Position numbers and translations under genes: made by a program | Notes under the pieces: model-generated | Database searches by the model: none | Seen by the model: the letters and a program-made list of their open reading frames with translations, nothing else | What the model was told of the DNA's origin: nothing | IMG/VR virus record: IMGVR_UViG_2531839555_000011 | Span: 1-15,814 of that record | Reading direction: 5' to 3' (one strand) | Source of the DNA: a virus | Taxonomy: Duplodnaviria; Heunggongvirae; Uroviricota; Caudoviricetes | DNA length: 15,814 bases | Part shown: positions 1 to 15,814 of the stretch, piece by piece | How the letters are laid out: the number at the start of each line of letters is the position of its first letter | Position numbering within the stretch: position 1 is the first letter of the stretch

Positions 1-537
1 TTACTCGTCCAGCAGAATCACTTTGCCGATATACGGCAGATGACGGTAACGCTGTGCGTAATCAATGCCGTAACCCACCACAAACTCATCCGGGATCGAG
101 AAACCGATAAATTCTACCGGGACGTTCACTTCACGACGGGACGGTTTATCCAGCAGCGTACAAATCGCCAACGACTTCGGTTCGCGCAGGCTTAAGATCT
201 CACGCACTTTCGACAGTGTATTCCCCGAGTCGATGATATCTTCAACAATCAGCACGTCCTTGCCACGGATATCTTCATCCAGGTCTTTGAGGATTTTCAC
301 ATCACGGGTGGTGGACATGCCGCTACCGTAGCTGGAGGCGGTCATAAAGTCGACTTCATGAGATACCTGAACTTCACGGCACAGGTCCGCCATAAACATA
401 AATGAGCCACGCAGCAGACCCACCAGCACCATATCGCTGCCGCTGTCTTTGTAACGCTCAGTAATCTGACGACCCAGTTCGGCGATACGCGCTTTAATCT
501 CCGCTTCGGGGATCATTACTTCTACAATATGTTTCAT
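1..537 (-). CDS. hpt: Hypoxanthine phosphoribosyltransferase
   Basis: Complete minus-strand ORF (ATG at 537-535, TAA at 3-1), 178 aa. Contains the PRPP-binding motif [13 protein letters not shown] and matches the enterobacterial Hpt sequence as I recall it almost residue for residue. Confidence 0.95.
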
Positions 538-942
538 AAACTTTATATCCCACTGATTTTAATCAGTTAAATTAACAAACATGCCATGCATTTTAGCTAA
601 AAGTGATACACCGAGTGATATACGGATTATTGCACAAAGCCGAAAATATGCGAAAGCATGAGCACGGTAGAAAGGCGGCGAGTATAACAGTATTAAAAAG
701 CAAATTATGAATCTCTTATTGTATGAGACATCTATCCCACAATAACCCATTATCAGCATCCCCACGCATCATGCCCACCAGCGTGAAGCATTTTTCGCGG
801 GTATAAAAAATCGATGGAGCGGGCAGTCCGGAAGACGTCAGGGTACAGAGATTTGACCCGCCCCTCCCTGTGCATGAGCACAATAAGTAACCGAAGGCGG
901 AATTCCGCCCTCGGTACTCACATATGAGAAACGATATTTCTT

Positions 943-1063
943 CCACCGATCCCCTGTATTTGGGTATCGCAAGTAAGCCCCAAAATCTGGGTGTTACTCT
1001 TACTACCCAAACTACGGGTAGTTTCCGTAGTTTCATAGTCGAGTTGCAGATCTGCAACTCGCC
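943..1063. repeat. 121-bp structured direct repeat, copy A
   Basis: Aligns by eye to 1377-1497 with about 7 mismatches. Contains several perfect or near-perfect hairpins: CGATCCCC..GGGTATCG, AAACTAC-GG-GTAGTTT, GAGTTGCA-GATC-TGCAACTC. The ORF-track ORFs over the two copies are on different strands, so conservation is at nucleotide level. Confidence 0.8.
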
Positions 1064-1193
1064 ATCAGTCAGGGAAATTTTGTAATTTCACGGAGGTTAA
1101 AATTCGAAGAGGCGGGCACTCCAAGAGATAAGAGACGGTAGGGATTTTGCTCCCCCTCCTGAATGCAATTTTTCGTATATATATACAAAACAG

Positions 1194-1211
1194 TGCGGGT
1201 TATGCGGGTTA
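1194..1211. repeat. Two tandem copies of TGCGGGTTA (reverse complement of TAACCCGCA)
   Basis: gTGCGGGTTATGCGGGTTAgcg read directly from the sequence; same 9-mer as the array at 1297-1348 in opposite orientation. Confidence 0.7.
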
Positions 1212-1296
1212 GCGAGTTATCTTCGCGTGCTAAGTATTTTTTATTATTTAATATCAATGCGTTGAAAAATAACATGTTCAAATGTTAGCCAAATCG

Positions 1297-1348
1297 TAAC
1301 CCGCAAGTCATTCAAAATAACCCGCAACCTCTCCCAAATAACCCGCAA
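1297..1348. repeat. Three direct copies of aaaTAACCCGCAA at 21-bp phasing (candidate protein-binding array)
   Basis: TAACCCGCAA at 1297-1306, 1318-1327 and 1339-1348, each preceded by an A-rich tract. The 21-bp period puts the sites on one face of the helix. Interpretation as integrase arm-type or excisionase sites is inference. Confidence 0.6.
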
Positions 1349-1376
1349 ACACATCAGGAAAGTGGGGCCAGTGATG

Positions 1377-1497
1377 CCACCGATCCCCTTTATTTGGGGA
1401 TCGCGAGTAAGCCCCAAAATCTGGGTGTTGCTCTTACTACCCAAACTACGGGTAGTTTCCGTAGTTTCATGGTCGAGTTGCAAATCTGCAACTCACC
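1377..1497. repeat. 121-bp structured direct repeat, copy B
   Basis: About 94% identical to 943-1063. Hairpins CGATCCCC-TTTATTT-GGGGATCG (perfect 8-bp stem), AAACTAC-GG-GTAGTTT and GAGTTGCA-AATC-TGCAACTC. Lies immediately right of the TAACCCGCAA array. Confidence 0.8.
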
Positions 1498-1833
1498 CAC
1501 CAGCCAACCCATTTTTGGGCCGTCGGGAATATCAACAAGTTAGCACAGAAATAACTCAGGCAGATACAAAACTCAATTTTGAGGTTTGCTTATTATTCAG
1601 TTGGTTAACATCCCTCAAAACTGAGGACTGTACCCAAAACTATTCTTATAGCTCCGGCCTCAGCCGTTGGCTTTTCCCGAAAATATCAGTCAGTTACGTT
1701 AACCGCTAATTTCTGCCTTTGGTGTGAATACTGTCGCTTTAACCTACGGTAATTGTTCTGCCTCGGTGCGTGTCACCGCCGTAACCGCGCCAGTAAAACC
1801 CACAGATTCGTGGTTTTCCTGAATATCAGGAAT

Positions 1834-2127
1834 CTACCGCCGCAACCGTTCCGGCTTCTTCCACTGGTAAGTATTTTTCGCGCTCTCCCTCCGTTGTTGA
1901 GAACGGCGACGGTATGCCAGCAACTCAAGGACTCTGGTTCGTATGTTGCGCATATCCACGCCGTTAAGCTCAATAACGTCACGGCGCATCACCTTAGCCA
2001 CCACACGCGCGTAATTTTCAGCGGTGACGGTATCCGGCTGCTTGGCCTCCGGTTTGCCTGTTGCCTGGCAGACTCCGGTAACGCAGCGAATTATTTTTAG
2101 TAGATCGGTTTCAGTCATTCTCGTCAT
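1834..2127 (-). CDS. Hypothetical basic 97-aa protein coupled to the large terminase
   Basis: ATG at 2127-2125 overlaps the terL stop (2126-2124) as ATGA. Arg/Lys-rich C-terminus. No family recognised. Confidence 0.45.
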   Translation of the reverse strand: MTRMTETDLLKIIRCVTGVCQATGKPEAKQPDTVTAENYARVVAKVMRRDVIELNGVDMRNIRTRVLELLAYRRRSQQRRESAKNTYQWKKPERLRR

Positions 2128-3785
2128 ACCCCATCAAATGCCGCTAGTCGCTCTTTCTGGCTGTCGCTCATATCAAATGCAAATTCCTCATGCTCAGCCT
2201 GGAATGTGCCAAACGCCATCAGCGCCGCAACGCTCGGGTCTATCTTGTTGGATGATTTTTTCTTGTTCGGCTTGATATTGGCGTTCGCGTCACTCTGCAT
2301 CACAACATTACTCATTGACCAGGCCAGCACCGGATCACCACGATGCACAATCACCTTCCGGTTAACAAAAACCTCGAACGATTTCGCCGCCGGACTGAAA
2401 CGAAGGTAGGTTTGAGGGAACGGCTCCACCTCAAAGCCTGCCCCCTGTAACTGCGTTCTCAGGTGCGTGGCGTTCCACGTATCAAAGCCCACCAGCCTGA
2501 TATTGAAATTCTCTGCATCCGCCATGATGTCATCACGGATACGGTCATAATCAATGCAGTCACCCGGTGTTGTGCGTATCCAGCCCGCCTTTGCCCACTG
2601 GCGATAGATGGCGCGGTTTTTATTGGCGGGGTTCTGTAGCTGAAATTCCGGCAGATAGTGACGAGAAACCAGCATAATGGTTTTACCAACCGGAAAGGCA
2701 TAGCACACGCTGGAGATGTCGCTTGTAGATGATAAATCAAGCCCCGCGTAACACTCCTGACCGTGTAAATCTTCCTCCGTGAACGTTCCGGCGCACTCAG
2801 CCCATGCACCGTTACCCATCCACGGCGTAGCCCCCTGACACCAGATATTGAATCGCTTGGTGAGCATTTCCACCCACTGCGACGGAATACCCCGCGCTTT
2901 CTGGATGGTTGAGGCCAGTTTTTCACGATCTACGGAAACATCGATATTGGGATTCGCCTTTATCCACATCGCCGGATCGTCAACCTCGCTTTCATCATCC
3001 AGCTCATAAATCAGAACGAACATGGATTCGTTCACCTCTTCACCATCCAGTATCTGGCAGCAATAGTCGTAGTGTTGTTTACAGGCTGAAACAACGTTGC
3101 TCCCCGATGTGGTGATGGCAAATAACAGCCCCTCCGGGCGTGCCCCCATTCCCAGTTCAAGCGCGGAATAAACCCCGTTGTCAGGGTGGAGGTGATATTC
3201 ATCCACAATGGCAAGACTCGGGTTTGTACCTTCAATGGTTGCTGCTTTTGCTGCCAGTGGCTTTAACAGACTGTTGGTTTTCGGGTGTATCACCTTGTGT
3301 GCCTGAATATTTACCCGCTTTCGTAACGGTCGGGATAAAAGGCACATCTGACGCGCATCATCAAACACGATCCGCGCCTGATCACGACTCACGGCGGCGG
3401 TGTAAATATCCTGCTGCCCGTTTTCCATAACCAGAAACCAGTTAGCCAGGATAGCGGCGACCGTGGATTTGGCATTTTTTCGCGGAACTTCAATGAATGC
3501 GCTGGTGTATTTGCGCCGTCCGGTGGCCTTAACCTTAAAGCCCAGGATGCACGCAAAGGCGAACTGCTGCCACGGCTCCAGCTCAATGGGGCTACCGCGC
3601 ATTGCGCCTTTTACGTGCGGACACACCCTGGAAAAGGCAATAAACCGCTCCACGACCTCCGGATCGAACGTGTAAAGGGGGTTTTCAAGGTCAGAAAAAT
3701 ACCGTTTAACGGCCTGTTTCAGTCGTTTACAGGCCGTAATTTTGCCGTTTTTTACGCCTTCTGCGTACTCATGCCAGGCGGTCAA
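2124..3785 (-). CDS. Terminase large subunit
   Basis: 553-aa ORF with N-terminal ATPase and C-terminal nuclease regions typical of phage large terminases. Apparent TTG start at 3785-3783 preceded by a GAGGA Shine-Dalgarno; overlaps the terS 3' end by 17 nt. Confidence 0.9.
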   Translation of the reverse strand: MTAWHEYAEGVKNGKITACKRLKQAVKRYFSDLENPLYTFDPEVVERFIAFSRVCPHVKGAMRGSPIELEPWQQFAFACILGFKVKATGRRKYTSAFIEVPRKNAKSTVAAILANWFLVMENGQQDIYTAAVSRDQARIVFDDARQMCLLSRPLRKRVNIQAHKVIHPKTNSLLKPLAAKAATIEGTNPSLAIVDEYHLHPDNGVYSALELGMGARPEGLLFAITTSGSNVVSACKQHYDYCCQILDGEEVNESMFVLIYELDDESEVDDPAMWIKANPNIDVSVDREKLASTIQKARGIPSQWVEMLTKRFNIWCQGATPWMGNGAWAECAGTFTEEDLHGQECYAGLDLSSTSDISSVCYAFPVGKTIMLVSRHYLPEFQLQNPANKNRAIYRQWAKAGWIRTTPGDCIDYDRIRDDIMADAENFNIRLVGFDTWNATHLRTQLQGAGFEVEPFPQTYLRFSPAAKSFEVFVNRKVIVHRGDPVLAWSMSNVVMQSDANANIKPNKKKSSNKIDPSVAALMAFGTFQAEHEEFAFDMSDSQKERLAAFDGV

Positions 3786-4125
3786 GCTCGTCCTCTTCCT
3801 CTGTTTCCGGTGGATTTCTGCGGCGGCTTACCGGGTCAAAACCCAGCAAAGAAGCCATTTTGATCATTATTCTTTCTGCGTCAGCCTTTGCGCTCAGGGC
3901 GGGGTTTCTGCTCTCGCTGCCCTGACTGTTAACAATGCTGAACCCGCGCGTCGCAAGGTCTTCGACGGCTTTGCGGTATATGGAGTAGTTAACACAATAC
4001 AGTTCCAGATTGCTCCAGTCGGCGGGGGTAAGGTCTTCCCGCCCGGAAAGCTGGCGCGATTTTTCCTTCCACTGCCTGACCGCGATTTCATCCAGGTAAG
4101 CGGGGGCTTTTGGTGGTCTTGCCAT
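3769..4125 (-). CDS. Terminase small subunit (P27-like)
   Basis: Start placed at the internal ATG (4125-4123) giving MARPPKAPAYLDEIA..., a typical P27-family small terminase N-terminus. The upstream part of the track ORF is a poly-Gly artefact of a G-run. Confidence 0.8.
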   Translation of the reverse strand: MARPPKAPAYLDEIAVRQWKEKSRQLSGREDLTPADWSNLELYCVNYSIYRKAVEDLATRGFSIVNSQGSESRNPALSAKADAERIMIKMASLLGFDPVSRRRNPPETEEEDELDRLA

Positions 4126-4412
4126 GTTTTTTTTCGCCCAATTATTTTCAAAAAAATTACCGTGCACAAAAATTTGAGGGGGCGGTCGGTGTCCGGCAGG
4201 GACGGTTTCGTCCTGAAAACCACCCCCACCCCCTCTGACGGCCTCACCAGCGATTGCGAAAACATTCCATGACCTCGCGGTCACGGTCGGTTAATCGCTT
4301 CGCTGTGGTGCGTTTTGTGCGCCCTGTCCTGTTGGCTTTGTGCTCTGTCTCCTGTGTCTTCCATGTGTCACGCTGCCTTATCAGTCCACGTATCAGCCTG
4401 GTTTGCTCCTGT
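4126..4412. other. Candidate cos / packaging-initiation region
   Basis: Non-coding gap between HNH and terS, the position cos occupies in HK97-type genomes. Contains a G/C-rich nested dyad, GAGGGGG (4176-4182) ... CCCCCTC (4229-4235) with an inner GGACG-gttt-CGTCC hairpin, next to A/T runs. Assignment is inference. Confidence 0.3.
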
Positions 4413-4853
4413 TCAGTCATCATCGCCATACATCCAGTCGTTACGGTGTGCCGCCCGTTCTTCCTGCTCGCGATACATGCCCGCTTTACGGTTTGCTTTC
4501 GTGGCTGGATCTTCCCGTGTCGTCTTACGGTTGTGGCACGTCTGGCACAATGCCTGGTGATTCCACTCAGGCCAGAAGAGAACATCACCGCCGCCATTGA
4601 TGGGAATGATGTGATCCACCACAAGAGCTGGCGTATAAATCCCCTTAGCCAGACAACGCACGCATAACGGGTTTTTGCTCAGGTACAGGGCGCGGTATTT
4701 GTCCCACTGTCGGGAATACCCGCGCGCGCGGCGGTGTCCCCGTCTGGCATCCTCTGCACGCCATGCAGCCCGCCTGTGCTCTTCACACTTGCCGGACTTC
4801 ACGCGCTTATTACAGCCAGGCTCAGTGCATCGCCTTAATGGTTGCCACGGCAT
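4413..4853 (-). CDS. HNH endonuclease (terminase-associated)
   Basis: 146 aa with Cys pairs and the H..N..H / CxxCHxxK pattern (VVDHIIPINGGGD...LCQTCHNRKT). Sits immediately upstream of terS as in HK97-like cos phages. Its ATG overlaps the connector stop by 1 nt. Confidence 0.9.
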   Translation of the reverse strand: MPWQPLRRCTEPGCNKRVKSGKCEEHRRAAWRAEDARRGHRRARGYSRQWDKYRALYLSKNPLCVRCLAKGIYTPALVVDHIIPINGGGDVLFWPEWNHQALCQTCHNRKTTREDPATKANRKAGMYREQEERAAHRNDWMYGDDD

Positions 4854-5155
4854 CAGTACACCCCTACGTCACGATAAACTGACCAGAGCGCAGAAATAGC
4901 CATAGGCAGTTCCGAGTGCTCCACTGGTGAAACCGCTTCCCGGTTCTCGTACAGGAAAGCGATGTACATCAGGCAACCAACACGCATTGCCGGGGTAAAT
5001 TCCAGCCCGTCTTCAAAACGTTTCCCGATATGCTTCTGGCAGGCTTCCAGCGCCGCATCGGTATACATTTTCAGAAGTTCGCCTTCACCGGATAAATCAT
5101 CATCAAGTCGAAGATGTGCCCTGACTTCATCAGGTGTAATTCTGGCTTCACTCAT
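4853..5155 (-). CDS. gp6-like head-tail connector / head completion protein
   Basis: Start at the internal ATG 5155-5153 with GGAGAA Shine-Dalgarno, 100 aa. Carries the family-typical LRLDDD...YENRE signature. Confidence 0.8.
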   Translation of the reverse strand: MSEARITPDEVRAHLRLDDDLSGEGELLKMYTDAALEACQKHIGKRFEDGLEFTPAMRVGCLMYIAFLYENREAVSPVEHSELPMAISALWSVYRDVGVY

Positions 5156-6362
5156 CTTTTCTCCCTTTAATTTCCACAGTCTGTTTCCATGCCTGGCTGA
5201 ACTCATCACCACCTTCACGCGGCGGCATACCCTCACGCTCACGGGCTTCGTTCGGATTCATGATCCCGTTCTTAATCCCTTTCTCATACGTGGCATAACG
5301 TTCGGTGGGTGTGGCGCGTAATAAATCGGCTGAATCAAACTCAACCAGATAACGGGTACCAGGTACGGGAGAAGCCACCAGCAAAGCGGCCTTGATTTGC
5401 TGTTCGAAGTTCGCCAGCCACGGGCGCATTGTCATGGTCAGAAACGCGCGGCTTGCCTCGCTGAAATTGCTGTAGGTGCTGTTGCTGTATTCCTGCAGAA
5501 AAATAGGCGATACGTTGAACATGCGGGCGATGTCTTCAATGGAGAAGCGACGGGAGGCCAGCCATTCCGCATCCTGGTTACTCATTCCCAGTTGCCTGTA
5601 ATCCATGCCCCCTTCAAGGATTGGCGTTTTTCCGGCATTTTTCGCCCCCTTGTAGCGTTCCAGAGCATCCAATGCCTGTTTACCTTTCACGCCGTCCAGC
5701 CATTCGCCTGACGTGATAATCCCTGCCGCCATCATGCCATCTTTCATAATGCTGGCTCCGTGGCGCTGTTGAGCAAGGCCAAGCCCAAGTGCCTCACGGC
5801 AAATCGTGACGGGGGAGCGCCCCAGAAAGCCATCATCCGAGGCATAGCGGAGATGCAGAACTTCTTCCTGTAAATACGTGCGCACCGTTCCTGTATAGGG
5901 TTCGGTGATGGTATAGCGGTATTTGTGTGCGCCTGTGCGTTCCGGTACAACACACCCCGGCGCATAAGGATGAAGTGATTTTGGCTGCCCGTCCTGCCCC
6001 CACTCAATAACCGCATAGGCGTTACCGTTCAGCAGGCAGTGACGCATCATTGTGCGTTTAAACTGGTAAGGTGTCTGGCACGAATTAGGCTGCTCATTCA
6101 GCAGAATATCTACCGGGTGACTGTCCAGCCATTCCCGCGCCTCCCTTCCCTTGTCATTACGTACCAGATACAGATAACACGGCATCGTGGCCACCGCCTC
6201 AGCGATGACAGAAACCGCATTCATCACTGCAGGCAATGATTCAGCCGTCCCGGCAGAAACATATTCTCCGGATCCGGTATTCGGTACGCCGGACAGCGCC
6301 AGAAAATCATCAATGGACAGGTTACGCTGCTCGCTTTTTTTACGACTAAAAGGCCACCACAT
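5148..6362 (-). CDS. Portal protein (HK97 family)
   Basis: Start placed at ATG 6362-6360 (MWWPFSRKK...), directly after the protease stop; the longer track ORF would overlap the protease by about 90 nt. About 404 aa with a portal-like central region. Confidence 0.9.
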   Translation of the reverse strand: MWWPFSRKKSEQRNLSIDDFLALSGVPNTGSGEYVSAGTAESLPAVMNAVSVIAEAVATMPCYLYLVRNDKGREAREWLDSHPVDILLNEQPNSCQTPYQFKRTMMRHCLLNGNAYAVIEWGQDGQPKSLHPYAPGCVVPERTGAHKYRYTITEPYTGTVRTYLQEEVLHLRYASDDGFLGRSPVTICREALGLGLAQQRHGASIMKDGMMAAGIITSGEWLDGVKGKQALDALERYKGAKNAGKTPILEGGMDYRQLGMSNQDAEWLASRRFSIEDIARMFNVSPIFLQEYSNSTYSNFSEASRAFLTMTMRPWLANFEQQIKAALLVASPVPGTRYLVEFDSADLLRATPTERYATYEKGIKNGIMNPNEAREREGMPPREGGDEFSQAWKQTVEIKGRKDE

Positions 6363-6363
6363 A

Positions 6364-6924
6364 TCACAACCCCGCCAGCTCAGACCAGCGATGACGATTA
6401 TTTCCTGTCGGGCATAATTCAGGGTGCTGTGCAAACAACGAACGGTGGGCAATCTCCACGCCAGATTCTGGATAAGCAGGCATCGACGTTATTGTGATTT
6501 CACGGAGTTCAGCGGCGGTTACGGTACGCAAATACGGTTTTTGCGCGATACTCCACTCCTCGCATAATGCGCGAAAACCAAAGCTCATTCCTGTAATGTC
6601 GCCACGCTCCACCAGCGTAAGCACATCTTTTCCAAGCTGGGTATCCGGCGGTGTCAGTTCAAAACGTAACCCGGTGTTATCCTCAGTCAGTACCAGAGTG
6701 CCGGATTTGGTGCGCCCCAGCAGTTGGGTATAGTCATGCTCATACAGGCAGCGCACATCATTACCCGCCGCCAGATAGTCAGCAAAAGCCCCCGGCGTGA
6801 ACTGTTCGCGGAATTCGTCCCAGATAATTTCTGAAAGGCTGTTCCAGCGAACGGCATACCCCACCAGCTTTTTATTGCTGGCGGTCAGTTCAGATGTGCG
6901 GATTTCAAAATCGGTGTTTTTCAT
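6364..6924 (-). CDS. Prohead maturation protease (HK97 family)
   Basis: 186 aa, GGAGT Shine-Dalgarno; sequence pattern (GYAVRWN...GAFADYL...LYEHD...GMSFGF...ITSMPAYP) typical of HK97-type prohead proteases. Confidence 0.9.
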   Translation of the reverse strand: MKNTDFEIRTSELTASNKKLVGYAVRWNSLSEIIWDEFREQFTPGAFADYLAAGNDVRCLYEHDYTQLLGRTKSGTLVLTEDNTGLRFELTPPDTQLGKDVLTLVERGDITGMSFGFRALCEEWSIAQKPYLRTVTAAELREITITSMPAYPESGVEIAHRSLFAQHPELCPTGNNRHRWSELAGL

Positions 6925-6930
6925 CGGTGT

Positions 6931-6966
6931 ACTCCATAAAGCTGAAAAAGGAGGCCGCAGCCTCCT
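6931..6966 (-). terminator. Possible partial terminator/attenuator between capsid and protease genes
   Basis: GC hairpin AGGAGGC-cgca-GCCTCCT (6949-6966) followed on the minus strand by TTTT, 13 nt after the capsid stop. Could tune capsid to protease/portal stoichiometry. Confidence 0.35.
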
Positions 6967-6978
6967 CCTTACTCATGA

Positions 6979-8148
6979 CTAGCCAGCTTTCATTTCCAGA
7001 ATTTTGATGGCGTTTGAATCCACCACACCACCGCCCAGATATTTATCCGTGTGGACCTTGTAGAATCCGGGTTCAGTAATGTTGTCCGGTCGGGTGCGAA
7101 TCCCTGTTACATGATCAACGATGAAATAACCACGACTGAAATCGCCAACCGCTAGCGGTGCTTTTCCTGCGCCGATGTCCGGCATGGACTCCAGGCAGTA
7201 AACAGGACGACCAAGCAACATATCCGGCGCACCTTCTTTAAGGCTGTCGCGCCAGATATAATCGCCGTTCTCATTTTTCAGCTTCTGTAGTGTCCCTGCC
7301 GTGCCCGAGTTCATCACCCAGACGGCATTTTTGCGGTATTTCGCTTTCAGCTTGTAGAGAATGTCGATCAGTTCGTCCGCTGTAATGGCGGTTCCACTTG
7401 CCGCTACTATTTTTTCAATGGTGCCAAAAGCGCGGGTTTTGTCACTGGTCGCCGCACGGGTGTAAGCCATGAAGCCTTTCGGCTTGCCGTTACCGTCGCC
7501 ATTAACAAAATCATCCTCTTCGGTGCTGGCGAACGTGTCGGCAATTTCGGAGGATAACCAGCCCAGAATATCCACCTCTGAAAAATCCAGGATTTCCTGC
7601 GTGGTTTTCGGGTAGGCGTAGATCGGATTCAGCTTGATGGTTACGCGTTCAATTTTCGGGGTGTTGGTTTCACTGCGTGCGCTGCCTTCTGTGCCTCGTC
7701 CTACAGTTGCGCCGCCAGTGGAAACCAGTTTCTGAAACTCATTTGATTTTGCGGTCTTCACGGTCGCGATCACGCGCATAACACTGTCATCCTGTAGCTG
7801 GCGCATGACTTCGCGATCAAGCTCAGGAATTACGGTATATCCGCCATCCCTGCCGCTGTCAGTGCTGGTGGACAGTGATCGCACATCTCCGGTTACGATG
7901 TAGTTACGCAATTCATCAGATGATAATTTCTGGATGCCCGTTCCTGGCTTGCTGCGTTCTTCATCAGCCACAGACTCGAGGCGGGAAATTTCTGTGTCGA
8001 GGGCATCAGCTTTTGCACGCAGTTCATCAAACTGTTTGCCTTCTTCAGCGTTCAGACTACGGTTTTCACTGTCGGCTTTTTCCAGCAGGGATCGCATCTG
8101 GTTTTTCAGGGCGTTTTTTTGCTGGCGGAGTTCGATTAATTTCTTCAT
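6979..8148 (-). CDS. Major capsid protein (HK97 fold) with N-terminal scaffolding-like coiled coil
   Basis: 389 aa. N-terminal about 100 aa is charged and coiled-coil-like (delta-domain-like); C-terminal core has HK97 MCP-like motifs (AVGDFSRGY). Confidence 0.9.
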   Translation of the reverse strand: MKKLIELRQQKNALKNQMRSLLEKADSENRSLNAEEGKQFDELRAKADALDTEISRLESVADEERSKPGTGIQKLSSDELRNYIVTGDVRSLSTSTDSGRDGGYTVIPELDREVMRQLQDDSVMRVIATVKTAKSNEFQKLVSTGGATVGRGTEGSARSETNTPKIERVTIKLNPIYAYPKTTQEILDFSEVDILGWLSSEIADTFASTEEDDFVNGDGNGKPKGFMAYTRAATSDKTRAFGTIEKIVAASGTAITADELIDILYKLKAKYRKNAVWVMNSGTAGTLQKLKNENGDYIWRDSLKEGAPDMLLGRPVYCLESMPDIGAGKAPLAVGDFSRGYFIVDHVTGIRTRPDNITEPGFYKVHTDKYLGGGVVDSNAIKILEMKAG

Positions 8149-8375
8149 GAAGGTTTTCTCGTATTGGTTAAGATTCAGGACGTGAAACCAACACGGAGGG
8201 AGCGCCGCCCGACACTCTCGGCATCTCGCAGATCAACCCGGCATCGCGCAGGGGGTCAGGCGGCATTGTGGCGGCTCACGTCTGAGTGCCACACGCCAAC
8301 ATATACATAAAAATCAGTATGTAAATATCAGCCAGAATCACTGAACAGCCAGAAACAACCACGAACAAATAATTT

Positions 8376-8410
8376 ACAAAACCTGAAAAGAAAACCCGGA
8401 AAAATCCGGG
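8376..8410 (-). terminator. Rho-independent terminator ending the replication operon
   Basis: On the minus strand, CCCGG-atttttt-CCGGG followed by TTTTCTTTTCAGGTTTTG, 12 nt after the stop of the 82-aa gene. Confidence 0.6.
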
Positions 8411-8421
8411 CCTTTATCGCT

Positions 8422-8670
8422 TTACTGTTTCATGGAATCCCGCATTCTGCGTCTTATTTTCCACAGATATTCGATCATCGCTTCCACCTGCTCACGGTTG
8501 GTTGCGAAAATTTCCCCGGTCAGTGAGCTGCGCAGAAAATCATGATGATCCACAACAAATAACGCATCGGAAGAAAGCAGACGGCGATATTTTTTTGCTG
8601 TCGTGGTTTCCAGATCATCAATACCATGAAACTTTTTATGTTGCTGAACTTCTTCAAATGTCACTGGCAT
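8422..8670 (-). CDS. Hypothetical 82-aa protein
   Basis: ATG at 8670-8668 with a strong AGGGGG Shine-Dalgarno at 5-nt spacing; followed by a terminator. No family recognised. Confidence 0.6.
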   Translation of the reverse strand: MPVTFEEVQQHKKFHGIDDLETTTAKKYRRLLSSDALFVVDHHDFLRSSLTGEIFATNREQVEAMIEYLWKIRRRMRDSMKQ

Positions 8671-8687
8671 GTATCCCCCTGTTATCG

Positions 8688-9110
8688 CTAAAAGGGTATG
8701 TTATCCCCATATGGATCATCATTCCCCGCCTGTTGCTTAGCCCTATTTAGAGCGTCAGTAGCCTGGCCCTGCTGGCCTTTTTTGCCACCAGGTCGCGCCG
8801 TTCTGGCACTGATTACGCTGTCTGCGATAACCTGCCAGCCCTGCCGCGTTTCCCCGTTCTGTCCGGTCCACTGGCTCACCTGCATGTTACCCGCCACGCT
8901 CAGGAGTTCACCCTTGCGGTGCTTTGCCAGTGCTTCGGCCTGTCTGCCAAACGCCAGGACGGATAACCACATCGTCGCCGTTCCGTCATCTGCCTGGCTG
9001 CACGGCAGGGTGACCGCCATGCTCGCCATAGCCATTTGTGTGCCCTTGCTGGTGGTCTTTAACTGTGGGTCAGCCACCAGCCGCCCGTAAGCCGCTATCT
9101 GTGCTGTCAT
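8688..9110 (-). CDS. Single-stranded DNA-binding protein-like
   Basis: 140 aa, OB-fold-like N-terminus, Gly/Gln-rich linker and an acidic C-terminal tip DDPYGDNIPF resembling the SSB ...DDDIPF tail. GGAGAG Shine-Dalgarno; ATGA overlap with the upstream 81-aa gene. Confidence 0.75.
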   Translation of the reverse strand: MTAQIAAYGRLVADPQLKTTSKGTQMAMASMAVTLPCSQADDGTATMWLSVLAFGRQAEALAKHRKGELLSVAGNMQVSQWTGQNGETRQGWQVIADSVISARTARPGGKKGQQGQATDALNRAKQQAGNDDPYGDNIPF

Positions 9111-9352
9111 GCTGTCTGCTCTCCGGTTTTAACGTTGATGGTTGTCACCTGTTCCGCTTCGGCAATCTCCCGTTCTGTCAGCGTGGCAAAGTTTGCAGCT
9201 GCCGTTGTCATGAATGAGCTAATCAGTTCGGGATGTGCTTTCGCATATCCTTCCCCGGCGTTGCGGTCGATGATTTTTATCGACACCCTTAACCAGTGTT
9301 CCGTCAAATCAAGGGCGTGCGATTGTGATTTTTTTGTGTGCTTCGCTGTCAT
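9107..9352 (-). CDS. Hypothetical 81-aa protein
   Basis: ORF translationally coupled (ATGA) to the SSB-like gene; weak Shine-Dalgarno. No family recognised. Confidence 0.5.
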   Translation of the reverse strand: MTAKHTKKSQSHALDLTEHWLRVSIKIIDRNAGEGYAKAHPELISSFMTTAAANFATLTEREIAEAEQVTTINVKTGEQTA

Positions 9353-9402
9353 AGGCTTTATCTCACAGCAGTAAATTAAAATTTTTGCGTTTTAACCCTT
9401 CA

Positions 9403-9626
9403 CCTGTTCACCTTTTGATATTTTATCTTTTAATTCATAATGTTAAGGGGTGAACAGTTTCACAAAAACTATTCACCAACTGTTCACCACTGTTCACCCT
9501 TGAAGCTCAATAAACAATCAAAAAGGTGAACAGTGAATAGTTTGGTGAACAGTTCATAAATAACTGTTCACCCTATAATATACTGATACAAAAGATATTT
9601 ATGACAGGGTGAACAGTGGTGAACAG
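9403..9626. repeat. Iteron-type replication origin (9 copies of GGTGAACAG/CTGTTCACC)
   Basis: Exact 9-mers at 9403, 9449, 9480, 9490, 9525, 9544, 9564, 9608 and 9618 in both orientations plus partial copies, with an AT-rich tract at 9574-9606, immediately 3' of the primase-helicase gene. Confidence 0.8.
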
Positions 9627-9639
9627 TTATTCCATAAGT

Positions 9640-11457
9640 TTAATTTTTGCTATCGTCATTAGTGACCGATACACATGATGGCATCCAGTCTTCTGATTCC
9701 TCCGTCAGTGTCACGTTTGAACGCAAACCGTGCTTCGTTTTCCGTTTCATATACTCCCTGCCATATTCCGCCATTGCCCCCGGCATATCTTTACCGAAGC
9801 GCGTCAGTGTTACAGGTTTACCAAACCCATGTGCCTTCATATAAGCCAGATAGGCATGATAGAGATACCTGCGCGGGCTGAATGGCACAATTTCAGCATT
9901 ACCCACTAACAGGCCATCACACATTACCGACGCCATGAGATAGCCGCAGAAGTCCACCAGCGAATCCCCCTCTCGCTTTATCGCCAGTGCTTCTTCAGAT
10001 TTCTGCTGCTCATATAACAGGCGTCTGGCTTCGTCCTGGTCAGCAAACCGTGTAAGCAGATGGCGAATCACTACCGCCAGCTCACCTTCTATTTTTTCCG
10101 CCAGCATTGGATCACGTTCGTTCTCCGGTACAACTTCCGAAAAATTGAATATCACCCGACGACGTGAGATCCCCCCGCTGCGGTCACTGAATGACATGGC
10201 GTTATTGTTAACCGCCAGCACTACTGCCGGAATACGCGTTGAGTAGGGGGCTTTGTGTTTCGGGTCAATTGCCACCTTGTCACCGCCTGTAATAGCCTTA
10301 ATCCCTGCCCCATCACCAGCGTAGCGGGTCATATCCGGCATGATAATCAGCGAAAAGCCAACCACTAACGCGCGTTCCCTTGCATCTTCCAGCGCCTTCA
10401 TGCTTGCCGATACTGTGTTGGCCTTACCCGCCAGCATGGTGCAAATCTCCGCCATCACGCTTTTACCACTTCCCCCTGGACCTGTTACCTCAATGAATAA
10501 CTGCCAGTCGTACCGGTTCGCCAGCACCATGAATAATGCAGCCAGTACGCGATCCGCCTTGCGGTCATTCTCAGCCACCGAACGGCGTAACCACTTCCAG
10601 AAATTCGGCGCATGTGTTGCCAGCGTTTCCCCCTCTGCTGGTGGGCTGAAAGGTAATTCACTGGCAATTAACAACCAGTCGTTTTTGTTATGCTCCCGAA
10701 AATTACCTGTTCTGGTATCAAATACCCCGTTACTGAATCCAATCAGGTTACGGGCTGTATTCCCCATTACAGGCAAACTTAACTTCATGGTATCGACCGC
10801 CGATTTAATGGCGTTCTGCGAATAGCTGATCTCCGCATCAATGAAAATCTGCGCCATAGCTCGCTGTAATTCTTTATCCTGTACTGGCTCCCATACAACG
10901 CCGTTGTAATGGTGAACAGTGTCAGAGTCGGCATGAATCGCCAGTTCACCGCCATAATGTGCCAGGAGAACTTCGCCGCGTTGACTTGCTCCCATCTGGT
11001 TAAGCGCCAGTGATGAAGCGTTATCGTCTTTTACCCGCTCTTTTTTCTTTACAGGCAGTTCAACTACCTTTTTCTTTTCCGCCAGCTCTGCCCGTTCACG
11101 TTCCAGATATTCGCGCCAGTTCTCCCGTTTCTGGCTGTGCATTCCTTCAGAGTAATAATCAGCATCCCTGACACCTGCCGCTGCCAGTTTCTGCCCGATG
11201 GTATTAACAAGCCCCGGACGCAATAACCCCGCCTGATAGAGACGCACGCGATAGCGTCCGTCCGGTACGATTTGCAGGTTGTCCAGTTCGGCAAGTTGTT
11301 GCTCTCCAAGCCAGACAGGAGGCACGTTATCGCCAGCCAGTCGCCCGTCCTGTTCCTGCCACTGTTTCGCATGTGCCCACGCATCACTACCCGCAAAAAT
11401 GATGACTTCCGTCATTTTGTCACGCGGCTGGTGTTTTAAATTTGGCGCTTTTTTCAT
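9640..11457 (-). CDS. Replication initiator: primase / SF3 helicase
   Basis: Start at ATG 11457-11455 (MKKAPNLK...) with GGAGAG Shine-Dalgarno; Walker A GPGGSGKS and Walker B-like LIIMPD; about 605 aa. Domain architecture consistent with P4/PICI primase-helicases. Confidence 0.85.
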   Translation of the reverse strand: MKKAPNLKHQPRDKMTEVIIFAGSDAWAHAKQWQEQDGRLAGDNVPPVWLGEQQLAELDNLQIVPDGRYRVRLYQAGLLRPGLVNTIGQKLAAAGVRDADYYSEGMHSQKRENWREYLERERAELAEKKKVVELPVKKKERVKDDNASSLALNQMGASQRGEVLLAHYGGELAIHADSDTVHHYNGVVWEPVQDKELQRAMAQIFIDAEISYSQNAIKSAVDTMKLSLPVMGNTARNLIGFSNGVFDTRTGNFREHNKNDWLLIASELPFSPPAEGETLATHAPNFWKWLRRSVAENDRKADRVLAALFMVLANRYDWQLFIEVTGPGGSGKSVMAEICTMLAGKANTVSASMKALEDARERALVVGFSLIIMPDMTRYAGDGAGIKAITGGDKVAIDPKHKAPYSTRIPAVVLAVNNNAMSFSDRSGGISRRRVIFNFSEVVPENERDPMLAEKIEGELAVVIRHLLTRFADQDEARRLLYEQQKSEEALAIKREGDSLVDFCGYLMASVMCDGLLVGNAEIVPFSPRRYLYHAYLAYMKAHGFGKPVTLTRFGKDMPGAMAEYGREYMKRKTKHGLRSNVTLTEESEDWMPSCVSVTNDDSKN

Positions 11458-11753
11458 TTCTGCTCTCTCCACGCGGCAATCATGTTTTTCAGTTCCTGTA
11501 GTTTTTTATCAACATCCATACATGACACATGGTTATTTCTGGAAAGCGGGATTTCCCGCCGGAATCTGCAAATAAAGATCTCCACGTTCAGCGAACTATG
11601 AAATGAATAGCCATCACGAATAAAATAAACACGGTCAAACATCAGCTCTTTTACCGTTACTCTGTTACCGTTCTTATCCAGATAAATAGCGCCGGGGATA
11701 ATTTTTGGGTGTGCATAACCGCTGGCAGTCAAGCCAGATAAATATGTTCTCAT
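11454..11753 (-). CDS. Hypothetical 99-aa protein coupled to the primase
   Basis: ATGA overlap with the primase start. About 38% GC, lower than the element backbone. No family recognised. Confidence 0.55.
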   Translation of the reverse strand: MRTYLSGLTASGYAHPKIIPGAIYLDKNGNRVTVKELMFDRVYFIRDGYSFHSSLNVEIFICRFRREIPLSRNNHVSCMDVDKKLQELKNMIAAWREQK

Positions 11754-11759
11754 GATTAT

Positions 11760-12080
11760 TTATCCCCGATTTGAATCAGTATTCGCTTTCTTTATGGCAT
11801 TTAATGCATCTGTGGCATTATCAATGGTGCACCGTAACGAAATATCAAACTGCCCAAGCATTGCCAGTAACAAGCCAATATTCCCCATGTCAATGCGCAT
11901 AGCCTTTTCGTCATATTCCTCATTTTCTGACGCATACCACATCAGGTTACCAATTGACGCAACAGCCATTGATATATTGTCAGTAGCCGCATCCGCAGCA
12001 GAATAAACCTTTTTAGCAATATCATGCTCACAGTTAAAATGCGGATTAATCAGGTACTGGTAATTGGTCATGTCAGGCAT
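11760..12080 (-). CDS. Hypothetical 106-aa acidic protein
   Basis: Strong AGGGGGG Shine-Dalgarno before ATG 12080-12078; AT-rich coding sequence. No family recognised. Confidence 0.55.
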   Translation of the reverse strand: MPDMTNYQYLINPHFNCEHDIAKKVYSAADAATDNISMAVASIGNLMWYASENEEYDEKAMRIDMGNIGLLLAMLGQFDISLRCTIDNATDALNAIKKANTDSNRG

Positions 12081-12276
12081 GGCACCCCCCCTGACGAATA
12101 CGGGCGGCGAATACCATCACGCAGCCAGCCGGGGATTGCTGGCGTGCTTCCTGTTCGCTGGTGGCCTCAATGGTAATCACGCGCGGTTGTGCCGTGCTCA
12201 GGGCGATAAAACGCCAGATGTATTTATTCAGGTTGTGCGAGTCCCGCCCTTGCGGGTGTGTGGTATGATTTAACAT
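12073..12276 (-). CDS. Possible 67-aa first gene of the leftward operon
   Basis: Internal ATG 12276-12274 of a longer spurious ORF, preceded by GAGGT at 5-nt spacing; overlaps the start of the 106-aa gene by 8 nt. Composition unusual, so low confidence. Confidence 0.4.
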   Translation of the reverse strand: MLNHTTHPQGRDSHNLNKYIWRFIALSTAQPRVITIEATSEQEARQQSPAGCVMVFAARIRQGGCHA

Positions 12277-12312
12277 AGCTACCTCGATACTTCTGCTATC
12301 GTTGGTGGTTAG

Positions 12313-12356
12313 ACGCCCCGTTACTGCTCCTACAGTGCGGGGCGTTGTTTTTTGTG
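12313..12356 (+). terminator. Hairpin plus T-tract in plus orientation (leader structure or terminator)
   Basis: ACGCCCCG..ACTG..CAGT..CGGGGCGT followed by TGTTTTTTGTG. It lies in the 5' leader of the leftward operon and upstream of the Arc-like gene; function ambiguous. Confidence 0.35.
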
Positions 12357-12370
12357 TAATGGTAAGTACA

Positions 12371-12419
12371 ATGGTAATTACCATGTAACTATAGTAATTA
12401 AGGGTAATTACCATGTCAA
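12371..12419. promoter_or_regulatory. Palindromic operators overlapping divergent promoters
   Basis: ATGGTAATTACCAT (12371-12384) and GGTAATTACCAT (12403-12414) 30 bp apart, plus degenerate half-sites. On the minus strand TTGACA (12419-12414), a 17-nt spacer and TACTAT (12396-12391) form a sigma70-like promoter with the second operator inside the spacer. Confidence 0.5.
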
Positions 12420-12586
12420 CACCATTAGAGAAACGATCGCCACCATACCAAATGCGACTACCAGAAGAATTTAGAGCGCAACTTGAGGAGGCAGCCAAGG
12501 CAGACGGCGACACCTCATTAGCTACTTGGATTAAACGAATACTCCGCAAAGAATTACAACAGCGCGGTATCGAGCCCAAAGGCTGA
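12413..12586 (+). CDS. Arc/Mnt-like ribbon-helix-helix repressor (57 aa)
   Basis: Translated by hand: MSTPLEKRSPPYQMRLPEEFRAQLEEAAKADGDTSLATWIKRILRKELQQRGIEPKG. The P-x-Y/F-x-M/L-R-L/W-P...IxxRIxxxL pattern matches the P22 Arc beta-strand plus two helices. Too short for the 60-aa ORF track; only plus-strand gene in the element. Confidence 0.7.
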   Translation: MSTPLEKRSPPYQMRLPEEFRAQLEEAAKADGDTSLATWIKRILRKELQQRGIEPKG

Positions 12587-12680
12587 CAGCCAACCAGCAA
12601 GCCAGCACACTGATCACATTGCCCACCAGCCGCAAATGTGGCATTGTTGGTGATGCGTTCAAGTTTAGTGTGTATCCATT

Positions 12681-12709
12681 GGCGACCGCCCCCGGTCGCC
12701 TTTGTTTTA
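12681..12709 (+). terminator. Rho-independent terminator (possibly bidirectional)
   Basis: Perfect 8-bp stem GGCGACCG-cccc-CGGTCGCC followed by TTTGTTTTAT; lies between the converging Arc-like and ORF6N genes. Confidence 0.7.
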
Positions 12710-13390
12710 TGCGCGATCATGTGCCGCCTCCCACTCATATTTATCGAAATCAATCTGCCCCATCGCATCTACCAGCCGTACCGCCGGACGCAGAACTTTG
12801 AGTTCCTTCTTGCGGAGATTCATTCCATTACTGCCCTGTGAGCCATGAAACTGCTTAGAATGCTTGTCCGCACGAGTCACGGCGTTTTGCGCATCAGTAA
12901 CCGGCATGGCGATCAGTTCTTCGAGCGACGGCAGATCCACATGATGGAAAGTGACAAACTCCGGGCAACGGAAATAAGCTTTCACGAGCTGGCGCTGTAC
13001 CTGCCAGGCCAAATCATCGTTAAACGGTTTGGTCAGCAGCAGATAGCCTGATTCCGTAATCAGTGTTACGCGGCCACGTATCGGACTGTTCATTTTTTTG
13101 CCAGGGCGTTTAATGCCCCTGTCTAAATATCCAGCCCCTCCCCATTCGACCTCTGACGCGCCGACAATAAAAAAGTCCTCACCATCAATGAAGCGAGTGC
13201 GATTACGCTGAAAAGTCTTTTTAGCCGTGTCTTTAGGTCGCTGGTGCGCGGTATCGATCATTGCGAACGTCACCACGCGTTGCCCGTGAAATTCGACGGC
13301 AGGAAACTGTTTAAGCTGCACGCTAATATCGCTTTTACTGGCAACAGGGTGAGCGAATCCCTGCCCGTTAAGGGCATTAATATTTTTCAT
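12707..13390 (-). CDS. ORF6N-domain antirepressor-like protein
   Basis: 227 aa. N-terminal GQRVVTF..ID..HQRP...FQRNRTRFIDGEDFF ... TESGYLLLTKPFNDDLAWQVQRQLVKAYFR matches the ORF6N signature of phage antirepressors as I recall it. 20 nt downstream of the AlpA-like gene. Confidence 0.75.
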   Translation of the reverse strand: MKNINALNGQGFAHPVASKSDISVQLKQFPAVEFHGQRVVTFAMIDTAHQRPKDTAKKTFQRNRTRFIDGEDFFIVGASEVEWGGAGYLDRGIKRPGKKMNSPIRGRVTLITESGYLLLTKPFNDDLAWQVQRQLVKAYFRCPEFVTFHHVDLPSLEELIAMPVTDAQNAVTRADKHSKQFHGSQGSNGMNLRKKELKVLRPAVRLVDAMGQIDFDKYEWEAAHDRA

Positions 13391-13410
13391 CTCTGATTAC
13401 CTGTGGTTAA

Positions 13411-13695
13411 TTAAGCAGATTTGCGGCTGTACGGGTTATTGACGTTTTCCACGGCAGGCGGATTACGAACCCACCAGAGCACATCCGAAAGAAGCCAGGC
13501 ACAGCTGTTGCGGCCAAAGTGACAGCGCGGCGGGAAGCGCCCCTGCTGTTCCATCTTCCAGCGGCTCGAACGAGAAAGACTGGTGATCTCGCTGCATTCA
13601 TCTTCGCGGATTCGGCGATCGAACTTGAAGCCGTACTCCTCCAGAATGGTGCGGCGTTGTTCAGGATTTGGCGGGGTAAAGGTGATAATTTGCAT
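13411..13695 (-). CDS. alpA: AlpA-family regulator/excisionase-like protein
   Basis: Start at internal ATG 13695-13693 with GGAGG Shine-Dalgarno. C-terminal SLSRSSRWKMEQQGRFPPRCHFGRNSCAWLLSDVLWWV matches the AlpA helix-turn-helix pattern (LSRSTIYR..G.FP.P...G.R...W...E...W). Confidence 0.8.
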   Translation of the reverse strand: MQIITFTPPNPEQRRTILEEYGFKFDRRIREDECSEITSLSRSSRWKMEQQGRFPPRCHFGRNSCAWLLSDVLWWVRNPPAVENVNNPYSRKSA

Positions 13696-13790
13696 GTTGC
13701 CTCCACTGTTTCTAAGTTTGTGGGGGCTATTGTTATCCTTGTGATTGGATGTCACACTAGACGAAAATTAAATTGTTTTGACCACCAAGA

Positions 13791-14594
13791 TTAAGGAAGA
13801 ATTTTTCTATCCTGAAGTTCTGACCTGATTTTTTCTATAGAAGAAATTGAGAAGATTTTTTCTATATTTGGCTTTACGGTTTGCGCTATCTGCGTTGAGT
13901 CATACTCTCCGTTCGGAAACACAGCCACAGCAAGCACGCCATTGGTGACGCATGCCCCGCGAGATTTAGCCCAGATCATCAAATCAACCACGGGGAAAAG
14001 TGAATAATCGTATACCTTTTTTTTAATTGTTTCCCATGACTGGTATGTTTTTTCCTTTTCTTTTATTTTTAATTCCTCACGCCAATTCTTGAGGTTTTTT
14101 TCAAACACATCAATCAATAAATCATCCGGGCGTGACAAATCAACTTTAATAAAAAGGTCATTTGGTTCCAAAAATGAGCTAACACTTGTAAATGAATGGT
14201 AAACTAAATTTTCAGCCGTTCCCGTAAAATTATTTTCCATATAATTATCTACAGCATCTTTCATATAAATAAAGTCTTCAATGGACATTGGTCGTAACGC
14301 AACCCCACCAGACAAAACACCTTCTCTTTTAATAGGAAGTTTAAACGCATCATAGAAGTACGTAGCTCTATCAATCGCATTAGCGACCGCGCCATTTCCA
14401 AGTATCCTTCCTACTTCATCGTTATTTGTAAGAGGTTCATTATAAAAAGACCCGCCATATCGATAGAAGTTTTCAAGCATGTCATATCTAACAACCAACT
14501 GATAAAATAAGTCTTTATCTGACATGCCAATAAATTGAGTGTAGTTATCTAAATCAAACCATGTTGGCAAATCTTTTTTGTGGCTAATTCTCAT
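13791..14594 (-). CDS. AT-rich 267-aa cargo protein of unknown function, coupled to int
   Basis: 804-nt ORF; 60-nt samples give about 25-45% GC against about 50% in int. ATG 14594-14592 overlaps the int stop as ATGA. No recognisable catalytic or DNA-binding motifs. Confidence 0.7.
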   Translation of the reverse strand: MRISHKKDLPTWFDLDNYTQFIGMSDKDLFYQLVVRYDMLENFYRYGGSFYNEPLTNNDEVGRILGNGAVANAIDRATYFYDAFKLPIKREGVLSGGVALRPMSIEDFIYMKDAVDNYMENNFTGTAENLVYHSFTSVSSFLEPNDLFIKVDLSRPDDLLIDVFEKNLKNWREELKIKEKEKTYQSWETIKKKVYDYSLFPVVDLMIWAKSRGACVTNGVLAVAVFPNGEYDSTQIAQTVKPNIEKIFSISSIEKIRSELQDRKILP

Positions 14595-15814
14595 TTTTCA
14601 CCAGCCTTTAAAATAACGATATTAGAGTGATTACCCGCGAGAAGTTCTAAGCGGTCATACCACTTGTTCAGCGCGTCCAGCTTCTCCGGTAAGTAAAGAC
14701 TACGGTTATAAATCGCCATAACTCCCGGCAAGGCATGGCCCAACAGCAGCTCGACTATATGCGGTGCTATACCCATATTGTTTAGCCCCGTAGAAAACGT
14801 CCGACGCAGATCGTGAAGTGTCCACGGCTCGTTATGGTGAAAATCTTTAAAAAGCCTGCGCCCTTTCAATGATACAGCCTGACGGGTACGATCTTCGCCC
14901 AGTAACAAACCTGTTTTCCCTGTCTCGCGCTTTAACTCTTCCAGCCACGGGCGTATAGCTTCAGGTATCGACCTCACGATTTTCTCTCGGGTTTTGCTAT
15001 GCTCTTTCGGTACAGTCCAAATCCACGATGTAAAATCCCACTCTGACCATCGAGAAAGGCGAACTTCCATCGTTCGCGCACCAAAAAGCACCAGCATTTT
15101 GAGCAGACGTGAATAATACGGCTGCTGATCATCGCTATCTGTACAGCGCCACACATCAGCCAGCTCGCTATCTGACAATACGCGATCACGTTGACCAGAT
15201 GGCTGGCCTACATCCTGAATGGTGAGAAAGGCCAGAGCATCACTGGCAGCATAACGGCGAACCTTGCAGAAACGTAACGCCTGTTTAGAAATCTGGAACA
15301 TGCGGCCGGCGGTCATGGGTTTAGTCTGGTTTATTTCGTCAAAACAGGCCACCCAATGGCGGGTTTCACATCTGGTGATCGGATAACGACCAAGGCGCGG
15401 GTAAATATGCTTGCGTAGCTGCGCCCTCACCAACGCCTCATCACTGCGCTTTCTCCTGGCGTAATTCACCAACCAATATTCCAGGGCGTCTTTAACCGTT
15501 ACAGGCTTAAGCGTTTCTTCTGTGCTCAGCTCAATCTCAGTTTTCGGATCAAGCCCACCAGCCAGCCACTGGCGACACTGTTCCCGCTTTTCTCGCGCAA
15601 GTTTTAGCGGCATATCAGGGTAACGGCCAAGCGTTAAACGTTCGAGTTTGCTACCCCTTCCTCCCAACCGGTATGAAAATACCCAGCTAACGTTACCTTG
15701 CTTCGAGACCTTAACGCTTAGCCCCTCACCATCGGCAATCATGATCGGCGCTTCACGCTCAGAACCCAGCAATGCTTTTAGCTTTTTGTCGCTCAGTTTG
15801 TTTGTGCCAGCCAT
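14591..15814 (-). CDS. int: Tyrosine integrase, P4-like family
   Basis: 407 aa starting at the window edge (ATG 15814-15812). N-terminal arm-binding-like region (GEGLSVKVSKQGNVSWVFSYRLGG...), C-terminal catalytic residues (HDLRRT, LLGHA, a Tyr near the C-terminus). Confidence 0.93.
   Translation of the reverse strand: MAGTNKLSDKKLKALLGSEREAPIMIADGEGLSVKVSKQGNVSWVFSYRLGGRGSKLERLTLGRYPDMPLKLAREKREQCRQWLAGGLDPKTEIELSTEETLKPVTVKDALEYWLVNYARRKRSDEALVRAQLRKHIYPRLGRYPITRCETRHWVACFDEINQTKPMTAGRMFQISKQALRFCKVRRYAASDALAFLTIQDVGQPSGQRDRVLSDSELADVWRCTDSDDQQPYYSRLLKMLVLFGARTMEVRLSRWSEWDFTSWIWTVPKEHSKTREKIVRSIPEAIRPWLEELKRETGKTGLLLGEDRTRQAVSLKGRRLFKDFHHNEPWTLHDLRRTFSTGLNNMGIAPHIVELLLGHALPGVMAIYNRSLYLPEKLDALNKWYDRLELLAGNHSNIVILKAGEK

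What the first reader, a model, noticed from the sequence alone, without database searches (positions are those of the whole stretch)
943..1497. Two 121-bp, about 94% identical, hairpin-dense direct repeats between hpt and the element
Copies at 943-1063 and 1377-1497 each contain at least four stable stem-loops, and some mismatches fall in loops or keep pairing. The conservation is not in a shared reading frame. They could be partial att duplications from tandem integrations, a structured small RNA family, or a miniature intergenic repeat; I cannot tell which, and none is explained by the annotated genes.
Basis: seen in the sequence. Interest (0 to 1): 0.6.

Follow-up and report, generated by a model that had tools for sequence, protein, structure and literature searches.

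The report
Duplicated hairpin module in satellite tail
The two 121-base repeats are real. They are copies of a conserved four-hairpin non-coding module from the tail end of E. coli phage satellites (PICIs), duplicated here together with a phage-type DNA-packaging (cos) site, and they are neither integration-site scars nor a common genomic repeat.

Summary
**Observation:** confirmed. Positions 943-1063 and 1377-1497 are 94% identical, and each folds into four hairpins (z = -6 to -9).

**Location:** The window is a capsid-forming PICI integrated at the 5' end of hpt, with its att core at about 521-540. Both copies therefore lie inside the island.

**The unit:**
- It occurs in 665 of 5,426 complete E. 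coli genomes, usually once.
- It is always in a PICI, 50-450 bp downstream of the last operon gene (a 93-97 aa basic ORF, PHROG 1561).
- The PICIs that carry it use at least four different integration sites.
- It is absent from phages, from Rfam and from all 185,579 species-representative genomes.
- It is more conserved than the neighbouring ORF (pairwise identity 0.90 vs 0.79).

**Neighbours:**
- In 70% of evaluable copies a GC-rich hairpin follows on the operon strand. In 54% that hairpin is terminator-like.
- In about a third of elements an HK97/P27-type phage cos site lies exactly 74 bp further on.
- In this window the "cos plus unit" arrangement is present twice: cos at 789-868 with copy A, and a diverged cos at about 1084-1161 with copy B.

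**Best reading (confidence 0.4):** a transcribed, structured 3' trailer of the PICI operon, possibly processed into a small RNA. Covariation is too thin to show which strand is used, or whether RNA rather than DNA is the functional form.

**Verdict:** an undescribed but narrowly distributed element of moderate interest.

The parts
521..540 (.). att core of the island (CTTCTACAATATGTTTCAT), overlapping the hpt start codon; the left border of the PICI
   Evidence: Three-way alignment of the window, the empty K-12 gcd-hpt site and the int-side junction of strain KSC9
789..868 (.). cos X1: an 80-bp HK97/P27-type cos site. The 10-nt cohesive-end core GGAGCGGGCA at 816-825 is predicted by homology.
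   Evidence: 82-95% identical to the cos region or genome ends of phages vB_EcoM-720R4, SfII, SfV, SfI, ST64B and phiP27. phiP27 carries an annotated 10-nt cos-site. SfI and SfV record ends map to window 816 and 832.
890..915 (-). GC-rich hairpin followed by a T-rich tail: an intrinsic-terminator-like site on the operon strand, directly downstream of unit A
   Evidence: Terminator scan: 11 pairs, tail TACTTATTGT. Of 149 evaluable unit copies, 105 have this hairpin and 81 also have a T-rich tail.
916..942 (-). Conserved A/U-rich spacer between unit A and the terminator hairpin
   Evidence: 96-100% identical wherever the hairpin is present
943..1063 (-). Unit copy A: four hairpins. This is the copy that keeps the ancestral cos, 74-nt spacer, unit layout. 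The strand is inferred from operon direction, not shown.
1084..1161 (.). cos X2: a diverged second cos-like sequence, with core GAGGCGGGCA at 1109-1118
   Evidence: Aligns colinearly with X1 and the phage cos sites. Scores 62-67 bits against a cos HMM, although X2 was itself one of the sequences used to build that model.
1162..1376 (.). 'armrep' module: two inverted and three direct TAACCCGCAA repeats around an AT-rich core. It travels together with X2-type cos.
   Evidence: X2 plus armrep matches in 243 E. coli genomes, usually without the unit, for example next to the att arm of the PICI in L099
1377..1497 (-). Unit copy B: four hairpins with no terminator hairpin next to it. A Chi octamer (CCACCAGC on the + strand) at 1497-1504 abuts it.
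1498..1833 (-). Trailer between the orf282 stop codon and unit B: small hairpins, each followed by a GAAWATCA..AGTTA motif
1834..2127 (-). orf282: the last gene of the PICI operon, encoding a 97-aa protein with a very basic C-terminus (PHROG 1561, function unknown). It is always the gene immediately upstream of the unit.
4166..4236 (.). Third cos-like sequence, upstream of terS; probably the cf-PICI's own cos. Not part of the repeat, but needed to interpret X1 and X2.
   Evidence: Sequence layout. Weak cos-HMM hit at the same position in L100. The end of the vB_KppS-Ant record maps to window 4210.

Best explanation
The 121-nt unit is a conserved cis element of E. coli phage-inducible chromosomal islands. 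It lies in the untranslated trailer of the island's single long operon.

I think it is transcribed on the minus strand, reading on from the last gene (orf282, 1834-2127). There it would fold into four hairpins. In the ancestral single-copy layout it is followed by an A/U-rich spacer and an intrinsic terminator (915-890). That terminator stops transcription just before the cos site and attP.

Such a trailer would protect the late packaging mRNA from 3' exonucleases. It could also be released as a stable small RNA of about 180 nt.

The window has two copies because two tail modules were joined by recombination: cos X1, terminator and unit A, and cos X2, armrep and unit B. A transcript from orf282 would then carry unit B, cos X2 and unit A before reaching the terminator.

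Shown: position, linkage, orientation, conservation, folding potential and the terminator-like site. Inferred: transcription, the strand used and the function.
For: 1. Invariant linkage and orientation. Wherever the locus extends far enough, the unit lies 50-450 bp downstream of the orf282 stop codon, on the same relative strand. This holds in cf-PICIs and in classical DUF1441-type PICIs.
2. Of 149 evaluable copies, 105 have a GC-rich hairpin within 140 nt downstream on the operon strand, and 81 of those have a T-rich tail. The window's site at 915-890 passes the terminator scan.
3. Very stable four-hairpin fold, z = -6 to -9.
4. The hairpin 1 loop is hypervariable while its stem is kept. Two stem pairs in hairpin 1 show changes on both sides: C-G to U-A in 5 of the distinct sequences and A-U to C-G in 1.
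5. The non-coding unit is more conserved than the adjacent coding gene: mean pairwise identity 0.896 vs 0.786, and higher in 89% of 1,770 pairs.
6. Pairing is slightly better on the minus strand (96.2% vs 93.3% of cells).
7. Gram-negative PICIs are transcribed unidirectionally from alpA (PMC6092414).
8. A satellite-encoded regulatory sRNA has a precedent in the V. cholerae PLE (bioRxiv 10.1101/2022.04.08.487710, title and abstract seen).
Against: - No expression data.
- No Rfam family.
- No convincing promoter next to the unit on either strand.
- Covariation is thin: 2 of 36 pairs, and only in helix 1.
- Stems vary as often as loops: 22 of 72 paired columns vs 16 of 48 unpaired columns.
- Transitions that favour one strand are about balanced, roughly 5 events for the minus strand and 4 for the plus strand. 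RNAalifold scores the two strands alike.
- 30% of copies, including copy B, lack the downstream hairpin. In the L009 type the hairpin has no T-rich tail.
- The family is young and narrow: at least 76% identity, E. coli and close relatives only, with no distant homologues in 241 million metagenome records. Conservation could therefore reflect recent recombinational spread rather than selection.
Confidence: 0.4

Rival explanations
1. Recombination-shuffled palindromic filler. PICI tails are mosaics of small hairpin modules that are exchanged and stacked by recombination between islands. On this view the unit is the largest such module and has no dedicated function. It looks conserved because it spread recently and is homogenised by exchange.
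For: - Tails consist of many short hairpins, each followed by a GAAWATCARCNRGTTA motif that contains the orf282 stop codon. These look like stacked remnants of orf282 3' ends.
- Modules occur in different orders and orientations between islands.
- Two independent truncations of the unit share the same breakpoint inside hairpin 2 (L041, L090).
- A 9-nt slippage deletion occurs in two lineages.
- Stems are no more conserved than loops.
- The family is narrow and young.
- A Chi octamer abuts 41 of 95 copies, and the island carries 15 Chi octamers, so it is likely to be a good substrate for RecBCD-promoted recombination.
Against: - The unit is more conserved than the neighbouring coding gene across islands whose ORF is only 58-70% identical at the protein level.
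- Its position and orientation relative to orf282 never change.
- Compensatory changes keep helix 1 paired.
- It is retained in 12% of E. coli genomes, in islands at four or more att sites.
Confidence: 0.28
2. A DNA-level accessory of packaging. The hairpin-prone unit lies next to cos, on the side the terminase motor reaches last, which is presumably the first DNA injected into a new cell (by analogy with lambda; not tested here). It might help the terminase recognise or cut cos, act as a satellite-specific specificity element comparable to the PICI cosB read by Rpp-TerS, or protect the incoming DNA end together with the adjacent Chi site.
For: - In 31 of about 88 unit-bearing loci an HK97/P27-type cos lies exactly 74 bp from the unit, always in the same orientation. 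L100 has a more diverged cos at 69 bp.
- Both copies in the window have a cos-like sequence on the same side.
- Phages with a 92-95% identical cos lack the unit, so it is satellite-specific. This parallels the PICI-specific cosB of EcCICFT073 (PMC6739421).
- Some PICIs are known to carry two cos sites.
- A correctly oriented Chi octamer follows the unit in 41 of 95 copies.
Against: - About two thirds of unit-bearing elements have no such cos near the unit, and in some another gene follows instead.
- In HK97 the small-terminase site is 15-29 bp from the cut on the terS side (PMC11331095). That is the opposite side from the unit, and it falls within the 80-bp segment shared with phages.
- The cf-PICI seems to have its own cos upstream of terS, about 2.7 kb away.
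- Its TerL is only 31% identical to that of the phage sharing cos X1.
- EcCICFT073, the PICI whose cos sites were tested experimentally, has no unit.
Confidence: 0.15
3. A plus-strand RNA, antisense to the operon. An sRNA or antisense transcript would start near cos, run through the unit and continue antisense to orf282 and terL.
For: - The fold is as stable on the plus strand as on the minus strand.
- In the diverged L009 type, three stem changes are G-U wobbles only on the plus strand.
- In group-c islands a similar GC-rich hairpin lies on the other side of the unit, in inverted orientation.
Against: - No promoter-like site upstream on the plus strand.
- In phages, the homologous cos region is transcribed in the opposite direction.
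- The common stem variants (29-57 A·C, 70-88 C·A, 98-119 C·A) are mismatches on the plus strand.
- The inverted hairpin in group c has no T-rich tail that passes the scan.
Confidence: 0.07
4. Partial att sites left by tandem integrations.
For: The copies are direct repeats near one end of an integrated element. The duplication does appear to result from joining two island tails.
Against: - The att core is a different 19-20 bp sequence at 521-540.
- The unit is absent from the empty site.
- There is no copy at the int end.
- The unit is shared by islands with different integrases and at least four integration sites.
- It is present once in an excised 10.8-kb circular PICI, 150 bp or more away from attP.
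Confidence: 0.02

Closest known systems
Structured 3' UTRs and 3'-UTR-derived small RNAs that share the mRNA's intrinsic terminator; for satellites, the PLE-encoded sRNA SviR of Vibrio cholerae
   Same: The unit lies downstream of the last ORF on the operon strand. It has a multi-hairpin body, then an A/U-rich spacer, then a GC-rich hairpin with a T-rich tail. It is carried by a phage satellite.
   Different: No transcript has been shown and no promoter or processing site has been identified. There is no sequence relation to any Rfam family. Covariation is too weak to prove an RNA structure. Copy B lacks the terminator.
PICI cos regions: EcCICFT073 cos1/cos2, with a PICI-specific cosB read by the Rpp-TerS complex
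   Same: A satellite-specific sequence next to a cos core borrowed from a helper phage. Two cos-like sites occur in one island. The location is at the packaging-gene end of the island.
   Different: EcCICFT073 has lambda-type cosN sites flanking rpp and no unit. Here the cos is HK97/P27-type. The unit lies on the side away from the expected TerS site, and two thirds of units have no cos nearby.
HK97/P27-type phage cos sites (SfV, SfII, ST64B, phiP27)
   Same: Window 789-868 is 82-95% identical to these sites, including the G-rich 10-nt core. Positions 1084-1161 and about 4166-4236 have the same layout.
   Different: The 121-nt unit itself has no counterpart in these phages, where the HNH gene occupies that position.
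Enterobacterial extragenic palindromic repeats (REP/BIME, ERIC/IRU)
   Same: Palindrome-rich, non-coding, located after the last gene of an operon, and built from shuffled hairpin modules.
   Different: One copy per island rather than tens to hundreds per genome. Found only in PICIs, in 12% of E. coli genomes and in no species-representative genome. No similarity to the ERIC core as I recall it; that comparison was from memory, not a tool result.

Membership tests
att site (attL/attR or partial att from tandem integration) | The same sequence is present at both ends of the integrated element | tested here: not met
   In KSC9, which has the same island, only two copies exist in the whole genome and both are at the hpt end. 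None lies within 3 kb beyond int.
att site (attL/attR or partial att from tandem integration) | The core sequence is present once in the empty chromosomal site | tested here: not met
   The K-12 gcd-hpt intergenic region lacks the unit. The shared core is CTTCTACAGTATGTTTCAT at the hpt start.
att site (attL/attR or partial att from tandem integration) | The sequence is tied to one integrase and one integration site | tested here: not met
   The same unit is found in islands at hpt, at tRNA-Ile/mug, next to fis and inside a prophage terL gene.
Abundant intergenic repeat (REP/BIME, ERIC, MITE) | Many dispersed copies per genome, independent of one mobile element | tested here: not met
   755 places in 665 of 5,426 genomes, median 1 and maximum 6. 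Always downstream of the PICI gene orf282. 0 matches in 185,579 species-representative genomes.
Known RNA family (Rfam 15) | Covariance-model match at or near the gathering score | tested here: not met
   Only three chance-level matches (E = 4.7-9.7, 16-20 bits against gathering scores of 33-67) in positions 500-2200. No tRNA or tmRNA.
Terminator-ended sRNA or structured 3' UTR | Stable conserved secondary structure | tested here: met
   Four hairpins, z = -6.3 to -9.1; 93-96% of stem cells paired across 31 distinct sequences.
Terminator-ended sRNA or structured 3' UTR | Intrinsic terminator at the 3' end on the transcribed strand | tested here: inconclusive
   Met for copy A (915-890, minus strand) and for 81 of 149 family copies. 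Absent for copy B and for 30% of copies.
Terminator-ended sRNA or structured 3' UTR | Compensatory base changes that support the pairs | tested here: inconclusive
   2 of 36 pairs changed on both sides, both in helix 1. The covariation score was reached by 2 of 500 shuffles, but the sequences are closely related.
Terminator-ended sRNA or structured 3' UTR | A detectable transcript with defined ends | not testable with these tools
   No expression data were available. The sequence string was not found in 8 million papers.
HK97/P27-type cos site | Homology to a phage cos region, including the 10-nt cohesive-end core | tested here: not met
   Met by the neighbouring segment 789-868 but not by the 121-nt unit. 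Phage matches stop at window 868.
PICI cosB / small-terminase recognition site | Lies on the packaging-start side of the cut, within tens of bp | tested here: not met
   The HK97 TerS site is at +15 to +29 on the terS side. The unit lies 110-240 bp away on the opposite side. This is an analogy, not a binding test.

The most novel reading that the evidence does not exclude
The unit is a satellite-specific functional element that acts on the helper phage. One possibility is a small RNA released from the PICI operon trailer that reprogrammes helper or host gene expression. The other is a cis DNA element that, together with the adjacent borrowed cos sites, lets even capsid-forming PICIs be packaged by a second family of helper terminases. 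cf-PICIs are currently thought to be packaged only by their own terminase. This island would then have three usable cos sites and two packaging routes.
Probability: 0.15. Interest if true: 0.65.

Novelty: new member of a known kind. Interest (0 to 1): 0.4.

Why it matters
PICIs and capsid-forming PICIs are widespread vehicles of gene transfer in E. coli, and their non-coding DNA has hardly been examined.

This work identifies a non-coding module that about one E. coli genome in eight carries, always in the same place in the island, and that is more conserved than the gene next to it.

It also shows that a cf-PICI, which has its own terminase and its own probable cos, carries one or two extra cos sites nearly identical to those of SfII/SfV/ST64B-type phages.

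If the module proves to be an RNA or a packaging element, it would add a regulatory or specificity layer to satellite-helper interplay. If not, it is a useful marker for PICI tails and shows how those tails evolve by shuffling hairpin modules.

Tried and rejected
- **Lambda-type cosN (GGGCGGCGACCT):** no better than chance in the window. A 3-mismatch hit in the circular PICI L010 is not significant.
- **EcCICFT073 comparison:** fetched from CFT073 after two wrong 50-kb guesses. It has lambda-type cosN sites on both sides of rpp but no unit, so the published cos1/cos2 are not this element.
- **Rfam, tRNA and tmRNA scans:** nothing.
- **More distant homologues for covariation:**
  - two IMG/VR pattern scans;
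  - one scan of species-representative genomes, with 0 hits;
  - one protein-anchored scan with orf282, giving only S. flexneri and P. gergoviae, both without the unit;
  - one metagenome scan, giving 72 loci with the same variants.
  
  The family turned out to be too narrow to settle structure or strand.
- **RNAalifold on both strands of the whole trailer:** no difference.
- **orf282 as a possible binding partner:** no Pfam family; PHROG 1561 of unknown function. The AlphaFold model is poor (pLDDT 59, three helices) and has no PDB match.
- **Protein-coding reading of the unit:** rejected, because the frames differ and indels occur.
- **oriT or plasmid origin:** no plasmid homologues other than excised PICIs.
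- **Literature:** searches for an E. coli PICI sRNA and for the sequence string found nothing relevant.

Full report
**1. The observation.** The repeat finder reports a single family of two 121-nt direct copies, 943-1063 and 1377-1497. They are 94% identical, ungapped and 434 nt apart, and they are far longer than any other repeat in the window. When the flanks are included, similarity ends at the unit borders. Each copy folds into four hairpins on either strand, at -45 to -55 kcal/mol and z = -6.3 to -9.1, and no shuffle folds as well. ORFs that overlap the two copies are in different frames, and relatives differ by 9-nt and 1-nt indels, so the unit is not coding.

**2. Where the copies really are.** The window is a capsid-forming PICI (cf-PICI). 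On the minus strand it encodes int (14591-15814), regulators, a DUF927 primase, the major capsid protein, the prohead protease, the portal, an HNH endonuclease, a P27-family TerS, TerL (2124-3785) and a small last gene that I call orf282 (1834-2127). The annotation comes from the near-identical island of strain KSC9 and.

- I compared the window with the empty K-12 gcd-hpt site and with the int-side junction of KSC9. The att core is CTTCTACArTATGTTTCAT, and it overlaps the hpt start codon at about 521-540.
- Both copies therefore lie at least 400 bp inside the island, not between hpt and the element.
- KSC9 has only these two copies, and none lies beyond int.

**3. Distribution.**

- The unit matches 755 places in 665 of 5,426 complete E. 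coli genomes, with a median of one and a maximum of six per genome.
- I inspected about 160 loci: E. coli genomes, 85 IMG/VR contigs and 72 metagenome contigs. Wherever the locus extends far enough, the unit lies 50-450 bp downstream of the orf282 stop codon in the same relative orientation.
- It occurs in cf-PICIs and in classical DUF1441-type PICIs. The carrying islands sit at hpt, at tRNA-Ile/mug, next to fis and inside a prophage terL gene. It is also present in a 10.8-kb excised circular PICI that was deposited as a plasmid.
- It is absent from 50,697 phage records, from Rfam and from all 185,579 species-representative genomes.
- It is also absent from EcCICFT073 and from the S. flexneri PICI that carries orf282.
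- All copies are at least 76% identical, and no distant relatives were found.
- Only this hpt cf-PICI lineage has two copies: 5 of the 88 loci then in hand, plus two of the later metagenome contigs.

**4. What lies next to it.** The 80 bp at 789-868 are 82-95% identical to the cos region of HK97/P27-type phages: vB_EcoM-720R4, SfII, SfV, SfI, ST64B and phiP27.

- Record ends of SfI and SfV map to window 816 and 832. The annotated 10-nt cos-site of phiP27 aligns with 816-825.
- Between this cos and unit A lies a GC-rich hairpin with a T-rich tail on the minus strand (915-890), which passes the terminator scan.
- The conserved ancestral block is therefore cos, a 74-nt stretch containing the terminator hairpin and a spacer, then the unit. 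It occurs with exactly this spacing in 31 of about 88 elements.
- A second sequence at about 1084-1161 aligns colinearly with these cos sites and keeps the G-rich core.
- That second cos-like sequence comes with a 215-bp module of TAACCCGCAA repeats (1162-1376). The pair matches in 243 other E. coli genomes, usually without the unit.
- The duplication is thus best explained by recombination joining two island tails: cos X1, terminator and unit A to cos X2, repeat module and unit B.
- A third cos-like sequence lies upstream of terS at about 4166-4236, where HK97-like phages have theirs. The end of a 16.5-kb particle-derived cf-PICI record maps there.
- The island's TerL is only 31% identical to that of the phage whose cos is 95% identical to X1. 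X1 therefore looks borrowed from a helper-type phage rather than cognate to the island's own terminase.

**5. Is the unit under constraint, and as what?**

- It is more conserved than the adjacent coding gene. Mean pairwise identity is 0.896 against 0.786, and it is higher in 89% of 1,770 pairs.
- The hairpin 1 loop varies freely while its stem is kept. Two stem pairs show changes on both sides.
- Beyond that the evidence is thin. Only 2 of 36 pairs covary. Stems vary as often as loops (22/72 vs 16/48 columns). Pairing is 93.3% on the plus strand and 96.2% on the minus strand. Strand-diagnostic transitions are about evenly split.
- The data therefore support a hairpin-forming element but cannot decide between RNA and DNA, or between the two strands.

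**6. Mechanism.** I favour a transcribed 3' trailer of the PICI operon on the minus strand (confidence 0.4). The supporting points are:

- the invariant position after the last gene;
- the unidirectional transcription of Gram-negative PICIs (PMC6092414);
- the downstream hairpin in 105 of 149 copies, terminator-like in 81;
- the layout of a structured body, an A/U-rich spacer and a terminator.

Such a trailer could stabilise the packaging mRNA and stop read-through into cos, att and hpt, and it might yield a small RNA.

A packaging role at the DNA level is less likely (0.15):

- two thirds of units have no cos nearby;
- the HK97 small-terminase site lies on the other side of the cut (PMC11331095);
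- the cf-PICI has its own probable cos about 2.7 kb away.

A null reading remains serious (0.28). In it, the unit is a recombination-shuffled palindromic module spread by exchange between islands:

- the tails are mosaics of small hairpins and stacked orf282 3' ends;
- the family is young;
- the island is rich in Chi, with 15 octamers, one of which abuts 41 of 95 units.

The att-remnant idea is refuted.

**7. Comparison with what is known, and novelty.** The element resembles structured 3' UTRs and 3'-UTR-derived sRNAs, and in position it resembles the PICI-specific part of a cos region. It belongs to no described family that I could test. I found no description of it in the PICI and cf-PICI papers I read or by a sequence-string search. 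I rate it a new member of a known kind: a conserved non-coding element of a phage satellite. Interest is moderate. The most interesting by-product is that a cf-PICI carries extra phage-type cos sites in addition to its own.

Noticed in passing
window, whole; e.g. 775-782, 1497-1504: There are 15 Chi octamers in 15.8 kb, 4 on the + strand and 11 on the - strand, against about 0.5 expected at random. One lies just left of cos X1 and one abuts unit B. In the family, 41 of 95 units have a perfect Chi 2-3 nt after hairpin 4, oriented to stop RecBCD entering from the cos end.
   Followed up: partly
window 789-868, 1084-1161, about 4166-4236: One cf-PICI carries three HK97/P27-type cos-like sequences. 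The tail copy X1 is 95% identical to the cos of an SfII-like phage, yet that phage's TerL is only 31% identical to the island's TerL. This suggests a borrowed second packaging signal.
   Followed up: partly
window 1162-1376: A module with two inverted and three direct TAACCCGCAA repeats around an AT-rich core, including a LexA-box-like TCGTATATATATACAA at 1166-1181. It travels with X2-type cos, and the pair matches in 243 E. coli genomes. The layout recalls lambda cosB (R sites around an IHF bend), a comparison from my own knowledge that I did not test.
   Followed up: partly
window 9424-9641: A dense cluster of direct and inverted GGTGAACAGT repeats next to the primase gene, probably the island's replication origin.
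   Followed up: no
L101 (E. coli O145:H28 strain 16003), locus 12668-25220: A unit-bearing PICI is inserted inside the terminase large-subunit gene of a lambdoid prophage and splits it in two. This integration site would disable the prophage's own packaging.
   Followed up: no
L012, L016, L029, L042, L056 (tails to the right of the unit); window 1498-1833: PICI tails contain repeated small hairpins, each followed by GAAWATCARCNRGTTA. The motif includes the orf282 stop codon, as if successive orf282 3' ends had been stacked by recombination.
   Followed up: partly
L010 = NZ_CP148328.1, whole record: A 10,790-bp 'plasmid' record is an excised circular PICI: int, attP, cos, terminator, unit, orf282 and so on.
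   Followed up: partly
window 602-622 and L001 33165-33185: GTGATACACCGAGTGATATAC occurs near both ends of the island, about 65 and 145 bp from the att core. These are probably integrase arm-type binding sites.
   Followed up: no

Follow-up and report, generated by a model that had tools for sequence, protein, structure and literature searches.

[quoted passage not shown] The prototype is EcCIEDL933 of E. coli O157:H7 EDL933 (10.1101/2022.09.08.507074; 10.1101/2025.02.11.637232). Modules of this kind are described as descending from HK97-type packaging systems, and the EcCIEDL933 capsid has T=4 rather than the T=7 of HK97. Proteobacterial members share the late-gene order capsid-protease-portal-connector-hnh-terS-terL (10.1101/2022.09.08.507074). 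In EcCIEDL933, every gene of the packaging module, both head-tail connector genes included, is needed for transfer, and loss of 'gene 1792' strongly reduces it (10.1101/2022.09.08.507074). In the cf-PICIs studied, the choice of usable phage tails is determined by the adaptor and connector pair, and each of the two is essential. These two neck genes are among the 11 core components of SatelliteFinder and are both present in EcCIEDL933, EcCIGN02175, and KpCIDSM30104. A further set of islands, the 49 'hpt PICIs' mapped by TIGER (e.g., Eco10616.15.hpt), was filed as regular PICIs in a study whose main text makes no mention of capsid-forming PICIs (PMC10111431).

The window, a stretch of 15,814 nucleotides, very probably holds an integrated E. 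coli cf-PICI of ~15.5 kb, which was inserted by a tyrosine integrase at a 20-bp site spanning the hpt start codon and which carries no head-closure (Hc1) gene. [quoted passage not shown] Judged from its sequence, the absence of one of the two neck genes is its main departure from the cf-PICIs studied. The genes from int to terL that a sequence-only reading had listed were borne out, with strong Pfam support for the minus-strand genes. The same reading had proposed a cf-PICI, which is supported by the int/alpA/primase module, the late-gene order, the size, and the absence of tail and lysis genes. Its description of a single leftward array holds for nearly all genes, but not for a small Arc/YlcI-like gene on the plus strand. 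The replication, regulation, and integration genes are as follows.

8422..8670, minus strand: hypothetical protein, 82 aa, phrog_1957, 43% identical to an EcCIEDL933 ORF
8688..9110, minus strand: SSB (Pfam 3e-16)
9107..9352, minus strand: hypothetical protein, 81 aa, phrog_1231 (PHROG; EcCIEDL933 comparison)
9400..9630, no strand: replication origin, located past the primase gene (downstream), with GGTGAACAG iterons in both orientations
9640..11457, minus strand: primase-helicase (D5_N, DUF5906, Pox_D5)
11454..11753, minus strand: DUF4222 protein (Pfam)
11760..12080, minus strand: hypothetical protein, 106 aa, phrog_15327 (PHROG)
12073..12276, minus strand: Icd-like small protein (RefSeq annotation of a homologue), 48% identical to the EcCIEDL933 Icd-like protein
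12413..12586, plus strand: Arc/YlcI-YnfO-like small DNA-binding protein, the sole plus-strand gene
12707..13390, minus strand: ORF6N protein of the Bro/KilA-N network, anti-repressor-like (Pfam, PHROG)
13411..13695, minus strand: AlpA-family regulator (Pfam 8e-10)
13791..14594, minus strand: DUF6387 protein of unknown function (Pfam), with a 4-bp overlap with the int stop
14591..15814, minus strand: tyrosine integrase, 407 aa (Arm-DNA-bind_3, Phage_integrase), 47% identical to the EcCIEDL933 integrase

This module thus combines a PICI-type integrase, an AlpA-type regulator, and a primase with an origin, as expected of a cf-PICI. The iteron origin had already been proposed; indeed, nine copies of GGTGAACAG lie within 9404-9626, whereas 0.07 would be expected for the window as a whole. 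The primase-helicase resembles the DUF927 protein of EcCIEDL933 only over its N-terminal 142 aa. The int-DUF6387-alpA arrangement also occurs in Serratia elements, and the DUF6387 protein gave no defense-family match and no fold match. The Arc/YlcI-YnfO-like gene sits in a region that varies among islands.

The late module encodes the island's own capsid, prohead protease, and portal together with its own HNH, TerS, and TerL:

1834..2127, minus strand: conserved post-terL gene, 94-97 aa, phrog_1561 (PHROG 1.3e-45), 65% identical to its EcCIEDL933 homologue; function unknown
2124..3785, minus strand: terL (TerL_ATPase 4e-26, TerL_nuclease 3e-51), 94% identical to EcCIEDL933 TerL
3769..4125, minus strand: terS of the P27/Terminase_4 family (Terminase_4 5e-23), 89% identical to EcCIEDL933
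4126..4243, minus strand: candidate cos region, a conserved G-rich 118-bp spacer from the small ORF to terS
4244..4429, minus strand: small conserved ORF between hnh and terS, ~61 aa, phrog_3173, 77% identical to EcCIEDL933
4413..4853, minus strand: HNH endonuclease of an HNH-dependent cos packaging system (Pfam 9e-10), 84% identical to EcCIEDL933
4853..5155, minus strand: head-tail adaptor Ad1, a gp6-like connector (Phage_connect_1 8e-5; PHROG 'head-tail adaptor Ad1' 2e-28)
5148..6362, minus strand: portal (Pfam 2e-92), 81% identical to EcCIEDL933
6364..6924, minus strand: prohead serine protease S78 (Pfam 7e-46)
6979..8148, minus strand: HK97-fold major capsid protein (Pfam 2e-71)

The order of these genes is that of Proteobacterial cf-PICIs, and nine late proteins share 56-94% amino-acid identity with their EcCIEDL933 homologues (84-94% for HNH, TerS, and TerL). 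The capsid protein matches the 385-residue 'Major head protein' chain of PDB 9gyi at E = 7e-154; in view of its length, which is that of the EcCIEDL933 MCP, and of the identical alignment ranges, this chain probably represents the EcCIEDL933 capsid. Ad1, the sole neck gene of the island, is 56% identical to its EcCIEDL933 counterpart, and its homologues in deposited phage records comprise four small records (1.6-16.5 kb), at least some of them clearly cf-PICI-like, and one 106.5-kb Klebsiella phage record. By gene numbering, the ORF at 4244..4429 is probably the counterpart of 'gene 1792'. The spacer upstream of terS is conserved with EcCIEDL933, and in the deposited cf-PICI genome vB_KppS-Ant the linear ends coincide with the homologous GGTTTTCAGGAC; the ends of this one relative place a predicted cos end near 4210. 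The post-terL gene overlaps the terL stop codon at an ATGA and gave no Pfam or PADLOC match.

EcCIEDL933 is of the same size (15.4-15.5 kb) and shares the order int-alpA-...-DUF4222-primase-ori-SSB-capsid-protease-portal-connector-HNH-small ORF-terS-terL-small ORF. It differs in having a head-closure gene (113 aa, PF05521) and in its att site, which lies next to roxA rather than in hpt. The C-terminal part of the primase is of the D5_N/DUF5906/Pox_D5 type here and of the DUF927 type in EcCIEDL933, and the iterons differ as well. Compared with the prototype, the present island has additional DUF6387, ORF6N, and Arc-like genes, lacks a PerC-like gene, and carries different terminal non-coding DNA. 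A further relative is the thiM/rcnR island of E. coli SMS-3-5 and many other strains, whose late and replication modules are 96-98% identical in DNA. That island, too, lacks head closure, and a DUF6387 gene follows its int; it differs in its integrase, alpA, and att site, in having one more plus-strand gene ahead of capsid, and in a shorter terminal non-coding region.

The boundaries of the island were defined through the following features:

1..537, minus strand: hpt, the chromosomal target outside the island (Pfam Pribosyltran 1.6e-26; annotated in the near-identical islands L001 and L002; K-12 empty-site comparison)
519..538, no strand: attL, CTTCTACAATATGTTTCATA (empty-site BLAST overlap; flanks identical to those in PMC10111431, supplementary files 5 and 6)
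602..623, plus strand: doubled motif AGTGATACAC-CG-AGTGATATAC, a candidate integrase arm-type site
626..654, minus strand: sigma-70-like promoter TTCGCA-17-AATAAT with TG (consensus scan; the regional site count is not above chance)

The left boundary is attL at 519-538. It covers the start codon of hpt, whose first codons thus lie inside the att repeat, and takes in the 11-bp identity block TATGAAACATA that had been published. The island had been given ~14 kb starting at 1834; its left end is instead at 538, and the added 1.3 kb of non-coding DNA (539-1833) brings it to ~15.5 kb, within the range of about 10-18 kb of cf-PICIs. The window closes with the start codon of int, and the right end (~170 bp plus attR) is therefore taken from L001 and L002. 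In these near-identical islands of complete E. coli genomes, attR lies 172 bp beyond the int start and is followed by gcd; the island would thus run from window position 539 to ~190 bp past the window end. Together, attL and attR (L001 23280-23299, outside the window) form a 20-bp direct repeat with one mismatch. Within 31 kb of L001, the doubled motif is confined to two positions, -149 and +84 relative to the center of the reconstructed attP core, and it is analogous to the doubled motif described for HE-PICIs (PMC10111431). This integration locus, which had been thought possibly uncharacterized, is that of the 49 'hpt PICIs', which resemble the present island in their identical attL/attR flanks, identity block, size (15-16 kb), and an integrase clade related to HE-PICI integrases (PMC10111431).

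Since capsid, protease, portal, gp6 adaptor, HNH, TerS, and TerL all belong to the same families as those of phage HK97, the region could be read as a complete or defective HK97-like prophage, the latter after loss of its tail and lysis modules. Such a prophage might have continued past 15814; however, in islands 99-99.9% identical to this one int gives way to attR and then gcd, and the hpt-gcd site of K-12 is empty. The precise att ends enclose just ~15.5 kb with no tail, lysis, or early-regulation modules, and, as had been noted, no window ORF matched a tail, baseplate, holin, or lysin family in Pfam or PHROG. The late genes follow the cf-PICI order, permuted relative to HK97 and without its gp7-type head closure, and a PICI signature is seen in the inward-facing int, after which come AlpA, a Bro-type gene, and a primase whose origin lies downstream. 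This architecture is kept in hundreds of genomes, and of 50,697 deposited phage records only 4 show DNA matches, with a cf-PICI-like record of 16.5 kb ranking best; a defective prophage is thus highly improbable. A P4-like satellite or classical PICI, which would remodel helper capsids, is more improbable still. Although int, alpA, the Icd-like gene, and the D5-type primase are common to those families, no ORF matched psu, delta, or sid families in Pfam or PHROGs, and the island's own portal, adaptor (Ad1), and terL are forbidden components of the SatelliteFinder model for classical PICIs and diagnostic for cf-PICIs.

The more pertinent alternative concerns not what the island is by descent but whether it still moves. 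No window ORF matches PF05521, and searches of all six window frames with the EcCIEDL933 head-closure protein (tblastn and phmmer) gave a best E of 1.3; that 113-aa protein itself matches PF05521 at 7e-23. There is also no room for such a gene, because the portal stop overlaps the Ad1 start. SatelliteFinder accepts 10 of 11 components as 'Type B', and thus the missing neck gene does not bar cf-PICI membership by that rule. Loss of head closure could nevertheless have left a cf-PICI that no longer transfers, a vertically inherited or decaying island without stable tail-competent capsids; the need for both connectors in EcCIEDL933 and the rarity of the hpt-integrated form (12 of 5426 complete E. 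coli genomes) favor this reading. It is nonetheless rather unlikely, given that the portal-Ad1 junction without Hc1 recurs in 143 of the 5426 genomes and in IMG/VR contigs (one from a metagenome), and that the Hc1-less late module is associated with different integrases at no fewer than two att sites. Every ORF of the island is intact, synonymous changes dominate between its late module and the SMS-3-5 copy (84 versus 26), and Ad1 has diverged inside the closure-less lineage (90% variants). With a pN/pS of 0.09, the late genes are under purifying selection.

These observations tentatively suggest that a sizeable sub-lineage of E. coli cf-PICIs, this island included, may have dispensed with its own head-closure protein (stopper) while remaining mobile and under purifying selection. 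If functional, such closure-less satellites would take a neck-closing protein as well as a tail from the helper, or seal the portal otherwise. Were this true, tail compatibility would be tied to the helper's own Hc1, and stable free 'tail-less' DNA-filled capsids would be argued against in this lineage. The present island cannot be assumed to form stable DNA-filled capsids on its own, because the head-closure gene, individually essential in EcCIEDL933, is absent. With one of the neck pair missing in an apparently healthy, recurrent lineage, the island offers a useful natural test case, and identifying the source of portal closure would sharpen the model of satellite capsid stability and tail choice.

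The expected life cycle can be drawn from EcCIEDL933, the present island being known from its DNA alone. A helper phage would turn on alpA, whereupon the island would excise and replicate from the GGTGAACAG-iteron origin with its own primase-helicase and SSB. A single late operon would then supply capsid protein, S78 protease, portal, and Ad1 for a small capsid of the HK97 fold, into which the island's HNH, TerS, and TerL would package its DNA; the cos site used would probably lie in the 118-bp spacer preceding terS. Infectivity would require a helper phage tail. Since the island has no Hc1 gene, head closure (PF05521) would be supplied by the helper or be dispensable in this lineage.

Past the late operon lies non-coding DNA with the following features:

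890..915, minus strand: terminator-like hairpin of 11 pairs, 8 of them G-C, with a weak T-tract; putative late operon end
943..1069, minus strand: conserved, strongly structured non-coding element, copy A, located in this island lineage at the late operon's 3' end
1070..1834, no strand: 765-bp mosaic non-coding segment, not in the closest islands
1176..1348, no strand: partial second origin-like module of AACCCGCA iterons (3 direct, 2 inverted) flanking an AT-rich stretch
1377..1542, minus strand: structured non-coding element, copy B, sharing a 121-nt repeat with copy A

Copies A and B form a 121-nt direct repeat with 94% identity, and copy A folds on the minus strand with a minimum free energy of -59.4 kcal/mol (z = -6.2). 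The element had no Rfam match; 24 distinct copies with a nearly invariant ~105-nt core occur in IMG/VR loci. In place of the 765-bp segment, L001 and L002 have 40 bp. Its two halves are found separately in other E. coli islands, and parts of it are matched in 871 of 5426 genomes. The origin-like module shares 79% identity with the right half of the origin region in EcCIEDL933, a region serving a primase of a different type (DUF927) from that of this island.

At the opposite side of this non-coding DNA, insertion alters hpt itself. Codon 4 is ATT (Ile) here and ACT (Thr) in K-12, and the 5' end of the gene shows one mismatch to ~5400 island-free genomes. The sigma-70-like promoter at 626..654 lies inside the island end, ~90 bp upstream of the hpt start codon, and is a candidate replacement promoter for hpt. 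By swapping the promoter region and altering the fourth codon, the insertion may illustrate, on a small scale, how a satellite can rewire a housekeeping gene.

Capsid-forming PICIs (cf-PICIs) are defined by a PICI-type int/alpA/primase module combined with a complete head and packaging module, without tail or lysis genes (10.1101/2022.09.08.507074); in Proteobacteria, the late genes follow the order capsid, protease, portal, head connectors, hnh, terS, and terL (10.1101/2022.09.08.507074). SatelliteFinder scores 11 core components, does not allow tails or holins, and admits elements with 10 of the 11 ("Type B", the commonest class). The window is Escherichia coli chromosomal DNA, some part of which is matched in 5425 of 5426 complete E. 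coli genomes, and from 1834 to its end it forms a tightly packed gene array on the minus strand. The sequence-only reading had described a single leftward array; all of the families that it listed were found on the minus strand, but one small gene at 12413-12586 lies on the plus strand.

Genes of the window, assigned by Pfam/PHROG unless stated otherwise
1-537, minus, hpt (profile match)
1834-2127, minus, ORF after terL, phrog_1561 (PHROG)
2124-3785, minus, terL
3769-4125, minus, terS
4244-4429, minus, small ORF, phrog_3173 (PHROG)
4413-4853, minus, HNH
4853-5155, minus, gp6/Ad1 adaptor
5148-6362, minus, portal
6364-6924, minus, S78 protease
6979-8148, minus, HK97 capsid
8422-8670, minus, ORF
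8688-9110, minus, SSB
9107-9352, minus, ORF
9640-11457, minus, D5_N/DUF5906/Pox_D5 primase-helicase
11454-11753, minus, DUF4222
11760-12080, minus, ORF
12073-12276, minus, Icd-like
12413-12586, plus, Arc/YlcI-like small gene (sole plus-strand gene)
12707-13390, minus, ORF6N
13411-13695, minus, AlpA
13791-14594, minus, DUF6387
14591-15814, minus, integrase

Pfam/PHROG searches of the window ORFs returned no match to tail, baseplate, holin, or lysin families, in agreement with the earlier claim that tail and lysis genes are missing. The proposed iteron origin at the primase was likewise confirmed, since the gap separating the primase gene from its neighbouring ORF contains nine copies of the 9-mer GGTGAACAG, running in both directions, against 0.07 copies expected in the whole window.

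To place the element, EcCIEDL933, the cf-PICI prototype, was taken from the EDL933 chromosome and its proteins were compared with those of the window. Identity was highest for TerL (94%), TerS (89%), HNH (84%), and portal (81%), followed by the small ORF (77%), the post-terL ORF (65%), capsid (63%), protease (62%), and Ad1 (56%), and was lowest for the integrase and AlpA (47% each). The capsid protein also matched PDB entry 9gyi ("Major head protein") over its full length (E = 7e-154); judging by its 385-residue length and alignment ranges, which equal those of the EcCIEDL933 major capsid protein, this chain is probably the EcCIEDL933 capsid itself. The two islands are about equal in size (~15.5 kb), and differ in integrase, att site, the C-terminal part of the primase, and iterons. 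Among deposited "phage" records, just four match the island DNA, the best being a 16.5-kb cf-PICI-like record, and only five match the Ad1 protein, of which four are small (1.6-16.5 kb) and the fifth is a Klebsiella phage record of 106.5 kb. The element is a cf-PICI, as first proposed from its size and gene content, and is related to EcCIEDL933, with which it shares homologous late genes. One related record, "Escherichia phage vB_KppS-Ant" (LR881103.1; 16.5 kb), was deposited as a phage from an induced prophage and carries the cf-PICI gene set (int, primase, and capsid to terL), including a head-closure gene. One gene is annotated in this record as a tape measure protein.

The window departs from EcCIEDL933 in its neck genes. 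In EcCIEDL933, the portal and HNH genes are separated by two of these, one for a head-closure protein (113 aa; PF05521, 7e-23) and one for the Ad1 connector, whereas Ad1 stands alone in the window, where the portal stop codon overlaps the Ad1 start and leaves no head-closure gene between them. Searches of the window for this gene yielded nothing with tblastn at 1e-3 and a best E of 1.3 with phmmer over six frames, and PF05521 gave no match in the small ORFs (97, 106, 82, 81, and 62 aa) even at E <= 10. The 97-, 82-, and 62-aa ORFs were ruled out as substitutes because EcCIEDL933 possesses homologues of them in addition to its head-closure protein.

An adaptor and connector pair is present in all three islands studied by He et al. 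and sets tail specificity, and all genes of the packaging module except "gene 1792" were found to be indispensable for transfer (Alqurainy et al., 10.1101/2022.09.08.507074). On these grounds, the window could hold a dead-end island that no longer transfers. The distribution and sequence of the late module, however, make this reading unlikely. The closure-less portal-Ad1 junction was detected in 143 of 5426 complete E. coli genomes (the EcCIEDL933-type head-closure gene in 355), in IMG/VR contigs, one of them metagenomic, and at another att site, where the integrase is a different one (E. coli SMS-3-5, thiM/rcnR); the absence is therefore not a private deletion. Across the nine late genes, 84 synonymous and 26 non-synonymous changes separate the window copy from that of SMS-3-5 (pN/pS 0.09). 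Taken together, these observations suggest that selection still acts on the late module. If so, the closing function would be either supplied by the helper or unneeded. The absence of a head-closure gene from a recurrent, selected lineage is the sole departure from current descriptions; in other respects, the element adds a member to a well-described family, and its insertion site had already been published.

The island ends were mapped by aligning the K-12 empty site, in which hpt and gcd adjoin, to the window and to a near-identical island in a complete genome (L001); the alignment split with a 23-bp overlap. The att repeat is CTTCTACA[A/G]TATGTTTCATA, with attL at window 519-538 and attR at L001 23280-23299, 172 bp past the int start. 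The island thus begins at 539 rather than at 1834, and spans ~15.5 kb rather than the roughly 14 kb first estimated, of which 1.3 kb next to the terL end is non-coding; its right end is seen in relatives only, as the window reaches no further than the int start codon. In two complete genomes with the same island (99-99.9% identity), gcd follows int within 400 bp. Beyond 15814, the sequence is expected to continue for ~170 bp to CTTCTACAGTATGTTTCATA, which would be followed by the native DNA from upstream of hpt and by gcd. The possibility that the region belongs to a larger prophage was checked and does not hold, given the int-attR-gcd order in relatives and the hpt-gcd empty site of K-12.

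Although the integration locus had been suggested to be uncharacterised, the hpt site is already published, with 49 "hpt PICIs" reported (PMC10111431). The identity block TATGAAACATA appears in the att alignments of that supplement (for example, Eco10616.15.hpt), with flanks identical to window 539-590. The hpt junction is rare, occurring in 12 of 5426 complete E. coli genomes, and is not tRNA-linked, as ARAGORN detects no tRNA or tmRNA in the window. The hpt start codon lies inside the att repeat, and integration swaps all DNA upstream of it for island DNA (window 519-660). It also converts hpt codon 4 from ACT (Thr) to ATT (Ile), while the displaced copy beside int retains ACT; this one-base difference at the hpt 5' end is carried by ~5400 island-free genomes.

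The gene set, the att repeat, and the iteron origin were established for this element directly, as was its homology to the mechanistically studied EcCIEDL933. By analogy with the latter, a helper phage would induce alpA, and the island would excise and replicate from its own origin. A small T=4 capsid would be assembled; HNH, TerS, and TerL would package unit-length DNA through a cos mechanism, and helper tails would join the island capsid. The cos site probably resides in a 118-bp G-rich spacer (4126-4243), which is conserved with EcCIEDL933. In vB_KppS-Ant, the spacer upstream of terS is where the linear ends are located, at the homologous GGTTTTCAGGAC, which corresponds to a position near window 4210.

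With regard to accessory genes, ten small or accessory proteins, DUF6387 among them, were scanned with PADLOC defence models without a match, and known immune cargo was not found in this set. The DUF6387 gene (GC 0.34) lies between int and alpA and overlaps the int stop codon by 4 bp. It appears to accompany this integrase clade as a partner and not as cargo, because the int-DUF6387-alpA-Bro order recurs in Serratia PICI-like elements at ~30% identity. Its predicted fold is all-helical, and a PDB search gave no significant match. ORF6N fits the "Bro zone" of Gram-negative PICIs. Among otherwise near-identical islands, 12277-12706 is variable, containing a 57-aa Arc-like plus-strand gene in the window, a YlcI/YnfO gene in L001, and an HNH pseudogene with another small ORF in L002, a second complete-genome locus. 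A 231-aa ORF at 12073-12768 in a mechanical ORF list is probably spurious.

Parts of the terminal non-coding DNA (539-1833) were found in 871 of 5426 genomes. A doubled motif, AGTGATAYAC-N2-AGTGATAYAC, occurs at 602-623, and its single other copy in 31 kb of L001 lies beside int (23130-23151). Both copies point the same way, one on each arm of the reconstructed attP (-149 and +84 relative to the core centre), and likely represent an integrase arm site; the HE-PICI arm motif (PMC10111431) is similar in architecture but different in sequence. A promoter-like site (626-654) faces hpt, and a terminator-like hairpin follows at 890-915.

Directly 3' of the last late-operon ORF, a conserved, structured element is present in two copies (943-1069 and 1377-1542; 94% identical). 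The element holds AAACTAC three times and a perfect 20-nt palindrome. It folds strongly into a closed multi-hairpin (z = -6.2 on the minus strand, -5.4 on the plus strand), and could act either as an RNA in the 3' UTR or as DNA that offers several protein-binding sites. Rfam gave no match in the whole window at gathering thresholds and none in 500-2000 at E <= 1. Among 24 distinct copies, the core is nearly invariant, too similar for covariation, with one compensatory-looking change. The palindrome, GAGTTGCARATCTGCAACTC, also occurs within KilA-N domain genes of larger prophages, where it encodes ELQICNS (IMG/VR locus L014 8161-8958 and many others); this link is probably coincidental, as the similarity ends at the 20 nt. 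The EcCIEDL933 terminal region (15762-16600 of its locus, L006) likewise comprises ~850 bp of non-coding DNA after the last late gene, built of repeated hairpin-containing modules (GGCGCGGTAACT...) whose sequence, short hairpin motifs excepted, is unrelated to that of the window. At 1070-1834, the window has an extra 765 bp where the closest islands have 40 bp. Within it, 1176-1348 is a partial second origin-like module with AACCCGCA iterons, which shares 79% identity with one half of the origin region of EcCIEDL933. Despite this EcCIEDL933-type module, the window primase belongs to another family than that of EcCIEDL933 and has a separate iteron origin at 9400-9630.

Follow-up and report, generated by a model that had tools for sequence, protein, structure and literature searches.

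Capsid-first gene order and a conserved post-capsid hairpin in an Escherichia coli capsid-forming phage-inducible chromosomal island

Introduction

[quoted passage not shown] Helper-phage induction, small T=4 capsids and the use of helper tails have been shown for EcCIEDL933 only, and every packaging gene of that island is needed for transfer. A T=4 capsid contains 240 copies of the major capsid protein. In Proteobacteria, the cf-PICI packaging genes follow a conserved organization, capsid-protease-portal-connectors and then hnh-terS-terL (10.1101/2022.09.08.507074; 10.1101/2025.02.11.637232), while Firmicute cf-PICIs have other orders, with portal-protease-capsid or with HNH-terS-terL first. 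Capsid-first order is thus not required for the cf-PICI lifestyle.

The terminator T-phi, located after gene 10 of phage T7, is a leaky intrinsic terminator that balances structural gene expression. Inefficient terminators that balance expression have been documented in phages as a general statement (PMC9163698), and our search of the literature on terminators after capsid genes found only this general precedent. Phage HK97 (NC_002167) is organized as terS-terL-portal-protease-capsid-Ad1-Hc1, with a putative terminator annotated right after the major head gene.

Results

Identity of the element

The window, i.e. the whole stretch of 15,814 nucleotides analysed here (IMGVR_UViG_2531839555_000011), is an E. 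coli cf-PICI inserted between hpt and gcd. An identical island of about 15 kb was found in a genome locus flanked by the same two genes. The features that define the element outside its packaging genes are:

1-537: hpt, at one end of the window
9640-11472: primase-replicase (D5_N, DUF5906, Pox_D5; phrog_864, E 4e-192)
13411-13695: AlpA-type regulator (PF05930, E 5e-10)
14591-15814: tyrosine integrase, int, at one end of the window (PF13356, PF00589, PF22022)

Like the EcCIEDL933 family, the window has int, AlpA, a D5-type primase and SSB, lacks tail and lysis genes, and is about 14-15 kb long; ORF calls, Pfam and PHROGs gave no tail or lysis ORF from hpt to int. The island also carries its own capsid, prohead protease, portal, head-tail adaptor, HNH, terS and terL in the proteobacterial organization, and its size lies within the cf-PICI range of about 10-18 kb. 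This gene content bears out the satellite nature proposed by an earlier sequence-only reading. Ten of the 11 cf-PICI core components are present, the second head-tail protein being the missing one. In 55 of 64 relatives, a head-closure/connector gene lies before the adaptor. The window has none: tblastn with the EcCIEDL933-type head-closure protein gave no match, and the end of the portal gene overlaps the beginning of the adaptor gene. Its absence still allows cf-PICI membership, because SatelliteFinder accepts 9-10 of 11 components as cf-PICI types B and C.

Protein identity to EcCIEDL933-type islands ranges from 47% for the integrase, through 56-63% for adaptor, protease, capsid (63%) and a 94-aa ORF, to 94% for terL, and the integration site differs (hpt-gcd in the window, near phoQ/roxA for EcCIEDL933). 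PADLOC gave no defence-system match among eight small or uncharacterized ORFs (four in 716-1709, plus 1834-2118, 8422-8670, 12707-13390 and 13791-14594).

Head and packaging genes

The packaging genes, as identified by Pfam and PHROGs, all lie on the minus strand, and their boundaries are the same in the RefSeq models of an E. coli locus 98.4% identical to the window. In transcription order, they are:

6979-8148, minus strand: HK97-fold major capsid protein, 389 aa, first gene of the putative operon, stop codon TAG at 6981-6979 (PF05065, E 2e-71; phrog_10)
6364-6924, minus strand: prohead serine protease (S78), 186 aa, ATG at 6924, Shine-Dalgarno (SD) GGAG at 6935-6932 (PF04586, E 7e-46)
5148-6362, minus strand: portal, 404 aa, start from the RefSeq model, ATG 1 nt past the protease stop (PF04860, E 2e-92)
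4853-5155, minus strand: Ad1-type head-tail adaptor, 100 aa, 8-nt overlap with the portal stop (phrog_40, E 6e-29; PF05135)
4413-4853, minus strand: HNH endonuclease, 146 aa, ATGA overlap with the adaptor stop (PF01844; phrog_144, E 4e-45)
4244-4429, minus strand: conserved 61-aa ORF between HNH and terS, RefSeq-annotated
4126-4243, minus strand: non-coding spacer, probable cos, G-rich tract at 4220-4233
3769-4125, minus strand: small terminase terS, P27 family/Terminase_4, 118 aa, start from the RefSeq model (PF05119, E 5e-23)
2124-3785, minus strand: large terminase terL, 553 aa, 17-nt overlap with terS (PF03354, PF20441; phrog_9, E 5e-181)
1834-2118, minus strand: 94-aa ORF of unknown function, last gene of the module, after terL (phrog_1561)

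From protease through HNH, and again at terS/terL, neighbouring genes overlap or sit 1 nt apart. The sequence-only reading had named the main genes correctly and had passed over the two conserved ORFs of 61 and 94 aa; the former gave no match in a Pfam search and is 77% identical to its counterpart in EcCIEDL933-type islands. A cos site between HNH and terS, also suggested earlier, is a reasonable proposal: the linear record vB_KppS-Ant aligns with its right end at about position 4210 of the window, and in phage P27 a cos site is annotated upstream of the terminase genes. As a lead, cos probably lies within the 4126-4243 spacer.

Gene order

HK97 and the window have in common the HK97-fold capsid, S78 protease, portal, Ad1, P27-type terS, terL and an HNH gene adjoining cos. 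They differ in capsid geometry (T=7 in HK97, rather than T=4), and the window capsid shares only about 35-37% identity with the capsids of true phages. The canonical order terS-terL-portal-protease-capsid was verified in HK97, SfI and P27, and is absent in the window, which has capsid-protease-portal-adaptor-HNH-terS-terL instead, matching EcCIEDL933 in both order and strand. The order is thus inverted relative to HK97, as had been read from the sequence. It is a permutation and not a DNA inversion, the latter being ruled out since all the genes lie on the same strand.

Both order and strand are kept in all 78 related genome loci that have at least two module genes, all seven genes being present in 61 of them. 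These loci span Enterobacterales, Pasteurellales and Orbales, with capsid identities of 63-81%. Similarly, 56 of 80 IMG/VR contigs have all seven genes in the window's order, and nearly all the remaining ones are partial or circularly permuted versions of it. Variation among the relatives lies elsewhere: in the head-closure gene, in the 61-aa ORF and in additional insertions that follow capsid. The order has been inherited throughout the proteobacterial cf-PICI lineage and is not peculiar to this element. The earlier suggestion of a special device does not hold, as this arrangement is already published as a hallmark of the family and is not new.

A conserved hairpin after the capsid gene

A terminator-like structure separates the capsid gene from the rest of the module:

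6945-6970, minus strand: hairpin and U-run at the capsid/protease junction (GGAGGC-UGCG-GCCUCC, then U5)

The sequence-only reading had recognized this hairpin, and had placed it slightly off, at 6931-6966. It consists of a 5' arm AAGGAGGAGGC (6970-6960), a UGCG loop (6959-6956) and a 3' arm GCCUCCUUUUU (6955-6945). The GC core of 6 bp (6960-6965 with 6950-6955) is lengthened to 11 bp by A-U and G-U pairs, the latter part of the 3' arm being the U5 run (6945-6949), which is shorter than the U-tract of a strong terminator. In its 41-nt context, the structure folds at -19.2 kcal/mol (z = -3.0). The hairpin is only about 20 nt away from the protease ATG, and this gap contains just the SD. A consensus terminator scan listed neither this hairpin, probably because its stem runs into the T-run, nor the clear terminator at 8385-8414 described below; the hairpin was therefore assessed by direct folding.

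With a fold of -8 kcal/mol or better as the threshold, 67 of 68 genome spacers of typical length have a hairpin 1-13 nt past the capsid stop, compared with 3.5% of 2616 control windows of equal length from the same modules. An independent IMG/VR set gave 67 of 68 spacers. Conservation of order and hairpin in relatives was the test that the sequence-only reading had set for itself, and both are conserved. The post-capsid hairpin is real and occurs far beyond chance. It is also dispensable, since about 7 of 79 relatives, mostly Xenorhabdus with spacers of 18 nt or less, lack it.

About 90% of loci retain the hairpin although its sequence differs, and pairing is preserved by unlike stems such as GGAGGC/GCCUCC in the window, a 14-bp stem in Proteus and GGGAU/AUCCC in one Xenorhabdus locus. 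Loops are 3-7 nt long and mostly UNCG tetraloops, with some GNRA; the UNCG loops favour an element that acts at the RNA level. Formal covariation in the tetraloop subgroup is weak (two pairs with double changes, matched by 90 of 500 shuffles), because the GGGGC/GCCCC core is itself conserved. Pairs were analysed in loop-anchored tables and a tetraloop-only alignment; when the capsid-protease spacers were simply aligned with MAFFT, 4-nt and 5-nt loops fell out of register, and that alignment was not used for pair counts. The stem is followed by 3-6 U, and in many relatives by just UUU and then C, so termination may be weak or absent.

Comparable hairpins follow the capsid gene in the canonical-order phages HK97 (GGGCGGG-GAAA-CCCGCCC UUUU, a GC-rich tetraloop hairpin directly after the major capsid gene), SfI and P27, the last one without a 3' U-run. 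The hairpin is thus not a satellite adaptation, and its presence in these phages means that it provides no evidence that the order evolved for stoichiometry. In HK97 it shields only connector and tail genes, and not protease, portal and terminase.

Operon start and capsid leader

Three features lie upstream of the capsid gene, next to an 82-aa ORF (8422-8670) of the upstream replication module:

8385-8414, minus strand: intrinsic-terminator-like hairpin (GGCCCGGA-UUUU-UCCGGGUU, then UUCUUUUC)
8298-8325, minus strand: sigma-70-like promoter (TTTACA, 16 nt, TATGTT)
8149-8293, minus strand: structured 5' leader of the capsid mRNA (helices P1, P2 and P3)

The hairpin at 8385-8414 folds at -15.2 kcal/mol (z = -2.8) and would end the replication module after the 82-aa ORF. 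The promoter is likely the start of the packaging operon. It is one of only two minus-strand promoter-like matches in 1500-9700, the other being 2118-2090, after terL; nothing promoter-like was found on that strand from 8298 to 2118. A -10-like TATATCTT/TATGTT is conserved directly 5' of P1 in relatives.

The leader comprises P1 (8267-8293), P2 (8204-8264) and P3 (8152-8189). Its only SD-like GAG/GGA sits in P3, and an inner segment of P1 (8276-8283) is complementary to the P3 5' arm (8179-8185). Compensatory changes occur in 12 of 28 pairs, a value reached by none of 500 shuffles. The leader was detected by its P1 motif in 29 of 82 genome loci, in addition to the EcCIEDL933 type, all in Enterobacterales cf-PICI lineages. 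Capsid leader and post-capsid stem of the window differ in sequence from those of EcCIEDL933 but share the same architecture. In EcCIEDL933-type islands, P3 is a terminator-like hairpin with U7-8 directly before the capsid AUG; the 34 IMG/VR copies of this leader are almost identical and uninformative on alternative pairing. Rfam, searched at gathering and permissive thresholds, had no meaningful match to the hairpin, to the leader or to any other part of the window. Neither structure was found in the cf-PICI papers examined, and a literature search for the leader sequence found no paper. In layout only, the leader may resemble the HK022 put antiterminator RNA, which has two stem-loops just after the promoter.

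Discussion

We consider it somewhat more probable than not that the head and packaging genes form one operon, transcribed from the promoter near 8298-8325 through the structured leader, and that the hairpin functions in the RNA, as a leaky intrinsic terminator, a 3'-end stabilizer, or both. Transcripts ended or trimmed at the hairpin would encode capsid alone, and read-through transcripts would supply every other packaging gene; with no internal promoter-like site and only the short gap before the protease ATG, the downstream genes must be reached by read-through. Given a demand of about 235-240 capsid copies per T=4 shell and 12 portal subunits, capsid-first order together with the hairpin would give a polarity gradient in the right direction. 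It is plausible, judging from the sequence, that the two set the capsid to portal stoichiometry. The hairpin probably arrived together with an HK97-type capsid gene. Phages of canonical order have it between capsid and the connector and tail genes, and the cf-PICI order places protease, portal and terminase, i.e. every low-copy gene, downstream of it as well. As with phage leaky terminators, a stem-loop and U-run directly follow the gene of the most abundant structural protein and the genes beyond require read-through; unlike them, the window hairpin is a putative terminator, with host RNA polymerase assumed.

The order could instead have been fixed once in the proteobacterial cf-PICI ancestor and retained through tight packing and translational coupling, with the hairpin as inherited baggage and no stoichiometric function; this is possible, though we doubt it. 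Three cf-PICI lineages have three orders, all functional, HK97, SfI and P27 carry the same hairpin behind their capsid genes, some relatives have lost it, and the overlaps and 1-nt gaps from protease to HNH and at terS-terL would make rearrangement costly. Against this stand an order that never varies in the 78 loci while other parts do, and a hairpin maintained in most loci despite sequence change. As an alternative, to which we give about one chance in four, the hairpin does not terminate and only shields a processed capsid mRNA at its 3' end or serves as an RNase processing site; mRNA stability and translation, rather than termination, would then account for the excess of capsid. The short and often interrupted U-run, the stable UNCG cap, the P27 counterpart and the stable hairpin P1 at the start of the capsid mRNA, whereby both ends would be protected, are consistent with it. 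However, the stems of the window, Enterobacter-type, Pasteurellales and HK97 hairpins run directly into U4-U6, and an A/G-rich tract before the stem pairs with the U-run, which is the classical layout of an intrinsic terminator. If the leader makes RNA polymerase terminator-resistant, the hairpin would likewise be non-terminating.

A full terminator, with protease to terL expressed from a separate promoter, is very improbable. Nothing argues for it directly. A consensus scan could miss promoters inside the capsid gene, but a promoter there would still need read-through of the hairpin; the minus strand is devoid of promoter-like sites between 8298 and 2118, and the gap before the protease holds just an SD. 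Equally hard to credit, and a shade more so, is an inverted repeat that acts as DNA, as a protein-binding palindrome or a recombination site. The conserved GGGGC/GCCCC sequence and the weak covariation would fit, but the arm spacing varies from 3 to 7 nt, in Proteus and in the window this core is replaced by stems quite unlike it in sequence and length, the loops are of RNA-type UNCG or GNRA, and the repeat invariably keeps its place relative to the capsid stop codon.

The reading of one operon with a capsid-first gradient can be extended, more tentatively, to leader-bearing Enterobacterales cf-PICIs, where the capsid gene could possibly be a self-contained riboregulated unit. The leader would toggle between a state with both P1 and P3 closed and one in which the inner strand of P1 pairs with the P3 5' arm, hiding or exposing the sole ribosome-binding sequence, and the 3' hairpin would close the unit and meter how much transcription passes into the low-copy genes. 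On this view, the capsid gene would come first to let the leader gate capsid production, possibly in answer to a helper-phage or satellite factor.

The gene order itself rediscovers a published cf-PICI organization and adds little. In addition, conserved RNA structures border the cf-PICI capsid gene on both sides, a leader at its 5' end and a hairpin at its 3' end. These islands have to produce about 240 capsid subunits for every 12 of portal, and from a 6-kb operon in which no internal promoter is obvious. If hairpin and leader set this ratio, they would be handles for engineering cf-PICI particles as DNA-delivery vehicles, and would help to explain how satellites time capsid assembly relative to helper tail production.

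Identity and gene content of the island

All long open reading frames (ORFs) of the window lie on the minus strand. Their identities were assigned with Pfam and PHROGs, and they are listed below in the direction of transcription.

Genes of the window, identified with Pfam and PHROGs except for the host gene hpt and the 61-aa and 94-aa ORFs, the latter two being annotated in an E. coli chromosome segment 98.4% identical to the window
14591–15814, minus: tyrosine integrase
between integrase and AlpA, minus: DUF6387 protein
13411–13695, minus: AlpA regulator
between AlpA and primase, minus: ORF6N protein
9640–11472, minus: D5-type primase
8688–9110, minus: SSB
6979–8148, minus: HK97-fold major capsid protein
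6364–6924, minus: S78 prohead protease
5148–6362, minus: portal
4853–5155, minus: Ad1 head-tail adaptor
4413–4853, minus: HNH endonuclease
4244–4429, minus: 61-aa ORF, between HNH and terS
3769–4125, minus: P27-family small terminase (terS)
2124–3785, minus: large terminase (terL)
1834–2118: 94-aa ORF, after terL
1–537: hpt, host gene

The element is a capsid-forming phage-inducible chromosomal island (cf-PICI). It has 10 of the 11 core components in the SatelliteFinder definition of cf-PICIs (PMC10085698), and its closest 'phage' records are cf-PICI genomes of 15–16.5 kb deposited as phages; capsid identity to true phages is only about 35–37%. The 98.4% identical E. coli segment has the same gene models, with the island between hpt and gcd. 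The gene list of the sequence-only reading lacked the 61-aa and 94-aa ORFs, which are conserved in the island of the EcCIEDL933 type (a proteobacterial cf-PICI). The stop of HNH falls within the 61-aa ORF, and the presumed cos follows shortly after this ORF. It has 77% identity to its EcCIEDL933-type equivalent, was found by tblastn in 20 relatives and had no match in a Pfam search.

The window is without the head-closure/connector gene that 55 of 64 relatives have before the adaptor, and portal leads directly to adaptor (junction 5148–5155) in nine loci, the window included. Because the tail specificity of cf-PICIs is set by adaptor and connector (bioRxiv 10.1101/2025.02.11.637232), this connector-less subgroup may dock to helper tails in a different manner.

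Conservation of gene order

The order capsid, protease, portal, connector, HNH, terS, terL, as first read from the sequence, is correct by Pfam and PHROGs identities, the connector position being that of the Ad1 adaptor. The canonical-order phages HK97, SfI and P27 all have terS-terL-portal-protease-capsid, unlike the window; in P27, a cos site is annotated just upstream of the terminase genes. The order had been described as inverted; however, all genes are on the same strand, so the change is a permutation, and a DNA inversion was rejected as its origin. From protease through HNH, genes overlap or are 1 nt apart, and terS and terL overlap by 17 nt, the only true spacers in the packaging module being those of 54 nt between capsid and protease and of 118 nt before terS.

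The capsid-first arrangement is already known as a cf-PICI hallmark. The original description gives capsid-protease-portal-connectors and then hnh-terS-terL as the conserved organisation of proteobacterial cf-PICIs, and two Firmicute lineages are ordered otherwise (bioRxiv 10.1101/2022.09.08.507074); a 2025 follow-up names this order of modules as one criterion for identifying cf-PICIs (bioRxiv 10.1101/2025.02.11.637232). The EcCIEDL933-type island of O157:H7 has the gene order of the window. Related satellites were compared at 80 loci from species-representative genomes of Enterobacterales, Pasteurellales and Orbales, found with a capsid profile. Each of the 78 loci that have two or more module genes keeps order and strand (61 have all seven genes), and 80 independent IMG/VR contigs give the same picture.

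Xenorhabdus and Photorhabdus account for over half of the 80 species-level capsid matches, and a single Xenorhabdus genome can have at least five distinct cf-PICI capsid loci (in Xenorhabdus innexi, L023, L028, L029, L031 and L055). Such a satellite load is unusually high.

The post-capsid hairpin

The hairpin noticed between capsid and protease is real in both sequence and fold. AAGGAGGAGGC (6970–6960) and GCCUCCUUUUU (6955–6945) form a stem with a UGCG loop, preceded by the capsid stop (6981–6979) and followed by the protease Shine–Dalgarno (SD) sequence GGAG (6935–6932) and ATG (6924). It was folded directly and also in an 81-nt context; a 41-nt context gave −19.2 kcal/mol (z = −3.0). A consensus terminator scan of window positions 1500–9700 missed this hairpin, likely because its stem runs into the T-run, as well as that at 8385–8414, and negatives from such a scan are unreliable on their own.

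Among relatives, the capsid–protease spacer is typically 32–54 nt (79 loci) and consists of a G-rich arm, short loop, C-rich arm and U-run, followed by the protease SD. The hairpin is kept in related elements: it reaches −8 kcal/mol or lower in 67 of 68 typical-length spacers from genome loci, compared with 3.5% of 2616 control windows that were taken from the same modules and matched in length, and is present in 67 of 68 IMG/VR spacers. Loops are 3 to 7 nt long and mostly UUCG, UACG or UGCG. Stems vary by lineage with pairing retained: that of the window is GGAGGC/GCCUCC, that of Proteus has 14 bp, and one Xenorhabdus locus has GGGAU/AUCCC. Covariation in the tetraloop subgroup is weak (double changes at two pairs, matched or exceeded in 90 of 500 shuffles) because GGGGC/GCCCC is itself conserved. 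What supports the hairpin is therefore its conserved position and its enrichment, not covariation statistics. The hairpin is dispensable, since about seven loci have spacers of at most 18 nt and no hairpin.

Inserts of 220–1900 nt at this junction in three related loci (L037, L040 and L073) and four IMG/VR contigs indicate that it tolerates cargo or insertions; in L040 and L037, the hairpin stays directly after the capsid stop despite the insert.

Capsid leader and flanking elements

Upstream of the capsid gene, 270 nt are non-coding and contain a conserved structured leader (8149–8293, minus strand) with three helices. P1 is a two-tier hairpin with a GACG loop. P2 is long and variable and shows numerous compensatory changes. 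P3 lies immediately 5' of the AUG and holds the sole SD-like sequence of the leader. The evidence for P1 and for the basal part of P2 comes from RNAalifold and pair counts over 22 leaders: compensatory changes occur at 12 of 28 pairs, a value matched in 0 of 500 shuffles, and 95% of cells are paired compared with about 40% when partners are slid. The P1 inner strand AGACGUGA could pair with UCACGUC, the 5' arm of P3, to which it is complementary, and across 87 unique leaders the haplotypes are fully linked (CUCAGACGUGAG with UUUCACGUC, CUCCGRCGGGAG with UUUCCCGUC). The EcCIEDL933-type leader differs in sequence but shares the architecture, with U7–8 after P3 and directly before the AUG. The P1/P3 complementarity suggests a switch, on the basis of essentially a single covariation event and one independent lineage. 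Searches of Rfam and the literature gave no match to the leader. In 78 of 80 IMG/VR contigs its motif precedes a capsid gene by 110–150 nt, and the motif occurs in 29 of 82 genome loci, as follows.

Leader in related loci
L001, 15637–15800
L002–L019, L025, L026, L036, L044, L050, L062, L063, L066, L067, L069

In the terminator–promoter interval upstream of the leader, TTGTAAATTATTTGTTCGTGGTTGTTTCTGGCTGTTCA (8341–8383) carries TGT triplets at about one helical turn; relatives share the first part of this run, which points to a possible binding site for a regulator.

Before terS, positions 4209–4233 hold a G-rich tract, GGGGGTGGGGGTGG, and then TTTTCAGGAC. The linear record of vB_KppS-Ant, a packaged cf-PICI that was entered in the database as a phage, has a right end that aligns exactly up to window position 4210, which suggests a cos cut site at about 4210.

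RefSeq annotates no feature in the 1.3 kb that separate hpt from the last ORF (538–1833). Among 5426 E. coli genomes, 878 carry this conserved stretch, at up to 6 places per genome, and it also ends another, related cf-PICI (L242) at a tRNA-Ile site. It contains two 94% identical direct repeats of 121 nt (943–1063 and 1377–1497), each with four hairpins (z about −5 to −6), and three phased TTGCGGGTTA iterons at 21-nt spacing (1297–1348), with inverted copies at 1194–1208 and an adjoining AT-rich block; a near-identical genome is without one 434-nt repeat unit. Possible roles of the region are those of an att arm, an origin or a non-coding RNA.

Likely expression of the packaging operon and probable origin of the hairpin

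A clear terminator-like hairpin (8385–8414), an intrinsic terminator after an 82-aa ORF, closes the upstream replication module and separates it from the packaging operon. A minus-strand consensus scan found a promoter-like site at 8298–8325 and none from there to terL. The post-capsid hairpin lies only about 20 nt from the protease ATG, and transfer of EcCIEDL933 needs all packaging genes (bioRxiv 10.1101/2022.09.08.507074). Taken together, these points imply that polymerase must read through the hairpin, which would be at most a partial terminator and whose main role may be 3'-end stabilisation of an mRNA that encodes capsid alone. Either termination or stabilisation would raise capsid message above that of the downstream genes, and such an excess would fit a T=4 shell, with 240 subunit positions versus 12 portal subunits. 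Balancing expression by leaky terminators is well established in phages (PMC9163698), and a role of the hairpin in capsid stoichiometry is plausible.

A stronger adaptive reading would extend this role to the gene order itself, with the capsid placed first for the sake of stoichiometry. However, Firmicute cf-PICIs are arranged otherwise, the hairpin is lost in some relatives, and phages of canonical order have the same hairpin. In HK97, GGGCGGG-GAAA-CCCGCCC and then UUUU directly follow gene 5, where the GenBank record calls it a putative terminator, and SfI and P27 carry strong hairpins at the same post-capsid position. The observation of a capsid-first order is thus confirmed and its interpretation partly supported, the hairpin being not specific to satellites. 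It is conserved and was inherited from HK97-type phages, and its presence in all three phages makes the capsid gene and its 3' hairpin look like a unit older than the satellite.

Follow-up and report, generated by a model that had tools for sequence, protein, structure and literature searches.

The cluster of short repeats that lies 3' of the helicase gene in this DNA is very probably an initiator-dependent replication origin, of the P4 alpha type and in a PICI layout, that serves a phage satellite, a capsid-forming phage-inducible chromosomal island (cf-PICI), at the hpt-gcd site of Escherichia coli. This assessment comes from sequence comparisons that started from a 15,814-nucleotide stretch of viral DNA (hereafter the window; IMG/VR record IMGVR_UViG_2531839555_000011). 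Origins of this kind have been described before, one of them, a close homologue, by experiment. What is worth recording is that the iterons match those of P4 exactly, that the cluster is built of two inverted units, that a loop of the initiator co-varies with the iteron sequence, and that the replication cassette has been swapped in a sister element. With this assignment, a satellite that is widespread in E. coli has its origin located and tied to the best-studied satellite replicon, that of P4.

The carrier is almost certainly a cf-PICI in the E. coli chromosome, judging from its gene content. The element is about 15 kb long and is flanked by E. coli hpt and gcd, and its gene order was taken from the RefSeq annotation of an identical copy in E. 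coli strain 3150 together with Pfam matches. The order runs from an integrase through DUF6387, an AlpA-type regulator, ORF6N, an Icd-like protein, DUF4222 and a 'DNA primase family protein' to the repeat cluster, and continues with an 81-aa protein, a single-stranded-DNA-binding protein (SSB), an 82-aa protein, major capsid protein, HK97 protease, portal, connector, HNH, TerS and TerL. All genes adjoining the cluster are on the minus strand. The element has no tail or lysis genes and encodes its own HK97-type capsid module, and the gene set that defines a cf-PICI was found in the RefSeq annotation and Pfam results. The genes of P4-like satellites sid, psu, delta and epsilon were neither annotated nor detected in the element. 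The 81-aa gene and ssb (8688-9352) are probably part of the replication module. In the interval between the origin and the capsid gene, ssb is flanked by two small conserved proteins, phrog_1231 (the 81-aa protein) and phrog_1957 (8422-8670, minus strand).

Among 5426 complete E. coli genomes, 594 carry the 401-bp region around the cluster, nearly all with at least 90% identity. The cluster occupies a median of one place per carrier genome, and among the matches listed, which give the best place per genome record, each best match was the 3' end of a primase-family gene. The original prediction had called for a genome-wide search for other clusters of the 9-mer and had named a dispersed repeat family as the outcome that would speak against it; the single place (median) found by the search refutes that outcome. 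A dispersed repeat family was rejected on the grounds of this median and of the confinement of iterons to the 450 bp 3' of the gene in 80 loci from other species. As a separate observation, one E. coli genome matches the origin region of the window in six places.

An exact search returned nine copies of GGTGAACAG within 9404-9626, five on the plus strand (starting at 9449, 9525, 9544, 9608 and 9618) and four on the minus strand (starting at 9404, 9480, 9490 and 9564), as had been claimed originally for nine 9-mers in both orientations within about 225 bp. The number of exact copies expected per 224 bp from the regional base composition is 0.0007. When up to one mismatch to GGTGAACAG was allowed, 15 matches were found in the window compared to 3.0 +/- 1.7 in shuffled sequences, and none of 200 shuffles reached 15. 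The cluster also has three degenerate copies besides the nine exact ones. The one at 9469-9477 (minus) has a single mismatch, and GGTGAATA is a frequent variant among relatives; those at 9397-9404 (minus) and 9533-9541 (plus) are in register with full sites of related origins. Outside the cluster, the window holds a single further exact copy of GGTGAACAG, at 10911 within the helicase gene. Additionally, 9 of the 11 GGTGAACA octamers in the 22.4-kb locus (the whole element plus flanks) lie inside the cluster, the remaining two being the lone copy in the helicase gene and one in the host gene can, and a scan of this locus found no second iteron cluster in the whole element. The first iteron is 14 bp past the stop codon of the initiator gene, and the gap between this gene and the next is 67% A+T compared to 50% for the window; the claims that the cluster sits directly 3' of the helicase gene and adjoins an AT-rich tract were thus borne out. 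The lone exact copy in the initiator gene (10911-10919, plus) has an inverted partner with one mismatch 31 bp away (10942-10950, minus). This lone copy has no counterpart in the homologous gene of vB_KppS-Ant or in P4 alpha, and it could be a chance occurrence or autoregulatory.

Features of the putative origin and its surroundings (coordinates of the window; strand "." where a feature has none)
Feature	Coordinates	Strand	Remarks
Single-stranded-DNA-binding protein gene	8688..9110	-	
81-aa protein gene, phrog_1231	9107..9352	-	no assigned function
Whole origin region, initiator stop codon to next gene	9353..9639	-	287 bp, 67% A+T; 80 homologous gaps all with iteron clusters
Short block past last iteron	9372..9395	-	consensus TTAAACGCATATTTTTTAATTTTA; cross-genus alignment
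Half-origin B, half A unit inverted	9390..9505	-	multiple alignment with P4 ori
Degenerate iteron GGTGAAGG	9397..9404	-	full GGTGAACA at same position in related origins
Iteron, exact GGTGAACAG	9404..9412	-	exact search
36-bp spacer, candidate melting element of half B	9413..9448	.	83% A+T; composition
Iteron, exact	9449..9457	+	exact search
Iteron, one mismatch, GGTGAATAG	9469..9477	-	
Two exact iterons (9480-9488, 9490-9498)	9480..9498	-	10 bp apart; exact search
Central 26-bp spacer, approximate dyad axis between halves	9499..9524	.	inverted repeat, 56-nt arms
Half-origin A, P4-ori-like unit	9518..9634	+	colinear with P4 ori 9300-9425, iterons in register
Exact iterons (9525-9533, 9544-9552) with degenerate GTGAATAGT (9533-9541) between	9525..9552	+	
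Iteron, exact	9564..9572	-	exact search
35-bp spacer, candidate melting element of half A	9573..9607	.	77% A+T; composition
Two exact iterons (9608-9616, 9618-9626)	9608..9626	+	10 bp apart
Initiator gene, longest ORF 610 aa (RefSeq: 605 aa)	9640..11472	-	D5_N, SF3 helicase core, Pox_D5 winged helix
Predicted C-terminal origin-binding winged-helix domain, aa 502-598	9679..9969	-	PDB 1KA8, E=1.5e-24
Loop KRKTKHGLRSN, aa 576-586, putative wing	9715..9747	-	co-varies with iteron class
N-terminal domain, aa 6-137	11062..11457	-	weak Toprim-like fold, not the P4 primase domain

As read from the alignments, the cluster is two P4-ori-like units fused head to head, because both halves align in register with P4 ori and one mirrors the other. 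In half A the sites at 9525, (9533) and 9544 point forward and that at 9564 points back, and a 35-bp A+T spacer separates them from the forward pair at 9608 and 9618. Half B, read on the minus strand, has 9490, 9480 and 9469 (>>>), 9449 (<), a 36-bp A+T spacer, and 9404 with (9397) (>>). P4 ori has the pattern >>> <, A+T-rich, >> with spacings of 10, 11, 22, 43 and 10 bp, and the start-to-start spacings of half B up to the last pair are 10, 11, 21 and 44 bp. The multiple alignment places P4 ori and both halves of the window cluster in register. The sites are mirrored about 9499-9524, and there are two A+T spacers compared to the one central spacer in the definition of a PICI origin. Both spacers (9413-9448 and 9573-9607) are candidate DNA-melting elements, and the spacer length is kept across all four iteron classes described below. 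Neither a DnaA box nor an IHF consensus was found in the gap 9353-9639, which is consistent with a self-loading initiator. A known RNA element was considered and rejected, as no Rfam family matched anywhere in the window. The short block at 9372-9395 is kept in class-A origins of several genera while the adjacent spacers vary; promoter, melting element and host-factor site are candidate roles for it.

The comparison with P4 used record NC_001609, in which GenBank features mark 'ori type 1 repeats' in both ori and crr. The iteron here is identical to the P4 type 1 repeat (TGTTCACC/GGTGAACAG): the type 1 repeats of P4 read GGTGAACA, and five of the six copies in P4 ori read GGTGAACAG. P4 alpha binds these type 1 repeats (GenBank annotation and PDB 1KA8). 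In the literature searched, the octamer turned up in unrelated papers only. An unguided blastn search with the gap returned the P4 feature 'origin of DNA replication, ori type 1 repeat x4' (78.7% over 73 bp, E=4e-6). The two systems also share the unit geometry (>>> <, 35-bp A+T spacer, >>), an initiator that is homologous in its helicase and winged-helix parts (51% identity), and a repeat cluster directly 3' of the initiator gene, which in P4 is crr. There are also differences. In P4, ori and crr are about 4.5 kb apart, whereas here two ori-like units share one 287-bp gap. P4 replication requires two separated cis sites, ori and crr, and with the single cluster found here the P4 mechanism is not transferable unchanged. 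The initiator has an unrelated 140-aa domain in place of the zinc-finger/Toprim primase domain, and the element lacks sid, psu and delta and builds its own capsid. P4 also differs in its type 2 repeats and in ORF106, which we take to be the Cnr copy-number regulator: a search of the window gave no match to the type 2 repeat, and the 106-aa and 99-aa proteins encoded upstream of the initiator showed no similarity to ORF106. In sequence, the cluster and its initiator are closest to P4 alpha/ori and not to the SaPI replicons, which refines the original reading of a SaPI/PICI-type origin.

The initiator itself was matched by Pfam to D5_N, DUF5906 and Pox_D5, and its residues 150-600 are 50.7% identical to residues 320-771 of P4 alpha. 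The structure matched by its predicted winged helix, PDB 1KA8, is the C-terminal origin-binding domain of P4 alpha. There was also a weak match to PPV_E1_C (E=1.7e-4), which is under the Pfam cut-off. The protein had been labelled a primase-helicase at the outset. It has an SF3 helicase core, but 'primase' is unproven for this 610-aa protein because it is without the zinc-finger/Toprim primase domain of P4. Residues 1-150 gave no alignment with residues 1-320 of P4 alpha, where that domain lies, the N-terminal 170 aa had no Pfam match at E up to 10, and in PHROGs the N-terminal domain matched only a family without assigned function. These N-terminal ~145 aa are common to PICI initiators with three different helicase cores (alpha/D5, DUF927 and RepA/AAA_25). 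An alignment by eye tentatively sets the strand IIFAGSDAW against IAEGYATA of P4, which would place Ala at the position of the Glu that we take to be the catalytic residue. Some E. coli proteins (P0002, P0003, P0052, P0080 and P0088) fuse the N-terminal domain directly to SSB or PerC. Such fusions imply that helicase and origin have been deleted, and these are presumably decayed, replication-dead islands.

The origin of a Gram-negative PICI lies 3' of the initiator and has two iteron sets around an A+T-rich region (Fillol-Salom et al. 2018, PMC6092414). In that study a pri-ori segment of EcCICFT073 supported plasmid maintenance; the rep mutant gave no colonies, and deletion of ori reduced colony numbers significantly without abolishing them (PMC6092414). 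EcCICFT073 resembles the window closely. Its initiator has the same N-terminal domain and architecture (50% identity), its gene order is also DUF4222, initiator, ori, small ORF and ssb, and in its 288-bp gap the iterons follow one another in almost the same order, orientation and spacing, position for position. It differs in its iteron, which is GGTAGAYA (GGTAGACA) rather than GGTGAACA, and in the wing loop of the winged helix, and this prototype of the Gram-negative PICIs is a classical PICI and is not capsid-forming. EcCIEDL933 (Sakai Sp7) is the cf-PICI prototype (bioRxiv 10.1101/2022.09.08.507074). It shares int, alpA, rep, ssb, capsid, protease, portal, connector, HNH, TerS and TerL, a length of about 15 kb and an origin 3' of rep, but it is integrated at roxA-phoQ and has a DUF927-type initiator core and an unrelated iteron, TAACCCGCA. 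In the SaPIs of Staphylococcus aureus, Rep is an SF3 helicase that loads itself and ends in a winged helix; it binds 6-12 iterons that lie just 3' of rep and flank A+T-rich DNA in opposite orientations (PMC9371898). The overall origin design is the same as here, and the helicase core is detectably homologous (SaPI5 PriRep, 7OLA, E=2.7e-10). However, the penta- or hexanucleotide iterons of SaPIs are unrelated and their origin DNA has no detectable similarity to the window, and they represent a remote, separate lineage. Three of the features by which PICI origins are defined were found in the window, namely a position directly 3' of the initiator, roughly 6-12 iterons in opposed sets, and an initiator of the SF3 helicase type that ends in a winged helix; the fourth, replication of a plasmid or of the induced island from initiator plus ori, is known for the homologous EcCICFT073 segment. 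The original claim of a satellite-origin organisation is supported by the position of the initiator, the iteron layout, the site grammar of EcCICFT073 and the homology to P4 ori.

The same arrangement was surveyed in 80 loci from other species, among 347 confirmed alpha-type loci. In every locus examined the most repeated 8-mers in the 450 bp 3' of the gene were iteron-like, nearly all iteron copies of each ~7.5-kb locus fell within these 450 bp, and the iterons were always 3' of the initiator gene. For classification the window, vB_KppS-Ant, P4 and EcCICFT073 were added, giving 84 origins, of which 79 fell into four classes and five had too few exact copies to be assigned. Class A (iteron GGTGAAYA) holds 61 origins, including the window, P4, and those of Klebsiella, Pectobacterium and Xenorhabdus; class B (GGTAGAYA) holds eight, including EcCICFT073; class C (GGTGGAGA) holds six, from Yersinia and others; and class D (G[CT]GGACAG) holds four, from Serratia. 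The four classes differ in iteron sequence but not in how their sites are ordered, oriented and spaced. When 12 class-A origins from different genera were compared to the window, identity was 89% in iteron columns and 59% in spacer columns, and only 6 of 2000 circular shifts of the site mask reached the observed conservation.

The winged helix is highly similar between classes, and so is its segment RFGxDMPGAMAEYG, the putative recognition helix. Only the loop at aa 576-586 departs from this, with insertions in classes B, C and D. Within it, all 61 class-A origins have G582, and outside class A this position is taken by R, N, V or H. This co-variation of loop and iteron spans four classes that are confounded by shared ancestry, except for a single recombinant (L083), whose protein resembles a class-A protein everywhere but in the loop (91% identity) and combines a class-C-like loop with class-C iterons. 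These comparisons point to the loop, which is probably the wing, as the likely determinant of iteron specificity.

An exchange of the whole replication cassette was also seen. E. coli KSC9 (locus L086) carries a sister cf-PICI at the same hpt-gcd site that is 97-99.8% identical except across window positions 9144-11036. The replacement (9653-11533 of that locus) encodes a DUF927-type helicase core followed by a gap with six TAACCCGCA iterons, and it is a replication cassette of the EcCIEDL933/Sp7 type. The helicase core, the winged helix, the origin and most of the 81-aa gene have been exchanged (phrog_1231 is lost), and the right-hand breakpoint is the end of the shared N-terminal domain (~aa 145). 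By this joint replacement, helicase and origin move as one cassette.

In P4 it is crr that directly follows the alpha gene on its 3' side; crr has type 1 repeats as well, and by this parallel the cluster could be a crr-like accessory cis enhancer that is bound by the initiator while replication starts elsewhere. We consider this very unlikely. The element has no second cluster that could serve as the start (9 of 11 octamers in 22.4 kb are here), the geometry and sequence of the units fit P4 ori and not the 120-bp crr repeat, and the equivalent region of EcCICFT073 together with pri-rep sufficed for plasmid replication (PMC6092414). The cluster also occupies the gap upstream of the next gene, and the conserved cross-genus block follows its last iteron, both of which would fit a cluster that is mainly an operator or promoter through which the initiator controls the 81-aa and ssb genes or its own operon. 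In iteron plasmids, initiators that bind iterons often double as transcriptional repressors. However, no sigma-70-like promoter or terminator was found in a scan of 9000-9900, and two origins that have been defined by experiment share a homologous layout. A mainly regulatory cluster is, if anything, less likely still than an accessory enhancer, though an operator role could coexist with origin function.

The degraded E. coli relatives, in which the N-terminal domain is fused to SSB or PerC, raise the question of whether the cluster is an inactive origin relic in a decaying island. This is highly improbable, as the nine core iterons are exact, the initiator ORF and the packaging module are intact, the iterons are more conserved than the spacers, and nearly all 594 carrier genomes keep the 401-bp region at 90% identity or above. 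The probability that the cluster arose by chance, or is a dispersed repeat copy unrelated to replication, is close to nil. Nine copies stand against 0.0007 expected and no shuffle matched the window, the region has a median of one place per genome, its best matches, among those listed, are all at the 3' end of a primase-family gene, and there is no Rfam match. That reading is refuted by the window search, the E. coli survey, the 80-locus survey and the octamer count in 22.4 kb.

If the cluster is the origin of the cf-PICI, replication might proceed as follows. Upon induction, the 610-aa SF3 helicase, a homologue of P4 alpha, would be made from the gene directly upstream and would bind the GGTGAACA(G) iterons via its C-terminal winged helix. 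Spacings of 10-11, 21 and 43-44 bp (the longer gaps being ~2 and ~4 helical turns) would place its subunits on one face of the DNA. Each inverted half may nucleate one SF3 hexamer, with the two facing opposite ways; the 35-36 bp A+T spacers would then melt and the two helicases diverge, leading to bidirectional theta replication. The element's own SSB, encoded just downstream, would coat the single strands, and priming could be carried out by this protein or by host DnaG. At the origins of SV40 large T antigen and papillomavirus E1, inverted sites with A+T-rich flanks load two hexamers head to head. Double-hexamer loading at this origin, or by the alpha family at all, is an analogy with these viruses, whose DNA-binding domains are different and whose origins are unrelated in sequence.

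P4 and many co-resident alpha-type elements have exactly these iterons, which opens the possibility of cross-talk between satellites. P4 alpha might fire the cf-PICI origin, or the reverse, or the elements might compete as an incompatibility group, with the wing loop (aa 576-586) setting the specificity; we regard this as a tentative idea that is rather unlikely to hold. If it were true, the wing loop might act as a readable 'compatibility code' between satellites, and a swappable cassette of helicase and ori, joined where the shared non-catalytic N-terminal domain ends, might be a means of escape from competition. The comparisons make several points testable: the pairing of winged-helix residues with iteron bases, for which four natural classes and one natural recombinant are available; the sharing of initiators, or conflict over them, between satellite families; and the function of a fused inverted ori pair in place of the ori-crr pair of P4. 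They also give an annotation rule for alpha-type satellite replicons, by which the origin is taken to be the cluster of iterons found no more than ~300 bp 3' of the helicase gene, with helicase and origin travelling as a unit.

Two Xenorhabdus species raise this question of cross-talk, or of incompatibility, among satellites that share a genome, as each has several GGTGAAYA replicons in one genome. Five alpha-type replicons were found in one genome of Xenorhabdus ehlersii (L041, L044, L046, L048 and L078) and four in one genome of X. budapestensis (L036, L052, L069 and L072), and all of them have GGTGAAYA iterons. Lastly, the record 'Escherichia phage vB_KppS-Ant' (LR881103.1, L003, 16.5 kb) was deposited as a phage and carries the cf-PICI gene set. 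Its initiator is 74% identical to that of the window and its iteron layout is alike, and it also has an annotated tape measure protein gene, which is unusual for a cf-PICI.

Follow-up and report, generated by a model that had tools for sequence, protein, structure and literature searches.

The three small genes that head the leftward operon of the window (the whole stretch of DNA analysed here, 15,814 nucleotides) are real and conserved, and they form a mosaic of two modules, an Icd-like gene on the one side and orf106 together with a DUF4222 gene on the other, rather than a single unit. The window is a capsid-forming PICI (cf-PICI) satellite of E. coli, and on balance I favour the view that its early (replication) operon has these three ORFs at its 5' end and is built like the left operon of P4.

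Organisation of the element and of its leftward operon

The element encodes integrase, AlpA, primase, SSB, HK97-type capsid, protease, portal and TerL, that is, the gene content by which cf-PICIs are recognised (int, alpA and primase along with a capsid, protease, portal and terminase of their own, and neither tail nor lysis genes), as in EcCIEDL933-type elements (10.1101/2022.09.08.507074); the major ORFs of the 15.8-kb window, which were the ones scanned at its left end, include none recognised as a tail or lysis gene. The earlier note on this DNA, which had taken it for a satellite, was therefore right in this respect.

The Icd-like gene (67 aa, 12073-12276), orf106 (106 aa, 11760-12080) and the DUF4222 gene (99 aa, 11454-11753) lie on the minus strand, each with an ATG start, and are followed on the same strand by a D5/P4-type primase-helicase (605 aa, 9640-11457, ATG at 11457) with D5_N, DUF5906 and Pox_D5 domains (phrog_864, E 4e-192). 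The first two genes overlap by 8 nt (12073-12080), a 6-nt gap separates the second from the third (11754-11759), and the stop codon of the DUF4222 gene overlaps the primase ATG at 11457 as ATGA, the primase being translationally coupled to the DUF4222 gene. This arrangement, exactly as claimed before, agrees with the RefSeq annotation of near-identical E. coli loci, in which all three genes and the start of the primase are placed alike. The earlier claim that the 106- and 99-aa genes are AT-richer than the primase also stands, at a GC content of 41.1% and 41.3% (not 37-38%) against 51.1%; since the 67-aa gene has 57.8%, the cassette of orf106 and DUF4222 is AT-richer than both its flanks. The strong Shine-Dalgarno sequences ascribed to the same two genes proved moderate only (a G-run 5-11 nt upstream of the 106-aa gene, GGGGA about 11 nt upstream of the 99-aa gene), the best of the three being GAGGT in front of the 67-aa gene.

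Purifying selection (pN/pS 0.20-0.34 for the trio against loci of 93-95% identity, and 0.21-0.29 for orf106), intact homologues at identities down to 24-64%, and the presence of all three genes together in 466 of 5426 complete E. coli genomes place the reality of the three ORFs beyond chance.

An Icd-like gene heads the operon

The 67-aa protein matches the Icd-like family NF033153 (E 1.5e-19; 69.8 bits against a cutoff of 25; residues 19-62), for which P1 Icd and the P4 ORF score 52.6 and 73.9 bits, respectively. Residues 19-62 correspond to the Icd core; the N-terminal extension in front of it (residues 1-18) shows a conservation of its own. Compared with residues 11-50 of P1 Icd by BLASTP, core identity is only 35%, with W14, R15, F16, E32, E34, A35, R36, P40, G42, F46, A48 and R49 of P1 Icd kept and Y24, a predicted FtsZ contact, not conserved. 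In P1 the core (12-51) is sufficient for FtsZ binding and for filamentation (PMC11897509). In P4, residues 85-132 of the 'cI ORF' are likewise Icd-like (E 8e-21), and RefSeq relatives of the 67-aa gene are annotated as Icd-like. Judged from sequence, the gene product thus belongs to the Icd/Kil family and is homologous to the FtsZ-binding region of P1 Icd and to the C-terminus of P4 Kil/Eta. What speaks against a shared function is the low identity to P1 Icd, 35% over 43 residues, together with the loss of Y24.

A search of PDB sequences gave nothing below E 0.8 for any of the three proteins. By tblastn against 50,697 phage records neither orf106 nor DUF4222 had a match, and the Icd-like protein had one, in the record of a 16.5-kb 'phage' which is itself a cf-PICI.

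In the related loci, which were gathered with the Icd alignment as query, the Icd-like gene is always the first behind the promoter and the first to be translated in the leftward operon; in most of them it is overlapped by the next gene, by 8 or 11 nt, and the order Icd, one to five small ORFs, DUF4222, primase holds in all 73 complete operons from IMG/VR. The likeness to the immI operon of P1 (c4 RNA, icd, ant1/2) is apparent: there, too, a small Icd-family protein is translated first, the next gene overlaps icd with translational coupling, and immunity at the RNA level is directed at the icd ribosome-binding site. Downstream, however, P1 carries an antirepressor, whereas the window carries small ORFs and the primase, and no C4 RNA is matched in it. 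The left operon of P4 (PLE, CI RNA, kil/eta, epsilon, orf151, cnr, alpha) shares with the window the order of an Icd-like Kil, small ORFs and primase, the 8-nt overlaps after the Icd-like gene, and an AlpA and a Bro/ANT-type gene upstream; translation of Kil and Eta is known to prevent termination in it (PMC10111431). It differs in that its epsilon, orf151 and Cnr have no relationship to the small ORFs of the window (BLASTP/hhalign), that a divergent YlcI/Arc-like gene sits between the Bro-type gene and icd, that the CI and isrK RNAs are absent from the window, and that the window element, from its gene content, would make its own capsids.

Promoter, putative operators and a candidate antisense RNA

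A sigma-70-like promoter (TTGACA, 17 nt, TACTAT) is predicted on the minus strand at 12391-12419, solely from its match to the consensus at 10 of 12 positions; the start would lie near 12384, which makes the leader about 108 nt long. The palindrome ATGGTAATTACCAT occurs twice, at 12371-12384 and, with 13 of 14 letters matching, at 12401-12414; the copies flank the -10 element and overlap the -35 element, and are putative operators of a divergently encoded repressor. The candidate for the latter is a ribbon-helix-helix gene of Arc/YlcI-YnfO type (57 aa, 12413-12586, plus strand), putatively the repressor of the leftward promoter. Its family matches are weak, Pfam Arc (E 0.006) and YlcI_YnfO_N (E 0.001) both falling below the curated cutoffs; phrog_228, an Arc-like repressor, is matched with E 3e-7, and relatives have a YlcI/YnfO gene annotated at this position. 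Icd-like and YlcI/YnfO genes have been listed before as accessory genes of cf-PICI-type elements (PMC13612085).

In the window no Rfam family reaches the gathering score, C4/CI RNA (RF01695) upstream of icd included, and at E <= 10 positions 12050-12720 yield no C4, isrK or other family, only two weak chance matches; the same model does find C4 in P1, P4 and L009. Opposite the icd leader, on the plus strand (12259-12353), there lies instead a candidate gene for a cis-antisense RNA, with a predicted promoter (extended -10, TGTGG-TATGAT, at 12259-12269; start at about 12275-12277), an anti-Shine-Dalgarno ACCTC (12281-12285) and a terminator hairpin (12312-12346) whose T-tract runs to 12353. The predicted RNA, of about 78 nt, is complementary to the Shine-Dalgarno sequence and start of icd. 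In 30 of 30 variants the plus strand gives the stabler hairpin (mean -24.8 vs -18.3 kcal/mol), 9 of its 13 pairs show compensatory changes, 95.4% of its cells pair on the plus strand against 81.9% on the minus strand (36 G.U cells), and a terminator-like site is called there on the plus strand. The TGnTAT of the promoter is invariant in 86 loci, which is not independent evidence because the block is conserved throughout. A role for the hairpin as an element or terminator of the sense-strand mRNA was considered and rejected, pairing and U-tract both favouring the opposite strand.

The candidate RNA resembles the antitoxins of type I toxin-antitoxin systems in its full complementarity to the Shine-Dalgarno sequence and start of a small protein that inhibits growth, and in its own predicted promoter and intrinsic terminator; it differs from them in that Icd is not a membrane peptide and that the locus would also be under the control of a protein repressor. 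It can be put forward, tentatively, that in this large PICI/cf-PICI lineage the C4/CI RNA of P1 and P4 has been replaced by this so far undescribed cis-antisense sRNA of about 78 nt, which would gate the whole operon through the icd ribosome-binding site, and, linked to it, that orf106 and DUF4222 are a co-evolving pair tuning the primase-helicase or RNA polymerase.

orf106, the uncharacterised member of the trio

The earlier note had recognised no family in any of the three genes. This remains true of orf106; the first gene belongs to NF033153 and the third to PF13973, so that only orf106 is truly uncharacterised. It has no match in Pfam, NCBIfam or PADLOC, and its one assignment is to phrog_15327 (E 1e-69), a PHROG without assigned function. 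The family is very small and unnamed: 1.84 billion representatives contain about seven distinct clusters of it at 50%. An AF2 model (pLDDT 78.7; helices 19-51 and 58-105) and a pI of 4.5 predict an acidic helical hairpin; fold searches of PDB and BFVD returned generic helical hairpins (EsxB, a spectrin repeat, a tape measure), none at E <= 0.001. An apparent 13-fold match to the 1222-aa protein P0058 was rejected as a resemblance to TPR-repeat motifs.

Homology to known replication accessory proteins, which the earlier note had set against its own proposal, was not found. Against P4 epsilon, orf106 gave no BLASTP alignment, an hhalign probability of 0.37% and no Pfam match; its family shows no similarity to P4 Cnr (hhalign probability 0.08), and a remote homology test against the 'MW' family, which takes its place in other loci (see below), was negative.

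The DUF4222 gene, RgdR and the primase

The 99-aa protein matches DUF4222 (PF13973; E 4.8e-17; 61.7 bits against 27; residues 16-67), is basic (pI 9.6), and is modelled as a small beta-barrel with a C-terminal helix. An experimentally studied member of the family is RgdR, a pleiotropic regulator that alters LEE1 transcription and motility and whose DNA binding is non-specific (PMC3378721), properties known only for ECs1581 and its close variants; its RGD motif (residues 20-22) is linked to T3SS activation. RgdR (ECs1581; O157:H7 Sakai Sp7 / CP-933C, OI-51), also basic and of 99 aa, is a paralogue in the same slot: Sp7 is a cf-PICI, and RgdR lies immediately before its primase and overlaps it. 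The two proteins differ in that identity is 31%, that the window has P20-G21-A22 in place of RGD, and that RgdR is preceded by a member of the 70-80-aa 'MW' family and the window gene by orf106. Because of the missing motif and the low identity, the function of RgdR can be transferred only weakly; PGA at 20-22 argues against the particular phenotype of RgdR but leaves membership of the family untouched.

Whatever the type of primase, DUF4222 stands directly before it with a 4-nt overlap in every one of the 73 complete operons. This invariance, the equivalent position of the copy-number controller cnr before alpha in P4, and the basic character of the protein are what one would expect if DUF4222 with orf106 were a dedicated replication accessory, an analogue of Cnr that binds the primase-helicase and plays no part in transcription, DUF4222 setting origin binding or copy number. 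I regard this as rather doubtful. Neither sequence nor profile comparison shows a resemblance to Cnr (DUF5375), DUF4222 giving no BLASTP alignment and an hhalign probability of 0.05, so that position alone is analogous; the paralogue RgdR changes host transcription without satellite replication; the element L005 has the same primase and no DUF4222, which is therefore dispensable at least there; and in L024 and L025 it is an orf106-family gene, not DUF4222, that adjoins a primase of a different type. Unlikely, and somewhat more so, is that DUF4222 is a transcription cofactor binding RNA polymerase, in the manner of CarD/CdnL or of the Tudor-like domains of UvrD-CTD: host and satellite promoters would then be reprogrammed, and the coupling to the primase would be a timing device only.

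Linkage of the three genes

Across the 5426 complete E. coli genomes, 1337 carry this Icd allele, and a sharp recombination breakpoint lies at the 3' end of icd; in the 466 with the full trio, orf106 and DUF4222 travel together. The Icd-like gene therefore recombines independently, and co-inheritance is confined to the other two. In the related loci orf106 is paired with DUF4222 of the window type in 32 of 32 cases and the 'MW' family with DUF4222 of the RgdR type in 40 of 40, and primase length varies inside each pairing. The association of orf106 with DUF4222 is, however, essentially that of one lineage (alleles 92-100% identical), so that it may reflect linkage and not function, and in other genera members of the orf106 family follow DUF4222 or are found where it is absent.

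The reading suggested in the earlier note, that the three genes make up a single module for helper interference or regulation, not described before and evolving as a unit, is quite improbable on these data. The tight packing of the genes, the want of a known family for orf106 and a slot in which P4 carries epsilon/Ash, a derepressor of its helper, speak for it; yet two of the three genes are in described families, the Icd-like gene is found in 1337 genomes against 466 for the trio with the breakpoint at its 3' end, from one to five ORFs lie between Icd and DUF4222, and orf106 shows no similarity to epsilon. More improbable still is a toxin-antitoxin or anti-defence cargo pair of orf106 and DUF4222 unrelated to replication, which their acidic and basic nature, size (about 100 aa each), 6-nt spacing, co-inheritance and AT-rich composition might suggest, but which shows no toxin or antitoxin signature in PADLOC, Pfam or NCBIfam, and no defence family in PADLOC, and occupies a fixed place in the replication operon, atypical for cargo, instead of the accessory hotspot adjacent to int.

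A model for the operon and its significance

The explanation that fits best, and by a small measure the probable one, is that Icd is both a translated gate and a division blocker, and that an acidic/basic accessory pair is made with the primase behind it. In the resting state the icd ribosome-binding site would probably be silenced, by the Arc/YlcI-like repressor at the palindromic operators and by the cis-antisense RNA, not by a C4/CI RNA. Once the operon is derepressed, the Icd-like protein may prevent Z-rings from forming and so keep the induced cell as a single compartment. As the next gene starts 8 nt inside icd, translation of the latter would gate all downstream expression, in the way that P1 icd does for ant and P4 kil/eta for the left operon. 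DUF4222 would be a small cofactor associated with nucleic acid or polymerase, present in a fixed ratio to the primase-helicase and acting at the satellite origin or promoters, the pleiotropy of RgdR at host promoters being a side effect of this activity; orf106 may be its partner or modulator. In the cf-PICI literature examined no role in the satellite life cycle has been assigned to the small genes between icd and primase, and the EcCIMP1 publication holds nothing on the three small genes.

Icd-like and DUF4222 genes stand at the front of the replication operon in E. coli satellites of a very common class. The notion that this slot holds small regulatory or host-directed proteins finds support here, and its variable part (orf106 or the 'MW' family, with zero to four further ORFs) is a place in which to seek satellite-specific proteins directed at host or helper. 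Should the candidate antisense RNA prove real, a toxic first gene would be kept silent in a new way. RgdR was previously known solely for regulating type III secretion in EHEC; an RgdR-type protein as obligatory neighbour of the primase suggests a native function, open to test, for a regulator of relevance to virulence, and, should orf106 and DUF4222 indeed be a pair, the 'virulence regulators' of RgdR type would gain a native function in satellite replication.

The satellite and its three small genes

The window carries a capsid-forming PICI satellite, its gene content agreeing with that of published cf-PICIs (10.1101/2022.09.08.507074): an integrase (14591-15814), a DUF6387 gene (13791-14594, minus strand), AlpA (13411-13755), an ORF6N/antirepressor-type gene (12707-13390), a divergent Arc/YlcI-like gene (12413-12586, plus strand), the three small genes, a D5/P4-type primase, SSB, HK97-type capsid, prohead protease, portal and large terminase. 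This set bears out the satellite nature proposed in the earlier note. The AT-rich DUF6387 gene (34-37% GC), without a match in PADLOC, sits between integrase and AlpA, the usual place of the accessory/defence hotspot in satellites.

All three small genes lie on the minus strand and start with ATG: gene 1 (12073-12276, 67 aa), gene 2 or orf106 (11760-12080, 106 aa) and gene 3 (11454-11753, 99 aa). An 8-nt overlap joins the first two, a 6-nt gap separates the next, and the end of gene 3 shares ATGA with the primase ATG at 11457, all as the earlier note had read them. Genes 2 and 3 (41.1% and 41.3% GC) are indeed AT-rich relative to the primase (51.1%; gene 1, 57.8%), although the GC first estimated for them was too low, and the best Shine-Dalgarno, GAGGT, precedes the 67-aa gene rather than the 106- and 99-aa genes to which strong ones had been ascribed. 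The same three genes are annotated in RefSeq in near-identical E. coli loci. Against two related loci 93-95% identical to the window, pN/pS is 0.34, 0.21 and 0.25 for genes 1 to 3 (L027) and 0.29 and 0.20 for genes 2 and 3 (L028); these low values and the occurrence of intact homologues with 24-64% identity establish that the genes are real protein-coding genes. They are also common.

Family assignments

Gene 1 is a new member of a known family, that of the Icd-like proteins: it scores 69.8 bits against NCBIfam NF033153 (cutoff 25) and is 35% identical to residues 11-50 of Icd of phage P1, a stretch which almost exactly coincides with the core (12-51) that suffices for FtsZ interaction and filamentation (PMC11897509). 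The same Icd-like domain occurs (E 8e-21) in the old 'cI' ORF of satellite P4, the 3' part of which is kil/eta; translation of eta/kil stops termination in the P4 left operon, and Kil is lethal to the cell (PMC10111431). As at the gene 1 junction here, 8-nt overlaps link the P4 'cI' ORF, epsilon and orf151; in P1, ant1 overlaps icd, which according to the record annotation is apparently required for ant expression. A 2026 survey of Enterobacter reports Icd-like proteins from the majority of its P4-like, PICI and cf-PICI elements (PMC13612085). The PHROG label of the family, 'transcriptional repressor', is identical to the product name on the outdated P4 cI ORF record, from which it was probably inherited.

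The icd frame stays open upstream over 231 codons (12073-12768, minus strand), antisense through the YlcI-like gene, and comparable long open frames are present in many relatives, which recalls P4 eta. A recurrent peptide in them, KTKAT..GRQ, is the translated bidirectional terminator hairpin at 12681-12700, so that its conservation is probably at the DNA rather than the protein level.

Gene 3 is likewise a new member of a known family, DUF4222 (Pfam PF13973, 61.7 bits). In the Sakai prophage-like element Sp7, itself a cf-PICI, ECs1581 stands directly ahead of the primase, the order being integrase ... YlcI-like, Icd-like, three small ORFs, ECs1581, primase, SSB, PchE ... capsid/terminase genes. 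ECs1581 is RgdR, a protein of 99 aa and pI 10 that binds DNA non-specifically, and the deletion or expression of which alters LEE1 transcription, type III secretion, motility and Congo-red binding (PMC3378721). The gene 3 protein, of 99 aa and pI 9.6, occupies the identical operon slot and shares 31% identity with RgdR, with PGA in place of the RGD motif. Its AF2 model (mean pLDDT 74.6; about 88 over residues 21-65) is a small four-stranded barrel plus two helices, one short and the other long and C-terminal. Residues 1-140 of the primase (11040-11457, minus strand) match phrog_2850, and the first ~140 residues are common to otherwise different primases, namely the 610-aa D5-type of the window and the 710-aa DUF927-type of Sakai Sp7 and the related locus L008; the conserved unit may be DUF4222 plus this N-terminal domain.

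Gene 2 belongs to a tiny uncharacterised family. It has no match in Pfam, NCBIfam or PADLOC, and its sole strong PHROG match, phrog_15327, is annotated as function unknown; a HMMER scan of all 1.84 billion cluster representatives returned 15 matches, some 7 of them distinct full-length relatives (24-64% identity). The protein is acidic (pI 4.5), modelled by AF2 (pLDDT 78.7) as an N-terminal helix followed by a long helical hairpin, for which Foldseek against PDB and BFVD returned generic hairpins only. The earlier statement that none of the three matches a recognised family is wrong for genes 1 and 3.

The positions of orf106 and DUF4222 have counterparts in P4, filled there by epsilon/Ash, the helper derepressor, and by cnr, which controls copy number; neither sequence nor profile comparison revealed similarity of either P4 gene to orf106 or DUF4222, and the analogy is positional only. 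In these comparisons, therefore, no homology to a known replication accessory protein was found. The earlier interpretation is partly right on the satellite and on the regulatory slot.

Recombination and pairing

The trio is not one module, contrary to the earlier suggestion that it may be a small undescribed one. Some part of it is matched in 1337 of 5426 complete E. coli genomes, the matched part being nearly without exception the Icd-like gene, whereas at least 80% is matched in only 466; in the rows sampled, Icd-only matches stop about query position 620-637, where icd meets orf106, and in other elements the same Icd allele is followed by 1-5 different small ORFs.

Eighty IMG/VR loci of this Icd type were retrieved, and in all 73 that reach the primase a DUF4222 gene directly precedes it (-4 overlap when the ATG start is taken). 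The slot 5-6 nt upstream of DUF4222 nearly always holds orf106 (~30 loci) or the 'MW' family, of 70-80 aa and seemingly unrelated to orf106. Window-type DUF4222 accompanies orf106 in 32/32 loci and RgdR-type DUF4222 accompanies MW in 40/40, the orf106 pairing representing essentially one lineage since window-type alleles are 92-100% identical; primase length varies within each pairing (610/712 aa, or 466-708 aa). The pairings and the junction breakpoints identify genes 2 and 3 as one cassette with a recombination point at either edge, one at the 3' end of icd and the other near the 5' end of the primase gene.

Other arrangements exist. Members of the orf106 family come after Icd-like genes in Hafnia, Rahnella, Superficieibacter and Rosenbergiella, where no DUF4222 gene accompanies them, and an Acerihabitans MAG has DUF4222, then orf106, then a primase of a different type; tblastn against 50,697 phage records found no counterpart of orf106 or of the window DUF4222 allele. 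In other Enterobacterales (L014, L019, L020, L022, L023), the orf106-family gene precedes a conserved 112-130-aa ORF, MISPIKFNELEKR... (e.g. L020 5632-5970), which together with a 454-586-aa replication-type protein replaces D5 primase and DUF4222; Pfam returned nothing for the 112-aa protein. MW members (L007 3103-3336, L008 3549-3782, L011 23057-23299, L017 5594-5827, L021 5337-5549) are acidic and helical, carry the motif xMWLxSLPDNERD, alternate with orf106 ahead of DUF4222 or primase, and have no Pfam match; they may correspond to the unnamed 75-aa family present in 61% of P4-like elements (PMC8628076).

The regulatory head of the operon

The 14-bp palindrome ATGGTAATTACCAT occurs twice (12371-12384 and 12401-12414) at a consensus-like leftward promoter (TTGACA-17-TACTAT, 12419-12391, minus strand), the copies bracketing its -10 element and overlapping its -35; the second copy also overlaps the codon with which the divergent Arc/YlcI-like gene begins. 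Both are probably operators. Like an immunity-specificity region, this region is hypervariable between one related element and the next.

Unlike P1, P4 and the mosaic relative L009, the window leader has neither C4 nor isrK RNA by Rfam. L009 (4803-5160, minus strand) shares the leader and first 18 icd codons of the window (12220-12350), followed by two RNAs that Rfam recognises, one isrK-like (75 bits) and the other a C4 antisense RNA (82 bits), and then by a different Icd-like core; the leader with these 18 codons is therefore a separable, independently behaving module.

Within the leader, a hairpin at 12312-12346 is hypervariable in sequence among relatives and kept in structure, with double-sided compensatory changes at 9 of 13 pairs (20 distinct variants). 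It is more stable on the plus strand in 30/30 variants (mean -24.8 vs -18.3 kcal/mol), with 95.4% paired cells (36 G.U cells included) against 81.9% on the minus strand. Next to the hairpin comes, on the plus strand, a T-rich stretch with 4-7 U in 10 nt and, when it is read on the minus strand, the invariant UCUAACCACC; a terminator scan likewise assigned the hairpin to the plus strand. Compensatory changes, G.U pairs and terminator T-tract fit the plus strand only. About 45 nt upstream, within icd codons 3-6, lies a plus-strand extended -10 (TGTGG-TATGAT, 12259-12269), whose TGnTAT is invariant in 86 loci, albeit within a block conserved throughout, and whose variants (TATAAT, TATTAT, TATAGT) change only the two least critical hexamer positions. 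Terminator and extended -10 together suggest a candidate cis-antisense RNA (12259-12353, plus strand, including an anti-SD), without a match to an Rfam family; the putative transcript, of ~78 nt (about 12276-12353), would be fully complementary to the icd Shine-Dalgarno and start codon. A second small GC hairpin, CCCGCCCTTGCGGG (12243-12256, icd codons 7-11), lies just upstream of the proposed -10 and produced a chance Rfam match to CRISPR-DR57.

Proposed mechanism

Starting from the family assignments and architecture established here, I infer the functions, and the most likely mechanism has three parts: Icd would act as a division blocker and translational gate; genes 2 and 3 would supply a co-inherited acidic/basic accessory pair, produced with the primase; and the operon would be repressed by the YlcI/Arc-like protein, possibly also by the cis-antisense RNA.

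Follow-up and report, generated by a model that had tools for sequence, protein, structure and literature searches.

In the immI region of phage P22, the small RHH repressors Mnt and Arc act on closely packed, opposed promoters, an operator lies between -10 and -35 of the promoter for the regulated operon, and sar, a short antisense RNA, pairs with the ribosome-binding site of one of that operon's genes. Plasmid pMV158/pLS1 likewise places replication-gene expression under dual control, the tiny RHH protein CopG acting at the promoter and the antisense RNAII where translation of the replication gene is initiated. Leader RNA-based control is found in P4, where the constitutive leftward early promoter P_LE heads an operon that ends in primase and the immunity RNA is CI, and in the immI region of P1 (c4 RNA-icd-ant); we know of no protein repressor at a P_LE-type promoter in either. 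Among the satellites of Gram-positive hosts, the SaPI repressor Stl and the PICI protein Rpr are encoded divergently from the replication operon (PMC6092414). Stl proteins are larger helix-turn-helix proteins, inactivated by helper proteins. Whether Gram-negative PICIs have a repressor was left unclear in the founding paper on these phage satellites (PMC6092414), and no description of one was found in the literature searched.

The window analysed here, that is, the whole stretch of 15,814 nt, holds a capsid-forming PICI of E. coli between hpt and gcd, an assignment that follows the criteria listed in bioRxiv 10.1101/2025.02.11.637232. In this element of satellite size, Pfam finds integrase, AlpA, primase, capsid, protease, portal, connector, HNH, TerS and TerL, and tail and lysis genes are absent among the ORFs scanned. 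Bona fide phages were considered as carriers and rejected, relatives being found in only 4 of 50,697 phage records, the best of which is a satellite-sized, 15-kb 'phage'.

The control region of this satellite resembles P22 immI in its small RHH-type protein, its packed, opposed promoters, a candidate operator between -10 and -35, and a predicted short RNA antisense to the ribosome-binding site of one of the operon's genes; the computed part of this likeness is a Foldseek match to Arc and an hhalign alignment of the beta-strand. It differs in having one RHH gene where P22 has two, with a product below the Pfam Arc threshold; in an operon of Icd-like and primase genes where P22 has a phage antirepressor gene; in two palindromes about 30 bp apart in place of one 21-bp site; and in an RNA that targets the first gene and is without relatives in Rfam. 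With pMV158 it would share the pairing of RHH repressor and antisense RNA, and CopG is among the fold matches; however, copG is co-transcribed with repB, whereas the satellite gene would be read on the opposite strand, from a promoter facing that of the operon, and the replicon is of another kind, a phage satellite that is integrated, has an iteron origin and encodes a D5-type primase. A leftward promoter heading an operon that ends in primase recalls P4, and an Icd-like first gene recalls P1, but the window lacks a C4 or isrK RNA and its predicted RNA lies on the opposite strand, as a true cis-antisense RNA. As with Stl and Rpr, the gene is divergent from the replication operon of a phage-inducible island and is presumed to keep it silent (PMC6092414), although the satellite protein is a 57-aa RHH protein without a known helper interaction and co-exists with AlpA-type activation. 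The module would represent control of the P22 immI or CopG/RNAII kind, in a form not previously described for these satellites.

The 57-aa gene and its predicted fold

12413-12586, plus strand: 57-aa RHH regulator gene with an ATG start; ORF and translation MSTPLEKRSPPYQMRLPEEFRAQLEEAAKADGDTSLATWIKRILRKELQQRGIEPKG
12681-12710, plus strand: intrinsic terminator of this gene, GGCGACCG-CCCC-CGGTCGCC followed by TTTGTTTTAT

A preliminary description of this DNA had proposed a 57-aa plus-strand gene of Arc/Mnt pattern that the ORF track had missed. Judged by its conservation, the ORF at 12413-12586 is a real gene, as proposed. Its Shine-Dalgarno sequence is AAGGG (12400-12404), and comparison with the O157:H7 copy gives 24 synonymous and two non-synonymous codon differences, distributed 2/0/25 over the three codon positions, so that purifying selection is clear. 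Homologues of the protein (n=108) share 63-95% identity across a range from Escherichia to Pasteurella and Oceanimonas, the identical protein occurs in 265 blocks of a public assembly collection, and at least 80% of the module is covered in 378 of 5426 complete E. coli genomes (about 7%, counting the window allele alone). The gene is indeed missed in O157:H7 genomes, where the intact ORF is left unannotated and the opposite strand bears a spurious pseudogene, but in some genomes RefSeq lists it as hypothetical protein WP_000106746.1. It is monocistronic, with a plus-strand terminator upstream, its own terminator downstream, and minus-strand neighbours in every context read. The downstream terminator is predicted to function on the plus strand only, the minus strand reading without a U-run after the stem.

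An RHH-type fold is supported by sequence profiles and modelling, through scores that are individually weak. PHROG 228, whose name 'Arc-like repressor' is an annotation and not a tested function, matches residues 6-55 (E=3e-7, 31.4 bits). The Pfam Arc family (PF03869) aligns with residues 9-32 only, at 16.9 bits (E 0.0057) against a gathering threshold of 20.4 bits; 'Arc-like' is therefore a description of the fold and not of family membership, and the Arc/Mnt pattern suggested earlier stands in the former sense alone. Twelve of 35 relatives match Pfam Arc at E<0.1, the best at 1.5e-4, and the NCBIfam family YlcI/YnfO (NF041551) gives 19.1 bits for the window protein, under its 30-bit cut-off. 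The AF2 model (pLDDT 77) shows an extended N-terminus or coil (residues 1-17) and helices at 18-31 and 36-50; it is a single-chain model, in which the beta-strand appears as coil. Together with the Foldseek results it agrees with the beta-strand/helix/helix topology of about 45 residues that defines the MetJ/Arc superfamily, whose members are obligate dimers that insert their paired beta-strands into the major groove. Most of the top 50 PDB matches in Foldseek are RHH proteins, among them AmrZ, Arc, NikR, CopG, ORF56, PutA, AtaR, ParD and MazE9, with AmrZ at the top (37% identity, rmsd 1.4), all at E-values above 1 because the chain is very short. Profile comparison with Arc, which had been proposed as a check, places R8-T34 on Arc K6-S32 (hhalign). 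A PDB sequence search with the family profile was set aside as evidence, its top matches being designed helical repeats (spurious) and AmrZ appearing at E=0.17 only.

Paired palindromes and facing promoters

12371-12384, either strand: O1, a perfect 14-mer palindrome ATGGTAATTACCAT, over the predicted leftward start and overlapping the -10 and start of the RHH gene's promoter
12402-12414, either strand: O2, GGGTAATTACCAT, with core GGTAATTACC at 12403-12412, within the 17-bp spacer of P_left and abutting the RHH start codon
12359-12370, either strand: O3, a possible weaker third site ATGGTAAGTACA whose centre is 12 bp to the left of O1; it overlies the spacer and -10 of the promoter of the RHH gene
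12391-12419, minus strand: predicted leftward promoter P_left, -35 TTGACA (12419-12414), 17-bp spacer, -10 TACTAT (12396-12391)
12345-12372, plus strand: predicted promoter of the RHH gene, P_right, -35 TTGTTT (12345-12350), 16-bp spacer, -10 TACAAT (12367-12372)

The cores of O1 and O2 lie 30 bp apart, and GGTAATTACC and GGTANNTACC each occur within the 15.8-kb window only at these two places (chance expectation 0.34 for the exact core with one mismatch allowed and 0.10 for GGTANNTACC). A second palindrome copy 30 bp upstream, as claimed in the preliminary description, is thus confirmed. The same account had placed the start of the gene inside a palindrome; the start codon does overlap the extended O2, but through the last two bases of the palindrome only and outside the core. 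Another weaker copy lies at 12391-12400. O3 belongs to repeat family D1 at 82% identity and shows 2 mismatches in a scan for operator sites. A minority of other loci have a similar site at 11-12 bp on the left of O1, and O3 is a weak candidate for a third site. No further good operator sites were found elsewhere in the window, and operator-like sites near int and alpA were dismissed as chance-level matches with 3 mismatches.

P_left, predicted to be a strong sigma-70 promoter, scores 10/12 and heads the Icd-like / hyp106 / DUF4222 / primase operon; a near-consensus promoter stands before the replication genes. A promoter scan of the window by itself finds no more than chance would give (3 sites, with 3.0 expected), and the weight given to P_left comes from its conservation across loci: of 54 distinct related regions, 46 keep TTGACA at the same place with respect to the ATG and 39 have a promoter of this type that scores at least 10/12. 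The earlier proposal that one palindrome falls in the spacer of this promoter is borne out. The -35 is held by the first three codons of the RHH gene, ATG TCA AC, on the opposite strand, and the hexamers predict a transcript start near 12384. P_right, which had been overlooked along with O3 and the conserved antisense RNA described below, is the best plus-strand promoter in window-type loci (8/12) and is predicted to be weaker than P_left, with a start near 12379, inside O1; a TACAAT, TAAAAT or TATAAT -10 lies at -46/-47 from the ATG in 26 of the 54 distinct regions.

More than 100 related loci conserve the twin palindromes and the distance between them, as well as the two promoters. A palindrome occupies the O2 position in nearly all of them, and 67 of 72 distinct regions have a further copy of their own proximal site upstream, at 30-31 bp in most. 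Part of the conservation of O2 could serve the Shine-Dalgarno/ATG region and the -35, which it overlaps.

A swappable cassette with a predicted antisense RNA

12073-12276, minus strand: Icd-like gene (67 aa), first of the leftward operon; NCBIfam phage_ICD_like, 69.9 bits, and RefSeq annotation
12276-12356, plus strand: predicted cis-antisense RNA, about 80 nt long, that spans the Icd-like start codon and its Shine-Dalgarno sequence (12280-12286)
12261-12269, plus strand: extended -10 (TGgTATGAT) of the predicted antisense RNA promoter, within codons 3-5 of the Icd-like gene

Because the first leftward gene is Icd-like, an RNA of the P1/P4 type was considered for the leader. Rfam gave nothing in the window for a C4/CI-type immunity RNA at the gathering score, nor for C4 or isrK even at E up to 10, and the conserved leader hairpin proved to be a plus-strand structure. 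It suggests an antisense RNA of about 80 nt, with a 5' stem-loop around the anti-Shine-Dalgarno sequence and a terminator hairpin (12313-12345) followed by a T-run that doubles as the -35 of P_right. RNAalifold finds 18 pairs, 11 with compensatory changes; paired cells amount to 95.6%, where shuffles reach 84% and slid controls 31-49%. The strand test favours the plus strand (95.6% paired against 84.3% on the minus strand; 82 G.U against 7 A.C), as does folding of the window RNA (MFE -37.4, z -5.8, against z -3.6 for the opposite strand). In an alignment of 37 sequences the T, A and last T of the antisense -10 hexamer (TAnnnT) are invariant and the inner bases vary. The RNA has no match to an Rfam family and, if expressed, would constitute a new one. 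In most loci about 130-141 nt separate the RHH start from the Icd-like start, and the Icd-like gene is the predicted target of both the RHH protein and the antisense RNA. A Pasteurella relative carries the RHH module directly upstream of Rfam C4 and isrK matches, by which P_left corresponds in position to P_LE.

Near-identical satellites differ only from the leader hairpin to the 3' end of the regulator gene, and the palindromes travel with that gene as one swappable cassette, which also includes the predicted RNA. Between the window and satellite L001, the regulator allele and the repeat change together against a background of about 100% identity in AlpA, integrase and the remainder of the element. 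The L001 protein is 31% identical to that of the window, with the same GIEPKG tail, and matches the uncharacterised YlcI/YnfO family (NF041551; Pfam DUF3950) at 31.1 bits, above the cut-off of 30. Other alleles occupy the slot in O157:H7 satellites and in the model satellite EcCICFT073, where a YlcI/YnfO-family gene (67.4 bits) lies beside the promoter TTGACG-18-TATAGT and AGGTGTGGCCCAC is found twice, in the promoter spacer and again over the start; the geometry of promoter and twin repeats is the same, but the repeat (GTGGcCCAC) is unrelated to that of the window. An Arc-type repressor in this role had been called unusual for enterobacterial satellites, which is true of the literature and not of the genomes: with an allelic gene of like geometry in EcCICFT073, the module is common but overlooked.

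Among 62 placed loci, the palindrome tracks the N-terminal/beta-strand class of the RHH protein. Proteins with [YF]QMRL adjoin GGTnnnTACC in 29 of 33 loci, those with YQ[IL]RL adjoin TGTAATTACA in 13 of 16, and those with QFPMRL adjoin GGTATATACC in all 13; for PFQFRL proteins, TGTGTAATTACACA-type sites are perfect in two of four loci and were read directly in the other two. IMG/VR loci replicate the association, which is drawn from loci that are not phylogenetically independent and has exceptions in L031, L027, L032, L052 and L056. The GGTACGTACC repeat of L001 was rejected as proof of changed specificity, since GGTACGTACC also adjoins the window-class proteins of L027 and L032, so that the site centre is variable within a class; firmer allele contrasts are GGT..ACC versus TGT..ACA, the ATAT centres, and GTGGcCCAC. 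The best class-marking residue (M/I/L/F at position 14) faces the core on the Arc alignment and therefore does not settle the true specificity determinants, which possibly lie in the N-terminal arm. These patterns support the view that the twin palindromes behave as operators of the RHH protein.

Proposed repression and activation, and competing explanations

13411-13695, minus strand: AlpA homologue (PF05930, 39.5 bits against a cut-off of 21), upstream of the leftward operon and on the same strand

On the comparative evidence above, the 57-aa protein is probably an RHH repressor that acts on O1 and O2 to shut off the leftward operon. A dimeric protein would bind both sites, and probably the weaker O3. 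With O2 filling the spacer of P_left and O1 covering its start, bound protein would silence the Icd-like / DUF4222 / primase operon in the integrated satellite, and through O1 and O3, which cover the -10 and start of P_right, the repressor would limit its own synthesis. P_left and P_right point towards each other, and with about 5 bp between their predicted starts they could not both be occupied. The same cassette would hold a second brake, the predicted plus-strand RNA complementary to the ribosome-binding site of the gene that opens the leftward operon.

To the preliminary description this regulator looked like the element's master switch, which is not established, as the element also encodes AlpA (the same family mark is found in L067). 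AlpA is the canonical activator of Gram-negative PICIs, and in EcCICFT073 its role is experimentally shown: alpA is needed for transfer, its expression is helper-dependent, and cloned alpA alone sets off excision and replication (PMC6092414). Since alpA expression alone induces that island, repression by its allelic protein, if it occurs, can be overridden. Induction of the satellite would thus most likely come from AlpA rather than from the RHH protein. No minus-strand terminator was found between the alpA / ORF6N unit and P_left, so read-through is possible; AlpA-driven leftward transcription may run antisense through the repressor gene, lower repressor synthesis, and continue into the replication operon.

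A master repressor in the sense of SaPI Stl, inactivated by a helper protein and with AlpA acting downstream, is an unlikely alternative. The gene is divergent from the replication operon, like stl and rpr in Gram-positive PICIs (PMC6092414). A near-consensus P_left needs a repressor, and several specificity alleles in one slot are what helper-specific selection would produce. Stl proteins diverge fast, however, whereas the RHH protein is unusually conserved from Escherichia to Oceanimonas, and its 57 aa include no obvious sensor domain. The requirement for alpA in EcCICFT073, its dependence on the helper, and its sufficiency for excision and replication also speak against this alternative (PMC6092414). 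That the palindromes are instead bound by AlpA, by the arm-binding domain of the integrase or by a host factor, or are mere promoter and translation signals while the small protein acts elsewhere, would account for some of the conservation, given that O2 overlaps the Shine-Dalgarno/ATG region and a -35 and O1 a -10. We regard it as very improbable, as the repeat changes with the regulator allele where AlpA and integrase stay the same, the palindrome class tracks the small protein across genera in which integrases and primases differ, and good sites are confined to the cassette within the window.

The antitoxin alternative raised in the preliminary description seems just as remote. Under it, the protein would be a type II antitoxin, the palindromes its TA autoregulatory operator, and the Icd-like or another gene the toxin. 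Some sources do name homologues 'HicB family antitoxin', a survey counts such genes as TA modules in PICIs (PMC13612085), RHH antitoxins are among the fold matches, the Erwinia gene persists among TA genes without the rest of the satellite, and Icd-family proteins, by their family name, inhibit cell division. Yet a co-transcribed, co-directional partner is absent, with terminators on both sides and neighbours on the other strand; the protein stops 7 residues past helix 2 (AF2) and so lacks a C-terminal toxin-binding extension; and the first leftward gene is not always Icd-like, belonging to at least three unrelated families across loci.

Taken as repressor control with AlpA as the activator, the cassette invites a broader and tentative reading, which we think somewhat less likely to hold than to fail: that an RHH or YlcI/YnfO-type repressor, twin operators on a near-consensus early promoter and a cis-antisense RNA to the first early gene make up an immunity/repressor module that has gone unrecognised but is general to Gram-negative PICIs and capsid-forming PICIs, EcCICFT073 among them, whose interchangeable specificity alleles set co-residence and cross-repression (heteroimmunity) and whose switch is flipped by AlpA antisense read-through. 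PICIs spread virulence, resistance and anti-phage genes, and in Gram-positive cocci their awakening by a helper phage hinges on control by a master repressor. For Gram-negative PICIs the AlpA activator alone has been known, and a candidate repressor has been absent from the picture since 2018. The locus also exposes an annotation gap, the RHH gene being missing or mislabelled in many genomes. The candidate can be tested by standard reporter and gel-shift work in strains that laboratories already have, and it would explain why a near-consensus promoter before the replication genes stays silent.

Regulator gene and product

Between hpt and gcd the window carries a capsid-forming PICI, in which Pfam places the following genes:
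Minus strand: TerL, TerS, HNH, connector, portal, protease and capsid
Minus strand: SSB, D5-type primase, DUF4222 and Icd-like protein
Minus strand: ORF6N/Bro-type protein, AlpA (13411-13695, PF05930), DUF6387 and tyrosine integrase

The sole plus-strand gene of the regulatory region is a small regulator ORF (12413-12586, ATG start, 57 residues), flanked by the int-DUF6387-alpA-ORF6N block and the Icd-like-to-primase block. An ORF overlapping alpA in another frame (13407-13706) gave no matches and is regarded as a decoy. Past the primase gene, the intergenic stretch 9400-9632 contains some ten copies of GGTGAACAGT, in both orientations, which resemble the iteron-type origin of replication described for PICIs.

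Comparative evidence indicates that the regulator ORF is a real gene. A public protein search returned 108 relatives (63-95% identity), spread over Enterobacterales, Pasteurellaceae, Aeromonas and Oceanimonas, and the copy in an E. coli O157:H7 satellite differs by 24 synonymous and 2 non-synonymous codons (2, 0 and 25 differences at codon positions 1, 2 and 3). The identical protein occurs in 265 blocks of a public assembly collection, and of 5426 complete E. coli genomes, 378 cover the module to 80% or more. The regulator recurs, always in the same slot, in satellites that differ in integrase, primase and late module; it is frequent among satellite-sized IMG/VR contigs and rare in true phage genomes (4/50,697 records). 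The preliminary description held that annotation had missed the gene, which is so in O157:H7 genomes, where a spurious pseudogene is drawn across the unannotated locus, but not in some others, where RefSeq labels it a hypothetical protein. In one O157:H7 locus (L072, 9115-9288) PGAP skips the intact 57-aa ORF and annotates a 594-bp 'Icd-like pseudogene' across it on the opposite strand.

The product had also been called an Arc-like ribbon-helix-helix (RHH) repressor, and the fold is borne out. The protein hits PHROG 228 ('Arc-like repressor') with E=3e-7, AlphaFold2 (with 35 relatives) predicts an extended N-terminus and helices at 18-31 and 36-50 (pLDDT 77), and the best Foldseek matches in the PDB are almost all RHH proteins (AmrZ, at 37% identity across 38 columns, Arc, NikR, CopG, ORF56 and RHH antitoxins), at E-values that are non-significant, as expected at 57 residues. 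Membership of Pfam Arc is not upheld (16.9 bits, cut-off 20.4), and NCBIfam YlcI/YnfO is likewise below its cut-off (19.1 bits against 30). We conclude that the regulator is an RHH protein of a separate family, outside Pfam Arc. Arc reads DNA through Gln9, Asn11 and Arg13; in a profile comparison aligning R8-T34 with Arc K6-S32, these positions are matched by residue 11 (P in the window protein, Q in most relatives), Q13 and R15.

Candidate operators and facing promoters

The intergenic region contains these predicted elements:
12371-12384: O1, perfect 14-bp palindrome ATGGTAATTACCAT, directly upstream of the regulator ORF
12402-12414: O2, near copy GGGTAATTACCAT, directly upstream of the regulator ORF
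12359-12370 (O3) and 12391-12400: weaker palindrome copies
12419-12414 and 12396-12391, minus strand: P_left, the leftward operon promoter, TTGACA, 17-bp spacer, TACTAT
12345-12350 and 12367-12372, plus strand: P_right, the regulator's own promoter

The GGTAATTACC cores of O1 and O2 lie 30 bp apart. Within the 15.8-kb window, GGTAATTACC and GGTANNTACC are found only at these two sites, with chance expectations of 0.34 matches (one mismatch allowed) and 0.10, respectively. The survey placed the regulator in 60 loci from a one-genome-per-species scan, with a replicate set from IMG/VR; an upstream repeat of the locus's own start-proximal site is present in 67 of 72 distinct regions, mostly 30-31 bp away, or about three helical turns. 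Across 62 placed loci, site classes follow the protein's N-terminal/beta-strand region.

Protein motif and operator class in the placed loci
[YF]QMRL (window: PYQMRL): GGTnnnTACC, 29/33 loci
YQ[IL]RL: TGTAATTACA, 13/16 loci
QFPMRL: GGTATATACC, 13/13 loci
PFQFRL: TGTGTAATTACACA-type, 2/4 perfect palindromes, related imperfect sites in the other two

The IMG/VR set gives the same trend; the association is phylogenetically non-independent and not free of exceptions. Residue 14, which marks the classes, is core-facing when aligned with Arc, hence the real specificity determinants may sit in the N-terminal arm.

Of the individual arguments for the palindromes as operators, cassette swapping is the clearest. 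In a sister satellite (L001) both flanks are ~100% identical to the window, and the sole stretch that differs starts at the leader hairpin and ends with the final codons of the regulator gene; it contains a YlcI/YnfO-family gene with a pair of GGTACGTACC palindromes, spaced 33 bp, in the same promoter geometry. EcCICFT073, the model Gram-negative PICI (E. coli CFT073, L073 6120-6401), has a third allele: a YlcI/YnfO-family gene (67 bits), a TTGACG-18-TATAGT leftward promoter and two AGGTGTGGCCCAC repeats, one within the promoter spacer and the other over the -10 and start. It also has a second small plus-strand ORF (6459-6632). On these comparisons, the palindromes behave as putative operators of the regulator.

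The ORF, twin palindromes and TTGACA-17-TACTAT promoter of the preliminary description proved accurate save for small points of wording, as did its placing of one palindrome in the promoter spacer: O2 fills that of P_left. The P_left -35 is written within the first three codons of the regulator ORF, and O1 begins at the expected transcript start. TTGACA keeps a constant offset from the regulator ATG in 46/54 distinct regions, with a 17-18-bp spacer and a TAnnnT -10, and 39/54 score at least 10/12, a conservation that is unusual in degree. P_right (TTGTTT/TTGCTT, 16-18 bp, TACAAT/TAAAAT/TATAAT at -46/-47; 26/54 regions) is the weaker of the two predicted promoters, yet recurrent. The inferred starts face each other (~12379 rightward, ~12384 leftward), so O1, with O3 where present, would autoregulate, and O2 with O1 would block P_left.

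In Photorhabdus (L034-L038) regulator, operators and leader occur twice in tandem, ~1.2 kb apart (about 2775-2943 and 3989-4159), with a 119-aa ORF between the copies and TTG apparently starting the second regulator. In Erwinia (L069-L071, 7594-8171) they are kept without integrase, primase or capsid genes, with HipA and ParE/RelB toxin-antitoxin genes around them; they are apparently a remnant.

A predicted antisense RNA

Upstream of the regulator, a further transcript is predicted:
12261-12356 including the -10, plus strand: cis-antisense RNA of ~80 nt against the Icd-like ribosome-binding site
12264-12269, plus strand: its -10, TATGAT preceded by TG

Upstream of the regulator gene, a plus-strand hairpin (12313-12345) with a T-run is conserved with compensatory changes, and the plus strand folds better in nearly every locus. 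In an alignment of 37 sequences the three key bases of the TAnnnT hexamer, embedded where the coding sequence of the first leftward gene starts, are invariant, and RNAalifold finds three helices with compensatory changes in 11/18 pairs. Pairing holds in 95.6% of cells against 84% in shuffles (0/500 reaching the observed values) and 31-49% in slid controls; G.U pairs outnumber A.C pairs 82 to 7, and opposite-strand pairing is 84.3%. For the window RNA (12274-12357) the predicted folding energy is -37.4 kcal/mol (z -5.8). This RNA would pair perfectly with both the start codon and the Shine-Dalgarno sequence of the Icd-like gene; the T-run of its terminator also serves as the P_right -35, and it swaps along with the regulator. 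An Rfam search returned no family matching it.

Unrelated first leftward genes (Icd-like, 58-68 aa; a 113-119-aa family; a 314-aa Pasteurella ORF), compared in L006, L015, L030, L034, L040, L042, L057 and other loci, are almost identical over their first 6-8 codons (MA-N/D-x-N/D-S-N...), as would be expected if the embedded antisense promoter constrains these codons or if they belong to the cassette that is swapped. E. coli 47-1826 and relatives have an insertion between the conserved leader/antisense block and the Icd-like gene (L002, 3815-4051; L064 and L067, about 7130-7803). This is an HNH endonuclease ORF of 225 aa, annotated as partial in RefSeq; it takes over the conserved 'ATGGCT' start context, and the Icd-like gene is shortened to 52 aa.

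Proposed control of the satellite

In the integrated state the RHH protein would keep P_left closed and restrict its own synthesis, with the antisense RNA as an added post-transcriptional brake on the first early gene. We do not think that the regulator, put forward beforehand as the likely master switch, is the sole one of the element, because the window also encodes AlpA and because alpA of EcCICFT073 is required, depends on the helper, switches on downstream genes and is sufficient to bring about excision and replication (PMC6092414). No minus-strand terminators were found between ORF6N and P_left, so AlpA-driven transcription could pass the regulator antisense and enter the replication operon; this read-through is our own inference. 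The reading named beforehand as contrary to a repressor, that the regulator is an antitoxin, is unlikely since its gene stands alone between two plus-strand terminators.

The proposed arrangement of RHH repressor, operators and RNA resembles P22 immI, which combines RHH repressors, an operator within a promoter spacer and the sar antisense RNA, and pMV158, whose replication is controlled by CopG/RNAII. In satellite P4, P_LE matches P_left by position. In a Pasteurella testudinis relative (L030), Rfam places C4 and isrK RNAs on the minus strand at 3507-3723, within the first leftward ORF and immediately downstream of the module and its predicted RHH-controlled promoter, so that one satellite would combine protein and RNA immunity devices. 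The int-alpA RNA (RF02996) occurs in a Tatumella relative (L054, 7180-7249) and is absent from the window.

The founding paper considered it unclear whether Gram-negative PICIs have a global repressor (PMC6092414). Where later surveys include such genes, they list them solely under HicB, YlcI/YnfO or accessory; immunity RNAs, and not the regulator module, are mentioned in a paper on satellite gene zones, and no description of the module was found in the literature searched. The module makes the question of a repressor in Gram-negative PICIs directly testable.

What the first reader, a model, noticed from the sequence alone, without database searches (positions are those of the whole stretch)
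12707..13695. AlpA-like gene followed by an ORF6N antirepressor-like gene inside a satellite
The 227-aa protein carries a clear ORF6N signature, the domain found in phage antirepressors. It sits 20 nt downstream of the AlpA-like gene and converges on the Arc-like repressor gene. In a satellite, an antirepressor could derepress a resident helper prophage (as P4 does to P2) or counteract the element's own repressor; neither would be visible from annotation alone.
Basis: partly seen in the sequence, partly recalled or inferred. Interest (0 to 1): 0.55.

Follow-up and report, generated by a model that had tools for sequence, protein, structure and literature searches.

The report
Swappable regulator gene in a phage satellite
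The AlpA gene and the ORF6N gene are real and sit in a capsid-forming phage satellite of E. coli, but this layout has already been described in such satellites, "antirepressor" is only an inherited label, and the gene does not look like an antidote to the satellite's own repressor.

Summary
Observation confirmed. alpA lies at 13411-13695 (-). A 20-nt gap separates it from a 227-aa ORF6N gene at 12707-13390 (-), which converges on a 57-aa ribbon-helix-helix (RHH, Arc/YlcI-like) gene at 12413-12586 (+).

The element is a ~15-kb capsid-forming PICI at the hpt site. Its order is int, DUF6387, alpA, ORF6N, RHH, icd-like, primase, SSB, capsid, protease, portal, HNH, terminase.

The ORF6N gene occupies the "Bro zone" described for Gram-negative PICIs in 2023. 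In sibling E. coli elements of this alpA lineage the same slot holds a Rha-like, an AntA or an unknown protein. All share a 23-aa N-terminal leader.

The protein has three parts: the leader, an ORF6N/KilA-N-type domain, and an ~80-aa helical C-terminal domain. That C-terminal domain matches no Pfam, PHROG or PDB entry and is not KilAC. It is absent from 50,697 phage genomes and found almost only in int-alpA-primase satellites of Enterobacterales.

Antirepression of the element's own repressor is unlikely. The same ORF6N protein pairs with four different RHH/operator cassettes, and a sibling uses C4/isrK RNA immunity instead.

Action on a helper phage, by binding DNA or a phage repressor, remains plausible but untested. 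This is a new member of a known kind, of modest interest.

The parts
13411..13695 (-). alpA, 94 aa: AlpA/Vis-family regulator and excisionase. It is the first gene of the pair.
   Evidence: Pfam PF05930 E=5.3e-10. PHROG 2790 1.9e-39. 30% identical to P4 Vis/ORF88. GGAGG lies 6 nt before the ATG.
13391..13410 (-). 20-nt alpA-ORF6N spacer. It holds no terminator or promoter-like site, so the two genes are presumably co-transcribed.
   Evidence: Sequence. Scan. The spacer and the first ~65 nt of the next gene are conserved in sibling elements that carry a different downstream gene.
12707..13390 (-). 227-aa ORF6N-domain gene, the 'slot X' or Bro-zone gene.
   Evidence: RefSeq WP_000789941.1 'ORF6N domain-containing protein'.
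13322..13390 (-). Codons 1-23: slot-specific leader peptide MKNINALNGQGFAHPVASKSDIS. The model predicts it to be disordered.
   Evidence: It is shared by the Rha-like, AntA and unknown-domain proteins that occupy the same slot. L091 has 7 synonymous and 13 non-synonymous codon differences in the first 25 codons, while the invariant residues are kept. pLDDT <50.
12968..13297 (-). Residues 32-141: ORF6N (KilA-N/Bro-N superfamily) domain, with a variable loop at about residues 78-105.
   Evidence: Pfam residues 32-121. Family conservation runs on to YFR at 139-141. BFVD fold hits to KilA-N DNA-binding, antirepressor, Rha and Bro-N proteins, best E 3e-8. 44-45% identical to ORF6N proteins of E. 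coli phages phi467, CharmingMan and Fraca over this part only.
12746..12943 (-). Residues 150-215: satellite-restricted C-terminal domain. Three predicted helices and an invariant motif S178-x3-H182-G183-x2-G186-S187-x2-M190-x2-R193-x2-E196...P202.
   Evidence: Alignment A1. Model helices 156-161, 164-179 and 187-211. No Pfam or PHROG hit. Only 9 cluster representatives among 1.84 billion proteins. No phage record covers it. Not KilAC. Only generic helical-bundle hits in the PDB.
12681..12700 (+). Intrinsic-terminator-like hairpin plus T-run for the plus-strand RHH gene. The minus strand has no T-run after it, so alpA-ORF6N transcripts are not predicted to stop here.
   Evidence: Sequence.
12413..12586 (+). 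57-aa ribbon-helix-helix (Arc/YlcI-YnfO-like) gene, convergent with ORF6N. Likely repressor of the icd-primase operon.
   Evidence: It is replaced together with its operators in otherwise 99.5-99.9% identical elements.
12371..12414 (.). Two copies of the palindrome (AT)GGTAATTACC(AT), at 12371-12384 and 12401-12414. Putative RHH operators.
   Evidence: Other RHH alleles come with their own repeats: TGGTACGTACCA, TGGTTCGAACCA, TGGTAAATACCA, AGGTGGTCACCT and GGTGTCAGCCAC.
12391..12419 (-). Promoter-like site TTGACA-17-TACTAT (10 of 12) facing icd and primase. It overlaps the palindromes and the RHH start codon.
   Evidence: The same TTGACA-at-RHH-start layout occurs in Erwinia, Tatumella, Rosenbergiella and Pantoea loci.
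12277..12350 (-). Structured 5' leader of the icd-like gene: two hairpins, the second abutting the Shine-Dalgarno sequence.
   Evidence: MFE z=-5.4. 76-81% nucleotide identity across genera. Compensatory changes in 16 sequences. No Rfam family, including C4 and isrK.
12073..12276 (-). Icd-like gene, first gene of the replication operon (then a 106-aa ORF, DUF4222, and primase at 9640-11472).
   Evidence: RefSeq annotation. PHROG 6196 1.9e-44. Primase is 51% identical to the C-terminal part of P4 alpha.

Best explanation
**What it is.** The 227-aa gene is the variable 'slot X' (Bro-zone) gene of an hpt-integrated capsid-forming PICI. It is made from the same helper-activated transcript as AlpA. 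There is a 20-nt spacer and no terminator between them, and no minus-strand terminator before the icd-primase operon.

**How the protein is built.** It has three parts:
- a 23-aa leader peptide common to every alternative gene in this slot;
- an ORF6N (KilA-N/Bro-N-type) nucleic-acid-binding domain;
- a small helical C-terminal domain found almost only in satellites.

**How it most likely works.** I think it is a trans-acting regulator directed at a phage partner rather than at the satellite's own immunity. The ORF6N domain would bind DNA. The C-terminal helices would provide oligomerisation or a partner contact. Swapping of the whole domain block between sibling elements would retarget the satellite to different helper or competitor phages.

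**Shown versus inferred.** Shown: gene identity, co-orientation and spacing, slot variability, the shared leader, satellite restriction, and independence from the RHH allele. Inferred: co-transcription, DNA binding, and a phage-directed target.
For: - **Identity and context:**
- **Published framework:** Gram-negative PICIs have four zones, Integration (int, AlpA), Bro, Replication and Late. ORF6N is listed among the Bro-network Pfams and hpt among the integration sites (PMC10111431).
- **Slot variability:** 25 of 5426 E. coli genomes carry this alpA lineage. The next gene is ORF6N in 12, 'hypothetical' (Rha-like or unknown) in 11, AntA in 1, and none under the match in 1.
- **Shared leader:** M1, I4, A6, L7, G9, G11, H14, P15, S18, D21 and I22 are invariant across ORF6N, Rha-like, AntA and unknown-domain proteins. 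The most divergent member also carries synonymous changes.
- **Fold class:** the best BFVD hits are KilA-N DNA-binding, antirepressor, Rha and Bro-N proteins.
- **Satellite restriction:** all four diverse homologues looked up individually, and at least 17 of 20 genome loci with full-length relatives, carry int and alpA upstream and a primase downstream. No phage record covers more than 75% of the protein.
- **Independence from the element's own repressor:**
- **No minus-strand terminator between ORF6N and icd:**
- **AlpA biology:** AlpA is the helper-induced master activator in these elements, according to bioRxiv 10.1101/2022.09.08.507074 and PMC11773190.
Against: - There is no experimental datum on this protein or on any ORF6N protein.
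- DNA binding is inferred only from the fold superfamily. No solved structure matched, and the model is of moderate quality (mean pLDDT 66, pTM 0.43).
- No candidate binding sites were identified.
- The gene is rare, in 12 of 5426 complete E. coli genomes, so it is dispensable for the satellite life cycle as such.
- The same data fit a protein-binding antirepressor equally well on most points.
Confidence: 0.4

Rival explanations
1. Helper-prophage antirepressor, like P4 epsilon or P1 Ant. The protein would bind the immunity repressor of a resident temperate phage and induce it. This would give the satellite a helper, or for a capsid-forming PICI a source of tails.
For: - The PHROG families matching the N-domain are labelled anti-repressor.
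- The same N-domain is fused to KilAC in phage-type proteins such as P0112.
- An alternative occupant of the same slot carries the AntA domain named after the P1/P7 antirepressor.
- In most other genera the family member lies between the immunity element/icd and the primase. That is the position of ant in the P1 c4-icd-ant operon (my knowledge) and of epsilon in P4.
- cf-PICIs often need a second phage for tails (bioRxiv 10.1101/2025.02.11.637232).
Against: - It has no KilAC domain and no similarity to P4 epsilon.
- No ORF6N protein has been shown to bind a repressor.
- In this window the gene sits behind alpA, whose expression needs an already induced helper. Derepressing that same helper would be redundant.
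- The C-terminal domain is absent from phages.
Confidence: 0.25
2. Antirepressor of the satellite's own Arc/YlcI-like repressor. After AlpA activation the protein would strip the RHH protein from its operators and open the icd-primase operon.
For: The gene converges on the RHH gene. The RHH palindromes overlap the promoter of the replication operon, so some way of relieving repression is needed.
Against: - An identical or near-identical ORF6N protein is paired with four different RHH/operator cassettes. Two of them lack the ...GIEPKG tail altogether.
- A sibling element with the identical AlpA and the same leader on its slot gene uses C4/isrK RNA instead of an RHH.
- In Erwinia, Tatumella, Providencia, Pantoea and Rosenbergiella loci the family member lies downstream of the RHH-controlled promoter.
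- Only 13 of the 1674 E. coli genomes that match any part of this regulatory region carry the ORF6N gene.
- Read-through from alpA could bypass the repressor without any antirepressor.
Confidence: 0.05
3. Accessory interference or toxicity gene. It would be a Kil/Rha-like protein that harms competing phages or arrests the host during induction, with no regulatory role in the satellite cycle.
For: The gene is rare and sits in a recombination hot spot. P4 encodes Kil in the equivalent region, and Bro-network genes there are multifunctional (PMC10111431). PICIs commonly carry anti-phage cargo (PMC13612085).
Against: No PADLOC defence-model hit. The cargo and defence slots described for PICIs are elsewhere. 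The leader peptide conserved across all slot occupants argues for a role integrated with the element.
Confidence: 0.15
4. Selfish or decaying mosaic gene. It would be a product of Bro-network domain shuffling, kept only by linkage, with no present function.
For: The breakpoints are sharp: the window/L002 homology block ends inside the gene at about window 13325 and at the RHH cassette. Bro-network domains have been linked to homing-endonuclease-like mobility (PMC10111431).
Against: Full-length architecture, with many invariant residues in both domains, is conserved down to ~45% identity across at least ten genera. The reading frame is intact in all 12 E. coli copies, with at most 2 substitutions in the five copies compared.
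Confidence: 0.05

Closest known systems
'Bro zone' of Gram-negative PICIs (Mageeney et al. 2023, NAR Genom Bioinform, PMC10111431)
   Same: The position is the same: directly after int/alpA and before the replication genes. ORF6N is one of the ten Bro-network Pfams listed there. Domain swapping between siblings, hpt as an integration site, and immunity RNAs (C4/isrK) in the same zone are all seen here in the window or its siblings.
   Different: From the passages I read, that paper gives no function for any ORF6N member. I saw no mention there of the shared 23-aa leader, the satellite-restricted C-terminal domain, or the RHH/operator cassettes that can replace the RNA immunity.
Satellite phage P4 left operon: vis (ORF88), eta/kil/CI RNA, epsilon, orf151, orf106, alpha
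   Same: An AlpA-family gene (30% identical) is followed by a Bro-network gene, then an immunity element, then a primase (51% identical over the C-terminal part). [quoted passage not shown]
   Different: The window has no epsilon homologue, no CI/C4 RNA and no sid/delta/psu. This element makes its own capsid. Its immunity element is a protein (RHH) and not an RNA.
Phage P1/P7 immI operon c4-icd-ant (my knowledge of the literature)
   Same: An Icd-like gene preceded by a structured leader lies in the same regulatory region as an 'ant-like' gene. In other genera the order is immunity element, icd, small ORFs, ORF6N.
   Different: In this window the ORF6N gene is upstream, in the alpA transcript, and not downstream of icd. 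It has no AntA or KilAC domain, and the window has no C4 RNA.
Phage ORF6N-KilAC 'antirepressors' (for example Acinetobacter P0112, Fusobacterium phage Fnu1) and ORF6N proteins of E. coli phages phi467, CharmingMan and Fraca
   Same: The N-terminal domain is 44-53% identical.
   Different: The C-terminal halves are unrelated. The phage proteins lack the leader. They are themselves uncharacterised.
cf-PICI EcCIEDL933 and relatives (Alqurainy et al., bioRxiv 10.1101/2022.09.08.507074; He et al., bioRxiv 10.1101/2025.02.11.637232); E. cloacae cf-PICIs (PMC13612085)
   Same: The element class is the same: int, alpA, primase, then capsid, protease, portal, connector, HNH and TerS/TerL, about 15 kb. 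[quoted passage not shown]
   Different: Here the slot gene is ORF6N with a different C-terminus. None of those papers tests the slot gene or the YlcI/YnfO gene.
PLE CapR of Vibrio cholerae (as cited in PMC10111431)
   Same: It is a satellite-encoded Bro-network protein that acts in trans on the helper, by repressing the helper capsid promoter. This is the only functional precedent for this gene class in a satellite.
   Different: No sequence relationship was tested or is claimed. The satellite family and domain composition are different.

Membership tests
Pfam ORF6N (PF10543) | Score above the curated gathering threshold | tested here: met
   45.3 bits against 27.8, E=1.1e-11, residues 32-121 on model positions 4-85 of 86.
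Phage antirepressor of the KilAC/Ant type (P1 Ant-like) | C-terminal KilAC/ANT domain (PF03374) | tested here: not met
   No Pfam hit at E<=10 for residues 140-227. hhalign of the C-terminal profile against the KilAC part of P0112 gives 0.2% probability.
Phage antirepressor of the KilAC/Ant type (P1 Ant-like) | Physical binding to, and inactivation of, an immunity repressor | not testable with these tools
   Needs pull-down, two-hybrid or induction assays.
Phage antirepressor of the KilAC/Ant type (P1 Ant-like) | Expression held in check by the immunity system (C4-type antisense RNA upstream, as in P1 immI) | tested here: not met
   No C4 or isrK in the window at E<=10. The gene lies in the alpA transcript, upstream of the immunity element. 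A sibling, L002, does carry C4 and isrK.
P4 epsilon (helper derepression protein) | Sequence similarity to epsilon | tested here: not met
   tblastn of P4 epsilon against the window gives only a 27-aa match at E=0.079, outside any gene of the element.
Bro zone of Gram-negative PICIs (PMC10111431) | A gene with a Bro-network Pfam domain, located between int/alpA and the replication genes and co-oriented with them | tested here: met
   ORF6N is one of the ten listed Pfams. Order is int 14591-15814, alpA 13411-13695, ORF6N 12707-13390, primase 9640-11472, all on the minus strand.
Bro zone of Gram-negative PICIs (PMC10111431) | Domain swapping between related elements | tested here: met
   In siblings with the same or closely related AlpA (WP_001165816.1 itself in L002), the slot holds Rha-like, AntA or unknown domains behind the same leader.
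Capsid-forming PICI (cf-PICI) | int + alpA + primase, plus its own capsid, protease, portal, connector, HNH, TerS and TerL; about 15 kb; flanked by att repeats | tested here: met
   RefSeq annotation of L001. Window ORFs. 19-bp direct repeat 14,528 bp apart in L001.
Capsid-forming PICI (cf-PICI) | Induction by a helper phage and transfer using helper tails | not testable with these tools
   Experimental. Shown for EcCIEDL933 and not for this element.
AlpA family (PF05930) | Score above the gathering threshold, and position just downstream of int | tested here: met
   39.5 bits against 21. One gene (DUF6387) lies between int and alpA.
Arc/RHH repressor (the neighbour gene) | Pfam or NCBIfam score above the curated cutoff | tested here: inconclusive
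   Arc 16.9 bits against 20.4. YlcI_YnfO_N 19.1 against 30. PHROG 228 at 3e-07. Alleles in siblings hit HicB or RHH_1.
Arc/RHH repressor (the neighbour gene) | Cognate palindromic operators overlapping a promoter | tested here: met
   Two GGTAATTACC palindromes overlap TTGACA-17-TACTAT. Each protein allele has its own repeat sequence. Binding itself was not tested.

The most novel reading that the evidence does not exclude
The proteins in the slot after alpA would form a modular family of helper-specific antirepressors. A constant 23-aa leader would plug into the satellite's own machinery (AlpA or a host factor), and an exchangeable domain block, here ORF6N plus the satellite-only C-terminal domain, would recognise the immunity repressor of a particular temperate phage. 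On induction or entry, a capsid-forming PICI would then switch on a second, co-resident prophage to obtain compatible tails. That would explain how these elements find the two-phage help recently described for them.
Probability: 0.1. Interest if true: 0.7.

Novelty: new member of a known kind. Interest (0 to 1): 0.33.

Why it matters
How Gram-negative PICIs and capsid-forming PICIs sense, and act back on, their helper phages is still largely unknown beyond the statement that the helper turns on alpA.

The gene after alpA is the most variable regulatory gene of these elements. That makes it a good candidate for a determinant of helper specificity.

This window gives a clean natural experiment for testing that idea:
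- the same ORF6N protein sits next to four different repressor/operator cassettes;
- the same AlpA sits in front of four different slot proteins.

If the slot protein proves to be a helper-directed regulator or antirepressor, it would add a second satellite-to-helper signalling route beside P4 epsilon.

As it stands, the finding is an uncharacterised member of an already described gene class.

Tried and rejected
- **Enzymatic or known C-terminal domain.** Pfam at E<=10, PHROGs at E<=1, PADLOC and NCBIfam found nothing.
- **PDB by sequence.** Only a chance laccase hit, E=0.08.
- **C-terminal domain as a divergent KilAC.** Rejected: hhalign probability 0.2%.
- **C-terminal domain joined to other N-domains elsewhere.** An exhaustive phmmer search of 1.84 billion representatives gave 9 hits, all of this family or fragments of it.
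- **C4/isrK immunity RNA in the window.** Absent, although both are present in sibling L002.
- **tRNA at the integration site.** None; the site is beside hpt.
- **P4 epsilon, orf106, the cI ORF, sid, delta or psu homologues in the window.** None.
- **Literature.** I found no functional study of ORF6N, or of YlcI/YnfO as a satellite regulator.
- **Not attempted.** Complex prediction with RHH or CI proteins (the tool takes single chains only). Correlation of slot type with resident prophage repressors across genomes.
Full report

Yes. On the minus strand an ATG at 13695, preceded by GGAGG, opens a 94-aa ORF ending at 13411. It matches Pfam Phage_AlpA at E=5.3e-10 (39.5 bits, cutoff 21) and PHROG 2790 'excisionase and transcriptional regulator' at 1.9e-39. 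Exactly 20 nt further on (13391-13410) an ATG at 13390 opens a 227-aa ORF ending at 12707. This ORF matches Pfam ORF6N at E=1.1e-11 (45.3 bits, cutoff 27.8, residues 32-121). It also matches nine PHROG families, eight of them labelled anti-repressor, the best at 3e-33. All of those matches cover only the first ~150 residues.

On the plus strand a 57-aa ORF at 12413-12586 converges on it. This ORF is Arc/RHH-like, but below the curated cutoffs: Arc 16.9 bits against 20.4, and YlcI_YnfO 19.1 against 30. PHROG 228 'Arc-like repressor' gives 3e-07.

**2. What is the element?**

An almost identical copy in E. coli strain 3150 (L001, 99.5-99.9% identical apart from two replaced segments) lies between hpt and gcd. 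RefSeq annotates it as integrase, DUF6387, HTH regulator (AlpA), ORF6N protein, YlcI/YnfO protein, Icd-like, hypothetical, DUF4222, primase, SSB, major capsid, prohead protease, portal, connector, HNH, small terminase and large terminase. A 19-bp direct repeat, AGTGATACACCGAGTGATA, flanks it. It lies at window 602-620 and again just past int in L001, 14,528 bp apart.

This is the gene content and size of a capsid-forming PICI as defined for EcCIEDL933 (bioRxiv 10.1101/2022.09.08.507074). [quoted passage not shown]

**3. The arrangement is already described.**

Mageeney et al. (PMC10111431) divide Gram-negative PICIs into Integration (int, AlpA), Bro, Replication and Late zones. [quoted passage not shown] ORF6N is one of its ten Pfams, and hpt is one of the two major chromosomal sites. 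[quoted passage not shown] EcCIMP1 is drawn with an 'antirepressor' (PMC11773190). None of these papers tests such a gene. I found no experimental paper on an ORF6N protein.

**4. Anatomy of the protein.**

An alignment of 32 full-length relatives, down to about 42% identity in Enterobacterales, shows three parts.

(i) Residues 1-23, MKNINALNGQGFAHPVASKSDIS, are absent from most distant relatives and are modelled as disordered.

(ii) Residues ~30-141 form the ORF6N domain. Conservation continues past the Pfam model, to ...LAWQVQRQLVKAYFR, and there is a length-variable loop at about residues 78-105. The AlphaFold model (mean pLDDT 66) finds KilA-N DNA-binding, antirepressor, Rha and Bro-N proteins in BFVD, with a best E of 3e-8. 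It finds nothing significant in the PDB.

(iii) Residues ~150-215 form three predicted helices with an invariant S178-x3-HG-x2-GS-x2-M-x2-R-x2-E motif. This domain has no Pfam or PHROG match and is not KilAC. It occurs in only 9 of 1.84 billion representative proteins, all from this family or fragments of it. In 50,697 phage genomes no record covers more than 75% of the protein, and none matches beyond residue 177.

It is a small helical module specific to satellites.

**5. Where the family lives.**

All four diverse homologues that I looked up lie in int, AlpA..., primase islands. They come from Proteus, Serratia, Erwinia and Tatumella. Of 20 species-representative genome loci with full-length relatives, at least 17 show int and alpA upstream and a primase downstream.

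The gene takes two positions.
- In E. coli, Klebsiella, Raoultella and Serratia it directly follows alpA. In Serratia it overlaps alpA by 8 nt.
- In Erwinia, Tatumella, Providencia, Pantoea, Rosenbergiella and others it lies further down, between icd and the primase. There a different Bro-network gene (Bro-N, AntA or Rha) follows alpA.

**6. The slot after alpA is a swap site with a constant leader.**

Only 12 of 5426 complete E. coli genomes carry this ORF6N gene. This alpA lineage occurs in 25 genomes. The next gene is ORF6N in 12, 'hypothetical' in 11, AntA/AntB in 1, and in one genome no downstream gene lies under the match.

Of the siblings I fetched, L002 and L089 have Rha-like proteins, L090 has a protein with no Pfam match, and L091 has an AntA protein. 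All five proteins share the leader: M1, I4, A6, L7, G9, G11, H14, P15, S18, D21 and I22 are invariant. After that they diverge completely.

In the most divergent case (L091) the first 25 codons carry 7 synonymous and 13 non-synonymous differences, while the invariant residues are kept. The peptide itself therefore appears to be under selection, not merely the DNA used as a recombination anchor. I have no explanation for what the leader does.

**7. The neighbouring repressor module, and why ORF6N is probably not its antidote.**

Two copies of the palindrome GGTAATTACC (12371-12384 and 12401-12414) overlap a strong minus-strand promoter-like site, TTGACA-17-TACTAT (12419 to 12391). The promoter points at the icd-primase operon. 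The RHH start codon lies inside the second palindrome.

Between the window and L001 the only internal replacement is 12344-12565, which is exactly the RHH gene plus its operators. L001 has a different RHH protein and TGGTACGTACCA repeats. Other alleles carry their own repeats: TGGTTCGAACCA, TGGTAAATACCA, AGGTGGTCACCT and GGTGTCAGCCAC. This co-variation is what an immunity-type repressor/operator pair looks like. Sibling L002, which has the identical AlpA protein, has no RHH gene. It has Rfam C4 (82 bits) and isrK (66 bits) at the same place.

Three observations argue against ORF6N being an antirepressor of this RHH protein.
- ORF6N proteins with 0-2 substitutions sit next to four different RHH cassettes. 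Two of those cassettes lack the ...GIEPKG tail.
- Slot genes with the same leader exist in an element whose immunity is RNA-based.
- In most genera the family member lies inside the repressed operon.

No minus-strand terminator is predicted between the ORF6N stop and icd. The hairpin at 12681-12700 has its T-run on the plus strand only. AlpA-driven transcription could therefore simply read through, antisense to the RHH gene, into the replication operon. That is an inference.

**8. Comparison with P4 and P1.**

P4 Vis (ORF88) is 30% identical to this AlpA, and P4 alpha is 51% identical to the C-terminal part of the primase. There is no homologue of epsilon, orf106, sid, delta or psu.

The ORF6N gene occupies the position of P4 eta. 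PMC10111431 calls eta a Bro-network gene that is translationally coupled to the alpA homologue. In the genera where the family member follows icd, the order resembles P1 c4-icd-ant (my knowledge) and P4 cI-epsilon-alpha. This resemblance is the best argument for a helper-directed antirepressor.

**9. Verdict.**

The interpretation rests on a domain label. The most defensible statement is that this is a rare allele of the variable Bro-zone gene of a cf-PICI, expressed with AlpA on helper activation and directed at a partner outside the element's own immunity system.

I favour a DNA-binding, helper-directed regulator (0.4) over a helper-repressor-binding antirepressor (0.25). The fold class is a nucleic-acid-binding one, and the only functional precedent in a satellite (PLE CapR) is a DNA-binding repressor. 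The data do not separate the two. An own-repressor antirepressor is unlikely (0.05).

Novelty: a new member of a known kind. Interest is modest. The leader peptide, the satellite-only C-terminal domain and the RHH/operator cassettes are the parts worth following up.

Noticed in passing
window 12344-12565 (RHH gene 12413-12586, palindromes 12371-12414, promoter-like site 12391-12419); L001 14345-14584; L094; L095: The Arc/YlcI-like gene and its palindromic repeats behave as an exchangeable immunity cassette. Otherwise near-identical elements carry four different RHH proteins, each with its own repeat sequence overlapping the icd-primase promoter. A sibling (L002) has C4 and isrK RNAs there instead. 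I found no paper describing a protein repressor for Gram-negative PICIs, or YlcI/YnfO in that role.
   Followed up: partly
window 12277-12350, minus strand: The 5' leader of the icd-like gene is conserved at 76-81% nucleotide identity across genera. It folds into two hairpins (z=-5.4), the second abutting the Shine-Dalgarno sequence. In 16 sequences there are compensatory changes, for example CGAUA/UAUCG to CGUUA/UAACG in 6 of them. It matches no Rfam family, including C4 and isrK.
   Followed up: partly
window 13322-13390, minus strand (codons 1-23 of the ORF6N gene): A leader peptide of the form MxKIxALxGxGxxHPxxSxxDIS is shared by unrelated proteins (ORF6N, Rha-like, AntA, unknown) that occupy the slot after this alpA lineage. 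It is conserved at the protein level and predicted to be disordered. Its function is unknown.
   Followed up: partly
window 13791-14594, minus strand: A 267-aa DUF6387 gene (E=4.4e-29) overlaps the end of int and sits between int and alpA. Siblings carry other genes of 216-309 aa there. Several related loci have the Rfam int-alpA RNA (RF02996) in this interval, but the window has no match. No defence-model hit.
   Followed up: no
window 9466-9626: A dense array of direct and inverted GTTCACC-type repeats lies just downstream of the primase gene. It shows up as spurious microRNA hits in Rfam and is probably the replication origin iterons.
   Followed up: no
window 1070-1821, with a 121-nt direct repeat at 943-1063 and 1377-1497: About 750 bp near the hpt-proximal end of the element are absent from the otherwise identical L001. 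The segment includes a 94%-identical 121-nt direct repeat. It may be a local duplication or insertion downstream of the terminase genes.
   Followed up: no
L093 714-950 (E. coli 47-1826): In the one complete genome that has the same RHH allele as the window, a partial HNH endonuclease pseudogene is inserted between the RHH operators and icd. This hints at homing-type mobility at this junction.
   Followed up: no
window 11760-12080, minus strand: A 106-aa ORF between icd and DUF4222 matches PHROG 15327 end to end (1.3e-69) but has no Pfam domain. It is the same length as P4 ORF106 but shows no detectable similarity to it.
   Followed up: partly

Follow-up and report, generated by a model that had tools for sequence, protein, structure and literature searches.

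A DUF6387 gene overlapping the integrase gene of an Escherichia coli capsid-forming PICI, a candidate accessory of satellite excision and induction

The DNA analysed here, referred to as the window throughout, is 15,814 nucleotides long, and a locus identical to it is present in Escherichia coli strain 3150, with hpt and gcd on either side. The RefSeq annotation of that locus comprises int, a DUF6387 family protein, an AlpA-type regulator and an ORF6N protein, furthermore YlcI/YnfO, Icd-like and DUF4222 proteins, a primase and SSB, and finally the major capsid, prohead protease, portal, connector, HNH, TerS and TerL proteins; tail genes are not annotated by RefSeq in this element. Because this gene set, with its int, alpA, primase, capsid and terminase genes, matches that of the capsid-forming PICIs (cf-PICIs) such as EcCIEDL933 (Alqurainy et al., bioRxiv 10.1101/2022.09.08.507074), the element is, by its gene content, an E. 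coli cf-PICI satellite inserted between hpt and gcd. AlpA is the master activator of Gram-negative PICIs (PMC11773190; bioRxiv 10.1101/2022.09.08.507074), and alpA is induced by the helper phage via a route that is unexplained (PMC11773190). The region from int to alpA occurs at ≥99% identity in 12 of 5426 complete E. coli genomes. Its features are collected in Table 1.

Two further properties of the element concern its regulation and its modular composition. The sequence GGTAATTACCATG, which has the palindromic core GGTAATTACC, occurs twice as an exact copy (12373-12385 and 12403-12415). The second copy overlaps the start codon of a 57-aa YlcI/YnfO-like ORF (12413-12586, plus strand), which points away from the icd-primase operon, and the paired sites look like operators of the satellite's regulatory switch. 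The loci L051-L057 closely match positions 6979-12000 of the window, with 91-100% identity in icd, DUF4222, primase, SSB and capsid genes (primase 99-100%), whereas their int, DUF6387 and alpA genes show 48%, 35% and 47% identity, respectively; therefore, the integration/regulation and the replication/capsid modules are swapped as blocks.

The gene between int and alpA, here designated orf267, has a GC content of 0.358 (GC3 0.328), compared to a window average of 0.496 and to 0.502 and 0.551 in int and alpA, respectively. Given the composition of the region itself, 267 codons without a stop are expected with a probability of 5.5e-10, and the longest open frame among 2000 shuffled sequences had 184 codons; each of the other five frames of the region contains 13-34 stops. 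Orf267 is a real gene, and the initial annotation, which had described an uninterrupted AT-rich frame of 804 nt whose ATG overlaps the int stop codon, is borne out in both respects. On the plus strand, positions 14591-14594 read tcat, the stop codon TGA of int being located at 14591-14593 and the ATG of orf267 at 14592-14594. The preceding sequence GGTGAAAA encodes the C-terminal residues G-E-K of the integrase and resembles a weak Shine-Dalgarno sequence. From the overlap we infer that translation of orf267 is coupled to that of int and that the two genes are co-expressed.

Table 1 Features of the int-alpA region of the window and location of the second family of slot genes in related satellites
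Feature	Locus	Coordinates	Strand	Description
int	window	14591..15814	minus	407-aa P4-type tyrosine integrase; Arm-DNA-bind_3, Phage_int_M and Phage_integrase domains
ATGA overlap of int and orf267	window	14591..14594	minus	4 nt common to int TGA and orf267 ATG
orf267	window	13791..14594	minus	267-aa ORF with ATG start; evidence from family, chance expectation and AlphaFold
Replaceable slot cassette	window	13730..14627		orf267, ~60 nt of 3' flank and last ~35 nt of int
Cassette 3' flank, allele-specific	window	13728..13790	minus	identical only with same DUF6387 allele
alpA leader hairpin	window	13699..13727	minus	5' arm GCCCCCAC, 3' arm GTGGAGGC; pairs alpA Shine-Dalgarno
alpA	window	13411..13695	minus	94-aa AlpA-family regulator/excisionase; Pfam and RefSeq
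Second slot family	L002	4399-5187	minus	
Second slot family	L020	1926-2750	minus	
Second slot family	L021	1923-2852	minus	
Second slot family	L022	1887-2936	minus	
Second slot family	L023	1863-2915	minus	
Second slot family	L024	1924-2853	minus	
Second slot family	L025	1967-2907	minus	
Second slot family	L092	7218-7991	plus	

The initial annotation had recognised no family for the encoded protein, which was mistaken. By its sequence, the orf267 protein is a full-length member of the Pfam family DUF6387 (PF19924; E = 4.4e-29, 102.3 bits at a gathering cut-off of 28.9), residues 2-249 being aligned to positions 3-249 of the 258-position model, and it is named "DUF6387 family protein" in RefSeq (WP_001222827.1). 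When 1.84 billion representatives were searched with a profile, 1305 clusters (counted at 50% identity) were retrieved at E ≤ 1e-3, nearly all of them single-domain proteins of 250-300 aa. The Pfam entry assigns no function to the family, and in the literature DUF6387 is mentioned in lists beside AlpA in genomic islands; judging by the papers that mention DUF6387, its int-alpA context, its behaviour as a cassette and its link to satellites as described below go beyond the entry. PADLOC-DB v2, a check proposed initially for a defence gene, contains no family matching the protein at E values up to 1, and NCBIfam has no match either. PHROGs gave a weak match only, to a group of unknown function (phrog_23422, E = 2.8e-6), and a sequence search of the PDB gave no meaningful match. 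The AlphaFold model, calculated with an alignment of 95 sequences, is all-helical with 12 helices (pLDDT 91, pTM 0.85); no known fold and no effector or catalytic domain is recognisable in it or in the sequence. The protein is predicted to be soluble and cytoplasmic without transmembrane segments and has a pI of 5.2 (family median 5.3), the centre being the most acidic part. Conservation within the family is high at residues 1-40 and 141-260 and low in the hypervariable part from 41 to 140. The conserved residues P9, F12, Y17, R35, L167, R171, Y196, D203, L204, W207, I215 and P226 form no recognisable catalytic motif. Neither Pfam nor hhalign detected a helix-turn-helix (HTH) motif; a likeness, seen by eye, of residues 200-217 to the AlpA/Xis-type HTH suspected in a second family of slot genes (see below) was supported neither by Pfam nor by hhalign against an AlpA alignment.

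The genomic context of the family is uniform with respect to gene order. In all 46 loci that show the three genes (35 of them non-redundant, from at least 10 genera), the order is int, DUF6387, alpA. It was found with a ~405-aa P4-type integrase in six genomes, namely of Xenorhabdus, Tenebrionibacter, two Yersinia species, Enterobacter and Edaphovirga, and likewise in Serratia, Shigella/E. coli, other contigs and 38 IMG/VR contigs. In nine of ten distinct loci of other genera the int/DUF6387 junction is ATGA, and in every one of these loci the GC content of the DUF6387 gene is 9-19 points below that of both neighbours. Gaps instead of overlaps occur in L026 (91 nt) and in L090 and L066 (35-98 nt). 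Even members with only ~20-25% identity are located directly behind a P4-type int, with the exception of L069, where a 152-aa ORF overlapping int separates the two genes. A profile search seeded with such distant members yielded eight proteins only. In satellites of Proteus (L089, 1408-3091), two tandem overlapping paralogues of 290 and 275 aa are located between int and alpA. The remainder of the elements, which comprise small integrative satellites of several kinds, is more variable, as their replication modules contain D5-type primase, DUF927 or AAA_25/RepA and their insertion sites include gcd, yhdJ, rcnR and fis.

Outside such islands the family is nearly absent. Among 50,697 phage records a single match was obtained, a fragment of 1.8 kb, and the only match among 72,556 plasmid records is itself a circular cf-PICI-like satellite. 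This record (L091; CP018459.1, 1-16971) is a circular "non-mobilizable plasmid" of Klebsiella pneumoniae of 16,971 bp, which carries int-DUF6387-alpA, capsid and terminase genes as well as a 1135-aa "tape measure" gene between terL and int, and it probably represents an excised or replicating form of a satellite caught in the assembly. Among the contexts seen, from 100% down to ~20% identity, none placed DUF6387 in a defence island, prophage or plasmid away from the int-alpA slot; the family is confined almost only to the int-alpA gap of small phage-parasitic islands. That the gene is a mere passenger, a decaying remnant or an AT-rich spacer that serves neither the satellite nor the host, is highly improbable. 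The occasional frameshifted or fragmented copies, seen in E. coli CFS3292 and in Xenorhabdus, and the lack of a known function of the family would fit such a view, but they have to be weighed against the frame kept open in AT-rich DNA, the large number of clusters of similar length with conserved motifs, the confidently predicted fold, and the start-stop overlap conserved across genera.

A gene in a corresponding position has been described for the PICMI satellites of Vibrio. There, "iolg" designates a gene directly downstream of int and overlapping it by 1, 4 or 13 nt, ATGA being the commonest junction, which is located between int and alpA (Barcia-Cruz et al. 2024, PMC10803314). In PICMI115, deletion of iolg abolished helper-induced excision and transfer; complementation was performed with int and iolg supplied together, so that a cis or polar effect is possible (PMC10803314). 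[quoted passage not shown] Genes of this type are present in 21 of 35 PICMI subfamilies and belong to 13 unrelated families, while three subfamilies have none (PMC10803314). DUF6387 is not named in the supplements of that study. Orf267 has the positional properties of an iolg, as its start codon is part of the ATGA at the end of a P4-type int and the gene separates this int from alpA in a phage satellite. In both cases the position is filled by many unrelated families without known function, and some DUF6387 elements share an attachment-site core with the PICMIs: L037 and L059 contain the PICMI-like fis-end core AATACGGCATGAACTAA, in L059 ~90 nt upstream of int. A scan of IMG/VR DNA for this core retrieved enterobacterial cf-PICIs and unrelated contigs. 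The two systems differ in that orf267 resides in a 15-kb enterobacterial cf-PICI and iolg in a 6-kb Vibrio element; moreover, the requirement for excision is known for PICMI115 alone, and the likeness drawn here between orf267 and iolg concerns their architecture.

The int-alpA slot is an exchangeable cassette with sharp borders. When related elements are compared with the window in blocks of 50 nt, identity is 80-98% outside the cassette and 20-60% inside, the borders having been determined by sliding identity against L029, L002 and L087 and by an intergenic alignment; matches restricted to int begin at ~14628. DUF6387 alleles of only 29-37% identity are found between int genes of 93-98% and alpA genes of 81-97% identity. 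The window combines int type A with allele alpha, and L029 has int-A (94% identity) and an alpA of 97% identity together with allele beta (37%). Conversely, L087 has int-B (61%), with alpha and alpA both identical to those of the window, while int-B is combined with beta in L088, L030 and L036 and with gamma (29-31%) in L026. The DUF6387 alleles thus reassort freely with the two int types, and across elements their identity correlates more strongly with that of alpA (Spearman 0.72) than with that of int (0.37). A second int lineage behaves alike, having its own DUF6387 allele in 50 genomes and another gene in others with 92% identical flanks.

The initial annotation had asked whether homologous satellites carry different genes in this slot, and this is the case. 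An E. coli element whose int and alpA are 92% and 95% identical to those of the window harbours an unrelated 262-aa gene, further relatives contain orphan genes for 216-350 aa or a third kind of gene, and in L085 the slot is empty. Most of these orphans belong to a second family, found in related E. coli satellites, in which the N-terminal ~40 aa are common (PLREYY..RAAELL.C...DLIHWA) and the remainder is hypervariable; they are AT-rich (GC 0.32-0.40) and acidic. A gene of this family rather than DUF6387 occupies the slot of an O157:H7 cf-PICI-like element, which is likely of the EcCIEDL933 type, and there it overlaps int by ATGA. The second family has no match in Pfam, and none of the alternative occupants matches PADLOC. 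The occupants other than DUF6387 are not recognisable as its remote relatives, as the hhalign probability was below 1% and an HMM search was negative as well; an AlpA/Xis-type HTH suspected by eye at the N-terminus of the second family was supported neither by Pfam nor by hhalign against the AlpA alignment. In the gcd-site island of E. coli Ec1120 (L027, 1-4687), the satellite backbone is replaced by a BREX system (brxR-like WYL gene, brxA, brxB, brxC), with one short ORF between int and BREX and an int of 86% nucleotide identity to that of the window.

This variability bears on the proposal made initially for orf267, namely that of an int-proximal anti-phage cargo. In such a role the protein would be a single-gene sentinel for defence or superinfection exclusion, expressed together with int, with a variable centre that recognises some component of the phage. 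A P4 defence hotspot was reportedly described by Rousset in 2022. Like the hotspots of P4 and the PICI ends, the orf267 slot is variable, int-proximal, AT-rich and located between conserved core genes, and the BREX system beside int at the same attachment site of an island with a related int is an example of defence genes in this neighbourhood. The deep allelic diversity of a sharply bounded, swappable cassette, the AT-richness in every genus and the tandem paralogues in Proteus would also suit a defence gene. In addition, immune systems at the 5' (int) or 3' ends of PICIs have been reported (Fillol-Salom 2022, as related in PMC11364771), and EcCIMP1 confers a superinfection immunity that is not explained by any known system (PMC11773190). 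Known cargo, however, is recognisable and is also found in other places, whereas DUF6387 has no match among defence models, contains no effector, enzymatic or membrane domain, and, unlike known defence genes, was never seen beyond the int-alpA slot and is essentially absent from phages and plasmids. Furthermore, loss of the positional analogue in PICMI115 affects excision, and the defence gene of that satellite is located elsewhere (PMC10803314). We therefore consider the defence reading to be partly supported and not the best-supported one, and as an explanation of orf267 it is the main competitor, though a rather unlikely one. The initial annotation had named, as evidence against this reading, a clear relationship to a housekeeping gene of satellites or conservation of the gene at its position, and half of this is found, as the architecture is that of iolg, which is needed for the excision of PICMI115 (PMC10803314).

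The downstream border of the cassette is a hairpin in the alpA leader, directly upstream of the alpA ATG (13695), with a folding energy of -10.2 kcal/mol (z = -2.3), whose 3' arm is the alpA Shine-Dalgarno sequence. Other alpA clades retain the hairpin with compensatory changes in its arms (CCTCCAC/GTGGAGG, CCCTCAC/GTGAGGG, GCTCTCG/CGAGAGC and GTCCTC/GAGGAC), and in one clade seven U residues between hairpin and ATG give it a terminator-like appearance. At least four of the five Shine-Dalgarno positions of alpA are paired in 19 of 24 sequences, and three of the five exceptions pair them in longer folds. These statements are based on folds of the individual sequences, as RNAalifold gave no consensus with the arms one column apart in the MAFFT alignment. 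A simple scan of the orf267-alpA interval revealed neither a promoter nor a terminator consensus on the minus strand, and since no terminator was found after orf267, the hairpin could prevent read-through from int and orf267 from yielding AlpA. Alternatively, it may be the point at which helper induction acts.

The proximity to alpA raises the possibility that orf267 is a sensor of the helper phage that gates alpA. The precedent for such logic is Stl of the SaPIs, which is int-adjacent and constitutive and diverges extremely between similar islands, this divergence setting the specificity for the helper phage; Stl carries an unmistakable HTH at its N-terminus, and its gene is divergent to the operon that it represses. 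Accordingly, a constitutive, allele-specific protein would read a helper product by its variable centre and license either alpA expression or Int/AlpA-dependent excision, so that the allele decides which phages mobilise the island. Extended to the other slot families that overlap int, this would provide the missing helper sensor of Gram-negative PICIs and cf-PICIs. Several observations fit: orf267 is located immediately upstream of alpA, its cassette brings ~60 nt of allele-specific DNA up to the leader hairpin, the hypervariable centre is flanked by conserved ends, the DUF6387 allele co-varies with alpA, and the route of alpA induction awaits an explanation. The loss of excision on deletion of iolg in PICMI would likewise fit a positive sensor (PMC10803314). 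However, DUF6387 proteins differ from Stl in being acidic, in having no HTH detectable by Pfam or hhalign and in being encoded on the same strand as alpA; moreover, the flank contains no promoter consensus and satellites without a gene in the slot exist. In sum, the sensor has little probability in our view, be it as a gate of alpA or in the full form in which the allele selects the mobilising phages, and its extension to the further slot families is just as improbable.

By analogy to PICMI115, orf267 probably aids excision or induction of the island, and a role as an independent weapon against phages is less likely. More specifically, we tentatively favour, at somewhat below an even chance, an iolg-type accessory of the Int/AlpA excision-induction step that is coupled to int. 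According to this reading, the protein would be made continuously and at integrase-like levels in the integrated island through translational coupling, and upon arrival of a helper phage it would assist Int and AlpA in excising and inducing the island, as suggested by the iolg phenotype. Speculatively, the conserved helical segments at both termini, which include a weakly winged-helix-like subdomain, may contact Int, AlpA or the DNA of the attachment site or leader, and the hypervariable acidic centre may set an allele-specific specificity or ligand. The iolg-type reading is favoured because the int-DUF6387-alpA synteny extends through the family with the ATGA kept at most junctions, because the family is essentially absent elsewhere, matches no PADLOC or NCBIfam model and consists of cytoplasmic acidic proteins, and because the identity of DUF6387 follows that of alpA more than that of int. 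The PICMI115 precedent (PMC10803314) and the fis-end core in L037 and L059 point in the same direction. The reading is weakened by the fact that the slot gene is not universal, being replaced by an unrelated family or a third kind of gene or missing altogether, and by the reassortment of divergent alleles, which is not obviously compatible with a tight partnership in excision. Further points against it are the joint use of int and iolg in the PICMI complementation, the AT-richness and the tandem copies in Proteus, both characteristic of genes with an accessory or arms-race role, and the BREX system adjoining int in the island with a related integrase.

By analogy, orf267 may thus be regarded as a new member, from an enterobacterial cf-PICI, of the recently described class of int-overlapping genes, and as one that belongs to an already catalogued DUF. 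The authors of the PICMI study explicitly regard helper-phage sensing by Gram-negative PICIs and cf-PICIs, and the activation of alpA and excision, as an open question (PMC10803314). A large uncharacterised family of 1305 clusters is tied to one place, where it directly follows the gene of a P4-type integrase and immediately precedes alpA, and DUF6387 can be used as a marker in the annotation of satellites. For searches aimed at defence genes the locus advises caution, as the combination of variable, AT-rich and int-proximal does not by itself imply defence. If orf267 were a defence gene after all, it would represent a satellite-restricted single-gene system based on a new fold, and if it were the sensor of the helper phage, it would be a functional counterpart of SaPI Stl, again on a new fold.
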